From Mustelus asterias (lineage: Eukaryota): a DNA stretch of 64,000 nucleotides. A program made the translations under genes and the position numbers. Shown in pieces: positions 1 to 64,000 of this stretch. Numbering within the stretch: position 1 is the first letter of the stretch; every line of letters begins with the position of its first letter. The stretch covers positions 496,001 through 560,000 of the forward strand of contig NW_027590140.1 of NCBI RefSeq assembly GCF_964213995.1. The letters run 5' to 3'. A model generated the notes under the pieces. The model did no database searches. It saw only the letters and a list, made by a program, of their open reading frames with translations, and was not told the DNA's origin.

Positions 1-640
1 GAACCATGGTTCCCTCACTCGGCCATTTCCTCCCTGCCTGACAGGGACATACTTATCAAGGACACCCAGTATTTGTTCCTTGAAAAAGTTCCACGTTTCA
101 TTAGTTCCTTTCCCTGACAGTTTGTGTTCCCAACTTATGCCCCCTAATTCTTGCCTAATCGCATCATAATTACCTCTCCCCCCAATTGTAAACCTTGCCC
201 TGCCATACGACCCTATCCCTCTCCATTGCAATAACAAAAGAAACCGAATTGTGGTCACTATCTCCAAAGTGCTCTCCCACAACCAAATCTAACACTTGGC
301 CCGGTACATTTCCCAGTACCAAATCCAATTTGGCCTCACCTCTTGTCGGCCTATCCACATATTGTGTCAGGAAACCCTCCTGCACACACTGCACAAAAAC
401 TGCCCCATCCGAACTATTTGACCTACAAAGGTTCCAATCAACATTCGGAAAGTTGAAGTCCCCCATGACAACTACCCTGTGACCCCCACACATATCCATA
501 ATCTGCTTAGCAATTTCTTCCTCCACATCTCTATTACTATTTGGGGGCCTATAGTAAACTCCTAACAACGTGACCGCTCCTTTCCTATTTCTAACCTCAG
601 CTCATATTACCTCAGTGTGCAGATCCCCCTCGACGATCGG
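1..640 (-). mobile_element. CR1-type LINE fragment (endonuclease domain of ORF2)
   Basis: ORF 170-568 has APE-endonuclease motifs GVYYRPP, MGDFNFP, LDLVL and SDHN; runs off the window start. Confidence 0.85.
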
Positions 641-799
641 CCCTATTACCTGCTATATTTCCAACATTACAGCAGTGACTAAATTCAGCAAATGTACATC
701 AGTGAGCTTTAAGAACGTTGGGACGACATGAGGTCAGGTAAAGTGTTCTAGAAATGCAAGTTACACCAAAATGTAAGTTGTGCCTGATAATAGCAGCAT

Positions 800-1275
800 A
801 AAATCATAGAATCCCTACAGTTCAAAAGGAGGCCATACGGTCCAGAAAGTCTGCAGTGGTTCTCCAGCACAGCATCCTACCTGGGCCCAGCCTTCACCCT
901 ATCCCGACAACAACACATATTCACAGGCCAATCCCCCAAACCTACACATCATTGGACACTAACAGGAAATTTAGCACAGACAATCCACCGTGGGCCTGGG
1001 AAGGATGCTTTGCTGGATAGCTGGTGCAGACTTGATGAACCGAATGATCTCCTTCTGCACTGTCGGGATTCTATGATTCTAAGTTGCACATCATTGGACG
1101 CTAAGGGGCAATTTATCATAGCCAATCCACCTAACCTGCACATCCTTGGACTGTGAAAGGAAACTGGTGCACTCGGAGGAAACTCACATGGATATGGGTA
1201 GAATGTGAAAACCACACACAGTCACCCGAGGTTGGAATCGAACCCGCTTCCCTGTCGCTGTGAGGCAGCAAAGCT
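800..1275 (-). mobile_element. HE1/V-SINE-like SINE, composite or degraded
   Basis: catagaatccctacag tail and tRNA-derived head, matching the other SINE copies in the window. Confidence 0.7.
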
Positions 1276-2114
1276 AATTGTATCTCTCATTGATAACCAC
1301 ACTGGATTTTTTATTCTTCCCTGAGTGTGAGTGTGATCACTATTTGTGACAGGAATACTTCAGACATCAGATCTGTTTCTTTTTTTTTAACTTGGCTAGT
1401 TTAAACAGATTAAATCCTCAATCAAATTAATATCTGCCTGTTCACATATGCTTTATTAATTGTGACATCAGAACTTTCAGAACTAATTCTGAAATGGAAT
1501 GTATCATTTTCTTTTAATTAAATACAACTGGTGTAATGAATGTTCAAAAAGTTTCTATTCATTTTGAACCAACTGTTAATATTCTTAAAATAAACCGCTA
1601 TTTTGAGTTGAAACTGATCAATAAGTAACGGTTTATCTGGTTTTGCTGTCATGAACATTTCATTGTAACCAGTGAGGTGTTTATGTAAATAAATACAAAA
1701 ATAGAAATTCCAAATTAGATTGTTGACTGACAAAAACACAACAAATATTTCCCCACGAACACAGCACAGAAATAGAGACAACCATGCAAATCAATCAACG
1801 GATCCCAGTAATGATTGTTTTTCAACATTATTTATTCGTCAGTTATGTGAAGAAAAACATCATGATGATATCTATGTTCAGAATTAGGAAATAATTCCTC
1901 TCATCCCGAAATATAATGACACTGCAAATGTGTTCGTAGAAATTTCCTGTGTTTCATCTCTTTCTCTGTCTTTCTCCTTTCTGGTTTTGTATCTTGTCTC
2001 TCGACGATGGTTCATCGTCTTCACTCCACAGCACTAAGTCAATGTCTGCCCAATGTATTGTCTCAGCCGGAGTTATAGGCTTCTAAAAGAATGTAATTCA
2101 ATGAATTGGAATCC

Positions 2115-2770
2115 GTGAGTGAGATTTACTCTAAAAGATCTCTTGAGCGTGCTATGATCTTGAAACGCTTGAGACATTTTCTTCTGTATCTGACCTCGGC
2201 TGTACCTAGTGATAAGGATTCGATGTGGCAGTATCGAAGGATCTTTCCTTAGATTTAGCCGGTGCTGTCCCTGTCCATGGAGTATTTGACTGGACAGTGT
2301 CGAGGAATATTTACTCTGCATCTAAACTCACTGTACCCGCCTTTTGAATGTTTGATGTGACTTTGTCAAGGAAGATTAAATCCGTATCTAATCTCTGCTG
2401 TACCTGACCTGGGTGTGTTTTATGGAACTGTGTAGGCGGTCTTTCCCCTGTAACTAGCACGAATGTAAACCTGCGTCCCGAATCTCTAAAGGAAGAGTGC
2501 AGAAGAGGTTTTACCTAGAAGAGAGTCCATACTCTTTCTGCCTTCATTTTGTTTGAGCAGACTTTATAGAGGGAGCTTCATTCTATTTCCAGACAGTATA
2601 CTGTTCTGGGAATGTTTGATTTGGATAGTGTAGAGGGAGATTCACTTGTATCTAACTCATGCTATTTCTGCCTTGGGAGTGTTTAATTTTCCAATGCAGA
2701 GGGAACTTTGCATTCTGCAGTTAACCCCATGTTACTCCTGTCCTGTAGGTTTTTGATGGGACAGTCGGCC
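2115..2770. repeat. Degenerate ~64-bp tandem repeat
   Basis: Recurring tatctaactc..gct.tacctg...tgggagtgtttgat.ggacagtgtagagggag units. Confidence 0.65.
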
Positions 2771-2799
2771 CTCTCTACAAATTTCATGGGGATTGAAGC

Positions 2800-4140
2800 A
2801 GTCTCTTTATATTACAGTAAATTTACCCTGTGTCAGCTTATATTATGAGGCCATGCCTTTGTTTATTTTTCACTAGACCCTAACTCTTTTTATATTGCAC
2901 GTAGAATTTTATATTGCCTGTCTCTACTCATATTAAACTGGATGTTTTATCTGTTTATACTAAATTAGACGCTGTCCCTGTTTATATTATACATCACCAT
3001 GTTTCTGTTTATATTAAGCGAGACGTTGTCTCCGTTTACATTAATTTAGATCTGTCTCTGCTTGTATCAAATTAGATGCAATCTTATTTCTGCAATTGAT
3101 CGTGTCCACGTTTATATTGCATTGGACATGGTCTCAGTTTTTACTGCACTGGTCAATGCCAGTAATGATGAAAGTCGTTGGGAGAACACAATTCTCTGCA
3201 TCCTTCTGCATGTGCAAACTTTATGAGGTTTTGGGCACTGGAAAAGAAGAAGAGATATCTGAAGTCTACTTCTGCTGACTGCATTGAAAACGGATACCAA
3301 GCCCTGTGCAGCATGCACTGTCACCAAAGAACAAAAAAGAAAGAAAATTACAGCACAGGAAAAGGCCCGTCGGCCCTCCAAGACTGCACCAACCAAATAC
3401 TGTCGATCCAATACTGCCCGTTTCTGGATCCTGCCTGATAGCAATGTTTTTATCCCAATATGTTATCTCTTCTTCTCGCAGAACCGTGTAGTAATACAGA
3501 CATAACTCAAACAGAGACATAGTTAAGTGCAGGAATAACACTGACACAGTCTAGTGAAATATATACAGGGTCAGTATCAAATATTAAATATCCAGAGAGA
3601 GTGTCCAGTGCAATATAAACTGAGTTCTGGTCTAGCAGAGTAACAGAGCCAGACTGTATTTTAATATAAACAGGGGCCTGATCCAATAAAATAGAAATGA
3701 GTTAGTGCCGAGTGCCATGTGGGGATGGTCAAATATCAAATACTGGTATTTCCAATAACACCCACATCCCATGATAGACACATTAAAAAAATACTTATGA
3801 CATTGTCAAGGAAAAGCAAACGGAGACAGTGTCTAGCGCAGTTCCACTGGATATAGGAGCTTGTGTGATATGAATTGAGACAGAGCCGAGTAATTAATGA
3901 TACTGGAGCGAGACTTGTATGAACTGAGATGGAGCCAAGTGCATTAGTAATGACTACTGATACATTACTGAGACAGGTTTAAACCGAGACAGAGTCCAGT
4001 GTGTTAGTGATAATTACTGATACAGTACCTAGAATGATATAAACTGAGACAGAGCCCATTTTATTCGTGGTAATTGTTGATGCAGGACCTAGACTGATAC
4101 ACACTGTGATTCGGACAATGCAGCAATTAGGACGTATTGC
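2800..4140. repeat. Degenerate minisatellite arrays in inverted orientation
   Basis: tttatatt...ctagac..tgtctc units at 2800-3160 and complementary gagacagagtctag..aatataaa units at 3490-4140. Confidence 0.5.
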
Positions 4141-4619
4141 AACGTACAATGAAACTGAGACATGACAGTCTTAAATAATCAAATACATGGACTGGTGAAG
4201 CATTAACTTAAACAAGACCCAAACTATTAAAATCTAATGAACTATTAGCATAATAAATGTGAAAGCACCATGTGTAATGCATGAAGACAGTATTTCCAGT
4301 TTAGTATACAGTGCTAAATGTCCTGAGGCAGTAAGAATTAAGACACGGCCCCTTGTCAGATTAGAAGAGAACTGGCTCAGTGCAGCTATAACTTAGAAAT
4401 TATAATATTAACAGGGCCTGTGCCTCGTATATGAACACCTCAAATTGAGCCGAGTTCAGGAAAAAAACTTAGATAGGACCTCATGGAATGTGATCCAGGT
4501 AGAGCCTGGTGCAATACAGACAGGGTCAGAGGCGAGTTGAATATAAGCAGGGATATGATATGTTTAAAATTATTTCATGAGATTTTGGCGCCACTTATGT
4601 GAAGTCAACTTTTGTTACC

Positions 4620-5500
4620 AAACCCTAATTTCCTTTGAGAATGTGGTGGCAAGCTTTGGGAGGTTGGTGGGTGGGGTGTTCTTCGAGACAGCTACTTTTT
4701 CCAGAATGGCATTGAGCTTTTTGAGTGGCACAAGTTAGGCAGGTAGAGAATATTCAATCATCTGTGTTGGAACAGACTTGGTGGGCAGAAGGGCCTGTCA
4801 TGTGCTGGACTGTTCTTTGTTCTTTGTTCATACTCCTGACTTTTCCCTTGTAGATGATGGATGAGGTTTGGGAATTCAGGTGGTGAGCTGATCGCTGCAG
4901 AACTCCTGGCATCAGACCTGCTGTTGCAGCCACATTATTTAACTGCCTGTTCCAGTTCAGATTTTCACGAAGTTTAATGCCCAGGATGTTGATAGTGAGT
5001 GATTCTGCGATAGTAATGCTACTTAGTGTCAAGGGGAGATGGTTGGAATCTCCCTTGTTGGAGAGGGTCATTGCCTGCCACTTGTGTGGCATTAGTGTTA
5101 CTTGCCACTCATTAGCCCAACACTGAATGTTTTCTAAATCTTGCTTCATATGGACACAGGCTGTGTCAGTACCTGAGGAATCGGAACTGGTGCTGAACTT
5201 TGTTCAATCATCAGTGAACATCCCACATGTAAACTTTGATGATGGCTGAATCTTGGGGCTAGGTCACTAAGCTGAAGAATTCCTGCAGAGCCCTGTGACT
5301 GAGATGATTAACCATTAACAACCACAACCATCTTAGTTTGTGCTCCAGCCAGTGGACTGTTTACCCCCCTGATTCCCATTAACTGCAGTTTCGCTCGGGT
5401 TCCTTGATGCTACAAACGGTCAATTGCTGTGTCGATGTCAAGGGCACGCACTCTCTATTCACCTTTTAATTTAAAATTTGTGTCTATATTTGGACTCATT
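4620..5500 (-). mobile_element. Degraded non-LTR retrotransposon RT 3' region (CR1/L2-like)
   Basis: ORF 4754-5149 QDLENIQCWANEWQVT...INILG. Confidence 0.7.
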
Positions 5501-6130
5501 TTAAATCATTTCTGGAACCGAGTGATCCTGGCGGAACAAAAATTGAGCATCTTGGTGTGCGTGTGTTTTTTGAAATATATCATGTTTAATAGAAATTAAT
5601 TTCAAAATGATCACTTGCATTCTTCCATTTACACTACATGTTGGACGCACAATAAACACATCCAATTCAGATTGGCTTCCTTTACATATGTCACCTCCTC
5701 TGATGATTGAGGAGGACAATTTTTGAAAGGTTAGTTCTGCCACAAGTGCTGCCCATGAAGCTACCATTTGTCATTGCGTGTTATCGTTTTTGTACTTTGA
5801 ATGGATATTAGGAACTTTGGTGTAGAGCCAGTTATCACCAAAATCCTGTAGTCTTTGCCGTGCTGACGGTGTTGAATGTCTTCGCAAAATTGACCAAAGT
5901 ACGTTAAAGATATGGACACATATGGAACATGGAGAAGTTGTTGGCTGGAGTAAATGTTCTAACACAGTCACTACACTGCACATCAGGAACACCCGATCTG
6001 GAAGCAGATGGTGTTTTCCAAGTGTGGCCCCAGCAAATATCTTTCCCTTGATGCTATGACTGAGATATGTCTGTGGCTGGAGCATTCTCTTCCATTGACT
6101 TACTTTGCAAAATGTGTGATGAATTTGAAT
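5500..6130 (-). mobile_element. Highly degraded RTE-like LINE RT remnant
   Basis: Minus-strand pieces translate as RHISVI..GKIFA and LVNFAKTFNTVS, resembling the RT motifs RGISLL..GKIFA and FVDF.KAFDTVS. Confidence 0.5.
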
Positions 6131-6158
6131 CATACATCTCTTGTGGAATGGTGGGTGC

Positions 6159-6460
6159 CAGGGTGGCACAGTGGTTAGCTCTGTTGCCTCACATTGCCAG
6201 GGCCACAGGTTTGGTTCCTGGCTAGGGTCAGTGTCTGTGCGGAGTCTGCACATTCTTCCCATGTATGCGTGGATTTCCTCTGGGTGCTCCAGTTTCCTCC
6301 CACAGTCCGAAAAGGCATGCAAGTAGGGTGCGCTGGCCAGGCTCAATTCTGCCTCAGTGTACCCGAACAGACGCCGCAACGTGGCGACTCGGGGCTTTTC
6401 ACAGTAACTTCATTACAGTGTTAATGTAAGCCTACTCGTGACATTAATGAATAAACTTCA
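6159..6460 (+). mobile_element. tRNA-derived SINE (V-SINE body, taataaa-type tail)
   Basis: ggcacagtggttagc head, central V-domain, AT-rich tail. Confidence 0.75.
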
Positions 6461-6590
6461 AACCTTAAATCTTCCAGCAAATAAGGAGAATGTCATAAAT
6501 GTTCAGAAAAATAGTAATTATTTTCACCAACGACCGTCCATTCACAATTTTATAAATGCATTCACCAGTTCTCATTCATTCATAAAGATT

Positions 6591-6948
6591 GGGCGGCACG
6601 GTAGCACGGGCGGCACGGTAGCACAGTGGTTAGCACTGCTGCTTCACAGCTCCAGGGGCCCGGGTTCGATTCCCGGCTCGGGTCACTGTCTGTGTGGAGT
6701 TTGCACATTCTCCTCGTGTCTGCGTGGGTTTCCTCCGGGTGCTCCGGTTTCCTCCCACAGTCCAAAGATGTGCGGGTTAGGTTGATTGGCCAGGTTAAAA
6801 ATTGCCCCTTAGCGTCCTGGGATGTGTAGGTTAGAGGGATTAGCGGGTAAATATGTGGGGGTAGGGCCTGGGTGGGATTGTGGTCGGTGCAGACTCGATG
6901 GGCCGAATGGCCTCCTTCTGCACTGTAGGGTTTCTATGATTCTATGAT
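6591..6948 (+). mobile_element. Young HE1/V-SINE with duplicated 5' end
   Basis: Intact A and B boxes, CR1-like ctatgattctatga tail; 5' gggcggcacggtagcac present twice. Confidence 0.85.
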
Positions 6949-7278
6949 TAGTATATTTAACATTACTTTATGGGAGGTGGGCGACACTGTCCAGGCCAAC
7001 ATTTGTTCCCCATTGCTAATTGCATTCGGTAAGTTGGTGGTGAGCCGCCTTGTTGAACCGCTGCAAAACGTGCAGAGGAGGTATTCCCATAGTGCTGTTA
7101 GGGAGGGTGCTCATGGATTCCGACCCAGCGACAGAATAAGAACGGTAATATATGTTCAAGTGGGGTTGATGAGTGTCTTGGAGGGGAATTTCCAGGCGGG
7201 GTTGTTCCACTTCACCAATTATAATCAATTCATACAGATAAACAATTATTTCACCAATTATATTCAGCATTTTGATAA

Positions 7279-7810
7279 AAGCAAAATACTACGGATTCTG
7301 GAAACTGAAATAAAAACAATAAATTCTGGAAAATCTCAACAGGTCTGACAGCATCTGGGGAGAGAGAATAGAGCCAACATTTTGTCTCAGGATGACCCAT
7401 TTTTATTTGGAGGAAATTGAAGTGGATGATGAAATTGGGAAATGATAAGGTTGGATAGGGATTAGGAAGTTTTTGTTAGGGTATAGTTAGTGATTGAGGC
7501 GTTGATTAGGTTAGTTAGGATGCAAAAGTTGAATATGATATTTGGGAGCGATATTTGAATTGATGTAACTTGTGTCTGGCTCGAAATAGTGTATATCATT
7601 AAAACAGTAACTACTTAAACTAGTCCCATCTCACAGGAAAGTGATGCAGCTTCTCTGACACCTTGTTAGAAACAATGATGATCTATCCAACGCATCAGGA
7701 ATACTCTGCCGAAGCGCCATCCAGACACGAAAGGTTGTCTCTATTCTGTCTCCACAGAAGCTGTCAGACCTGCTGCGATTTTCCAGCATTTTCTGTTTGT
7801 TTTCAGTATT
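7279..7810. repeat. Penelope-like inverted terminal repeat pair
   Basis: gcaaaatact.cggat.ctggaa...gtctgacagcatct at ~7280-7400 and its reverse complement at ~7740-7810; similar hairpins at ~46495-46695, 47707-48090, 50297-50445 and 52985-53410. Confidence 0.55.
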
Positions 7811-10800
7811 TCATTCTATACAACATACAATTGTAATTTGCTTCGTAGGATGTATTGATATCAACATTTATTGGCATCATATTGACCTTTTTGTCACCAA
7901 GGAATAAAATCTGTCCTGGAGTTCAGTGGGGAATGGAATTAATTCAGACCGATGATAATGTACAGCGACCCAGCAGCCTCTGTTCTTCATTGGCAAGTAA
8001 TCACCTCATCATCACACAGAAAGTTCTGATACATAGCTGGGGTGTGTGATGATTTTCAAAGTGATGGTATAAATGAAACTACCTGTACCTTATGAGAAGT
8101 TACTGAATCTTTCAATCCCGATTCATTATTACAGTGTTTTGGGAAGTAATGTAACACTTGGAGTTGTCCAGTGAGTCTCACAATATTTCTGTTGGTACCT
8201 TATTTACTTTTCACCCTCTTACCTTCACTAATTTGGGTGAGGGCATGTTGAGTGATTTGTTGCACGTGAAAGAACCACATGTTTCAAATATTATAATCTT
8301 CCCTCCTCAAACTAATCATATTCACTCTTTTTATCTTGGATATGAAGATTCAGCATCAGCAGAGAAATGAACCATCCGAGCTGCAGGATTATCTCGTCCT
8401 TCGCTTCGCGAGGATCAGCTTGCTAACTCCCAATAAACTCGGGATGAATTTCACCCAGAGACTCTGGAAGAATTGAAGGTATTAGACTGACACAAATGGA
8501 ATAAAGGAGCTGATTCAATTTATGAAATAATCAAGCACAAATATGGGAATGTAGAACAGCATTTTTCAATGCCATCGAGCAATGCATCCATCAATCCATT
8601 CATTGATTCCTCAATCAAAATATTCAGGCATCAAACTGTCATTCATCCAAACATCATTCATTCAAATGTCATTCATTCCTGAATCAACACATTAATACAT
8701 TTATTGTTTGCGTAGATTGTGACATAATATTAATTTAAGTGGCCCAGTGATCCAGGGGCCCAGGACAATGATGTGAGGACAGGGATTTAAATCGGAGCAT
8801 TGCAGCTGGTGGAATTTGAATTCAATTAATAAATCTGGAATGGATATTAATGGCGACCATTGGAACCTCTCTGATTCCCCAATGGAGGAAATCTGCCACA
8901 TCTACCTGGTCTCACAAGGATGTGACTCCAGACGGACAGCAAAATAGCTGACTCCTTAATATGTTCAGAAGTGGCCGAGAAAACCAGTCAGTTCAAGGGA
9001 ATTTGGGACATGCAAAAAGTGCTGGCCTTTCCAACCAAACATCTCATGGAAAGATAAAGGGAAAGAAAATATAAACATACATGTTCATGTATCGTCTCTC
9101 TGAGTCATCTCTGAGTTTGCCTGTGATTCTTTCTATCCATCCATCACAATATCTTCATGTGTTGGAAAAATCATCATTGTTGCTAACAGGGTGCCAGAGA
9201 AGCTGCATCACTTTCCTTTCTTGAGAGATGGGAACAATTCATTTAGATTTACAACTTAAAAACATGAAAGTGCCTTCAGTACTGTTGCTGGGTAGAGTTG
9301 TTTATAAATAGGCCTCATTGACAACGTGAAGGGTTTTAATTTGGCTTGCAGCCAGATGATCAGTACTGAGGAAACAGATTTTTGATCTACTGCACAAACA
9401 CCCCCAGATGCTTCCTGTCAATAACTTTGAGCATTTGCAGCAGGCTGGATTGCTGCCAAATACTGTGTGGGACAGATTAGCAAAACCTGACGGACAAAAT
9501 GGGTTTCAGCCATTTAAAGAATAAATGTTTCATTCCCACATGAAAGGCACATTTTAAATCGTATTCATTCTATTCAAATGTTTTTATTCACTGTCCTGTT
9601 CATTATGTGAGTAAATAGTATCGCAAAACAATAAATTGACCAGATGATTTTTCGTTTGTAAATCTTCCAAGTAAATGTCATTCCAATAATTAAAGTCTGT
9701 TTATTAAACACTTCATGAAATGCGAGAGAGAGATGTCGATGGTCCCAATTCCCCGGTCAATTGAGATCAGAACAATGGCAAAAATGCATCGAAATAGTAT
9801 TAAAAGAACATTATAAAACTGACATGAAAAGCGGGGATTGCTGGAATATTCTGAAAGTTCTGTATATCATTTAAACAGCAGTGTCTCTTGTACCTGATTT
9901 GCACCGTATTCCATTGTACAGCATAATCTGATTTCCATTATTGAAGAGTTCCTCTCATTGCTGCCAATGAGTGGAGAAATGATCAGGTCATAACCTGATT
10001 CAATGGAAGATAAAACATGTATTCTTGTGATATTGTGCAATGTGCCGCAAAGTCCTGATGTCCTGTGTTCCCAACACCAGCGGATGTTCGACAGCCGGTG
10101 GCCAATAGAGTGAGCTGCCACGATTTGCATGCTGAAAGAGAACTTTAATGATCTCCGTGCTCATTCGTTCATTAACTTCTGTGTCATAAGTCGATTTAAT
10201 TTTATGTTTCTCTGTCAACTCATTATTTAATGATTAAGAGGGCGTGATTCTTATTATTTTCAAAGGGCTGTCTTCGAGATTGAGGTAGTTTGACAAATAT
10301 AAGGAGAAACATTGTATTGTGTGAGAGTTTCTTCTCATCTCCAAACCCAAATTATCCAGTGATACCCTTCCGCACTGTAAATAGAATCACTTTGTTCATA
10401 TCCCCTCATTTAGTTACAGAAATCGGTAAAAATTCTTCTGATAAATGATGCTTTATTATTGTAATGTGACAGAGATTCGGAATTATTGCAAAATAGACTG
10501 ACGGTCTCCTTATTTTCCAAAAATGTTATTTCAGCATTTTTAGATTTGTGTTCTTCTTGGGGGCGAGGTAATAAAATCACCATATTTACAATGGAATTAG
10601 TTTTTTTAAAATAAAGAAATGATGAACTGCAATATCACCATCAGAAATAATGGAGACAATACAATGAACATATTCAGCCAAACAAATATCCCGACACAGA
10701 TAAAATGTCCATTTTAATATTAACCTATTGTAAATCTGGGACTCCATTCTGTTGGGAGTGTGGAAGGTGGGACGTGGAACCAGTCGCCGCCTCCAGCAGG

Positions 10801-10843
10801 GAATCAACAGGCGACGCCTGGAAAGCCGCCCCCTTCTGCCGGG

Positions 10844-10851
10844 TATTTAAA
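10844..10851 (+). promoter_or_regulatory. TATA-like box of IgH V promoter
   Basis: TATTTAAA starting 87 bp upstream of the leader ATG, preceded by GC-rich boxes. Confidence 0.6.
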
Positions 10852-10930
10852 TGCCGCTCACTTGGACCGGAATCCAACAGTCCGGGAGTTGAGTTCCTGA
10901 CACAACCATTTCCCCCAAATCACCAGAAGG

Positions 10931-10976
10931 ATGAGGTCGGCGATTTCTCTCAGTTTCTTGCTGACTTTCTTATCCG
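10931..10976 (+). CDS. IGHV: IgH V leader exon
   Basis: MRSAISLSFLLTFLS, phase-1 donor GTGAGT at 10977. Confidence 0.95.
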
Positions 10977-11107
10977 GTGAGTAGTTTTATTTTTATTGTG
11001 CAAGTCTGACTGCTACTGTCTCAGTGTTAGTCTATCTCTGGAATATTGCAGAATCAGCAATCATTACACCAGGATTAATCCTCGGGGTTTTTGATCTATT
11101 TTTACAG

Positions 11108-11415
11108 GTGTCCAGACGCAGGTTGTGTTGACTCAGCCAGAGGCAGAGACCGGGCTTCCCGGAGGCTCCCTGAAACTGACCTGTAAAACCAGCGGCTTCG
11201 ATCTTAGCAGCGACTGGATGGGCTGGATCCGGCAGGTTCCCGGACAGGGGCTGGAGTGGCTGACTCTCTACAAGGATTCATCTAACACCACCCACTACGC
11301 CCCAGGGATTCAGAATCGATTTACTCCGTCCAAAGACCTTTCAAACAGTATCTCCGCTTTGGCCATGACGAACCTTAAAATCGAAGACACCGCCATCTAT
11401 TACTGTGCAAGATGG
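11108..11415 (+). CDS. IGHV: IgM-type VH exon, open frame
   Basis: Acceptor tttacag; [53 protein letters not shown] with both Cys and the Trp. Confidence 0.97.
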
Positions 11416-11454
11416 CACAGCGAGAGGAACCAGGGCTGGACCCGGACAAGAACA
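11416..11454 (+). other. VH 23-RSS
   Basis: CACAGCG + 23 bp + ACAAGAACA. Confidence 0.95.
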
Positions 11455-11797
11455 GCTCGAGAGGGAATTCAGCAACTTAACTCATAACCTGAAGGTAAAT
11501 ATCTGTTTTAAATGTGATATAACCGACAGTGGTCAGAACCAAACCATAATCGTGTTAAAAAAGTAACAAAGAAAGCATTTAACAGTAAAATTTAACAAAC
11601 TCACAGATATAACAGGGTGAGATTTTCACTGACTTTATATTTATTGTAGTTTCAGCAATTACAGCGCTGGATATATTAATCGTTTTAATATTTCTGATAG
11701 ATTGTGTTATATAAACAGTTGCCTACATTTTAAATTAGAGCAGAACTAATGGTCCATTTGAAGTGAATATTGAGCGGCATTACTGAAGAGTGAGTGC

Positions 11798-11878
11798 AGT
11801 TTTTGTGCGGGTGTATGTCACTGTGATACTATGGGGGGGTCACAATGCTTAGCAGAGCGACATCCTCATACAAATACC
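11798..11878 (+). other. IGHD: DH1 segment with 12-RSS (5') and 22-RSS (3')
   Basis: AGTTTTTGT-12-CACTGTG, coding 11826-11840 atactatgggggggt, CACAATG-22-ACAAATACC. Confidence 0.93.
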
Positions 11879-12188
11879 TCAGAGAAGAACTTTGCTTAAA
11901 TTTGTGATCAATGCCACTGCCGAATGCCAAACAAAATGGGGGTTGAACAAAATAATAGGTAGAAGCAGCATTGTTTTTTTTAAAGATATAAAATACTTCA
12001 AATTTATTGTTATTAATTTACATGCTGAGTGTGCACAGAGAATGTAAAAGTTTCTAATCCCCTTTACCAATATCATGACCAGTAAAAATTGAAATATCTC
12101 ACTGACTCACTCTTAAACGAGATGGAAACAGGCTTTTGAAATAGCAGTGGAATTAACCATCTGCATGATACAGTTAACAGTCTGCCGC

Positions 12189-12256
12189 AGTATTTGTCAT
12201 GCTGTGTCTCACTGTGATAACTGGGTGGCACAGCAGTTACTGTCAATACAATAACC
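12189..12256 (+). other. IGHD: DH2 segment with 12-RSS on both sides
   Basis: AGTATTTGT-12-CACTGTG, coding 12217-12228 ataactgggtgg, CACAGCA-12-ACAATAACC. Confidence 0.93.
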
Positions 12257-12580
12257 CCTCAGTACCAATTGATTGAGGCTGGATCAGAGTCACTTGTAAA
12301 TTCCAACTTTAATCGCAGTACAGTATTATTTATGTCGAGCACTGACAACATGATGAGAATGAACGTGGAAAATATGTGATAATTACTCAATTATCAGTTG
12401 GAGTTTTCAATAACATGTTCACGTGTTCCTCTGTGAAATATAAAACATTAGGGTCATTTATGAATGGAGAATGGTATCCAGAAATGCAATGATAATTTAA
12501 TGAACATTAATTTACTGTTTTTCCTCTGGTTTGTGAATATTTAAAATAATGGTGGTTTTGTGTCTATTTTGTGCAGGGAC

Positions 12581-12667
12581 GGTTATTGTACGACACAGTC
12601 CAGGGAATGTGGCACTGTGACGACTTCGCCTCCTGGGGACAAGGTACCATGGTGACGGTGACTGCAG
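12581..12667 (+). CDS. IGHJ: JH segment with 23-RSS (coding 12620-12667)
   Basis: GGTTATTGT-23-CACTGTG, then DFASWGQGTMVTVTA and donor GTAAG. Confidence 0.96.
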
Positions 12668-14040
12668 GTAAGAGCGATGCACTTATTGAATAATTGGTTT
12701 ACATGTGTCTTTGTTTTATATTTTTGTCTATACTAATAATCCATTTGTTTACTTAAATGTGGGTTTGGTGGATTTTTAACACGTTTCTCTGTTCCAATAA
12801 GACATTGGTAGTAAACGTGAAAAGTAAAATATTACAATGTGATTAGATTTAAGTAAATGAATGACAGATGTCTGAATGTTTCGATTCAGTAATTTCAAAT
12901 TATTGTTTAACATTGTCTAAGATTTAATTGTAACCTAATTATTTAACAATGTTAAAGGCAGAAGCACGTTTTGAATGATTGAAAACTCATTTTATTGGAG
13001 TACAAATCAGCTGACAGGAGAATTAACTGACAATTAACAACAACTTAAAATATAATATTGATGCTGATTAATTTAAAACAAAAGAACTTGGATACTGTAC
13101 AGGCGTGCAAAATACAATTAGATTTAGAGAATATTTAATTGTATCGAAAATGAATTCAGAAACAAAACATTTCTTTACTCAGCTATGCTCAGCTTGGTAA
13201 AGTGTTTTGCCTTGATTATTTTGTTCACTATATTTAATTAAGTAATTAACTCGAATCAGATAATGATTTTCAATGTAAATGTTTCCCGATTTGTTTAATT
13301 CTGACTGGGTCACTGCATCTCTGTTAGGGACATTGAACTGTCCTGAACCTGTTACTTTTGATTGCTCATGTTCAGCAAAATTACATTTTTACATAGTTTT
13401 CGAGAAGTGAGACAGAGAAATAATTAACAGTTGAAAGGAGTTCTGAAATGAATATCAGTTTAATTTAAAATAGGTTATTCATTTTCTGTTGTGGTAAGTT
13501 GGCCATTTGATCAATTAGAATCCAACAATTTGAATGTAATTGACAGATTGAACAGATTTATCTGCTGGGCACTGGATTGTTGCACCATTTGTGTCTGTTC
13601 TGTTTCTGTGCGCGTGGTCACTGTGTTGGCACCAAGAATCTGCCTGACTGGTTATCAACCTTTTGGTTCCTTCCCCTATATTTCAGGGAGTGAAAATTGA
13701 TTTATTTCTTCAATAAACTTGTATCTGTGAGAAACGTGACAGTTTGATTTGATGTTTGACTCGGCGTCTCAGAAATGAGATCCCTAAAGCACATTGTGAC
13801 CGTTAGAGAGAGCAGAAACGTCAGACTGTAGAAAGAGATTCGGTTGATTTTTAACCAGTGATATACCGGCTTTGGGAACTTTGGATGAACAAAGGGAGAT
13901 TTACTATATTGTACTCTATACTAGAGCAGTCCCTGACCTGTTTAGGAGAACAGTTGCAGGGTCAAATTCGTTTGCATGTTATTCTTAATTTCTAAAGGCA
14001 ATTTAGAGTCGCTTGCAAAGCAAGAATTTTAAATATGTCC

Positions 14041-14480
14041 CTACATAATTGTTCCTTGGGAAATAATTGATATTAAGTATCCTTGAATAACTGCAGTGCA
14101 TATGCTGCAGGCATCCGCCGTGCGGTTAGGCAGGATGTTCCAGGATTTTGACCCAGCGACTGTGAAGGAACTGAGGTATTGTTTCAAGTCAAGATGGTGT
14201 GTGTCTTGCAGGGGAGCTTGCAGGTGATAGTGTTCATGTGTGGCTGCTGCCCTTGGCTTGTTAGGATGTAAAGGCAGCGGGTTTGGACAGTGTTTTCTAT
14301 GGAGTCTTGGTGAGTTGCTGCAGTGCATCTTGTATATAATACACACTGCTGTCACTGCTTGTTAGTGATAGAGAGAGTGAATAGGGTGAATGAGGGGGCG
14401 GATAATCTTGTGGGTGGCTTTGTCCTGGATTGTGTCAAATTTCTTGAGTTTTTGCAATGTTTCGCTCATTGAGGAAAGAG
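14041..14480 (-). mobile_element. Old LINE 3' fragment in J-C intron
   Basis: ORF AVCIIYKMHCSNSPRL...SFTVAGSKSWN resembles the C-terminus of a CR1/L2-like ORF2. Confidence 0.6.
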
Positions 14481-14486
14481 GAAATT

Positions 14487-15564
14487 AAGACCATAAGACC
14501 ATAAGACATAGGAGCGGAAGTAAGGCCATTCGGCCCATCGAGTCCACTCCACCATTCAATCATGGTTGATTTCAACTCCATTTACCCGCTCTCTCCCCAT
14601 AGCCCTTAATTCCTCGAGAAATCAAGAATTTATCAATTTCTGTCTTGAAGACGCTCAACGTCTCGGCCTCCACAGCCCTCTGTGGCAATGAATTCCACAG
14701 ACCCACCACTCTCTGGCTGAAGAAATTTCTCCTCATCTCTGTTCTAAAGTGACTCCCTTTTATTCTAAGGCTGTGCCCCCGCGTCCTAGTCTCCCCTGTT
14801 AATGGAAACAACTTCCCTACGTCCATCCTGTCTAAGCCGTTCATTATCTTGTAAGTTTCTATCAGATCTCCCCTCAACCTCCTAAACTCCAATGAATATA
14901 ATCCCACGATCCTCAGACGTTCATCGTATGTCAGGCCTACCATTCCTGGGATCATCCGTGTGAATCTCCGCTGGACCCGCTCCAGTGCCAGTATGTCCTT
15001 CCTGAGGTGTGGGGCCCAAAATTGCTCACAGTACTCCAAATGGGGCCTAACCAGTGCTTTATAAAGCCTCAGAAGTACATCCCTGCTTTTGTATTCCAAG
15101 CCTCTTGAGATAAATGACAACATTACATTTGCTTTCTTAATTACGGACTCAACCTGCAAGTTTACCTTTAGAGAATCCTGGACTAGGACTCCCAAGTCCC
15201 TTTGCACTTTAGCATTATGAATTTTGTCACCGTTTAGAAAATAGTCCATGCCTCTATTCTTTTTTCCAAAGTGTACGACCTCGCACTTGCCCACGTTGAA
15301 TTTCATCAGCCACTTCTTGGACCACTCTCCTAAACTGTCTAAATCTTTCTGCAGCCTCCCCACCTCCTCAATACTACCTGCCCCTCCACCTATCTTTGTA
15401 TCATCGGCAAACTTGGCCAGAATGCTCCCAGTCCCGTCATCTAGATCGTTAATATATAAAGAGAACAGCTGTGGCCCCAACACTGAACCCTGCGGGACAC
15501 CACTTGTCACCGGTTGCCATTCTGAGAAAGAACCTTTTATCCCAACTCTCTGCCTTCTGTCTGA
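14487..15564 (-). mobile_element. Young 5'-truncated CR1 LINE
   Basis: Uninterrupted RT ORF 14572-15510 (GVPQGS, FADD), (ctatggt)n-type tail, possible ATTA target-site duplication. Confidence 0.92.
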
Positions 15565-15724
15565 TTATTCAATTGTGACTGACTTGTGAAAGATTTAAAT
15601 GTTTTTCCAACCCTTGGCCTGAGGTCCGTATTGTGCTCACTTGTCACTCCCATTTACTGTGTGAGTGGGTGAGTGTGTATGTGAAGTGAGGGTGTTTTTC
15701 CAGACTGAATCAGCCAGATAGAGA

Positions 15725-17625
15725 CTTGCGCACATCACACACTCTCATACATATAAATGCACACATACACATTCTCATAGTCTCTCACACATGTCCACAT
15801 ACATATTCACACTTACTTTCTCTCTCATCCGATCTCTCTCACACACCCATACACATGCTCTCACATAAACTCTCTCAAATACAAATACATACATACTCTC
15901 GGTCTCTCAATCAGTCTCTCATACCACCATACACAAAAGCACTCACACGCACACCCCCGACACACATTCTCTCTGGCACACAGCCACACACTCTCACATA
16001 AGCACAGTCTCACACTCTCGCACACGCACTCTCACATGCATTCTCTCTCCCACACTCTGTCACACACGCTCAAGCTGTCTCACATTTATTCACACACGCT
16101 CTCACAATTCCTCTTGCACACACACATCTCTTTCTCTCTCTCTCACGCACACACACACGCATATATTTCTATGTCTCTTGCACACACTATCTCACATCTG
16201 TACATTCTTGCTCTCACACACTGGCTCTCTCACAAACACTCTCTCACAAATATAGACCCACGCACGCACTCTAACACACACTCTTCCGCACAGACCCAGT
16301 CTCTCACATAAGCACAGTCTCGCACACACATTTTCCCTCACATACACACACATGCACTATCCCTCTCACATTCCTTCTTCCGTGCTCTCACTCCATCTCA
16401 CACTCATTTGCATGCTCGCTCTCTCTCTCACACGAATACTTGCACACGCATTCTCTCACACAGGCGCATTTTTCTCTCTCTTTCACCCGCTCACTCCCTT
16501 ACACATTGTCTCACACACGCACAATCTCGCTCTCAAACTCTGTATCTCACAAACACCCCCTCTCTCACACGCACACAGTCTCTCCGTCTCTCACATATGA
16601 ACACATATGTATACACAATGTATCTCTCTTAAACACTCCACCTATCACAGACACATGTTCTCGCAACCGTTATTTCACTCACACACACTCACGCATCCAT
16701 TCTGTCTAATTTTCACAGTTTTTTTCACTCACACACACTCTCCCCGCCCCTCCACGCAAACACACACGCACACACATATACTTTGAAGAACAGAGAAGTA
16801 CTCTCACACACATAAAAAATAACTCTTCAAACACACACTCTCTCTCGCACACACGCATTCTCTATCTCACATATCCTTTCTCTCACGCACACTCTCTCTT
16901 CTTGTACACACAGACCACTGTCTCACACACGTGCAAAACAATCATGTGTCTGACACACTCTCACACACATAAACCACACACAACGTCTCTCTCTCACACA
17001 AAAATTCTCTCTCTCTGTCTCACACACGCACACACACATACATACACACACACAGAGATACACACACACACACACACACACTCAAACACATTGCTTCTAT
17101 CACCCACACACATTGCACATATCTTTCTCACTCACACACAATCCCATGTACACTTTCAGACACTGATGAACATATTATTTTGCTTTCCAATAGGCACTCC
17201 CTCTCACACACACTGTCTTTCACATGAGCACAACACTCTCTCCCACACACACACCCTCCCTCAAGCACACACACTCTCTTTCATAGACACCTTGTATCTC
17301 ATATAGACACACTCCTTTTCACATAAACACACACTCAATCACACACCGAAGTACTCCCTCACACAGACTGCCCACACACACTTTCAAGAAGAGACACACT
17401 CTCACACACAAAGAATAACTCTTCAAACACGCATTCTCTCTCACACACACATTATCTCACACACCCTTTCTCTCACGCACACTCTCCCCTCTTGCAGACA
17501 GAGCCCACTGTCTCACACACGTGCAAACGTAGTCTATCACACACAGGCACCCTCACACACACATTCACCCCCTCTCTCTCTCTCACACATCCAAACACCC
17601 TCACACACTTTCCATCTCACATAGT
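15725..17625. repeat. (CA)n/(CT)n-rich low-complexity array
   Basis: Dense acac/tctc dinucleotide repeats, with an internal duplication of ~16770-16970 at ~17370-17560. Confidence 0.9.
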
Positions 17626-17658
17626 CAGAGTGTTTGTCCTTGACATCATAAATGGAAG

Positions 17659-17962
17659 CATAGGGTCCTACAGTGCAGAAGGGGGCCATTCAGCCCATCG
17701 ATTCTGCACCAACAGCAATCCCACCAAAGCCCTATCCCCATAACCACATGTATTTACCCTAACTAGTCCCTCTGACACTAAGGGGCAATTTAGCACGGCC
17801 AATCCACCGAACCCGCACATCTTTGGACTGTGGGAGGAAACAGGAGCACCCGAAGGAAACCCAAGCAGACACGGGGTGAACTTGCAAACTCCACACAGAC
17901 AGTGAGCCAAGTCGGGAATCAAACTGTGAGGCAGCAGTGCTAATCACCGTGCCACAGCCCGC
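17659..17962 (-). mobile_element. HE1/V-SINE
   Basis: Reverse complement of the SINE at 6591. Confidence 0.8.
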
Positions 17963-18402
17963 CCCCCCCCCCCCCCACCCGTCATGCTTAGCACAAAGCA
18001 AGATGATATTGGTTGTTGGAGGTCAAACATCTAAGTTCAGATTTCACTGCAAAAGTTCGGCAGAGGATTGTTCTGGAGCCAACAATCTTCTACTGCTTCA
18101 TCAAAGATATTCCATCCAACATGAGGTCAGAAGTAGAGATTTCCATGTGTTACACCGGACACAAAGACACAATAAGTAAGAAGGGACTTGGCTGAGACCA
18201 AGGCCGCCTAGCTCCCCAATACTGGTGTAAACTTGGTGTTTGATTCCTGTGCGACCCATTCTGGTTACGCTGTAAGCTTCCCTTCCAGCTCCCTCAGTCT
18301 GTCTATTCATTAACTGATACGTGTTTCTTAAAGAAAGACACCGACATTAACCAGCTGCCCGGTGATCTATACTGCTGCCTGACTTTACACAGCCCTGTTA
18401 CA

Positions 18403-20620
18403 GAACAAAGAACAAAGAACAAAGAACAATACAGCACAGGAACAGGCCCTTCGGCCCTCCAAGCCCGCGCCGCTCCCCGGTCCAGGATTGAATCCTGAAT
18501 CCAGGATCCCCGCCCAATTTTCCAGCCTATCTACATACCAATATCCTATCCACCGAGCTGTCCCTCACAGCTACGATGCTTTGTTCATTACAACCTATTA
18601 ACTTACCCCCACCCCCCCATTCCAGACCATGTGATCTCCAGGGAGAGGCGAAAACCCAGAGTGAAAAACCCCAGGGCCAATATGGGGAAAAAAAAATCTG
18701 GGAAATTCCTCTCCGACCCCCTGAGGCGATCGAAACGAGTCCAGGAGATCACAATGGCCCCGATCGGAAAATGCTTCCCAACCCTAGTCATTTCCACTTC
18801 CACGAACACCATATGAATTCCCTGCCCCCGAGACAGGTTCCCAACTATCCGCAGTCTCACTCTGTACTGGCACCAGCAAGATGATCGTAGAATGAAGCCT
18901 TGAAACGAGAAACCAGGAACAATTAGCCCGCGCCGCTCCCTGGTCCAAACTAGACCACTCTTTTGTATCCCTCCATTCCCACTCCGTTCATATAGCTGTC
19001 TAGATAAGTCTTAAACGTTCCCAGTGTGTCCGCCTCCACCACCTTGCCCGGCAACACATTCCAGGCCCCCACGACCGTCTGTGTGAAATATGTCCTTCTG
19101 ATATCTGTGTTAAACCTCCCCCCCTTCACCTTGAACCTATGACCCCTCGTGAACGTCACCACCGACCCGGGGAAAAGCTTCCCACCGTTCACCCTATCTA
19201 TGCCTTTCATAATTTTATACACCTCTATTAAGTCTCCCCTCATCCTCCGTCTTTCCAAGGAGAACAACCCCAGTTTACATCCTGGTAAACCTCCTCTGTA
19301 CTCTCTCCAAAGCCTCCACGTCCTTCTGGTAGTGTGGCGACCAGAACTGGACGCAGTATTCCAAATGCGGCCGAACCAACGTTCTATACATCTGCAACAT
19401 CAGACCCCAACTTTTATACTCTATGCCCCGTCCTATAAAGGCAAGCATGCCATATGCCTTCTTCACCACCTTCTCCACCTGTGACGTCACCTTCAAAGAT
19501 CTGTGGACTTGCACACCCAGGTCCCTCTGCGTCTCTACACCCTTTATGGTTCTTCCATTTATCGTGTAGCTCCTCCCTACATTATTCCCACCAAAATGCA
19601 TCACTTCGCATTTATCAGGATTGAACTCCATCTGCCATTTCCTTGCCCAAATTTCCAGCCTATCTATATCCTTCTGTAGCCTCTGACAATGTTCCTCACT
19701 ATCTGCAAGTCCTGCCAGTTTTGTGTCGTCCGCAAACTTACTGATCACCCCAGTTACTCCTTCTTCCAGATCATTTATATAAATCACAAACAGCAGAGGT
19801 CCCAATACAGAGCCCTGCGGAACACCACTAGTCACAGGCCTCCAGCCGGAAAAAGACCCTTCCACTACCACCCTCTGTCTTCTATGACCAAGCCAGTTCT
19901 CCACCCATCTAGCCACCTCCCCCTTTATCCCATGGGATCCAACCTTTTTCACTAGCCTACCATGAGGGACTTTGTCAAATGCTTTACTAAAATCCATATA
20001 GACAACATCCACGGCCCTTCCTTCGTCAACCATTTTGGTCACTTCTTCAAAAAACACCACCAGGTTCGTGAGGCATGACCTCCCCCTCACAAAACCATGT
20101 TGACTATCGTTAATGAGTTTATTCCTTTCTAAATGCGCATACATCCTATCTTTAAGAATCTTCTCCAACAACTTCCCCACCACGGACGTCAAGCTCACCG
20201 GCCTATAATTACCCGGGTTATCCTTCCTACCCTTCTTAAATAACGGGACCACATTGGCTATCCTCCAATCCTCTGGGACCTCACCTGTGTCCAGTGACGA
20301 GACAAAGATTTGCGTCAGAGGCCCAACGATTTCACCTCTCGTCTCCCTGAGCAGCCTTGGATAGATTCCATCAGGCCCTGGGGATTTGTCAGTCTTTATA
20401 TTCTCTAACAAACCTAACACTTCCTCCTTTGTAATGGAGATTTTCTCCAACGGTTCAACACTCCCCTCCGAGACACTCCCAGTCAACACATCCCTCTCCT
20501 TAGTGAATACCGACGCAAAGTATTCATTTAGGATCTCCCCTACCTCTTTGGGCTCCAAGCATAAGTCCCCACTTTTGTCCCTGAGAGGTCCGATTTTTTC
20601 CCTTACAACCCTTTTGTTCC
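18403..20620 (-). mobile_element. CR1 LINE, 5'-truncated, with (gaacaaa)n tail
   Basis: RT ORF 19275-~20620 (YRPVSLT, DFSKAFD, PQGS, FADD) plus C-terminal ORF 18950-19267, with a small deletion between them. Confidence 0.92.
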
Positions 20621-20679
20621 CAGAAAGCTGATCAATGTAGACAATCGGGAAAAGGAGGAAGAGGAGGAGGTGGCCCACT

Positions 20680-22160
20680 TCTTCACTCACCCTGAATCAC
20701 TCATCCTCACTCAAAGAACTTCACTCACTCACCCTCACTTACCCACCTTCCCTCGCTGACAAACTCTCGCTCACTCATCCCTGCTCACTCATCCCCACGC
20801 ACTCTCCCTTGCTCACTCATCCAACCTCACACACTCACCCTCACACACTCACCCTCACACACTGAGCCTCACACACTCAACCTCACACACTCAACCTTAC
20901 ATACTCACCATCACACACTCACACTCACACACTGAGCCTCACACACTCAACCTCACACACTCAACCTTACATACTCACCCTCACACACTCACACTCAGAA
21001 ACTCACTGATCCTCATTCACCCTGAGTCACTCAACCTCACACCCTCACTCACTCACAATCACTCACAAACATTCGCTCACTCACTCTCACCCATCCTCGC
21101 TCACTCACCCACACTCATTCACACACCCTCACTCACTCACACACCCTCACTCAACCTCACTCATTCAACCTCAATCACACATCCTGAGTCACTCATCCTC
21201 ACACCCTCACTTACTGCCTCACATTCACTCACTTTCATTCACTCACTCTCACACCCTCATTCACGCACTGTCACTCAGCCACCCACACTCACACACCATC
21301 ACACACTCAACCTCACTCACTAACCCTCAGTCACTCACTCAGACCCTCAGTCACTCACCAACACTCATACTCACCCTCATTCACTCACCCTACTTACCCA
21401 CCCTCACTCACCCAGTCTCACTCACTCATCGCACTTACCCACCCTCACTCAGCCAGTCTCACTCACTCTCACTCACCCTCACTCACTCTCGCCACTTACC
21501 GACCCTCACTCACCCAGACTCACCTCCACACACTCAAGCTCAATCTTCCTCTCTCTTTCACTTACACCACCTCACCCATTCAAACTCACTCAGACTCACG
21601 CACCTACATTCACTCACACACCCTCACGTACACACCATCACTCAACTTCACCCACCCTAACTCACAGATGCTCAATCACTCATCCTCACTCAAACACCTT
21701 CACTCACTCATCCTCACTCACCCACCCATCCGCATTCATTCTCCCTCACACACTCTCACACACCACCCCTAATAATACACTCTGACTCACTCACTCTCTC
21801 ACCCTCACTTACTAAGTCATATTCACTCCCTCACCCTCATTCACTCGCTCTCACTCACCCACCTTCGCTAACCTTCACGTATCCTCACTCACTCACTCTC
21901 ATTCATTCATTCTCGCTCACCGACACTCACTCACCCACATTCACTCACCCCCCCCTCACACACCCTCATGTACTCACGCCCTCTCACCCTCGCCCACACT
22001 TACTCACTCACCCTCAATTACTCATCCTCACTCAAAGAATTTCATTCACTCACCCTCACTTATCCACCTTCCGTCACTCACATACCATCACTCATCCACT
22101 CTCACTCCTTCAATCACTCACCCTCACGCACTCACATTCTCTCACTCACCCTCACTAAAT
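20680..22160. repeat. (CTCA/CACT)n low-complexity array
   Basis: Continuous cactca/ccctca repeats, almost G-free on the + strand. Confidence 0.9.
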
Positions 22161-22289
22161 CTGTGTGGGGAGGTCTGCAACGAGAGAGAGGAAAGATCTC
22201 CAGCGGCAGTTTGGTGTTCAAATGTGGGAGCTGCCCTGCGAATGCAGAGAGCTGGGGGGAATCCCTGGGGGCTCAGGGCCAAGGACAAT

Positions 22290-22935
22290 GGCAAAGAGCC
22301 GGGGAGAACAGGAAGCGTGGTAAAGGGCAGAGAGCAGGGGGGGGGGAGGGGGGAGGACAGAGAGCCTGGGGAAAGGGCACACAGCCGGGCAACAGGGCTG
22401 AGAGCCGGGGGAAGGGCATAGAGCCAGGAGAAAGGGTAGAGAGCCAGGAGAAAGGGCAGGGAGCTAGGTGAAAGGCAAAGAACCAGGGGAAAGGGCAGAG
22501 AGACGGGGAAAGGGCAGAGAGATGGGGGAAAGGGCAGAGAGACCAGGGAAAGGGGAGAGAGCCAGGAATAAGGGCAGGGACGCCGGGGAAACGACAGGGA
22601 GCCGAGGAATAGTGCAAGAGAGCCCAGGGGAAAGGGCAGAGAGTCAGGGGGAAAGGCAGAGAGTCAGGGGGAAAGGGCAGAGAGCCGGGGGAACGGTCAG
22701 AGAGCCAGGGGAAAGGGGAAAGTGGATAGGGAGCAGGGACTCCGGGCAGAGAGCCGGGGGAAAGTGTAGGGAGCTGAGGGAAAGGGCAGATAGCCGGGGG
22801 AGAGGGCACAGAGCTGGAGGGAAGTGTAGAGAGCCAGGTGGAAGTGCGGAGAGCCGGGTGAAAGGGGAAAAGAGCCACAGGGAATAGCAGAGAGCCAGGG
22901 GAAAGGGCAGAGAGTCGGGGAAAATGGGCAGAGAG
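22290..22935 (+). repeat. G/A-rich ~20-bp tandem repeat
   Basis: Repeated gggaaagggcagagagcc(a/g)g units. Confidence 0.9.
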
Positions 22936-23913
22936 TGGATGATCGACGTGCGGAGTGAGGATGTGCAAAATAGAGTGAGCACCACAACCAGATCATCTGT
23001 AATCTCAGTGAATAATGGAAGAGACTTCAGGGCCCGAATGGCCAACTCTTGCTATTAATGTATGACCCTTCAATTAGTCAATGTTGCAATTATTTGAATT
23101 TGTAATCACATTTAGAGTTTCCTGGTCATTCAGTAAGTATTCATTCCGAAGGTAGTTTTGAAGCAAAGTCACTAATCTTCGTTTTGTGGAGTGTGAGGCA
23201 GTGAGCTGGAGAGAGGAAGGGGCATCAGTTAGTTTGTACACAGGCAATATCCAAAACTACAATGTGGATATGCCGACGCTAGGTTGGTGTGGGCACAGTA
23301 AGGAGTCTCACAACACCAGGTTAAAGTACAACAGGCTTATTTGGAATCGTGAGCTTTTGGAGCTCTTTCATCAGACGAGTGGCTGATATGAATGAAGAGA
23401 CAACTTCTTCATCACAAAGTGCTGTTGTTTGAGAAATAGCTAGTGCCTGAAGTAATGGAGAAACTCTTTACACTTCTCTGTTAATCTAATGAATGGTATG
23501 TCATTACAATGACATCAAAATGTTTTTGTCTTTCCAATCTGATAGAGGTCGAGACATTGATGTGAGTTTCTACAAAGATGGCGATTCTCAAATGATAGGA
23601 GTAACAGAAGCTGAAAGGTGTATGTAGGTCTTAATCGGGAAATATTAAGTTAAGTTCATAATTCTAGACAAATCGTGATGTAGAAACATAGAAAATAGAA
23701 GCAGAAGTAGGCCATTCGGCCCTTTGACCCTGCTCTACCATTCACTTTGATCACAGCTCATCAATATCCTGACCCCGTCTACTACCCATTTCCATTGATC
23801 CCTTTAGCCCCAAGAGCTATACCTAATATAGAAACATACTTGTATAAATATGTTTGATTAATTAATAAACGCAGGTAATAGTCTAACTTGTTTAATCGAC
23901 TATTCTTTCCCAG

Positions 23914-24213
23914 CGACACCGTCTCCGCCCACTCTCTACAGCCTCGTCTCTTCCTGTCAGCAACACAACTCCGCTGGCTCCATCACCTACGGCTGTTTGG
24001 CGATGGACTATTCTCCAGATGTCTCCAAACTGACCTGGAAGAAAAATGGGCAGCTGATCGCCACTGGATTTAAGACTTATCCATCAGTGAGAAACACGAA
24101 GGGAACCTATACCCTGAGCAGCCAGTTAACCATCACCCAGTCAGAGGGAGAGTGCAGCAAAATCGACTGTGAGGTTCGACACAGCGACTCCGTCAAGAGC
24201 ATTGAAATGCAAT
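23914..24213 (+). CDS. IGHM: IgM constant exon CH1
   Basis: Acceptor ttcccag; [42 protein letters not shown]; donor GTAAGT. Confidence 0.95.
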
Positions 24214-24359
24214 GTAAGTGTTGTGGAACTTGGGCAAGACAGGAACTCTGTGATTGAACTGTATAAGGCTTTAGTTATAACTGATCTGTAGCATTCTGAA
24301 AAAAAATGAATTATTCAAAATCCAGGTAAGTGTCTACTGACTGAAAAGTTGTTCAGAAC

Positions 24360-25100
24360 CAAAGAACAACAGGACTGTTACTGTGCAGAATGAGGCCATT
24401 GAGCCCATCATGTCTGTGCTGGCCAAAAGGGAGAACAAATAAACTAGCCAGACATTTGGAGCCCATTTTCCAGCCCTTGCGCCGTAGCCGTGCAGGTTAA
24501 AGCACCTGAGATGCAGACGTAATGACCTTTAAAATGACCATGCTTCCTGGTAATTGAGCCCTCGACTTGGGGAATGAATTATTTCTGCCTACGTCCCTTC
24601 TAATTTTGTGAACCACAATTATGTCACGCCTCAGCCTCCTCTTTTTCTAAGGAGAAAAACCCCTGCCTATCCAATCTCGCCTCATGGCGGGAATTTTCAG
24701 TCCCTGGCACCATTCTTGTCAGCGTCATCTCTCTCTAGAGCCATTACGTCATTCCTGCAACGTGTTGACCAGAACTGAACAGCAAACTCCAAACGTAGCC
24801 TACCTAGCGTTTTATACAGCTCCATCATTGCATCACTGTTTTTGCATTCAATATCTCACATAACAGAGGAACTAATCCGATATGCTTTCTTGATCAACTT
24901 TTCCAGCTGCCCTACCATCTACAAGGACCTGTGGACATGCACTCCATGGTCTTGCATTTCCTCAATCCCTCGAAATCTTCCATTTTATCGACTATTCCCT
25001 TGCTTTGTTTGCCCTCCCAAATTCATTGCGTGGCACTTTTGACGGTTGAATTCCATTCGCTATTTCCCTACCAATTCAACCAAACCATGGATATAATTCC
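24360..25100 (-). mobile_element. Old degraded CR1 fragment in CH1-CH2 intron
   Basis: Remnants of CR1 3' ORF and tail sequence. Confidence 0.6.
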
Positions 25101-25193
25101 CAAATTGGCAGCTCCGGTGCTAAAATAAAAGCATTAATTTTAATTGTTGTCAGTTGAACCTTCAAGTAACGTCTAAACGTGTGTTTGTTGAAG

Positions 25194-25499
25194 GCGACAT
25201 CCCCCCAACCGTTATCCTCACCGTGAGTTCCAGTGAAGAAATCACAAGCAGGAAATTTGCAACCATCGTCTGTTCAATCATCGATTTCCAGCCAAAGTCA
25301 GTGACGGTGGAGTGGCTGAAGAATGGGCAGCCCATGGATTCAGGAATTGCCACCTCTCCTGCCTGTGAAGTGAACGGAAACTTCTCGGCGAGCAGTCGGC
25401 TGACAGTCTCCGCTGGGGAATGGTCCAGCAAAACGGTCTATACCTGTCAGGTCACTCATCAAGGACTCACTCAGAGTCAGAACATCACCGGATCTCTGG
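25194..25499 (+). CDS. IGHM: IgM constant exon CH2
   Basis: [34 protein letters not shown]; phase-1 splice sites. Confidence 0.95.
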
Positions 25500-26391
25500 G
25501 TAAGGGATGCAAACCGAGGGAAAACAAATCATTCCGCTGTTAATCGGAATTAGAGATTTATTGAAGTTCGTGCGAAGCATAGAGCTGTCATGTAGTTTGC
25601 TGCAGTCGGATAGCGCCTCATTCAGAATTTCATCACATCAGCAATTATTTTTATTCTGTCATGAGATGTTCTCCATGGCCCATCCCTGACAGCACTTAAG
25701 AGTCGACGACGTTGCTGTGGATCTGGAGTCACATGCATGCCAGAGCAAGATAAAGACAGCAGATTTACACTTTAAAAGGGCATTCGTGAACCATTTACAG
25801 CAATGGCTTCATAATGATCGTTAGACTTTTAAATATCGTTTTTTAATAAAATCAAATTTGACCATTTGTGGTGGTGAGATTCGAATCTATAACCCCAGAC
25901 TTTTGCCCTAGGTTACAAACCCATTGATAACACCACCATGCCACTGCCTCTCCTTGAAACAATGCGCCCTTCTATTTTGAAGTAATATAGTGACCGAGGC
26001 GGACTTGATGTCAGCTTCTCCTGACACAGCTGGTAAAATTTGGAGAAACAGTAGGTGTCGGACTGTTTCACAGGTCACAGCGTAGGGGTAAAATGTTGGA
26101 AAGTGCATCCACCCTACTTATAAACCAACGGCCATTAATTTTTCCTGAGTTCAGGATGGTCTATTTGTGTGGGAATGCTGCAATGCTGATTCATCAGAAT
26201 GATCCCGCTGCTACAATACTTTAATAAAGAGAATAATTTCACAGAGCAACCTAGTTTTCCATTCACCATAGAAGTTGAAAGGCGATAGTTAGAGTTTGAT
26301 AACTCGAAGGCGACTTCGTCTCCTTTAGGCTGAATACTGCTGTCCTGCTTCTGAAGGAGAACTTGAGTTGGTTTTCATTTTTCATTCACAG

Positions 26392-26700
26392 GTCCTTCCC
26401 ACTGCCCGGATTCCACAGTGACAATACAACCACCACCAATAGAACAGGTCTTACTCGAGGCGACTGTGACCTTAACCTGTATCATTTTCAATTCTCCTTC
26501 CGGAGTCAACGTGTCCTGGATCCGAGACAGGAATTATTTGAAATCAGAGATTGCAGAAAAGCATGAAGAGGATCCTGACAGCATGGTCAGCAACTTAAAC
26601 ATCTCGACACAAGCCTGGCTGAGTGGGGCTGTGTTTGACTGCGTGGTGAGCCATCAGGATCTGCCGACTCCTTTAAGAAAATCCATCCACAAGGAAAGAG
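26392..26700 (+). CDS. IGHM: IgM constant exon CH3
   Basis: [45 protein letters not shown]; donor GTGAG at 26701. Confidence 0.95.
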
Positions 26701-27176
26701 GTGAGCTGAGAGATTGAAGCAATAAATTCGTTACTGTGTCTATTTCCAGTGTAAGTATAATGGTCAATACTTAGTATTCAGTGCATTACCACTCCTCTGA
26801 GTGGTAACTCTGCTAACTAAACGCTCTGGGCCTGTAGATATTTTTGCGTGGGACGTTGATGAATGAAAAGTGATCTGAAGAGAATGGTATTGGTTTATGA
26901 TCGAATAAGTAGGGAGTCGCCTGGTGTGGTGCACAAAACCCAACGCAGAACAGTTGGGCCGAATAGCCTGTTTCTGTGTTGTAAGCTTTCTGAAACTTTC
27001 CATTCTAGCCCCGTGTTATTTGAGAAAGCGATTGTGTTCCCCTTTCCTCCAAGCTGGAAGTCAAAAATGGAAACATTTAAATTCGAAAGCGAAGCACAAT
27101 TTTCTGATATCTAACCAGTGGTTTCATTGTCTGGAGAATTCTCCAGTTTATTGACATTTATTGCAATTTTCTGCAG

Positions 27177-27568
27177 ATCCAAATCCGCGGGAACCGTCCG
27201 TCTCTGTCCTCCTGCCCTCGGCAGAACACATATCCGCTCAGAAATTCGTCTCCCTCAGCTGCTTAGTGAGAGGTTTCTCCCCCCGAGAAGTCTTCGTCAA
27301 GTGGACCGTCAATGACAAGCCCGTGAATCCCAGGAACTACAGGAACACTGAGGTGGTGGCGGAGAACGGGAATGGCTCCTTCTTCATGTACAGCCTGTTA
27401 TCCATTGCAGCGGAGGAGTGGGCCAGCGGCACTTCTTACTCCTGCGTGGTGGGACATGAAGCCATCCCCTTGAAGATCATCAACAAAACAGTTGACAAAT
27501 CCAGCGGTAAACCCAGTTTTGTGAACATTTCTCCTGTACTGGTGGACCCCGTTAGTTCATGTCAATGA
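27177..27568 (+). CDS. IGHM: IgM constant exon CH4 plus secretory tailpiece (internal donor to TM after 27506)
   Basis: [39 protein letters not shown]|[20 protein letters not shown]. Confidence 0.96.
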
Positions 27569-27604
27569 GAATTTATTGGTTATATTTCGAGCTGCAAGAA
27601 AAAT

Positions 27605-27610
27605 AATAAA
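27605..27610 (+). terminator. Secretory polyadenylation signal
   Basis: AATAAA 37 bp after the tailpiece stop. Confidence 0.75.
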
Positions 27611-27725
27611 GCTTTTTTCATCTGCTTATGAGTTAAACATCCAACCTGCTAATTCATTTTGATTCCTCTGTTTGCTATGGGCATAAATGCTCCTCCGGCA
27701 GCAGATACTTACCAGTGTCTTGCCT

Positions 27726-28020
27726 CCCTGTGGCACAGTGGTTAGCATTACTACTTCACAACACCAAGGACCTAGGTTGGATTCCTGGCTTGGGTGACTA
27801 TCTGTGTGGAGTTTACACATTCTCCCCGTGTCTTCGTGGGTTTCCTCTGACTGTTTCGGTTTCCTCCCATAGTTTGAAAGACGTGCTTTTTAGATGCATT
27901 GGCCACGCTAGGTTCTTCCCCAGTGTACCCGAACAGGCAACGGTATGTAGCGACTAGGGAATTTACACAGTAAATTTATCACAGTGTTACCGTAAGCCTA
28001 CTGTGACACTAATAAAAAAA
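27726..28020 (+). mobile_element. tRNA-derived SINE
   Basis: Homologous to the copy at 6159. Confidence 0.75.
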
Positions 28021-30173
28021 GCCATGAAAAATAAACCTCAATCTTAGAGATCCAGCGCTCCAAATTGAGATAGAGTACAGAATTAAGGTGGATTGGCGCT
28101 AATTAATTCAGTGATTACCCTGAGTAAGTTCAGCAAATTTCATCCAGTTACTGGTTGATGCGAAAACGTTCTAATTCCGAGCAACAAATGATTCACTTTT
28201 AAATATAGACGACTCGTCAATCCCATCAAAGTTTTGATCATTTCTTCGTTGCAGAATCGCACCCAGTGGGGACTGGAGTCAGAGCGACACAAGAATAACA
28301 ACGGAAACTCTCATCCCCAGTCGCAGATAGGGCACTCGGCTGTTCAATCAATCCTCCATCAACTCGCCTGATAGAGAGGCGAGAAAATTGAGTTTTTAAC
28401 TCACTGTCCCCACTCACCTACCCGACAGAGGGGGAAAAGAGCAATTGCTAACCCATTAAACTCACTGTGCCAACAGAGAGAAGGGAAAAGGCGATGGTTA
28501 ACCCATTATACTCCGCCTCGCCAAGGAGACAGAGTGGAAAGGCACCGCTCCCTATTTCTAAGGACTCAGTTTATATTGGTTCAAAGTCTCTCATGGTATG
28601 ATGTATTAGTTACTAACAGCCCAAAACTTCACTGGTGTTTGAATTCTTCTGGCTTTTCCCCGTTCTATCCCTGATGTTCTGAGGACTGCTGATTGAAATG
28701 CTTCTTTCATTCAGCTTGTTGTCACATTGCAGCTCACATTACACCACATGAATTCCCAGAAAGAGGCGAATATTCCATTAATATCGTCTGACAGGGACAG
28801 TTCCGGTTCGGTTTATTTAGTAAAACTTGGAGCAATAATAATGATGTTCACGTACTGTCAGACACACAGAAACAGAGATAAACACGCACATATACATCTC
28901 CACAAACACAGCACAGACCAGAAGAAAATACAAACATAAACATTAATAACCCATGCCCCCTCGCAAATTAAAACTAAAGCATTCCAATTAAGACTATCAT
29001 AAACATTGACACGGGTGACCACTCATACACATGCATTAACAAACTCTAACATCCTTCCATAAACACAGGTCAAAGGATTCTCTGACCCATCACATAAACA
29101 CACCAATAAATATTCACTCCCTCACAGTGAAAAGGGGTACACACAGAAGCAGGCACATTAACACACACATTAATTCATAGAGATGGATAAACACGAAAAT
29201 ACACACATTCATGATGGTCAATATATCCACATGATAGCCTTAATTTCCATATAAACATACTTTAACTTTTATATGTGTTAGAACAGAAATTGAATATCGC
29301 TGAAAAAAGAAATATGTTTAAGCTTTTCATCTTGCATTCCCCAGGCTCTTCACAGGAATAACAACTATCAGGGGAACAGCAATTTATAATTCTTAGGGAG
29401 AGAGTGGCGAATGCAATGCATCTAACTGTGCGAGAAGCTGCATGCATTAAAGCACAGCACCCTATTCTTTGCAGAGATAAATAACACGTACAGACATTGT
29501 GTTTGTATCATCTGAACAAAATAGGAGACAGCCAAGATCTGATTCCTTTCTCAGGGCAATAACTTTACCAATTACTGTGAATGTGTCTGCTCTGAACTTA
29601 AACAAAGCTTGGCAGTTAACTGTCAGTCAACGTTTAACTGGTACATTCATCATGGAATGTCTCCACTAATCACAGTCCACTTGTCAACCAACATGTACTG
29701 TTTTCTCGTGAAGTATCAATTATTGCTCCATTTGCGTTTGATGTTTGTGCCATTGTCCTCTGACTACAAGACAAAAAACTTCAACATATCTCTTTCAAAT
29801 ATATTTATATCGACACCACGGTAACGTAACACATTCTCACACACAGGGGCACACAAACAAAGATTAAAACAGATCAGTACATCCCCATGTGCACATATAC
29901 AGAGGCTAAAGCACAAACAAAAATGGAAGGCTTTCAGGAAAATTAAAATTCAGTTGTTTTTACTAAGGGGTCCGTGCTGCTGTATCAAAGCCTAAAACCA
30001 TGTTCTCCTTTCGAAACTGACGTGAATAAATTAACTGCCAAATCCAAACAAACAAAGAGTATAATTCTTTCCATCTGTTATCGATCATCATTTACAGTAC
30101 CTCAATGAATAACTGTCTGAAGTTATCTCTAAAATCATCCAGGACGATTCGAAGAGCAAAATAAATAGTATCA

Positions 30174-30497
30174 GGGCAGCTTGGTGGCTCAATCGTTAGC
30201 ATTGCTGCCTCACAGCTCCAGGGACCCAAGTTGAATTCGATTCTTGGGTGACTGCCTGTGCGGAGTTTGCGCGCCTGCATGGGTTTCCTCCAGGAGCTCC
30301 CGTTTAATCCCACAGTCCAAAAATGTACAGGTTAATTAGATTGGCCATGCCAAATTGCCCATTGGCGTCCCAAGATGTGTAGGGTATGTGGATTAGCCAT
30401 GGGACTATTGTGCAGTTTTGGAGATAGGGTCCAATGTCGGTGAAGACTCGATGGACCGAATGGCCTCTTCAGCACTGTAGTAATTCCATAATTCTAC
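30174..30497 (+). mobile_element. HE1/V-SINE (diverged)
   Basis: Homologous to the copy at 6591. Confidence 0.7.
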
Positions 30498-30499
30498 GA

Positions 30500-31620
30500 C
30501 TTGACCAGATGTCCAATGTGCGTTACTTCAATATTCAAATAGCTGATGTCTGATATTGCCTCTTACTCCAGTTCCCACTTACTTCTCATATCCTTTATTA
30601 CCCGATAAACCAAAACTATATCTGCCCCAGCCTTAAAAATATTCAATGATGGGGCATCCACAGTCCTCTCGGGCAGGCCACTCAGAAGAGTCATATCCCT
30701 AAGTGAAGGAATGTCTCCTCATCTCAGCCCTAAACGAGAGCACACCTATTCAAACGCCCGTTATTTTAAATTCCCCATCCAGAGGTAACAGCAGCTCAGT
30801 GTCCAACTTGTGAAACCCATTCGGATTATTTTGTCTCAATGTTATCGCCTCTCATTCTTCTAAACTAAAGAGAATGTAGACCCAAGTTGCTCAGTCCGCG
30901 TCAGTTATCTTCAGTCGTTTGATCTTCATAATATTAGTTACTGATAGTTGGTACAAAATTAAACAAGACTAAACGATCGCCTAAGATTAAATAATAAAAT
31001 ATATGTTCAAATACATATGTTCAAATCCAGTATGAGGAACATATTGGAAGGACGGGTGCGGAATTTGTAACACAGAAACTAGAAACGGGAGTACGCCTTC
31101 GAGCTGCTCCGCCATTCATTTTGAAAATGGCTGATCAACCAATTCAATATCCTGATTCTCGCCCCACCCCATATACCTTGGTCCATTTAGCCCTAAGGGC
31201 TTGAATTCATACATTGTTTTGTCCTCAACTATTTTCTGTGGTAGTGAATTCCATACATTCACCATCTTCTGGGTGAAGAAATTTCTCCTCACCTCAGTTC
31301 AAAAAGGTTTACCTCTTATCCTCAAGCCATGACAGCTGGTTCTGGACTTATCCACCATCCTTTCTGAATCTACCCTGTCTAACTCTGTTAGAATTTGATA
31401 AGTTGCTATGAGATCCCCTCTCATTCTTCTAAACTCCGGTGAATATAATCTTAACCGACTTAATTTCTCCTCATATGACAGAACTGCATCCCAGCAATCA
31501 GCCTTGTAAAATTTCGCTTTACTCTCTCTCTAGCAAGGACATTGTTCGTCAGATAAGAACACCAAAGCTGCACACAATACTCCAGGTGCGGACCCACCAA
31601 CGTCCTATATAATTGTAGAT
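30500..31620 (-). mobile_element. Two degraded CR1 3' fragments (~30500-30900, ~31070-31620)
   Basis: CR1 3' motifs such as gaagaaatttctcctc and atcccctctcattcttctaaactcc. Confidence 0.65.
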
Positions 31621-31808
31621 TATATTACTGAGAGAGATTAATTTAATAATATATGCATTGACAATTTTATTAAGCGGTTAAGTTAATAACACATAGGCTT
31701 TGAAAAGTATATCAGAGAACAAAATAATACCTTAAGAAGGGAAAATGAATAACCAAAATAATATCCATGACGAGAAAAAAAATCTGAAAGTATTCCCTCT
31801 CCCCGTAG

Positions 31809-31933
31809 ATTCCGCAGAATCCACCTGGATTGAAGACCAGGATGATAACAGCAATATCTGGACAACTGCTTCGACATTCATAGTCCTGTTCTTCCTGAGC
31901 ATGTCCTACAGCGCTGCCGTCACTCTGGTGAAG
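31809..31933 (+). CDS. IGHM: IgM transmembrane exon TM1
   Basis: Acceptor ccccgtag; DSAESTWIEDQDDNSNIWTTASTFIVLFFLSMSYSAAVTLVK with the CART-type motif; in phase with the CH4 internal donor. Confidence 0.93.
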
Positions 31934-32075
31934 GTGAGATGATTCAATCCACCCACATCTGAATCAGATAGGAGAGGTTTGAAAAATATCCAGAAGTCTC
32001 AATTTAGAAGAGCCTTTAGATACATGTCTCAAACACATAAAATGGTTGTTGAATTATTTTATTTCTCTTTTGCAG

Positions 32076-32087
32076 GCGGGTGATTGA
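32076..32087 (+). CDS. IGHM: Putative TM2 exon (AGD-stop); AATAAA at 32144-32149
   Basis: Strong acceptor atttctcttttgcag 142 bp after the TM1 donor, with a polyA signal downstream. Confidence 0.6.
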   Translation, partial: AGD

Positions 32088-32799
32088 ATTTAGGAAATCT
32101 TGTGGTTTTCGCCCATCTGTCCGCTCACAGTGTGGTGCTGTGGAATAAAAATACGTTATCATTGTGATCCTCAAAGTTAATGTGCCTTCAGTGAACAGAT
32201 TCGAATCCATAACTGAGATAGAATATAAGCTGGATTTCGTTTTTGTTTCTGTTTAAAATGAATGAGATAATCGTTTCGACAATATAATTGTATTTTGGAG
32301 TTTCACCATTGTTCAAATTAATGTGTAAGTTAGTGGTTATTTCTTATTGAGAATTATTCACCGCCTTTTATGTGGAGGCCCTGATTTCTTGATTTGATTT
32401 GATTTATTGTTGTCACAAGTATTAGCATACAGTGCAAAGTGTTGTTTCTTTCTTTAGTTAATTACAGTTATAGACAATTGTCAGTTTAGGCGACAATGTT
32501 ATGTTCTCACTGTGACGCTCAGTTTGTGTATTCACCTGGGGTCAACTTTAAACTGTATCTTATTGTAAAATGTTCTCTGTGAAATTTTAAATAAATCTTG
32601 AATGACAAATTAAATGACTTAGAAGTTGCTACATGCTGAGCTCCACGGCATAACCTTATCACTCGATTTTCCAATCCGAACGCTCCCTCACTCACGACGC
32701 CCCTTTCAACCGATAGGGCTTTGTAATCAATCCTGTTTGGATTTTGATCAACCCGACGACACTTCATTGAAGGTGCCGCTGCGCTATCCAGTGTCCCAA

Positions 32800-33560
32800 A
32801 AAACAAAGAACAAAGAAAATTACAGCACAGGAACAGGCCCTTCGGCCATCCAAGCCTGCACCGACCATGCTGCCCGAATGAACTAAAACCCCCTACCCTT
32901 CCGGGGACTATATCCCTCTATTCCCATCCTATTCATGTATTTGATGAGCCCCTAAAAAGTCACGATCGTATCTGCTTCCACTACCTCCCGGTAGCAAGTT
33001 CCAGGCACCCACAACCCTCTGTGTAAAAAACTTGCCTCGTACATCTCCTTTACACTTTGCCCCTCGCGCTTTAAACCGATGCCCGCTACTAATTGACTCT
33101 TCCACCCTGGGAGAAAGCTTCTGACTATCCACTCTGTCCATGCTCCTCATAATCTTGTCGACTTCTACCAGTTCGCTCCTCAACATCCGTCGTTCTAGTG
33201 AGATTAAACCAAGTTTTTCCAACTTGTCCTCATAGCTAATGCCCTTCATATCAGGCAACTTCCTGGTAAATCTTTTCTGCACCCTCTTCAAAGCCCCCAT
33301 ATCCTTCTGGCATCGTGGCGACCAGAATTGAATACTATATTCCAAGTGCGGCCTAACTAAGGTCCTATAAAGCTGCAATATGACTTGCCAATTTTTAAAC
33401 TCAATGGCCCGGACAATGAAGACAATCATGCTTTATGCCTTCTTGACTACATTCTCCACCTGCGTTGCCACTTTCAGTGACCTGTGTACCTGTGCACCCA
33501 GAACCCTCTGCCTATCAATATTCTTAAGGGTTCTGCCATTTACTGTATAAATCCCATTTG
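32800..33560 (-). mobile_element. CR1 LINE 3' fragment
   Basis: ORF 32929-33429 LYRTLVRPHLEY..FFTQRVVGAWN; aacaaag tail. Confidence 0.85.
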
Positions 33561-33739
33561 TGTAAAGACACCTCTACATCTGCCTTTTCATATTAAGTGG
33601 CAGAAGCAATTGACGAAACAGTCAGCGGGAACATGTTGCTGACTTTATTCAATTATTAATCCGTTACGTTCACATATGGGTTTCCATTACAGAGCAGGAC
33701 TGTGCTGCCTCATTGCCTGACACAATGGAGTATAATGAA

Positions 33740-34032
33740 GCATCTGGTCTTCAGGCTCTGGAAGCAGATGATCACAGAACAGTCGATAGTGAAAGCTACC
33801 GTCAGCCAAACTGACCCATCCTGTGTTGCAAAGACCAGTATGATGCCCACTGCACTCGTCAGAGTGGTGGACAGAACATTGTTAGAAAAGTAGATGCGGC
33901 CGACATGGTTGAGGGTGACGGCAATGATGATGATCGGGAAATTGCTCATCGCTATCGGCTCCAGGTAGTAGGTGATGCACCGGGAGATTCCGTAACGTCC
34001 ACGGGATACGATTATAATCACCAACATGTTGG
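33740..34032 (-). pseudogene. GPR139/142-like class A GPCR fragment (TM1-TM3)
   Basis: ANMLVIIIVSRGRYGISRCITYYL..DGSVWLTVAFTIDCSVIICFQSLKTRC matches the elasmobranch-expanded GPR139-like family from recall; DRF-type motif degraded, truncated after TM3. Confidence 0.7.
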
Positions 34033-34648
34033 CTGTGAGCGATAAAAACATGGAGAGATATCACCGCGCAAACTCCAAACACCAGCTACTGCCCCATCTA
34101 ATCTGAATACTTGCTGACAATTCCCTTTGCCAGCTCCAGGTTACAAATCTTCCAAAGCTATTGGTGTTTGTTCTATACCCACTGGTGGGTGAAACGTGTC
34201 AATATAGTCACCATTCCAATCAGTCCCCGTCACACACAATGCTCTCTGGTTCCTGAATCAATCCAAGGGGCTCACTGTGCAGCGGAAGATTATCCGAAAC
34301 ATTTGGTCCCACTGCCTTTATGCAAGCCCATATCAAGCCCCTACTCGCTGATGTGCATTGGCTCCCAGTCTGGCAACGTCTGCGTTTTAATATCCTGATC
34401 CTTTGAATTGTCAATCACCTTCACTGTCTCACCCCTTCCCTCGCTGTTACTTCCTATAACTACCTGAGATCTCAGCGTATCCACAATCCTGCTCTACTGA
34501 GCATCTTTGATATTAATGTCTAGCGATTATGTCTCGCTATTGAGTATTTCATCTCTGAAATGCTCTCCCTCAAAACCTCTGAATTTTCTTCTTGCTTTTG
34601 GATGTTTAGTACATGGAAACATAGAAACTAGAAGCAGGAATAGGACAG

Positions 34649-34983
34649 GGACAATTGCTAAAGATTCAGTGTTTGAAGATCGATCAGAATTCAGGTTTCT
34701 GGAAGGACAGAACATAACATTGGACTTTAAATACTCGACTGCTGCTCTTCAAACTCTGTACAGGTACATCCAGTATCCCCGGCAAGCTCTGAGATTTTTG
34801 ATGAAGACATGTAGCTTGGCAATACCGATATGACTCCACATTTCCCAGATAGATTGTCGGCTAATTTACACAAAGGGAACAACACTTTTCCTTTAAATGT
34901 CACTCGAGCTCTTCTTTCTGACACCGTGGTGTATTTCTGTGTCATGGAGCCCACAGAGATTTAGCGAACCGCGCACAGAGACC
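34649..34983 (+). pseudogene. TCR alpha/delta-type V pseudogene (no leader found)
   Basis: GTIAKDSVF..GQNITLDF(C lost)KYST..LYR(W lost)YIQYP, frameshift, FPDRLSANL..SDTVVYFCVMEP; RSS CACAGAG-16-ACAGAGACC. Confidence 0.85.
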
Positions 34984-35008
34984 CCAGACTGGGAGTTCCA
35001 GTTAATGA

Positions 35009-35022
35009 TCAGCAGAGGGCGC
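35009..35022 (+). promoter_or_regulatory. CTCF-type motif downstream of V RSS
   Basis: TCAGCAGAGGGCGC, preceded by a GAGTTCC upstream-like motif. Confidence 0.55.
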
Positions 35023-35189
35023 GCTCACACTGATAAACAGAAACAACAATTCAGTCTCAACAACGAGTGTCACCGAATCATAAAAAAATCAAAACAAAAC
35101 ACAACACTCAAGAACAGCTGAGCCGCAGTTGGTTTTTAACTTGCAACTATATTAAAAATGCATTGATGCTTAGTTAACAACCCAGCTTT

Positions 35190-38100
35190 AGTCTTTGCTG
35201 AGAGGTTCCAATTCATGAGGTATTGGCATCAGTATTGGAACAGGAGGGATCTGTACCGTTGGGACTGTCTTCACCTGAACTGATCTGGGACAAGTTTTCT
35301 AGCGAAATGGATAAATTCGGTGGTCACAAGGACTTCAAACTAACAACTTAGGGGGGAAGGGAGGAGTAAAACTACGGGAAATATAACGGCTAACAGAAAG
35401 AAAGCAGCAGGTTAGCATGTGGAGAGAAGGTTCCAACTACATCGGAAATCAAGGGAAAAAAGTTAATAGAGAGGAGACATGATTGCTGGATGGACATGAC
35501 TGAGAATTGAATATCCAGGGGTATCAGGCTGCTTGGAGGGACAGACAGGAAATTAACAGAGGTAGTGTGGCTCTGATATTTAAGGATGACATCAGAGCGG
35601 TAATGAGAGATGATATAGGTTCCATGGAAAAAAGGTTGAATCCATTTGGGTGGAAATTAGAAATAGAAAGGAGAAAAAGGTCACGGATAGGCGTACTCTA
35701 TAGGCCATCAAATTATAACATCACGGTGGGGCGAGAAATAAACAACATATAAACAGCATATAAAACTGGTACAGCAATTATCATGAGGGATTTTAATCTA
35801 CATGTCAATTGGTCAGACCATGAAATGAGGAAATGGCTGAGGATTTGAACAGGTGTTTAGTGTCGGTCTTCACAGTGGTAGACACAAAAAACATGTCAAA
35901 AATTGATGACAAGAAGGCTATGGCAGGTGAGGACATAGAAACTAACATTATCACGAAAGAGATAGTGTTGGTCAAGCTAATGGGGGCGAAAGGTAGACAA
36001 GTTTCTTTAAATACATTAAAAACAAACGGGAGGCAAAAGTAGACATTGGGCCGCTCCAAAATGACGCTGGTAATCTAGTGATGGGAGACAAGGAAATAGC
36101 TGAGGAACTTAATAAGTACTTTGCGTCAGTCTTCACAGTAGAAGACATGAGTAATATCCCAACAATTCAGGAAAGTCAGGGGGCAGAGTTGAAGATGGTT
36201 GCCATCACAAAGGAGAAAGTGCTAGAGAAACTAAAAGGTCTGAAAATTGATAAATCTCCGGGCCCAGATGGGCTACATCCTAGAGTTCTAAAGGAGATAG
36301 CTGAAGAAATAGTGGAGGCGTTAGTTATGATCTTTCAAAAGTCACTGGAGTCAGGGAAAGTCCCAGAGGATTGGAAAATCGCTGTTGTAACCCCACTGTT
36401 CAAGAAGGGAACAAGAAAAAAGATGGAAAATTATAGGCCAATTAGCCTAACCTCAGTTGTTGGCAAAATTCTAGAATCCATCGTTAAGGATGAGATTTCT
36501 AAATTCTTGGAAGTGCAGGGTCGGATTAAGACAAGTCAGCATGGATTTAGTAAGGGGAGGTCGTGCCTGACAAACCTGTTAGAGTTCTTTGAAGAGATGA
36601 CAAATAGGTTAGACCAAGGAGAGCCAATGGATGTTATCTATCTTGACTTCCAAAAGGCCTTTGACAAGGTGCCTCACGGGAGACTGCTGAGTAAAATAAG
36701 GGCCCATGGTATTCGAGGCAAGGTACTAACATGGATTGACGATTGGCTGTCAGACAGAAGGCAGAGAGTTGGGATAAAAGGTTCTTTCTCAGAATGGCAA
36801 CCGGTGACAAGTGGTGTCCCGCAGGGTTCAGTGTTGGGGCCACAGCTGTTCTCTTTATATATTAACGATCTAGATGACGGGACTGGGAGCATTCTGGCCA
36901 AGTTTGCCGATGATACAAAGATAGGTGGAGGGGCAGGTAGTATTGAGGAGGTGGGGAGGCTGCAGAAAGATTTAGACAGTTTAGGAGAGTGGTCCAAGAA
37001 GTGGCTGATGAAATTCAACGTGGGTAAGTGCGAGGTCGTACACTTTGGAAAAAAGAATAGAGGCATGGACTATTTTCTAAACGGTGACAAAATTCATAAT
37101 GCTAAAGTGCAAAGGGACTTGGGAGTCCTAGTCCAGGATTCTCTAAAGGTAAACTTGCAGGTTGAGTCCGTAATTAAGAAAGCAAATGTAATGTTGTCAT
37201 TTATCTCAAGAGGCTTGGAATACAAAAGCAGGGATGTACTTCTGAGGCTTTATAAAGCACTGGTTAGGCCCCATTTGGAGTACTGTGAGCAATTTTGGGC
37301 CCCACACCTCAGGAAGGACATACTGGCACTGGAGCGGGTCCAGCGGAGATTCACACGGATGATCCCAGGAATGGTAGGCCTGACATACGATGAACGTCTG
37401 AGGATCGTGGGATTATATTCATTGGAGTTTAGGAGGTTGAGGGGAGATCTGATAGAAACTTACAAGATAATGAACGGCTTAGATAGGATGGACGTAGGGA
37501 AGTTGTTTCCATTAACAGGGGAGACTAGGACGCGGGGGCACAGCCTTAGAATAAAAGGGAGTCACTTTAGAACAGAGATGAGGAGAAATTTCTTCAGCCA
37601 GAGAGTGGTGGGTCTGTGGAATTCATTGCCACAGAGGGCTGTGGAGGCCGAGACGTTGAGCGTCTTCAAGACAGAAATTGATAAATTCTTGATTTCTCGA
37701 GGAATTAAGGGCTATGGGGAGAGAGCGGGTAAATGGAGTTGAAATCAACCATGATTGAATGGTGGAGTGGACTCGATGGGCCGAATGGCCTTACTTCCGC
37801 TCCTATGTCTTATGGTCTTATGGTCTTAAGTCTCCTGGCCCTGATGGAATGCAGCCCAGGGGACTAAAGGAGATGGTGGGAGGAATAGCAAATGCACTAG
37901 TGGTAATTTACCAAAATTCGGTGGATTCTGGGGTGGTTTCCGCAGATTGGAAAAGAGCAATTGTGATGCCAGTGTCTAAAAGAGGAGGTAGACAAAAGGC
38001 AGGTAACAGTAGGCCGGTTAGCTTAACTTCTGTAGTCGGGAAAATGCTTGAATCTATCATCAAGGAAGAATTAGCGAGATATCTGGATAGAAATTGTCCC

Positions 38101-38240
38101 ATTGGTAAGTTGCAGCATGGGTTCATGAAGGGCAGGTCATGTTTGACTAATTTGGTAGAATTATTTGAGAACATTACGTGCACAGTGGACAACGGGGAAC
38201 CTGTGGATGTGGTGTATCTGGATTTCCAGAAGGCATTTGC
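35190..38240 (+). mobile_element. Old internally deleted CR1, interrupted by a young CR1
   Basis: Fragmentary EN/RT ORFs at 35507-36000 and 37832-38240. Confidence 0.8.
36003..37827 (+). mobile_element. Young CR1 LINE insertion with intact RT C-terminal ORF
   Basis: 554-aa open ORF 36078-37742, tatggtct tail, AAGT duplication (35999-36002 and 37828-37831) supported by the empty site in the duplicate copy. Confidence 0.95.
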
Positions 38241-39459
38241 TATTGAGTATTTCATCTCTGAAATGCTCTCCCTCAAAACCTCTGAATTTTCTTCTTGCTT
38301 TTGGATGTTTAGTACATGGAAACATAGAAACTAGAAGCAGGACTAGGACAGGGACAATTGCTAAAGATTCAGTGTTTGAAGATCGATCAGAATTCAGGTT
38401 TCTGGAAGGACAGAACATAACATTGGACTTTAAATACTCGACTGCTGCTCTTCAAACTCTGTACAGGGACATCCAGCTACATCGGAAATCAGGGGAAAAA
38501 AGTTAATAGAGAGGAGACATGATTGCTGGATGGACATGACTGAGAATTGAATATCCAGGGGTATCAGGCTGCTTGGAGGGGCAGACAGGAAGTTAACAGA
38601 GGTAGTGTGGCTCTGATATTTAAGGATGACATCAGGGCGGTAATGAGAGATGATATAGGTTCCATGGAAAAAAGGTTGAATCCATTTGGGTGGAAATTAG
38701 AAATAGAAAGGAGAAAAAGGTCACTGATAGGCGCACTCTATAGGCCATCAAATTATAACATCACGGTGGGGCGAGAAATAAACAACATATAAACAGCATA
38801 TAAAACTGGTACAGCAATTATCATGAGGGATTTTAATCTACATGTCAATTGGTCAGACCGGGAAATGAGGAAATGAGGAAATGGCTGAGGATTTGAACAG
38901 GTGTTTTGTGTCGGTCTTCACAGTGGAAGACACAAAAAGCATGTCAAAAATTGATGACATGAAGGCTATGGCAGGTGAGGACATAGAAACTAACATTATC
39001 ACGAAAGAGATACTGTTTGTCAAGCTAATGGGGGCTAAAGGTAGACAAGTCTCCTGGCCCTGATGGAATGCAGCCCAGGGGACTAAAGGAGATGGTGGGA
39101 GGAATAGCAAATGCACTGGTGGTAATTAACCAAAATTCGGTGGATTCTGGGGTGGTTTCCGCAGGTTGGAAAAGAGCAAATGTGATGCCACTGCTTAAAG
39201 GAGGAGGTAAACAAAAGGCAGGTAACAATAGGCCGGTTAGCTTAACTTCTGTAGTAGGGAAAATGCTTGAATCTATCATCAAGGAAGAAATAGCGAGACA
39301 TCTGGATAGAAATTGTCCCATTGGTAAGTTGCAGCATGGGTTCATGAAGGGCAGGTCATGTTTGACTAATTTGGTAGAATTCTTTGACAACATTACGTGC
39401 AAAGTGGACAACGGGGAACCTGTGGATGTGCTGTATCTGGATTTCCAGAAGGCATTTGC
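38241..39459 (+). repeat. Tandem duplicate of 34539-38240 lacking the young CR1 and ~34774-35436; contains the 5' half of the TCR V pseudogene
   Basis: Near-identical sequence and translations (GTIAKDSVFEDRSEF..., MNIQGYQAAW..., MQPRGLKEMV...). Confidence 0.9.
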
Positions 39460-40520
39460 CTCCGTAACCAACACAGGCAAATACAAAATCAAATCAACTG
39501 TGTGCCAAAATAGTTAACTCTCCTTACAACTTTTCAGACGTAACAAAACACCCATCTTGAAATTGCTTTTCCTTTCCCAACATGGCAGAGCTCAAATCTC
39601 TGTCGGATTCCTATTCTTGAAAATGACCATGAATCGCACAATTACATCCTCTCTCTCTCTGTGCCAAACACAGAAAGTCCGTGCTGCTTTTAACTCTTTA
39701 CTCCCCGCTTTGTTCCAGGATGCTTGAGACCAACCAATTTAACCCGTCTCTCTCTCTCTCACACAAGTGTCTCACAGGAGACCTGTGCTCCTGGGACCTC
39801 TCCCTGCCGGTTCTCTCACATGGCCTTGTCCCTTCCTCTGGAACCCCTCCCTGTGAGTTCCTTGCGCCCGAGCCACCCGCCGTCTGTACACACGGTCTAG
39901 CCACTTGATGCTTCTGTAGCTACATGGCAATTTCAGCTCCGCTGCATAGGAGTGTCCGAGAGTCCATTCCCGGCACCCTATGTTTAAGCATAGCATCTCT
40001 GCAAACTCCCATTCTACTACGCGGCTTTTCGTTCCACTCCATAGGAGATCCGAGAGTCCGTCCCTGGCCCCTCTACGTTAAGTGTGGGCTCTTTACATAC
40101 ACACCACTTTTGCACCTCTCCCCCAGTCCGAGATACTCAACTTACAGCTTACGGCTGCCAGACGCAGAGCACCCTAACTGGTGGTATTTAAACAAAGTAC
40201 TCACCCTCCTTTTGGGAACACGTCCTGCCAGCGGTCACCGGTGAGTACCCTGCTGTTGCAGCGCCAGATTGTAAGAGGATTTTTCTCAGGCATCCCCTGA
40301 GGTGCTCTGTACTTGTTGAACCTCACTCAATACACAGACTGCAAAAGACAGTATATCGTTAAAGAACGAAAATGAATTTATTTGCTAATGCATGCATCAG
40401 GAGAGAGACAGTCAATGAGGGTTGACTGTCCTCTCTGACTTAATATTGCCTGGTTAAATTATTATATTATTCTGAACATTTCAATATCCCGCCGACTCTC
40501 AACAATCAGAGGGCCCAATC
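39460..40520 (-). mobile_element. Possible LTR-element remnant (LTR ~40270-40520, PBS, leader)
   Basis: Minus strand ...cttaca|atc TGGCGCTGCAACAGCAGG resembles an LTR end plus tRNA-Ser-type PBS; AATAAA and TATA-like sequence within the putative LTR. Confidence 0.4.
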
Positions 40521-41078
40521 ACAATATTCAACATTATATCAATGATAGAGCTGTATAAAACGCTAGGTAGGTCACGGTTGGAATTTGCTGTACAGTTCTC
40601 GTCACCACGTTGCAGGAAAGACGTAATAAGTTTCCCAAGCCCCATTCCGGGATAGCTGATATGTTAGACAAAATATAGTAACGGCAACTCTGAGAAAAGT
40701 TTAAAATTGAAGGAGAAACACTGAAATCCGACAGTGTGTCAGGTAAATGTGAGCTAAGAGTCAAATTTACATCCTGTCAATGTGTGGACCGAACTTTACT
40801 GAGGGTTTGAATCTTATCACTATTGCTGTGGCTTCAAATTGTGTAACACGAATATAGTTTATCAGAAAGGCCTGGAACATTCAAAACAGATAAAGCAATT
40901 GATGAGAATTCAAACTGAAATTCATATTAGTTCCGTGCATGGGCCCTTCTGAATTTAATTACATTGTAATAAGAATAATAGGAACAAGTAAAAATACAGC
41001 AGCATAATCCTGCAACAAGATTCTTCAGTAATCTGAAATTCATTGACCTCCCAAACAGAGGCCATTTACCTTACATCA

Positions 41079-41092
41079 CCACCAGAGGGAGC
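41079..41092 (+). promoter_or_regulatory. CTCF-type motif
   Basis: CCACCAGAGGGAGC. Confidence 0.5.
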
Positions 41093-41184
41093 GCCCTCAC
41101 CGTGTTTGTGTGTTCACTGTTTTAGGAGTTGGTTCCATTACACACTGATATAGGGAGACATAAATCAGGAGAATTGGATTCATT

Positions 41185-43450
41185 CAGTGGTTCCCAAAGG
41201 GTGTGCGGTGCGCCACACTGGTGCGGCGAGAGAGGATGGCAAGTGTGGCGGGAAGATTCAAGGACAATCAAAGAAACATTTGAACATGGATAGATATTTT
41301 TCCAAAGTGAGAGCAAGAGCATCAAGTGATGCTGAGGACGGTCCGGGTCCACATTGTGATCCAGAATCGCCGTTCGAACAGGGTGCTGAAGAACAGTCGT
41401 TTAATTCTACACCAGTAGCAGGCCCAAGCAAACCTCCAAAAAAGAAAGTTTGTCGACAATATATGGATAGCTATCTGAGTCTCGGTTTCACATGGACTGG
41501 AGATGAAAACGTACCTCGGCCTATGTGTTTGATCTGTGGTGAGAAGCTTTCCAATTCCAATATGGTCCCAAGCACGATGAAAAGACATCTGTTGTCAAAA
41601 CATGGAAATCTGGCAAACAAGGATGTTCAATATTTTGAAAGGCTTTTGGAACAGAGAAATGCCAACGATCATATTTCGAAAAACGAATGACAGTCTCAGA
41701 TAAGATGCAGATTGTATCTTACCAAGTGACTGAATTGATTGCTCAACAGACAAAACCACATACAATAGCTGAAAATTTGATTCAGCCTGCCTGCAGCTTG
41801 ATTGTGAAAACTTTGTTTGATGATGATGCTGAGCGAGAAGTTATGGAAATTCCTTTGTCTAATAATACAATTCGCAGAAGAATAGTTGATATGTCAGCTA
41901 ATATTGAGAAGCATCTTTCTGAAAGTATGAAGAATTCTAAATTTGCCATTCAAGTTGATGAATCGACTGACATTAGTAGAAAAGCACAGTTGCTTGCCTA
42001 TATCAGATTCATTCACAACGACGAAATAATCACACAGTTTCTATTTTGCAAGGAACTTGAAAAACATATCAGAGGACAAGATATTTTCCAAACCTTGTCT
42101 GAGTATTTGGAAAAAGTTGAGATTTCATGGGATTCTTGTATTGGAATTTGTACGGATGGAGTGCCATGTATGACAGGGAATGTGAGAGGCTTGGTGGCAG
42201 AAAACAGAAAAATCCAGATGGAATATCAACTCACTGTTTTTTACACAGAGAGGCATTAATCACCAAGACTCTTGTAGCTGATTTGAAGTTGGTTCTAGAT
42301 CAGACTGTGCGCATTGTGAACTTCATCAAGGCAAAACCACTCAAGGCGCGGTTATTTACTCAACTCTGCAAAAACATGGAATCAAAATATCAGTGCCTAA
42401 TTCTGCACTCGGAGGTTCGCTGGATGCCCCGCGGAAAAGTTTTAAATTGGGTGTTGGAACTGAAGAACGAATTAAGAGAATTTTTGGAACAAGAAGGGAA
42501 CCCATTGGACCACATTGACAATGAGTGGTGTGCAAAGCTGGCATATTTGGCCGATATCTTTTCCCAGTTGAATGTGCTCAATGCCAGTGTGCAAGGCTGC
42601 GATGACAATATCCTCACAAGTACAGACAAACTAACTGCATTCAAAAAAAAGCTTCAGCTCTGGCACGGAAGAGCGATGCAACATAACCTCGAAATGTTCC
42701 CACTGATCAAAACTTTTAAAATGAGCAATGAATTGTCCGGCCTCATACAGGAACATCTTGCAACACTGGTATAAAAGATTGATCATTACTTCCCACCGTT
42801 GTCTACAGAAAAATTCGACTGGGTTAGAGACCCCTTTGCGAATTCCAGCTGTTCAGGTCTGACATTGGATGAGGAGAAGGATGCCTGCATTGCGAGTGAT
42901 CGCACCTTGAAAATGAAACACGGGAGTATGCCACTGGACTCTTTTTGGATATACAACCAGAAACAGTATCCACGCATCTCTTCAAGAGCATTAGCTATTC
43001 TTCTACAGTTCTCCCCGACATATTGTTGTGAACAGGGATTTTCAGCTCTGACAAATATCAAAGACCAGAAAAGAGAAAGGCTCATTTGCGCTGATTAAGA
43101 GATGAGAGTTTGTTTGTCTCAAATTAGTAAATGAGATTACCCGACAAAAACAAGCTCACACCTCTCATTGAGTTTGTATACTTACATAAGGTTACATATG
43201 TAGGAGGCTCGTCTATAAGTATATTTTGGGAATGAATCATGTTGTTACGTAGCTGCATTGTTTTATACTTTCTGGATGTCCCATGATCATATTATGAAGT
43301 AGTTTTGTTCTATGTTTCGAATCAAGCACTGCTCGGAGTTGTTTTTTCTTCGTTTTTGAATGGATTTCTTATCAATAAAAAATTCGGTGTGGCCTGAGTA
43401 AATTTTTATTCCGAAAGTGCAGCCCAGTGAAAAAGGTTTGGGAACCACTG
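41185..43450 (+). mobile_element. hAT (Buster/Charlie-type) DNA transposon with disrupted transposase
   Basis: Perfect 14-bp TIRs CAGTGGTTCCCAAA (41185-41198, 43437-43450); BED finger CLIC..H..H, VDESTD, CTDG, HCFLHREAL, EVRW, CEQGFS in four broken ORFs from 41286 to ~43170. Confidence 0.95.
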
Positions 43451-43611
43451 CTTTAACTCATGGTTAATCCTGGGTTTCAATTTCATTTTCCCGCTCACCC
43501 TCTTCATTCCCGGTTAATTCAGAAATCTGTCCATACCAGCCTGAAGTGTGTTCAGTGAGGGAGCGAGTCTCATTCCAAATCGCCTGCGAGAAACTCTGGA
43601 GAATGGAAATA

Positions 43612-43880
43612 TGGTTAGTGGTTAGCGTTGCTAGCTCAGAGCGCCCAGGGACCCGGGTCCGATTCCTGGCCTGGTCACTGTCTGTGTAGAGTTTGCATGT
43701 TCTCCCTCTGTCTGCGTGGATTTCCTCCGGGTGCTCCGGTTTCCTTCCACATTCTGAAAGACGTGCTGGTTAGGTGCATTGATCCGAACAGGCGCCGGAC
43801 TGTGGTGACTAGGGAAATTGCACAGTAACTTCACTACGATATTAATGTAAGCCTTACTTGTGGCTAATAAATCATTTAAA
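43612..43880 (+). mobile_element. tRNA-derived SINE
   Basis: Homologous to the copy at 6159. Confidence 0.75.
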
Positions 43881-44440
43881 AAAAAGAATGAGAGGGGATC
43901 TCACTGAATCTTACACAATTATGAGAGGGCTTTAGAGACTCGACACAGGGGTGTGGTTTGCTATGGCTGCCGGGGGCCTGCGGGGACAGTTCTGGAACAA
44001 ATGTTCAGGGTTGCAGGATACGAGGGAGCCACTTAAATCTGCGAATTGGAGAAATATCTTTACTCTGAGGGAGATGAACCTGTGGAATTCTATACCGCAC
44101 GAGTCTCTGGATGCATTGTTTGTGTAGTGGGACTCCAATGAGGTTTCAAATGTGAGAAATTGATGAGTGTTGATGCTGATTTGGGTGTGTTTGTACAAGG
44201 AATGCAGTTCTGTTCCACTTCCGACCAGCTCAGATGTAATGCAGCCGAATGTATCGTATTCATTTGACAGGAGGAACCAGCAGATGCAATAAGTTGCTGG
44301 GGGCAATTGACGGGATTGTGGAAATGAACGATTTTTTCTCGCTCCAGTTCAAACAGGATCAACTATCACTCCTGTTTTCAATGAGGAAGTAATTCCAGGT
44401 CCTCTTCATTCATGTACTACACTCGATCAATACACTTTCA

Positions 44441-44512
44441 TTCCCTGGCCGGGAATCAAACCCGGGCCGCGGTGGTGTGAGCGCTGATTCCGAACCATTG
44501 CACCAACAGGGA
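44441..44512 (-). pseudogene. tRNA-Glu-derived pseudogene (anticodon now CAC)
   Basis: 72-nt match to the vertebrate tRNA-Glu body with many substitutions, including in the T loop. Confidence 0.75.
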
Positions 44513-46419
44513 AGATAACGGTGTCATGTTCAGCCCACCTTTCCACTTCAGCATTTTTTTAAATACACAAGAAATGTTTGTTGACAAAAATCATATCCAG
44601 AAAGAACACCAGTGACTCCTTCAGCCAGTGAAACACTAATCGTTGTTAGCTGGAACAATAAATCGACACTGAAGTGAAATAGTTCCACAGGCTTTTCATG
44701 TGTACCTTTCAACTTTCAAAACCGACCAATCTCGTCATTGCTGATCCTGTGAAACTTAGAGGTAACACACAGAAGATATTCATCACTTCAAACTATCTGC
44801 TTTCCACCTCAGCATTTTGTAGGTTTAAAAGCAACGATCTGCAAAAGTTCATTCTACTGATCATTACCGACTTGCTGTGTATTTTATATTGTGATAAAAC
44901 CTGTCTTTGTAATATAAACAGCAGATGGTAGACATTTTCTGCTGGTTTGGCAGCATCTATGGACACATAAAATTCTAAACACTCCCATGCGTTAGCTGTT
45001 TCTGAATTATAGCGATTATTGCGTTTGCAAAGTGGCAAAATATTTTCAAAACAACTGAGTAATTTCAAATTGGTTTTGTTAAATATTAAAGCATTGCATT
45101 ATCTCACAGCCATAGGACATTTACACTTCGCCATGTCTTGAATGATATTGTACAACTGCAGTCATAGAGAAAGGGATAAAAATTGGGACAAATCTTATTT
45201 TCTGAATCTTTTTTTAGATCAATGATGGCTCAAGATTTCAGTCGAATTATAATTCGCTAAAACAAGGTTCTAAATTGCAATCAAACTGCAGGGTTTGATA
45301 TTCTAGTCCGGTCACATTGGTCATGAGCAGAGTTTCAACCGTGTAAGGTTTATCATTTTCATATCGTACAGGATAGGCTCTTCGATTCGAAACGGGGTCG
45401 AACATGATTGAAATTTACAGCTTAAAAGTTCCCTGATTGTAGTTCGTTGTTGAATGTGAACTGAATATGGATCCACCAAAACATTAATTTGTTCTTCACC
45501 AATTATTGGAAAAAAATGCGCTCAGTAAAATTGCCACTGTCATATTGTTGCATTTCTGCTTTCACTCTCTCACTCACGGTGCAGTTGATGTCGGTCAGAT
45601 GGATTAACCATGGTAGATGTGTGAGGGTAAATGGGTTAGGATGGCGACAAGTGTCTCGGTCAGGCACTCTGGGCTGACATTCTCTGGGTCAGGTGTCAGC
45701 CACTTATGACGGAGGTAAGGAGACATTTCTTCTCCCAAAGGCTTCTGTATCTTTAGAATTCTGCAGCCGCCCAGAGGATCCTCAATCGATGAGGAGATTG
45801 AAGGTTGAGTTGGAGCAATTGTTGGAATCTCAGGGAATGAGGGCCTATTGGGATAAGCTGGGAAATTGGAGGTGAGGTTGTGGATCTGCCTTGTTTGAGT
45901 CATGGAGGTGGCTCAATGGGACATGTGACCCAGTTCTACTTCATTGATTCTGTTCACTGTCAATACCAGATCCGGTACCAATGGCTTCTGCTGGCAGCAT
46001 TGAAGTCTCAGGCATTGAGTTCAGGGTAGTAGCATTGTTTGAGCCGTATCATCGAAGCCCATCACTGTTAAATGTTCAATTAATTAAATTCATGGAGTAC
46101 CTTTGATTTGATTTACTATTGTCACATGCATTAGCATACAGTGAAAAGTATTTTTCTTGCGCACTGCACACACAAAGCATATCGTTCATTGAGAAGGAAA
46201 CGAAAGAGTGCAGAATGTACTGTTACAGTCATAGCTAGGGTGTAGAGAAAGATCAACTTAATACAAGGTCTCGTGCATGTTATCACACGAATTCCATGCA
46301 GTAGAATGTATCGTTATACATCTTAACAGGATGTACCAGCAGACACAATGCAAATATACATTGCTGTGGGCAATTGACGTGTTTGTGGAGCCAGTTTCCT
46401 TACATCGTTGCATCGCAGC

Positions 46420-46485
46420 GTTTCTGGTACTTATTACGTCCGCCGTACAGACGCAAGTTTCCTGTTTCAATCCTGGGCAGAAACG
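46420..46485 (+). pseudogene. Degenerate tRNA-Val pseudogene
   Basis: gtttct...ttattacgtccgcc...ctgggcagaaac, with a D-arm deletion. Confidence 0.5.
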
Positions 46486-47514
46486 TATTTAACAGGAATA
46501 GAAAATGCTGGAATTCTCAGCAGCACTGAAGGCATCTGTGGGGAAACCAACGTTTCAAATCTGGATGACCCTTCATCAGATTTCCTGATTCGACACACTG
46601 GCTCTGTTCTCTCTTCACAGATGCTGCCAGACCTGCTGAGATTTTCCAGTCTTCTTTTTGTGTGTTTCAGGTTCTAGCATCAGCAGTATTTCACCTTTAC
46701 AGAAACATTTCCAAATGTTTTCAATTTCACAGTAACTCAGCTTTCAGAAATAATCACGCATTTGCCACGAATCATTAACTGCCGAGTATTTCCAACATTT
46801 TCTGATGGTAACGTCATGAATCAGCCTGTGAAAAGAACAAACGGGATGGTCTGTGATAGAAAGCAAGGGAGGATGATTAAATGAAACAGGAAGTGATGGA
46901 TAAGGCAACATTTAGCTGGCGATGGTGGAGGCCGGGTGGTCAAGTCGTTCAGAGTCAATCCATTCACCTCCAAGGCCCAGAATTGATGATAAACTGTCAA
47001 CTAAACAGAACATGTTACTTCGCATGTAATCAGTTTCTGGAGGTGAAAGTATCTGGAAGCAAAGGAAGAGTCTATCATTTGCTGCAGAAGGTAGAATGAC
47101 TGTGTGACTGTGTCTGTAGCAACAGTGACCTGGAATGAAGCAATGGAGACAGTAATGATGATCAACGAGATACAAATCTCTGAAATCACGGCAGAGCTGT
47201 GATCAGCTAATGTTGTTCAGCAGAATTCCCACAAGAAGCTACAGAAGACGCAGAGGTTAGGAATGATCTGTCAATGTGGTGAGCTCCAGTGAAATTTAGT
47301 GGGGTAGAATGCATTATTATTCATTTTGACAGGAGGAAGCAGCAAGGGGAATGTAATGAAAAGTTGCCGGGGACAATTGACCGGATTGTGCAAGTGGGTT
47401 TATTTTGTTTCTTCAGGTAGTTCAAACTGGCACAATGATCAATCCTGTTTTCGATCAGGAGGTAATTTCAGCCCCTCCTCAGTCATGTGCTGGTCGGCAG
47501 CAATAAAATAAACA

Positions 47515-47586
47515 TTCCCTGACCGGGAATCGAACCCGGGCCGCGGCGGTGAAAGCGCCAAATCCTAACCACGAGACCACCAGGGA
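47515..47586 (-). tRNA. tRNA-Glu(TTC), nearly intact
   Basis: TCCCTGGTGGTCTCGTGGTTAGGATTTGGCGCTTTCACCGCCGCGGCCCGGGTTCGATTCCCGGTCAGGGAA; conserved A14 changed to C. Confidence 0.8.
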
Positions 47587-48608
47587 AGATGCAAGCGAAC
47601 AGTTTAATCTGACCGATACATTTCAGCGTTTTTCAAATACTCGAGAAAGGTTTGGGGGGAAAAAAAACCTCATGTTTCGATCGAACACGAATGACTGCTT
47701 CAGTCAACAGCAAATTACTGCAGATTCTGGAACTTAAAAGAAAAACTTAAAATGCTCGGAAATCTCAACAGGCATGACGGCATCTCTGGAGAGAGAATAG
47801 AGCTAACATTTCAAATCTGTATGGTCAGTCATCAAAGCTGAAGACAGGAAAAGATGGCGAGATTTATACTTTAAGTGTGGGAGATGCGGGGGGTGAGGGT
47901 GGGAGCCGTTGGTAAGAGTTGACAAAGTTGTGATAGAAAAAAAACAAACGGAATGTAAATTGTCGGCGGGAAAAGCAAAATACTGCGGATGCTGAAATCT
48001 GGAACAAAAACAGAAAATACTGGAACATCTCAGCATCAATGGAGAGAGAAAAAAGCCAACGTTTCGAGTCTGGATGGCGCTTCGCCAGAGGTCTGTGGAT
48101 CCTCAGTTAATGAGGATATTGAAGTTCCAGATGGAGATATTTTTGGAACCTAAGGGAATGAAGGGCCATCATGATAGGGTTGGAAATTGGTGTTGAGTCC
48201 TGGGATTCGTCATAATCTCCTTCAATTGTGGAGGAGACTCCATGGGACATGTGAGCCTATCCCACTCCATTAATTCCATCCCCTGCAGCACCATATCTGA
48301 CAGCGATCACTTCCGCCAGAACCGTTGGTGAGTGTTCTGAGGCATTGAATCCGAGGCAATAGCATTTGTGGGGGAAAGTGATCAAATGCCACAAATTTCA
48401 GGTGTTCAGTTGATCTGTTTTAAACGTCATGAATACTTTTTCTCGAACATGTTATTACGAAACTTTACTACAGTAGGAAGTATCATTATTCATTTTGACA
48501 GGAGGAACACGCAGAGGCAATGTAATATCAATTGCTGTGGGCAAAAGATGGGCTTCTGGAGCCACTCTAGTTGCTCTCCAGCAAACCGGATCTTCTTGCC
48601 ATCTCCGT

Positions 48609-48640
48609 GTTTCTATAGTGCGGTGGTTATCACATGAGCC
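48609..48640 (+). pseudogene. tRNA-Val 5' fragment
   Basis: gtttctatagtgcggtggttatcacatgagcc. Confidence 0.5.
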
Positions 48641-48925
48641 AGGTTAATTCTGTAAATATCTGGTCAGAATGATGGGAAGCATACATTACAGGAATTGTTA
48701 TTGTGTGACACCAGCTGCTTCGTTTTTTTTCAACAGAGGAGTTAAAGAGCAGCTGAAAGATGAAAAACGCTGATGTTGCAGGCACCTGGCACCAGAAGCT
48801 CAGCAATGTGCATTGTAATAGCAGTTAAACTGGCTGACAAATTGCCCTCTTGATTAGTACTTTGTGAGAAATTTAAAAGTAACGCCCTTCAGCAAATCAA
48901 ACATCTGCATTTGGAAATTAAAGCA

Positions 48926-48997
48926 AGGTTCCGTCGAGATTTGAACTCGGATTACTGCATTCAGAGTCCAGAATGCTCACCATTACACCACGGAACC
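48926..48997 (-). tRNA. tRNA-Gln(CTG), possibly a pseudogene
   Basis: GGTTCCGTGGTGTAATGGTGAGCATTCTGGACTCTGAATGCAGTAATCCGAGTTCAAATCTCGACGGAACCT; anticodon-stem mismatch. Confidence 0.75.
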
Positions 48998-49411
48998 CAA
49001 CACATAGCAACCGTTTGAAAATCCTCGCTCAATACTTGCGCCAATTTGAACAGCAGGGAGAAATATCAGTCTCATTGCACAATCCCGTCAATTACCCACA
49101 CCAATTCATATTTACATTGCCCTTGCTGTTCCTCCTTAAAAAAGTCAGAAGGCTATCTTCAACTACATTAAATTTCACTGTAGCTCACCACATTCAAAGA
49201 GCAATGTTATCATCGAACTGATATAAACCTTACTGCGGTAAATCTACTGAACAACATCAGCTTATCACAGCTCTGCTTTCATCACACTGGAAGCTCATGT
49301 GAAAATATAAACAATTTCAAATCTTAAGAGACTGTAAGGAGTCTATGACTGTGGACAATTGGCACTGTGCACATTTCTGTAATCAGTCTCTGGGAGAATC
49401 AGGCAGATGGA

Positions 49412-49480
49412 ATGTTGGTGGTTTCGTGGTAAGGATTCGGCACTTTCAGGGTCGCAGGCTGCCTTCGATATATTAAGATT
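49412..49480 (+). pseudogene. Degenerate tRNA-Glu remnant
   Basis: ggtggtttcgtggtaaggattcggcactttca...ttcgat. Confidence 0.45.
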
Positions 49481-50143
49481 TAATGATTTTTTAAAGAAAC
49501 AAACCAGCAATACGTCCTGGTCCAAAGCAGCACTGCCAGAATCGGTGGTGTGAGATTTGCACTTTTGCTTCGTTTTGGAAATGTCACATGTGCAACAGGT
49601 CAAGAACAAACACAGAGAGTGAAAGACAGTGACATGATGCAAAACGCTGCCGATAGAGTTACAAGGTAAGATCTGGGTGTTAATGGGTCAGATTTAACCA
49701 TTTGCATTGACAGAAATATCACTCATTTCTGGATAACGTTCTCGGGCTAAATGGCAAGAAAACGTCTCCATGAATGGAACACTAAACTCTTTGACTTCGA
49801 CTGATTGCAAGCAGTTTTCATTCAGAAATCCGTAACTGTGAGATTAACAAAGCGGAATGGAGAAAGTCTAAGTTTGAGCGGTGAAATGGAGGAATGGAGA
49901 GCTGGAGTTCGCCCAGAAAAGCAGCAAAGTTTTCAAATAACGGGAACAAATGTTGCCCTTGGCCTTATTCCTTGTGTCAGTGAATCCATCCTGCCTGAGT
50001 CACAATCACAGACTTTCTATATTCCGACATTGAATTATTCCCGCCTTAAATGCCGCAAACAACTCAATAGTTCAATGAATGTTTCATGATAAACGTGAAT
50101 AATTCTGAAATTTGAATCATTTTGAAATAAAGCCATTTTGAAA

Positions 50144-50216
50144 TGTTTCTGCCTGGTTTCAAAACGTGGACTTTCCGCGTGCAAGGCAAGCGTAATAACC
50201 ACTACAGTACAGAAAC
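50144..50216 (-). pseudogene. tRNA-Val-derived pseudogene (anticodon reads TGC)
   Basis: GTTTCTGTACTGTAGTGGTTATTACG...GAAACCAGGCAGAAACA with a broken T arm. Confidence 0.7.
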
Positions 50217-50697
50217 GTGCGCATTTGAAGCAGTTGCGATTTACTGGTTGAGCAACTAATCTCGTCCGACAAGCCCGTCAGTTGCTCACTTTACAGAAAA
50301 GAGAAAATGCTGGAAAATCACATTGGGTCTGGCAGCATCCGTCGGAGAGAAAAGGGCTGACGTTTCGGGTCCAGATGACTCTTTGTCAAAGTTTTGTGTG
50401 ACACATTTGGTTTCAGATTCCAGCATCCGCTGTAATTTGCTTTTATCCAGTTGCTCACTTTACATTCTCGCTGCTGGTCCCTCGAATCAAAATGAATGAT
50501 GATACATACCACTGTATTCAATTTTAGTAATCACATGTTTGACCAAAGCTGATCATAACGTTTATAGTAGTTTAAGTGAAAATCGGACAGTGGGAGAATT
50601 TGATCCCTCTCCTTCATAAACATGTTTATCCTAAATTTAGTGTCTGAGACTTCCCATCAACGACACCAGCAGAAGTCATTGCTGTGAGAGCTGGTAT

Positions 50698-51956
50698 NNN
50701 NNNNNNNNNNNNNNNNNNNNNNNNNNNNNNNNNNNNNNNNNNNNNNNNNNNNNNNNNNNNNNNNNNNNNNNNNNNNNNNNNNNNNNNNNNNNNNNNNNNN
50801 NNNNNNNNNNNNNNNNNNNNNNNNNNNNNNNNNNNNNNNNNCAGAGAGACACACATACGCACNNNNNNNNNNNNNNNNNNNNNNNNNNNNNNNNNNNNNN
50901 NNNNNNNNNNNNNNNNNNNNNNNNNNNNNNNNNNNNNNNNNNNNNNNNNNNNNNNNNNNNNNNNNNNNNNNNNNNNNNNNNNNNNNNNNNNNNNNNNNNN
51001 NNNNNNNNNNNNNNNNNNNGAGAGAGACACACACACGCACAGAGAGAGACACACACACACGCACAGAGAGAGACACACACACACGCACAGAGAGAGAGAC
51101 ACACACACATACACACACAGAGAGAACCACAGAGAGACAGAGAGAGAGAGCGACACACACGCACAGAGAGAGAGAGAGACCGACGAACAGANNNNNNNNN
51201 NNNNNNNNNNNNNNNNNNNNNNNNNNNNNNNNNNNNNNNNNNNNNNNNNNNNNNNNNNNNNNNNNNNNNNNNNNNNNNNNNNNNNNNNNNNNNNNNNNNN
51301 NNNNNNNNNNNNNNNNNNNNNNNNNNNNNNNNNNNNNNNNNNNNNNNNNNNNNNNNNNNNNNNNNNNNNNNNNNNNNNNNNNNNNNNNNNNNNNNNNNNN
51401 NNNNNNNNNNNNNNNNNNNNNNNNNNNNNNNNNNNNNNNNNNNNNNNNNNNNNNNNNNNNNNNNNNNNNNNNNNNNNNNNNNNNNNNNNNNNNNNNNNNN
51501 NNNNNNNNNNNNNNNNNNNNNNNNNGAGAGAGAGAGAGAGCGACACACACACACACACAGACACACACGCACACAGACAGAGAGAGAGAGACACACGCAC
51601 AGAGAGACACACAAACGCATAGAGAGAGTAACACAGACGCACAGAGAGAGCGANNNNNNNNNNNNNNNNNNNNNNNNNNNNNNNNNNNNNNNNNNNNNNN
51701 NNNNNNNNNNNNNNNNNNNNNNNNNNNNNNNNNNNNNNNNNNNNNNNNNNNNNNNNNNNNNNNNNNNNNNNNNNNNNNNNNNNNNNNNNNNGAGACACAT
51801 ACGCACAGAGAGAGAGAGAGAGAGAGAGAGACGTACACAGAGAGAGACACACACACACACGCACAGAGCGAGAGAGAGACAGAAGCACAGAGAGAGAGCG
51901 AGAAAGACACACACACAGAGAGAGACACACACACACGCAAAGAGAGAGACACACAA
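50698..51956. repeat. (GA)n/(CA)n microsatellite with four N gaps
   Basis: Direct inspection. Confidence 0.95.
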
Positions 51957-53081
51957 TGGAGTTGGATTAGATCACATGTCCCATTGAGTCTCCTCCCACT
52001 TTCAATCAAACCCCAGGTCAACAACTGCCTCATTTCAGGAATCAATTCAATTAAATTTGGTACCACCCAGACAGGGAGAGAATAGAAGGAACAAAATCAA
52101 AAGAGGGGAATGGATAGTCGGACTGAGAGAGGGAGGGGACTGAGGCAATCTACAGAGAGAGAAAAGAAAGAGCCAGAGTGGGGGTAGACGCTGAACGGAA
52201 CAGATGCCCTTCACTGTTCCATGTGATTTCAAGAAACAAAAACTTGAAGACATTGGAAAGAGAAAATGCTCTGTCCCTGAAAAATATTCTGGTAATGGTG
52301 CTGAAGAATTGATCTTCAGAATTTGCCATAGCCTTAGCTAAGCTGTTCCTAAACTACAACACTGGCATCAACCGCCAATGCGACAATTTGTCCAAGATTG
52401 TCCCGCTAACAAAAATCAGGTCAAATCCAACACCTCCAATTACCACCAATCTATTCTTGATCATCAGTAATGTGATGGAAGTAGCAATAAACGATGGTAT
52501 AAGGAGGCATTCCAATGCAAACTGGAGGAACATTGCCCTATCTCCCGATTCGGCGCTTAGTGCAAACCAGACTTAACATTGAGTTCAACAACTTGTGAGC
52601 GCCTCCTCTCTTCCATCTTCACCCCATTTCCATTTATTTTGTTTTATTTCATTTTATCTTATTTAATTATTTTTATTATTTTATATCTTCTTTTATATAT
52701 ATACTTATTGTTTAATTTCCATGTTTTGCATTTTTTATTTAAAATCTCACTTTCCATTTTGTTGACCCCTCTCCCTCCACCCCACTCGGGCCGTCTCTTA
52801 CATTTCCTTTTTCCTGCCATTTACACATTCTGATCTCTTAATGGGCAGCCTTCTTAGCCATGATCACAACCAATTACATTCCCTTTGTTTGTTTGTTTTT
52901 TATATGTGACACCACTGTCACCCATACCACAACCATATCCCTCGCCATTTCAGGATAAACCTCGTCCAAACTTATTTGTCTTCAGCTCTGACGAAGGGTC
53001 ATCCAGACTTTGAGCATTCGCTCTATTCTCTCTTCACAGGTGCTTTCAGACCTGTTGAGATTTTCCAGCGTTTTCTGTTCT

Positions 53082-53388
53082 GCGGCACGGTAGCGCAGTG
53101 GTTAGCACTGCTGCTTCACAGCTCCAGGGTGCCGGGTTCGATTCCCGGCTCGGGTCACTGTCTGTGTGGAGTTTGCACGTTCTTCTCGTGTCTGCGTGGG
53201 TTTCCTCCCAAAGATGTGCGGGTTAGGTTGATTGGCCAGGTTAAAAATTGCCCCTTAGAATCCTAAAATGCGTCGGTTAGAGGGATTAGCGGGTAAATAT
53301 GTGGGGGTAGGGCCTGGGTGGGATTGTGGTCGGTGCAGACTCGATGGGCCGAATGACCTCCTTCTGCACTGTAGGGTTTCTATGATTC
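53082..53388 (+). mobile_element. HE1/V-SINE inserted in a Penelope-like repeat
   Basis: Near-identical to the copy at 6591, with an internal deletion. Confidence 0.85.
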
Positions 53389-53533
53389 TTGTTCGCATTC
53401 CAGCAGTAAATTTGTATATTTGAAGAGGCACTTGTCAGACAGACTTGTCCCTGATATACAAAAAAAATGCTGAAATAGAAACAAAGCGCCAAATTATCAT
53501 GGGTAGGTTAGATTAAAATCCTTGCAGGCAATC

Positions 53534-53599
53534 TCCCTGATGTTGTAGTGGTTAGGATTTGGTGCTTTTATCGCAGCGGTTCGATTCCGGCTCAGGGGA
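53534..53599 (+). pseudogene. tRNA-Glu pseudogene with deletion
   Basis: tccctgatgttgtagtggttaggatttggtgc...ggttcgattccggctcagggga. Confidence 0.65.
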
Positions 53600-54239
53600 T
53601 GAAGATTTATTGCCTTCTTGTAGCACATGGTTTAGGTGGAGATGGAATTACTTCCTGATCAAAAACATGAGTGATACTGGTGCCAGTTTCAACAGCAGAG
53701 AGAAAAATCTATCGAGTCGTCAATCAATAATCACCATTGATGAGAAATAGATTTCCGGCTGTTCCTGTTGTTAAAATGTTCTGTTCCATCGCAAAGAATA
53801 TCTGAAACAATATTGCCTCACTGACACGACACCAGGGAATTCCAGCTCAGGAAGTTTACTCTGGAGCCAGTGGGTTTTTGAGGTTGTCAATGGGTTCATT
53901 CCTCTTTTGTGTGTCAATGGCTGTGCTAATGATTCTTTACCTTCCTTCGTGATTCTCCGTGCGCCTATGTTTGAGTCGATTGGTTTGGGAATCTATCACT
54001 GCATTTACTTGCCTATGTGTTTATGCTGGTGTTGATTCTGTGTAGTATACGAGGCTTCCAGTGAACACAGAGGAGGAGTTATTTATGAATTACATGGTAA
54101 GCAACGCAAACTAATAGGTGTCAGAAATCTGCAGAATAATTCTGGATTTATAATGAGGGACGTTAGAATTGATGTCACTGGGCATATATCTATATGGTTA
54201 TATATCTTTATTCGTGTTTGTCTTTGCACGTGGCCGTGT

Positions 54240-54475
54240 GTGTATTTGTTCTGCCCATGTCTGCTGTGTTTCCTCGGGTGCTGTGCTTTCCTCCGACTGT
54301 CCAAAGATGTGCGGATTAGGTGGATTGGCCATGCTAAATTGACCCCGAGCGTCGGAGATTAGCAGGGTAAATTTGTGCGGTTACGGGAATAGGGCCTCGG
54401 TGGAATTGTAGCCGGTACAGACTCGCTGGGCCGAATGGCTTCCTTCTGTAGCGGTTCTATGATTCTCTGATCTCT
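54240..54475 (+). mobile_element. 5'-truncated HE1/V-SINE
   Basis: V-domain and CR1-like tail. Confidence 0.7.
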
Positions 54476-54533
54476 ATATGTGTCTTTGCAGTTGGCCTTG
54501 TGTGAACCTGCTTCCGATATGCGGCTGTGCTGT

Positions 54534-54566
54534 CCACGGGAGGGCGCTCTCTGATCACTTATAAAA
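54534..54566 (+). promoter_or_regulatory. CTCF-like motif plus TATA box of a TCR V promoter
   Basis: CCACGGGAGGGCGC (54534-54547) and TATAAAA (54560-54566). Confidence 0.45.
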
Positions 54567-54908
54567 GATCACGATCCTCTTCTCAAGGAAGCGTCTGTTT
54601 GAAGATGCAAAAATGGACGGAGAGAGGGAGTCACCTTCGACCTCCTCACATCCCCTTGACTGTTTTAACTCCTCCAATTGCAGGTCTGATGCAGACAGCG
54701 GTCACTCTCTCTTTTTCTGGTGTTCAGACGCGAAGCATGGGGTGAAACTCTGTCTGACTCCGATTGTTGTCCTGATTGCAGGTCTGTCATTTTGAACTTC
54801 TGCGTGAAATCCTCAATCACCATATTCATTCCCCATTTCCACCTCGAGGCGTTTATTCCGTTGTTGTTACTCCTTCTAACGCGCTGCGTTTCTGTTGCCG
54901 ATTTTCAG

Positions 54909-55257
54909 ACATGAGTAACGGAGACTCAGTATCCCAGTCAGAACCAGGAGTTGAAGCAGAAGAGGGTGAAGATTCAGCAATACCCTGCAGTTACTCGGTA
55001 CCGAGTTCAGCTGCACAACATTACCTGTTCTGGTATCGCCAGTATACACTCCGAACTCCTCAGTATCTGCTCAGAGCTGCTAGTTATGTATTTATCGAGA
55101 CGGCTCCTCGATTTGAACATTTCAGCGGGAATCTCAATCTGAAACAAAACACTCTTCACTTGTCAATGGACGATTTGAAGACGACAGACAGCGCCGTGTA
55201 TTACTGTGCACTGAGACCTGGAGTGAATGAGGTTCCCGCCGGCCTCATGCAAAAACT
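54909..55257 (+). pseudogene. TCR alpha/delta-type V, open reading frame but defective RSS; leader exon ends 54781
   Basis: DMSNGDSVSQ..IPCSYS..LFWYRQ..PQYLL..TDSAVYYCALRP; RSS TGGAGTG-23-GCAAAAACT; leader VKLCLTPIVVLIA lacks a proximal in-frame ATG (nearest is 54613). Confidence 0.85.
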
Positions 55258-55614
55258 GGCGCAGATCGAAAATCAATGGTTAATTGTCAGGAGAACACAT
55301 GGGATTAAAAATCAGAGAAAATGTGCCCACAGTACCTGACAATACAGCCCCATCTGAATGTTTTCGCTCACTGAGGTAAATGATTGTCACTGTTGGGAAA
55401 TTTGACATATATTTACTCATATTATACCAGATCAATTCCAATCGTTGCCCGATCCCATTCACACAAGTCTGCCGATCTTCCAGGTGAACAACGTCATCAA
55501 TCTATACTTTAAATGTTCCAGATCAGTTAACTGTCAGGCAGACCACACCTTTCAAAAGCGATCAAATATCCAAAGGCAGAATTAGAGTTGTCACATGTTG
55601 AAGTTGCTGGGTTC

Positions 55615-56394
55615 AAAATAATGACTGACTGAAATCAATGCTTCCCCAGTGGAACCGCATCTCAACGAATCGCAAAAGCTCAGTCTGCAACGAATCGCAA
55701 AAACTCAGTCTGCAGGTGCAGCAGGTGATCAAGAAGGCGAATGGAATGTTGGCCTTTATCGCGAGGGGTATAGAATATATAAGCAGGGAGGTCTTGCTGC
55801 AACTGTACAAGGCACTGGTGAGGCCGCAACTGGAGTATTGTGTGCAGTTTTGGTCCCCTTATTTGCGAAAGGATATATTGGCCTTGGAGGGAGTGCAGAG
55901 AAGGTTCACCAGGTTGATACCGGAGATGAGGGGTGTAGCTTATGAGGAGAGATTAAACAGATTGTGTCTGTACTCGTTGGAGTTTAGAAGGATGAGGGGT
56001 GATCTTATAGAGACATATAAGATAATGAAGGGGCTGGATAGGGTAGAGGTGGAGAGATTCTTTCCACTTAGAAGGGAAACCAGAACTAGAGGGCACAGCC
56101 TCAAAATAAGGGGGGCCGGTTCAGAACAGAGTTGAGGGGGAACTTCTTCTCTCAGAGGGTAGTGAATCTCTGGAATTCTCTGCCCATTGAAGTGGTGGAG
56201 GCTTCCTCGTTGAATATGTTTAAATCACGGGTAGATAGTTTTCTGATCGATAAGGGAATTAGGGAATATGGGGAGCAGGCGGGTAAGTGGAACTGATTCG
56301 CTTCAGATCAGCCATGATCTTGTTGAATGGCGGGGCAGGCTCGAAGGGCCAGATGGCCTACTCCTGCTCCTATTTCTTATGTTCTTATGTTCTT
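55615..56394 (+). mobile_element. CR1 LINE 3' fragment
   Basis: ORF 55638-56135 LYKALVRPQLEYCVQFWSP; cttatgtt tail. Confidence 0.88.
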
Positions 56395-56857
56395 CATGCG
56401 GAGTTGGGTGATTACTTTATCCCGGTGTACTTAGAACGGTATCTATTAATTATCCTCATACACTGGACACTAAATAACTGTGCATCAGACAGATTTCAAA
56501 TTATCTGTTTCATTTTTCACCTTGATTGAAAAGATTTGCCTCAAGAAATATACCGACATTGAGTTCGAAAGAAAGCGAGTTAAACCGAGAAAGAGACAGA
56601 ATGACTGAGAGCAAGAGGGTGAGAAAGACGCACACAGCCTGGGCTACAATTTGATTGGAGAAAGCCAACTGCCCTTCGTCGTCAGCAAACAGTGATTGGT
56701 CCAAAGCTAACGTCACCTCAGGGAGGTTAGCCAATCACAAAACTAAGAAACGCCCAACAATTGCAGTTGCCTCTGATCTGAGTTGACTCTGTGACATAAG
56801 ACTGGAAACAACAACATATTTTAAACAGTGTCGCTGTTTACTGTCCAATCAGGAACC

Positions 56858-57334
56858 ATGTGTTCCCTGTGTGCTTTACTGATAATAATGGTCATGCTGC
56901 CCGGTGAGTCTGAGCTCAAATCTCAAGTGTGTGCTTCATGGGTTATATTCACGCACAGATTTCTCACACGTTATATATGTTGTTACAGGAACTAATGGCC
57001 AAGATTCAGTTTTCCAGGAAGGAAATGCCCGAATTAACGGTCCAGGACGGAAATACAGTAATATTGAATTGCAATTACACAACAAGATACACTGGCGGGA
57101 CTCTCTTCTGGTACACTCAATATCCAGGGGAGCTCTGAGATATTTACTGAAGAAATACAGCACATGGCAGCGAGAAAAGTCTGCAGGTTTCCCTGACAGG
57201 TTCTCTGCTGATTTAGACCAAGGCAAGAAAGCATTTCCTTTAAATCACCGGTGTCCCTATCTCTGACTGTGTCGGTATCACTGTGCGCTGAACCTCACAC
57301 TGTTACAGAGGCACAGTCAGCCCGTACAAAAATC
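56858..57334 (+). pseudogene. TCR alpha/delta-type V pseudogene (leader 56858-56903, V exon 56989-57295, RSS 57296-57334)
   Basis: Leader MCSLCALLIIMVMLP; GTNGQDSVFQ / GNTVILNCNYT..LFWYTQYP / FPDRFSADL / YHCALN in shifting frames; CACACTG-23-ACAAAAATC. Confidence 0.9.
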
Positions 57335-57494
57335 AGCAAAGGCACTCTCACCTCCTATCATTGAATCAGGTCTGTGACCTGGATTGTGAACTCTTAATAT
57401 GAACAAAGCAACATTATAAGGAACAGTTGTGGCGAACGCTCTCTTTCTGTGGTGCTGAGCGTGTGTTAATTGATGAGAAATTCCTCTTCATATA

Positions 57495-57792
57495 AGTTTT
57501 CACAGTGCAGAAAGAGACCATTTGCACAAACCACAACCACATCCAGGCCCTATCCCCATATTTGCATGCATTTACCCCACCACCTGACAATAAGAGGCAA
57601 TTTATCATGGCCAATCCACCAAACCCGCACATCTTTGGACTGTGCGAGGAAACGGGAGCACCCGGAGTAAACCCATGAAGACATGGAAAATATGTGCAAA
57701 CTCCACACAGACAGTGACCCAAGCCGGGAATCAAACCCTTGCCCCTGGCGCTGTTTTGTATCAGTGCTAACTACTATGCCACGACGCCGCGC
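57495..57792 (-). mobile_element. HE1/V-SINE
   Basis: Reverse complement of the SINE body. Confidence 0.75.
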
Positions 57793-58185
57793 CATTTACA
57801 CACGACTCCCTCAATGGAAAACTCTGGGTTTGGTATCAAAGTTTTGACCAATATCCATCATTGTTCTATCTCAAAGATTAACTCCTTAAGAGCACCAACA
57901 TTCGTTTTAACGCACTCTCTGCGCCATGGAGAACGATAGTTATTCGGTCGTTTAATTTATTCGGGGCAGTTGATAGATGCATGGATATTCAGGGAAATAA
58001 GGGATATGAGATTGTGCAGGAATCTGGTTGTGAGCTAAATCAACAATGATCTTACGAAACGGCGGTAGCTGGCACCAATGAAGGATCAAATGGTCCATTC
58101 CAGCTCCGGTTCCCTATTCTCTGAAGATCTTCTGCCCAGTTCATTGTTCTGAAAAAAATATTTAAATGGTTCCTGCTCCTCTCTC

Positions 58186-58300
58186 TGACGTCATGGATTG
58201 GAGAACAAAGTCACTCCGAGCTGATTGGATTAAATATAGGACAATGGAGCTGTGAGCTGATTGGGTGTCTCCTGCTGGCTCTGTCAGGAATGAACCAATC
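58186..58300 (+). promoter_or_regulatory. V promoter: palindromic CRE plus several CCAAT boxes
   Basis: TGACGTCA at 58186-58193, followed by three ATTGG and one CCAAT. Confidence 0.55.
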
Positions 58301-58391
58301 GCCGTGAGGACGGATAATACACAAAATCTTCTGAACTCTGAACTAAAACAATTGAACTTTAACTCACTGAGTTCAGATCCAACACCAGCTC

Positions 58392-58717
58392 TGTGAACTT
58401 TGTGGCTTTGGTTCTTTACTTATTCTTACAGCTGCAGGTCTCTCAACTGGTAAGTTCCCAAGTTGCACAGTTCGCGGACGATACTGACACAGCGATCTTC
58501 CCTTTAACATTGTTTCCTTTATTTGCAATTATTTAATTACCTTGATCACATTGTTTCTAGTAAAGTGAAAATGACAACGCTAAAGCTCTTATTTCTATTT
58601 TTGCAGGTATCAGTGGTGCAGTTTCTATCTCTCATGAGTCGGTTGTTGCAACAAAGGTTGAAGCAGGATCGCTGACGATTAATTAAAATTTAATCAAGTG
58701 ATATGATAGTCCTTTGG
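58392..58717 (+). pseudogene. Truncated V pseudogene (leader 58392-58449 without ATG; FR1-CDR1 58607-58717)
   Basis: ELCGFGSLLILTAAGLST|gtaag...ttgcag|GISGAVSISHESVVATKVEAGSLTIN*, then shifted SSDMIVLW. Confidence 0.65.
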
Positions 58718-58760
58718 GTTTATAAATTCTTTTTGCTGTTTTTCACTCTGATCTGCACTG

Positions 58761-59080
58761 CGGTGACTGTTGAACATGAGTTGCTGCAGCTCCCTCAGTG
58801 GATGGAAGTTAGTGAAGAGGGAATCGTAACCATGAATTGTACCAGCGCCAGGGTGATGAACATGGTGCATTGGTACAGACAGTTCCCAAATCAACCACCT
58901 CAACATCTGGTGATGGTCATAAGAGAAACCAATCAACACGGGAGGATGACTGCCACAGTCGGGGGAGACAACAAACTCAGTGTCCTGACTGTGAGAGAGA
59001 CCCAGCTAACAGACACTGTCGCCTATCTCTGCGCCGTGAGGCACAGTGTAACAAATGTATCGAGAGCTCGTACAGAAACC
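58761..59080 (+). CDS. TCR alpha-like V exon, open, with good 23-RSS but no AG acceptor
   Basis: AVTVEHELLQ..VTMNCTS..VHWYRQFPNQPPQHL..GRMTAT..TDTVAYLCAVR; CACAGTG-23-ACAGAAACC; acceptor position reads CTG. Confidence 0.85.
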
Positions 59081-59904
59081 GACACCGAGTGGCAACTGAG
59101 CTCTACTGTGTTTGGGGGATCGGCGTTGCAAGTGGCGTGGTAATAATAAGGGCTGGAGGATTGTGCAAGAAAGCAAGTGCATCTAACAGAGAAAGAACTA
59201 AAGCGGATCAGAAATGAAGAACTTTGGAAACATAAACACAGAGAAATAAAAAGCAAACAGAAAAAGGAACAGCGGAAAAATGCAGTAATCATGACGAGCA
59301 AAGGACAAAACATTCGTGAACTATGGAAAAATAAATGGAATAATGTCTAAAATGACCAGCGTCAGACAGAGAGGTTAAAAAATAGGTCAAGTTATAAATG
59401 AAAATAATCCCCAAAAAAGTTGCATTTAAATGCTTTATCAAAATTCGTACTTTGTTTAGAGTTAGACAGTTAAATTTTCTGATACAGTTTCCTGATAACT
59501 GGCTGTTGGATATTGCCGCATTGAAAAATTAACAATTTTTCCAACGTTCTGATGCTGCAAAATTATTTAAAATTTCTAGATGCTGGAATGTCCTTCCCTG
59601 CAACTTGGGAAATGTGCTCATTTTCTGCAAACTTTGTCTAAACCAGTAACATACTGTGACCATATCAACTGATGCCCAAAAACGGAGAGTGGAGTTGAAA
59701 GGAGGATTATACATTAATTCAGGTTTATCACAGTTACATCATTGCAGTGTTAATGTAAACCTACTTGTGAAACTCATAAATAAACTTGCACTTAAACTTT
59801 TAATTAATACAGACGTGGATATATCATGAAAAGATAAAATGGGTGTGAGACCATCACACATTGATTTGTGAAATTAGTTTTGAGTACAGATGTAATTTTT
59901 TATT

Positions 59905-60097
59905 ATTATTTATCAGTCACAAGTAAGGCTTATATTAGCACTGCAGTGAAGTTACTGTGAAATTCCCTTCATCGCGATATTCCGGCGCCTGCTTGGGTCA
60001 ATGCACCTATCCAGCACATCTTTCAGAATGCAGGAGGAAACCGAGCAAATGAAGAAACCGACGCAGACACGGGAAGAATGTGTAAACTCCACACAGT
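59905..60097 (-). mobile_element. SINE fragment
   Basis: Reverse complement of the 6159-type SINE, cut off at the CR1. Confidence 0.65.
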
Positions 60098-62403
60098 CCT
60101 CTTGTGAAGAGGAAGAAGGAGACTTCTGCAAACATGAGACGTGGTGCCTCATTTAGGGCGCTTGAGAGTGACAAGTTAGCCAGGAAGGACCTAAAGAGAG
60201 AGTTAAGAAGAGCCAGGAGGGGACATGAGAAGTCTTTGGCAGGTAGGGTCAAGGAAAACCCTAAAGCTTGCTATCGGTATGTCAGGAATAAAAGAATGAC
60301 TGGGGTGAGATTAGGGCTAGTCAAGGACAGTAGTGGGACCTTGTGCGTGGAGCCTGAAGAGGTAGGAGAGGCGCTAAATGAATATTTTTCGACAGTATTC
60401 ACGCAGGAAAAAGACAATGTTGTCGAGGAGAATACTGAGATACAGGCTATTGGACTAGACGGGATTGACATTAATAAGGAGGAGGTGTTAGCAGTTCTGG
60501 AAAGTGTGAAAATAGATAAGTCCCCTGGGCCGGATGGGATTTATCTCAGGATTCTCTGGGAGGCTAGGGAGGAGATTGCAGAGCCTTTGGCTTTGATCTT
60601 TCATAGAATCATAGAAACCCTACAGTGCAGAAGGAGGCCATTCGGCCCATCGAGTCTGCACCGACCACAATCCCACCCAGGCCCGTCCCCCACATATTTT
60701 ACCCGCTAATCCCTCTAACCTACACATCCCAGGACTCTAAGGGGCAATTTTTTAACCTGGCCAATCAACCTAACCCGCACATCTTTGGACTGTGGGAGGA
60801 AACCGGAGCACCCGGAGGAAACCCACGCAGACACGAGGAGAATGTGCAAACTCCACACAGACAGTGACCCGAGCTGGGAATCGAACCCGGGACCCTGGAG
60901 CTGTGAAGCAGCAGTGCTAACCACTGTGCTACCGTGCCGGTCATCATTTTCTACAGGAATAGTGCCAGAAGACTGGAGGATAGCAAATGTTGTCCCGTTG
61001 TTCAAGAAGGGAAGTAGAGACAACCCTGGTAATTATAGACCAGTGAGCCTTACTTCTGTTGTGGGCAAAGTTTTGGAAAGGATTATAAGAGATAGGATTT
61101 ATAATCATCTAGAGAGGAATAATTTGAATAGCGATAGTCAGCACGGTTTTGTGAAGGGTAGGTCGTGCCTCACAAACGTTATTGAGTTCTTTGAGAAGGT
61201 GACCAAAGAGGTGGATGAGGGTAAAGCACTTGATGTGGTGTCTATGGATTTCAGTAAAGCGTTTGGTAAGGTACCCCACGGTAAGCTATTGCGGAAGATA
61301 TGGAGGCATGGGATTGAGAGTGATTTAGCGGTTTGGACCAGGAATTGGCTAGCTGTAAGAAGACAGAGGGTGGTGGTTCATGGGAAATGTTCATCATGGA
61401 GTTGAGTTACTAGCGGTGTACCGCAAGGATCTGTTTTGGGGCTACTGCTGTTTGTCATTTTTATAAATGACCTGGATGAGGGCGTAGAAGGATGGGTTAG
61501 TACATTTGTGGATGACAATAAAGTCGGTGGAGTTGTGGACAGTGCGAAAGTTTGTTGCAGGTTACAGAGGGACATAGATAAGCTGCAGTGCTGGGCTGAG
61601 AGGTGGCAAATGGAGTTCAATGCGGAAAAGTGTGCGGTGATTCACTTTGGAAGGAGTAACATGATTACAGAGTACGTCGCTAATGGTAAGATACTTGGTA
61701 GTATGGATGAACAGAGAGATCTCGGTGTCCATCTGCGCAGATCCCTGAAAGTTGTCATCCATGTTGATAGGGTTGTTAAGAAGGCGTACGGAGTGTTAGC
61801 TTTTATTGGTAGAGGGATTGAGTTTCAGAGCCAGGAGGTCATGTTGCAGCTGTACAAAACTTTGGTGCGGCCGCATTGGAGCATTGTGTCCAGTTCTGGT
61901 CACCGCATTATAGGAATGATGTGGATGCATTGGAAAGGATGCAGAGGAGATTTACTAGGATGTTGCCTGGTATGGTGGGAAGGTCTTATGAGGAAAGGCT
62001 GAGGGACTTGAGGTTTTTTTGGTAGAGAGAAGAAGGTTAAGTGGTGACTTAATAGAGGCATACAAGGTGATCAGAGGATTAGGTAGGGTGGATAGTGAGA
62101 CCATTTTTCCTCGGATGGTGATAGCTAGCACGAGGCGACATATCTTTAAATTGAGGGGTGACAGATATAGAGCAGATGTCAGAGGTAGGTTCTTCACTCA
62201 GAGAGTGGTAAGGGCTTGGAATGCCCTGCCTGCAGCAGTAATGGACTCGCCAACATTAAGGCATTTAAATGGTCATTGGATAAACATATGGATGATGTTG
62301 GAATGGTGTAGGGAGATGAGCTTTAGATTGGTTTCACTGGTCGGCACATCATCGAGGGCCGAAGGGCCTGCACTGCGCTGTAATGTTCTATGTTCTATGT
62401 TCC
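60097..62403 (+). mobile_element. CR1 LINE (disrupted RT) interrupted by a SINE
   Basis: ORFs 60104-60600 and 60940-62400 with KSPGPDG, YRPVSLT, DFSKAF, FFTQRVV; ttctatg tail. Confidence 0.9.
60603..60938 (-). mobile_element. Young HE1/V-SINE nested in CR1
   Basis: Near-exact reverse complement of the copy at 6591. Confidence 0.88.
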
Positions 62404-62604
62404 ATGTTCAGACAGTGACCCAAGCCGGGAATCGAAACAGCGTCCCTGGCACTGTGAGGCAGCTGTGCCAACATGCCACTCACGTGTTAGTTAGGTTAGT
62501 TAGAAACAACTAACATAATTCCTCAGTTGTTGTTCCTCCTCTTGTTCGGTGTTGTGTTCTGTGTTGATATTTTATTAATGGCTCTGTGACCACCCTCAGG
62601 AAGC

Positions 62605-62618
62605 GCGCCCTCCGCTGA
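62605..62618 (-). promoter_or_regulatory. CTCF-type motif downstream of the inverted V RSS
   Basis: Minus strand TCAGCGGAGGGCGC, in a block homologous to 34987-35025. Confidence 0.5.
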
Positions 62619-62643
62619 TCAATAACTGGAACTTCCAGTCTGC

Positions 62644-62978
62644 AGTTATTGTCCGGAATCCTCTCGATCTCTGCAGCAGTGTGGGCTGCACGGCACATAA
62701 GTACACTGCGCTGTCGGAGAAGAGCATCCCAGCGATAGTTAAAGAAACTATTTTGTGTTTCTTGCTCACACCAGCAGGAAATCTCTATAGAAAACTTGAA
62801 AAGTACGTTTCCGTGCTGTATAACGTCAACAGATACATTGAGCCTTCCCCGGCAGACTGGATGTACCATAACAGAATTCGACCAGCTGTCGAGTAACTGC
62901 AATCCAGTCTTATTGTGTGTCCTTGCTGAACCCTAAATTCAGAAAGATCCTGGGACAGTTTATCTTTGCCATTGTTTC
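62644..62978 (-). pseudogene. Inverted TCR alpha/delta-type V pseudogene (absent as such from the ORF track)
   Basis: GNNGKDKLSQDLSEFRVQQGHTIRLDCSYSTAGRILLWYIQ..FL*RFP..SDSAVYLCAVQP; stop at 62785-62787, in-phase acceptor AG>AA, RSS CACACTG-24-ACAATAACT. Confidence 0.88.
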
Positions 62979-63789
62979 TTGCAACAAAATATAGGATTGA
63001 TTAAATATCTGGTAGTGAACGTTGGGAACAGACAGTGACGATTTGAACACAGAATCACTGGACAACAAGATTAGTAAAGAAACATCGGGACAACTTGCTT
63101 GCTACTATAGAATTGTACAAAAGAGCAGAATTTTTAAAGTATATCAACACTTCCAATCTGACATGAAGAAGTAATTTCATATCATAGATAAGTTTCATTT
63201 ATTGAGAAATTGATGGGCGCTCACCAAGGACAGAATTGGCTGGTCTCTCAGTGCTGTCAGCAATTGGGCACCAATCAGTATTGGCTGTAGCCCACTTACT
63301 TTACCTGACTGTTTCTCTATCTCCCTCTGTCTGTCTTTTTCTGCATCCACGGATCTTCTGACCTTCTCTGTGTCTGTTTGTCTCCTTCGATCGTTTGGTC
63401 TCTCTCTCTCCCTCTGTGTCAGCCACCTTTCTGTGTGTCTCTGAACCTGTCCCTCCTTCAGCTGTGTTCCAGGAAAGTGCAGGATATGGAACATGCACAT
63501 TTTCCCAGTCTCCCATTTCAACAAGCTCCCCAAACAAAGCGTCCCATTATTGGGAGCAGTTATCGCGCACAATATACACAGACACAAATCTGAGATTTAA
63601 AAAAAATGGAGCACGTACATTGAACCCCCGCAGTATATCAGATCAACGTGAAAATAGAGTTATATTTGCATCCTTTGTTTGCGTGAACATTTAAGACTCC
63701 TCATTCTGTAAGTATTCTTCTAGTGCCAAATTGTGTAACACAGGCATAATTTAACGGGCTGTTCTAGGATAGTAAAATCAAATAAATGA

Positions 63790-64000
63790 ATAGACGTTAC
63801 AGAGCAGAATTCGAGGAGGACTGGATTCATTGTTGGATTACACAGTGAAATGTTACAGAGCAGAATTCGAGGAGAACTGGATTCAGTGTTGAATTATACA
63901 GTGATATGTCACAGAACAGTGATCCAGGAGAACTGGATTAATCGTTGGATTACACTGGGATATGTTACAGATCAGGAATCCAGGAGAACTGAATTAATTG
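63790..64000. repeat. 56-bp tandem repeat running off the window end
   Basis: gttacagagcagaattcgaggagaactggatt.. units starting ~63795, 63851, 63907, 63962. Confidence 0.85.

Follow-up and report, generated by a model that had tools for sequence, protein, structure and literature searches.

The locus

The window, a stretch of 64,000 nucleotides from the shark Mustelus asterias (assembly GCF_964213995.1, contig NW_027590140.1, positions 496,001 to 560,000), carries on its forward strand a complete, open-frame IgM minicluster (10931–32087) followed by TCR-type V genes (Table 1). The cluster is intact, as originally predicted, with all exons, splice sites and RSSs present and the frames open. 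The splice sites are all AG/GT, the secreted and membrane splice forms both translate without an internal stop, and Pfam places a V-set domain on the VH and C1-set domains on CH1 to CH4. With one V, two D and one J (RSS spacers 23 / 12–22 / 12–12 / 23), four C1 exons, a secretory tail and two TM exons, the gene matches in all segments, spacers and exons the V-D1-D2-J-Cμ1-4-sec-TM plan of the shark IgM minicluster as laid out in the sections of PMC6795676 drawn on here, and in B cells it would presumably rearrange inside its own cluster (V-D1-D2-J) like any other shark IgM. It differs from the three paralogues checked by five changes in the secretory tail, two of them to proline, and its TM2 reads AGD where two paralogues checked read IK. 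The V-D-D-J stretch has its nearest other copy on contig C118 (95%) and the constant part its nearest relatives on C127 and C1457 (99%); since the closest relatives differ, the gene has a mosaic history and did not arise by a single clean duplication. A search for read sets with the V-D-D-J stretch listed no RNA set, which speaks neither for nor against its expression.

Table 1. Features of the window (positions counted from its first letter)
Feature	Position	Strand	Remarks
IgM leader exon	10931–10976	+	ATG, GT donor, in frame with VH
VH exon	11108–11415, 23-RSS to 11454	+	open frame, V-set
D1 with 12-RSS and 22-RSS	11798–11878 (D1 11826–11840)	+	
D2 with two 12-RSS	12189–12256 (D2 12217–12228)	+	
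23-RSS and JH	12581–12667 (JH 12620–12667)	+	WGQG
CH1	23914–24213	+	C1-set, AG/GT
CH2	25194–25499	+	C1-set, AG/GT
CH3	26392–26700	+	C1-set, AG/GT
CH4 with secretory tail	27177–27568	+	internal donor after 27506; AATAAA at 27605
TM1	31809–31933	+	splice sites, frame
TM2	32076–32087	+	AATAAA at 32144
TCRα/δ-type V pseudogene	34638–34958 (V 34638–34951)	+	frameshift, stop; heptamer kept, nonamer lost
Duplicated 5′ fragment of V 34638	38239–38476	+	99% to 34536–34773
Four N runs in CA/GA microsatellite	50698–51791	.	no sign of misjoin
TCRα/δ-type V	54909–55225 (V to 55218)	+	exon open; heptamer without CAC; leader without in-frame ATG
TCRα/δ-type V pseudogene	56859–57334 (V to 57295)	+	good leader, 23-RSS; exon frameshifted
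Sixth V relic	58393–58680	+	leader without ATG and first codons of V exon
Usable-looking TCRα/δ V	58703–59080	+	leader and V in one exon; 23-RSS at 59042
TCRα/δ-type V pseudogene	62644–62978 (V 62978–62684)	−	in-frame stop; 24-base spacer

Five TCR-type V loci lie in the window, four of them on the IgM strand. The first begins 2.55 kb past TM2, and both the spacing originally given (~2.6 kb) and the four further loci with their orientations are borne out. What had gone unmentioned is that four of the five are broken; only the V at 58703–59041 combines an open frame with a leader and a good 23-RSS. Related copies occur on other contigs: the pseudogene at 34638 matches (82% in DNA) a V with an open frame that precedes the Jα array of C546, the C436 paralogue of the V at 54909 keeps the heptamer CACAGTG, and open copies of the V at 58703 (89–98%) occur on C124, C900, C436, C591 and C88. 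The V families of the window also precede the Jα of C546 and the Jδ of C436. A homologue search with the intact V (58703) returned a single match, without a name.

Contiguity and the surrounding contig

The junction between the IgM gene and the first V (31780–35000) recurs in seven full-length copies at 98–100%, which rules out a misjoin there. For the gaps at 50.7–51.8 kb, across which the original prediction had called for contiguity to be confirmed, the answer comes from C124, which is free of N at this place and aligns on both sides (46289–50697 at 96.3%, 51819–60602 at 99.1%), with 1104 bases between the flanks as against 1122 in the window; this collinearity rules out a misjoin at the N stretch as well. 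More distant copies reach further. A junction paralogue at 72% (C71:11.01–11.02 Mb) reaches Jδ–Cδ no more than 32 kb from CH4, and C436 holds four of the window V loci in the same order and orientation (79–90% DNA identity) and, beyond them, a NAR-TCR V followed by a Vδ germline-joined to Dδ, a Jδ and a Cδ. The contig of the window itself, C108 (1,408 kb), is separate from the 20-Mb scaffold C71, and its segment at 568–604 kb equals C71:12.74–12.78 Mb at 99.2% over 35 kb.

The original prediction took the window for an edge of the TCRα/δ locus, or for a detached V block, where a functional IgM gene could also supply its VH in cis to TCR D and J segments. A canonical TCRα/δ translocon would have D, J and C downstream of its V array, with the order 5′-trdc-(traj)n-trac-3′ (PMC10322711). 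We read 264 kb of C108 directly and covered the remainder through genome searches that scored the best candidates only; the former contains no J segment, and among the best candidates of the latter none on C108 is a Dδ, Jδ1, Jα pattern, Cδ or Cα. At the scale of the contig this speaks against the edge of a single locus, and it is an outcome that the original prediction had named, for the chromosome arm, as refuting it. It is thus unlikely that the window borders one canonical translocon with its VH as a routine cis donor to Dδ and Jδ, even though the 23-RSS of the VH fits the 12-RSS of Dδ, the V field continues past the window for 12 more V-like exons (up to C108:669 kb), and chimeric IgHV–TCRδ chains are reported in sharks (introduction of PMC12227049; excerpts of PMC5931798). 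The decay of most of the window V loci weighs against this reading too, as do the V genes and 105 IgM CH4 matches that occur along most of C71 and on dozens of contigs, a spread that leaves no single edge.

The detached V block does fit C108. A further reading makes the window an orphon that moved off the antigen-receptor chromosome and whose V genes could never be put to use, for which one may cite the want of any D, J or C found on 1.4 Mb and the many dead V genes. We regard such an orphon as very unlikely: every close paralogue belongs to C71 or to a contig of the same Ig/TCR content, and open V genes with good RSSs persist, namely that at 58703 and four of the 12 V-like exons downstream. 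C108 also carries a NAR-TCR cassette, which is inverted. Should C108 belong to the C71 chromosome, the intact V at 58703 and the window VH could reach TCR D and J segments only by long-range joining.

Fuller units elsewhere in the genome

Three paralogous units hold, on one strand and within 50–110 kb, an IgM gene, NAR-TCR, Vδ, (Dδ), Jδ and Cδ. Two are complete (C71:7.06–7.14 Mb and C123:510–621 kb), and the former has an intact IgM VH 56 kb upstream of a Dδ with the matching 12-RSS. On C96, one strand carries IgM, two of the window V families, NAR-TCR, Vδ-D, Jδ and Cδ. Repeated units with a double-V cassette and a constant gene of their own are a feature of the paralogues, but not of the window. 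In the complete units, a VH with its 23-RSS could join the 12-RSS of Dδ by simple deletion, removing Cμ, and such a deletion would offer a short cis route to the known IgHV–TCRδ chimeras. The predicted cis supply of VH to TCR D and J is thus anatomically open in paralogous units such as that at C71:7.06–7.14 Mb, but not locally in the copy on C108.

Genome-wide, an IgM gene lies 32–104 kb upstream on the same strand in five of 19 Cδ copies, and a same-strand NAR-TCR V lies 16–58 kb upstream in 15. As the other 14 Cδ have no same-strand IgM CH4 within 110 kb upstream among the matches listed, IgM appears to be a frequent rather than a fixed part of the unit. C71 alone holds 26 IgM CH4 matches, three Cδ and one Jα–Cα.

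The delta and alpha constant genes

The genome has 19 open Cδ exons (among 103 candidates scored), which carry the trd signature CLXXXFXP of PMC10322711 and each of which is accompanied by a TM exon; the single Cδ directly upstream of Jα described there is not the arrangement here. They form eight clades, 85% to 98.9% apart, two of which have four and five members, and three copies, 98% alike, share a scaffold, where they sit in N-free stretches and have different neighbours. Many of the 19 are probably allele pairs; the Cδ at C71:12.27 Mb and that on C850 are 100.0% alike, and some pairs fall at 99.8–100%. In X2/X3, one short-read sample, Cδ contigs reach a depth of 72–179 as against 19–20 for Cα, with several variant contigs, and the Cδ depth per assembled copy is about half that of Cα. 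These depths amount to roughly ten Cδ loci, contig depth not being the same as copy number. In run X4, where cover is low and Cα only partly covered, Cδ exceeds Cα only ~2-fold, and no ratio was taken from it.

If the many Cδ and IgM/V copies were mainly artefacts of assembly (uncollapsed haplotypes or false duplications), the true layout would be the published one, with one or two Cδ. The same families do recur on dozens of contigs of 0.2–2.4 Mb, of the size of unplaced ones, and the near-identical pairs and the low X4 ratio point the same way. Yet the eight clades, the three copies with different neighbours on one scaffold, and a Cδ depth of 4–9 times that of Cα, spread over several variant contigs in X2/X3, make this quite unlikely.

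Cα occurs in two divergent Jα–Cα arrays, on C71 and C546, with 84% DNA identity and different J arrays. Both Cα types occur in X2/X3, where 10 of 10 variant letters match C546. The degree of identity and the differing J arrays favour paralogues over very divergent alleles, although fish are known to have TCR constant genes with highly polymorphic alleles (cited in excerpts of PMC5931798). On C71, no Cδ was found in the 180 kb, free of N, before the Jα array; on C546, two Dδ-like segments and a gap of 200 N precede the Jα array.

Three side observations belong here. The first J-RSS pattern that we used matched mainly an array on C8 that is unrelated, with two matches of use, and a structure search with Cδ returned antibody C domains only, with the chain not named. 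A contig from X1, which carries another organism code and for which RNA is only a guess, has a match bounded by the limits of the Cδ exon; being 95% alike, it was set aside as the sequence of a relative and does not bear on this locus.

Interpretation

We consider it likely that the window, with its intact IgM gene and mostly broken TCRα/δ V genes, is a copy, now decayed, of an IgM/TCR-delta unit that was segmentally duplicated within the shark antigen-receptor complex. Loss of the delta module from the unit may have come first, with the decay of the V genes next to the IgM gene following. The original notion of a shared Ig/TCR region survives in that the linkage of IgM and V genes is real and belongs to such a region.

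A broader reading, which we hold only tentatively, is that in this shark lineage TCR-delta has left the translocon plan for some ten miniclusters, several fused to a functional IgM gene. One unit of 80–110 kb would then serve B cells as IgM and, by deletion of Cμ, γδ T cells as a VH–Dδ–Jδ–Cδ or NAR-TCR gene; TCRα would be divided between a pair of divergent Jα–Cα loci, of which one or both lie far from any Cδ; and the window would be a copy that kept IgM and lost delta. If these units are real and expressed, a T-cell receptor too can take on the clustered layout of shark antibody genes, and the entry of IgM V genes into TCR-delta ("trans-rearrangement") gains named cis substrates of 56–85 kb with distinguishable VH and Cδ. 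How, then, does a γδ T cell exclude ten loci?

Comparison with known systems

Linkage of the kind found in the window has already been published and is in itself unremarkable. IgM clusters with TCRαδ V exons between them have been described in white shark, catshark and stingray (text sections and Table S1 of PMC12227049), and the same interleaving of TCRαδ-type V exons with IgH clusters is seen here. In the elasmobranch antigen-receptor complex, AgRC (Flajnik et al., 2025; PMC12227049, in the sections drawn on), IgM miniclusters with TCRαδ-type and NAR-TCR V genes between them extend over megabases on the TCRα scaffold, as on C71 here, and on white shark chromosome 27 IgM lies within 40–90 kb of TCRa/dV genes (PMC12227049, Table S1). 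Less ordinary is delta in many small units among IgM clusters, against its published description: the same sections term TCRαδ a translocon, as section 25 of PMC6795676, in the part consulted, terms the TCR loci of cartilaginous fish. Table S1 of PMC12227049 has one delta-constant model in stingray and one IgWV–TCRD in catshark, with none so labelled in white shark or epaulette shark, whereas the present genome has 19 Cδ assembled, with a separate Jδ/Dδ for every copy that was read, and a pair of Jα–Cα arrays. Our literature search, run mostly outside the subscription journals, turned up no description of a shark with multiple Cδ genes, which is weak evidence of novelty.

IgHV–TCRδ chimeras and NAR-TCR have reportedly been found in the nurse shark, in work by Criscitiello (2006, 2010), Deiss (2019) and Ott (2021). 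The parts common to that system (as cited in the portions of PMC12227049, PMC5931798 and PMC6795676 drawn on) and to the present genome are an IgM VH, a NAR-TCR V with its supporting Vδ, and a lone VH-like V just upstream of Dδ; the present genome has several sets of them, with Cδ genes of their own. Extra or separated TRD/TRA loci are also found in newt, flounder, galliform birds and alligator, though these number two or so in the excerpts of PMC12698447, as against about ten Cδ loci here, interleaved with IgM. The tandem TCRμ clusters of marsupials work alike, with a double-V cassette, their own C, some germline-joined segments and some partial clusters, but they belong to another lineage and use another constant gene; the sections of PMC2275272 drawn on report no IgM gene in the TCRμ clusters and call the two systems convergent.

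IgM cluster and V genes of the window

Gene calls in the window, made by RSS scan and six-frame reading, place an IgM heavy-chain minicluster of the shark type on its + strand. As had been predicted, the cluster is complete: exons, RSSs and splice sites are all present, every junction has AG/GT sites, and each of the two splice forms gives an open frame. Pfam finds V-set and C1-set domains on the window V and C exons (9/9 proteins).

Features of the IgM minicluster (window positions)
Feature	Position	Strand	RSS or basis of call
IgM leader	10931-10976	+	RSS scan, six-frame reading
VH	11108-11415	+	23-RSS
D1 of IgM		+	RSS 12/22
D2 of IgM		+	RSS 12/12
JH	12620-12667	+	RSS 23
CH1-CH4 and secretory tail	23914-27568	+	six-frame reading
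IgM TM1	31809-31933	+	
IgM TM2	32076-32087	+	

The secretory tailpiece of IgM has a role in polymer formation. Here the tail (27507-27568) is unlike three paralogues at 5 of 20 residues, two changes being to proline, and TM2 reads AGD where paralogues have IK; going by these residues, polymer formation could be impaired. A stop-ridden VH relic lies 14 kb 5′ of the intact VH, at ~493 kb (+) on C108, the contig bearing the window (C108:496001-560000).

Of the V array predicted after IgM, five TCR-type V loci are present, but most are pseudogenes. The first starts 2.55 kb past TM2, in agreement with the ~2.6 kb predicted, and is frameshifted and without a nonamer. The V at 54.9 kb keeps an open frame but has lost both heptamer CAC and leader ATG, that at 57 kb is frameshifted, and that at 62.9 kb (-) carries a stop. 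Only 58703-59041, where leader and V share one exon, has an open frame together with a good 23-RSS. Between the V loci lie tRNA-Glu and tRNA-Gln genes (47514-47587 and 48925-48998, -) and further tRNA-like relics. A LINE-rich stretch at 34.5-39.5 kb contains a local duplication that holds a second copy of the 5′ part of the first V pseudogene, and a decayed DNA-transposon-like element, possibly of hAT type, lies at ~41.2-43.4 kb.

Could the linkage of IgM to these V genes be a misjoin? The TM1-to-first-V interval recurs in seven full-length copies (98-100%) on six contigs, among 40 candidates scored, and the N-free contig C124 aligns on either side of the window's N runs, the two alignments being almost as far apart as in the window. 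A misjoin is thus improbable.

No locus edge on C108

The original prediction also saw here an edge of the TCRα/δ locus, with the VH as a local cis donor to TCR D and J segments. Neither idea holds on C108 (1,408,000 bases). Genome searches place on it no Jα-type RSS (all 41 matches fall on C546 and on C71, a 20.4-Mb scaffold), no TCR TM exon (21/21 candidates scored) and no Dδ-Jδ1 (32/32 scored), and list no Cδ; in these searches the contig yields none of the TCR D, J or C sought. In the 264 kb read directly (456-720 kb) there are no J segments, and 3′ of the window stand 12 additional V-like exons on both strands, four of them open with an RSS. IgM CH4 has at least 105 matches at 64% or more among the best 150 of 506 candidates; 26 of them are on C71, spread across the scaffold, and relatives of the intact window V occupy the same contig set. 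With both so dispersed, there is no single locus edge, and C108 is a piece of a wide field in which IgM clusters are interleaved with TCR V genes. A 35-kb block shared with C71:12.74-12.78 Mb at 99.2% suggests that C108 may belong to the same chromosome.

Other elements of C108 include an IgM TM1 exon at 581.0 kb (-) with no C exons nearby. At 597.2-596.9 kb (L004) an open NAR-TCR V directly abuts a 12-RSS, as if germline-joined to D, and the same sequence occurs at C71:12.77 Mb. An open supporting Vδ lies 5 kb away; both are inverted relative to the window, and no delta D, J or C was found behind them.

Many TCR-delta constant genes

The C71 Cα TM exon, taken from behind the Jα array, retrieved as query one further Cα and, in 19 copies, a different TCR TM exon. 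Four of the 19 were read: in these a D with 12/23-RSS and one to three J accompany a C1 exon and the TM. By the signatures given in PMC10322711, the delta exon bears that of trd and both Cα that of tra; NCBI proteins labelled Mustelus asterias match the delta exon at 79-97%, which points to a smooth-hound or a near relative as the likely source. All 19 Cδ exons are open. Over 3.3 kb they form eight clades, two of which, with four and five members, exceed two alleles, and three C71 copies (7.14, 11.04 and 12.27 Mb) are 98% alike. If no locus is represented more than twice, there are at least 11 Cδ loci.

Contig depth, which is not copy number, was 72-179 for Cδ against 19-20 for Cα in one short-read sample (X2 and X3). 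Normalised by the assembled copies with shared words (6.9-14.8), Cδ depth was 8-14 per assembled copy, about half that of Cα, as expected for one allele per assembled copy and roughly ten loci. Another run of low cover (X4) counts against about ten loci, its Cδ contig depth, again not copy number, being only about twofold that over Cα.

The two Jα arrays, both of which have a separate Cα, lie at C71:18.37-18.43 Mb and C546:138-242 kb, with at least 34 and 77 J, respectively, in the parts read; the Cα share 71.5% amino acid and 84% DNA identity. The 180 kb upstream of the C71 array hold no V or Cδ; the closest Cδ listed lies 6.1 Mb from it, and V genes lie ~1 Mb downstream.

Units joining IgM to delta

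Among the matches listed on Cδ contigs (10 IgM and 17 NAR-TCR, qualifying or nearest), a same-strand NAR-TCR V lies 16-58 kb upstream of 15 of the 19 Cδ, and a same-strand IgM CH4 32-104 kb upstream of five. The N-free C71:7.06-7.14 Mb runs from IgM through NAR-TCR V and J, supporting Vδ, two lone VH-like V, Dδ and three Jδ to Cδ and TM; its IgM is intact (VH open, RSS complete, sites AG/GT), with 56 kb from VH to Dδ. Contig C123 keeps this order over 85 kb from VH to Dδ; its D2 3′ and JH signals were not detected in the RSS scan. C96 holds IgM, two window V families, NAR-TCR, a fused Vδ-D, and Jδ and Cδ; C71:11.0 Mb, an IgM with interrupted VH, then the window's post-TM2 V, then Jδ-Cδ; and C436, four window V loci in conserved order, then NAR-TCR and a delta module.

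Supporting Vδ is germline-joined to Dδ, whose 3′ 23-RSS is kept, at C436:213.4-213.8 kb and C96:1455.1-1455.4 kb, and by similarity on C119. Tandem 23-RSS at 61-base spacing follow supporting Vδ at C123:567.4-567.7 kb (four) and C71:7.091 Mb (two). On C8 (50.18-51.08 Mb), 12-RSS elements of identical sequence occur 19 times over 0.9 Mb, in either orientation, and are probably J segments of light-chain clusters.

We propose that a unit of IgM, TCR V, NAR-TCR and delta D-J-C spread over the antigen-receptor chromosome by unequal duplication, inversion and conversion, a turnover that the mosaic ancestry of the window IgM fits; the window copy would have retained a working IgM and lost its delta module while its V genes decay. 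In shark IgH clusters, as PMC6795676 describes, IgM rearranges V-D-D-J inside its own cluster. Going by RSS type, the 12/23 rule would also allow a γδ T cell to delete the DNA between Dδ and VH (or VH-D1) in a complete unit and so join the two; IgHV-TCRδ chains would then be explained with no inter-chromosomal joining. We put use of the fused units in both ways at slightly below an even chance. The window VH would need a long jump, probably of megabase scale, to reach a Dδ.

Comparison with the published arrangement

Two features depart from the canonical picture: TCR-delta modules number about ten, several of them immediately following an IgM cluster, and there is a pair of divergent Jα-Cα arrays. 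This layout was not found in the literature searched, a set outside which the main nurse-shark papers fall. The IgM/V linkage in the window is genuine. It is also an arrangement already known, since Flajnik et al. 2025 (PMC12227049) report TCRαδ linked to IgM, IgW and IgNAR in four elasmobranchs, and in its Table S1 white shark IgM genes alternate with TCRa/dV and NAR-TCR V. As in those elasmobranchs, where TCRαδ-type V exons are described between IgH clusters, the window belongs to an arrangement of IgM clusters with such exons between them.
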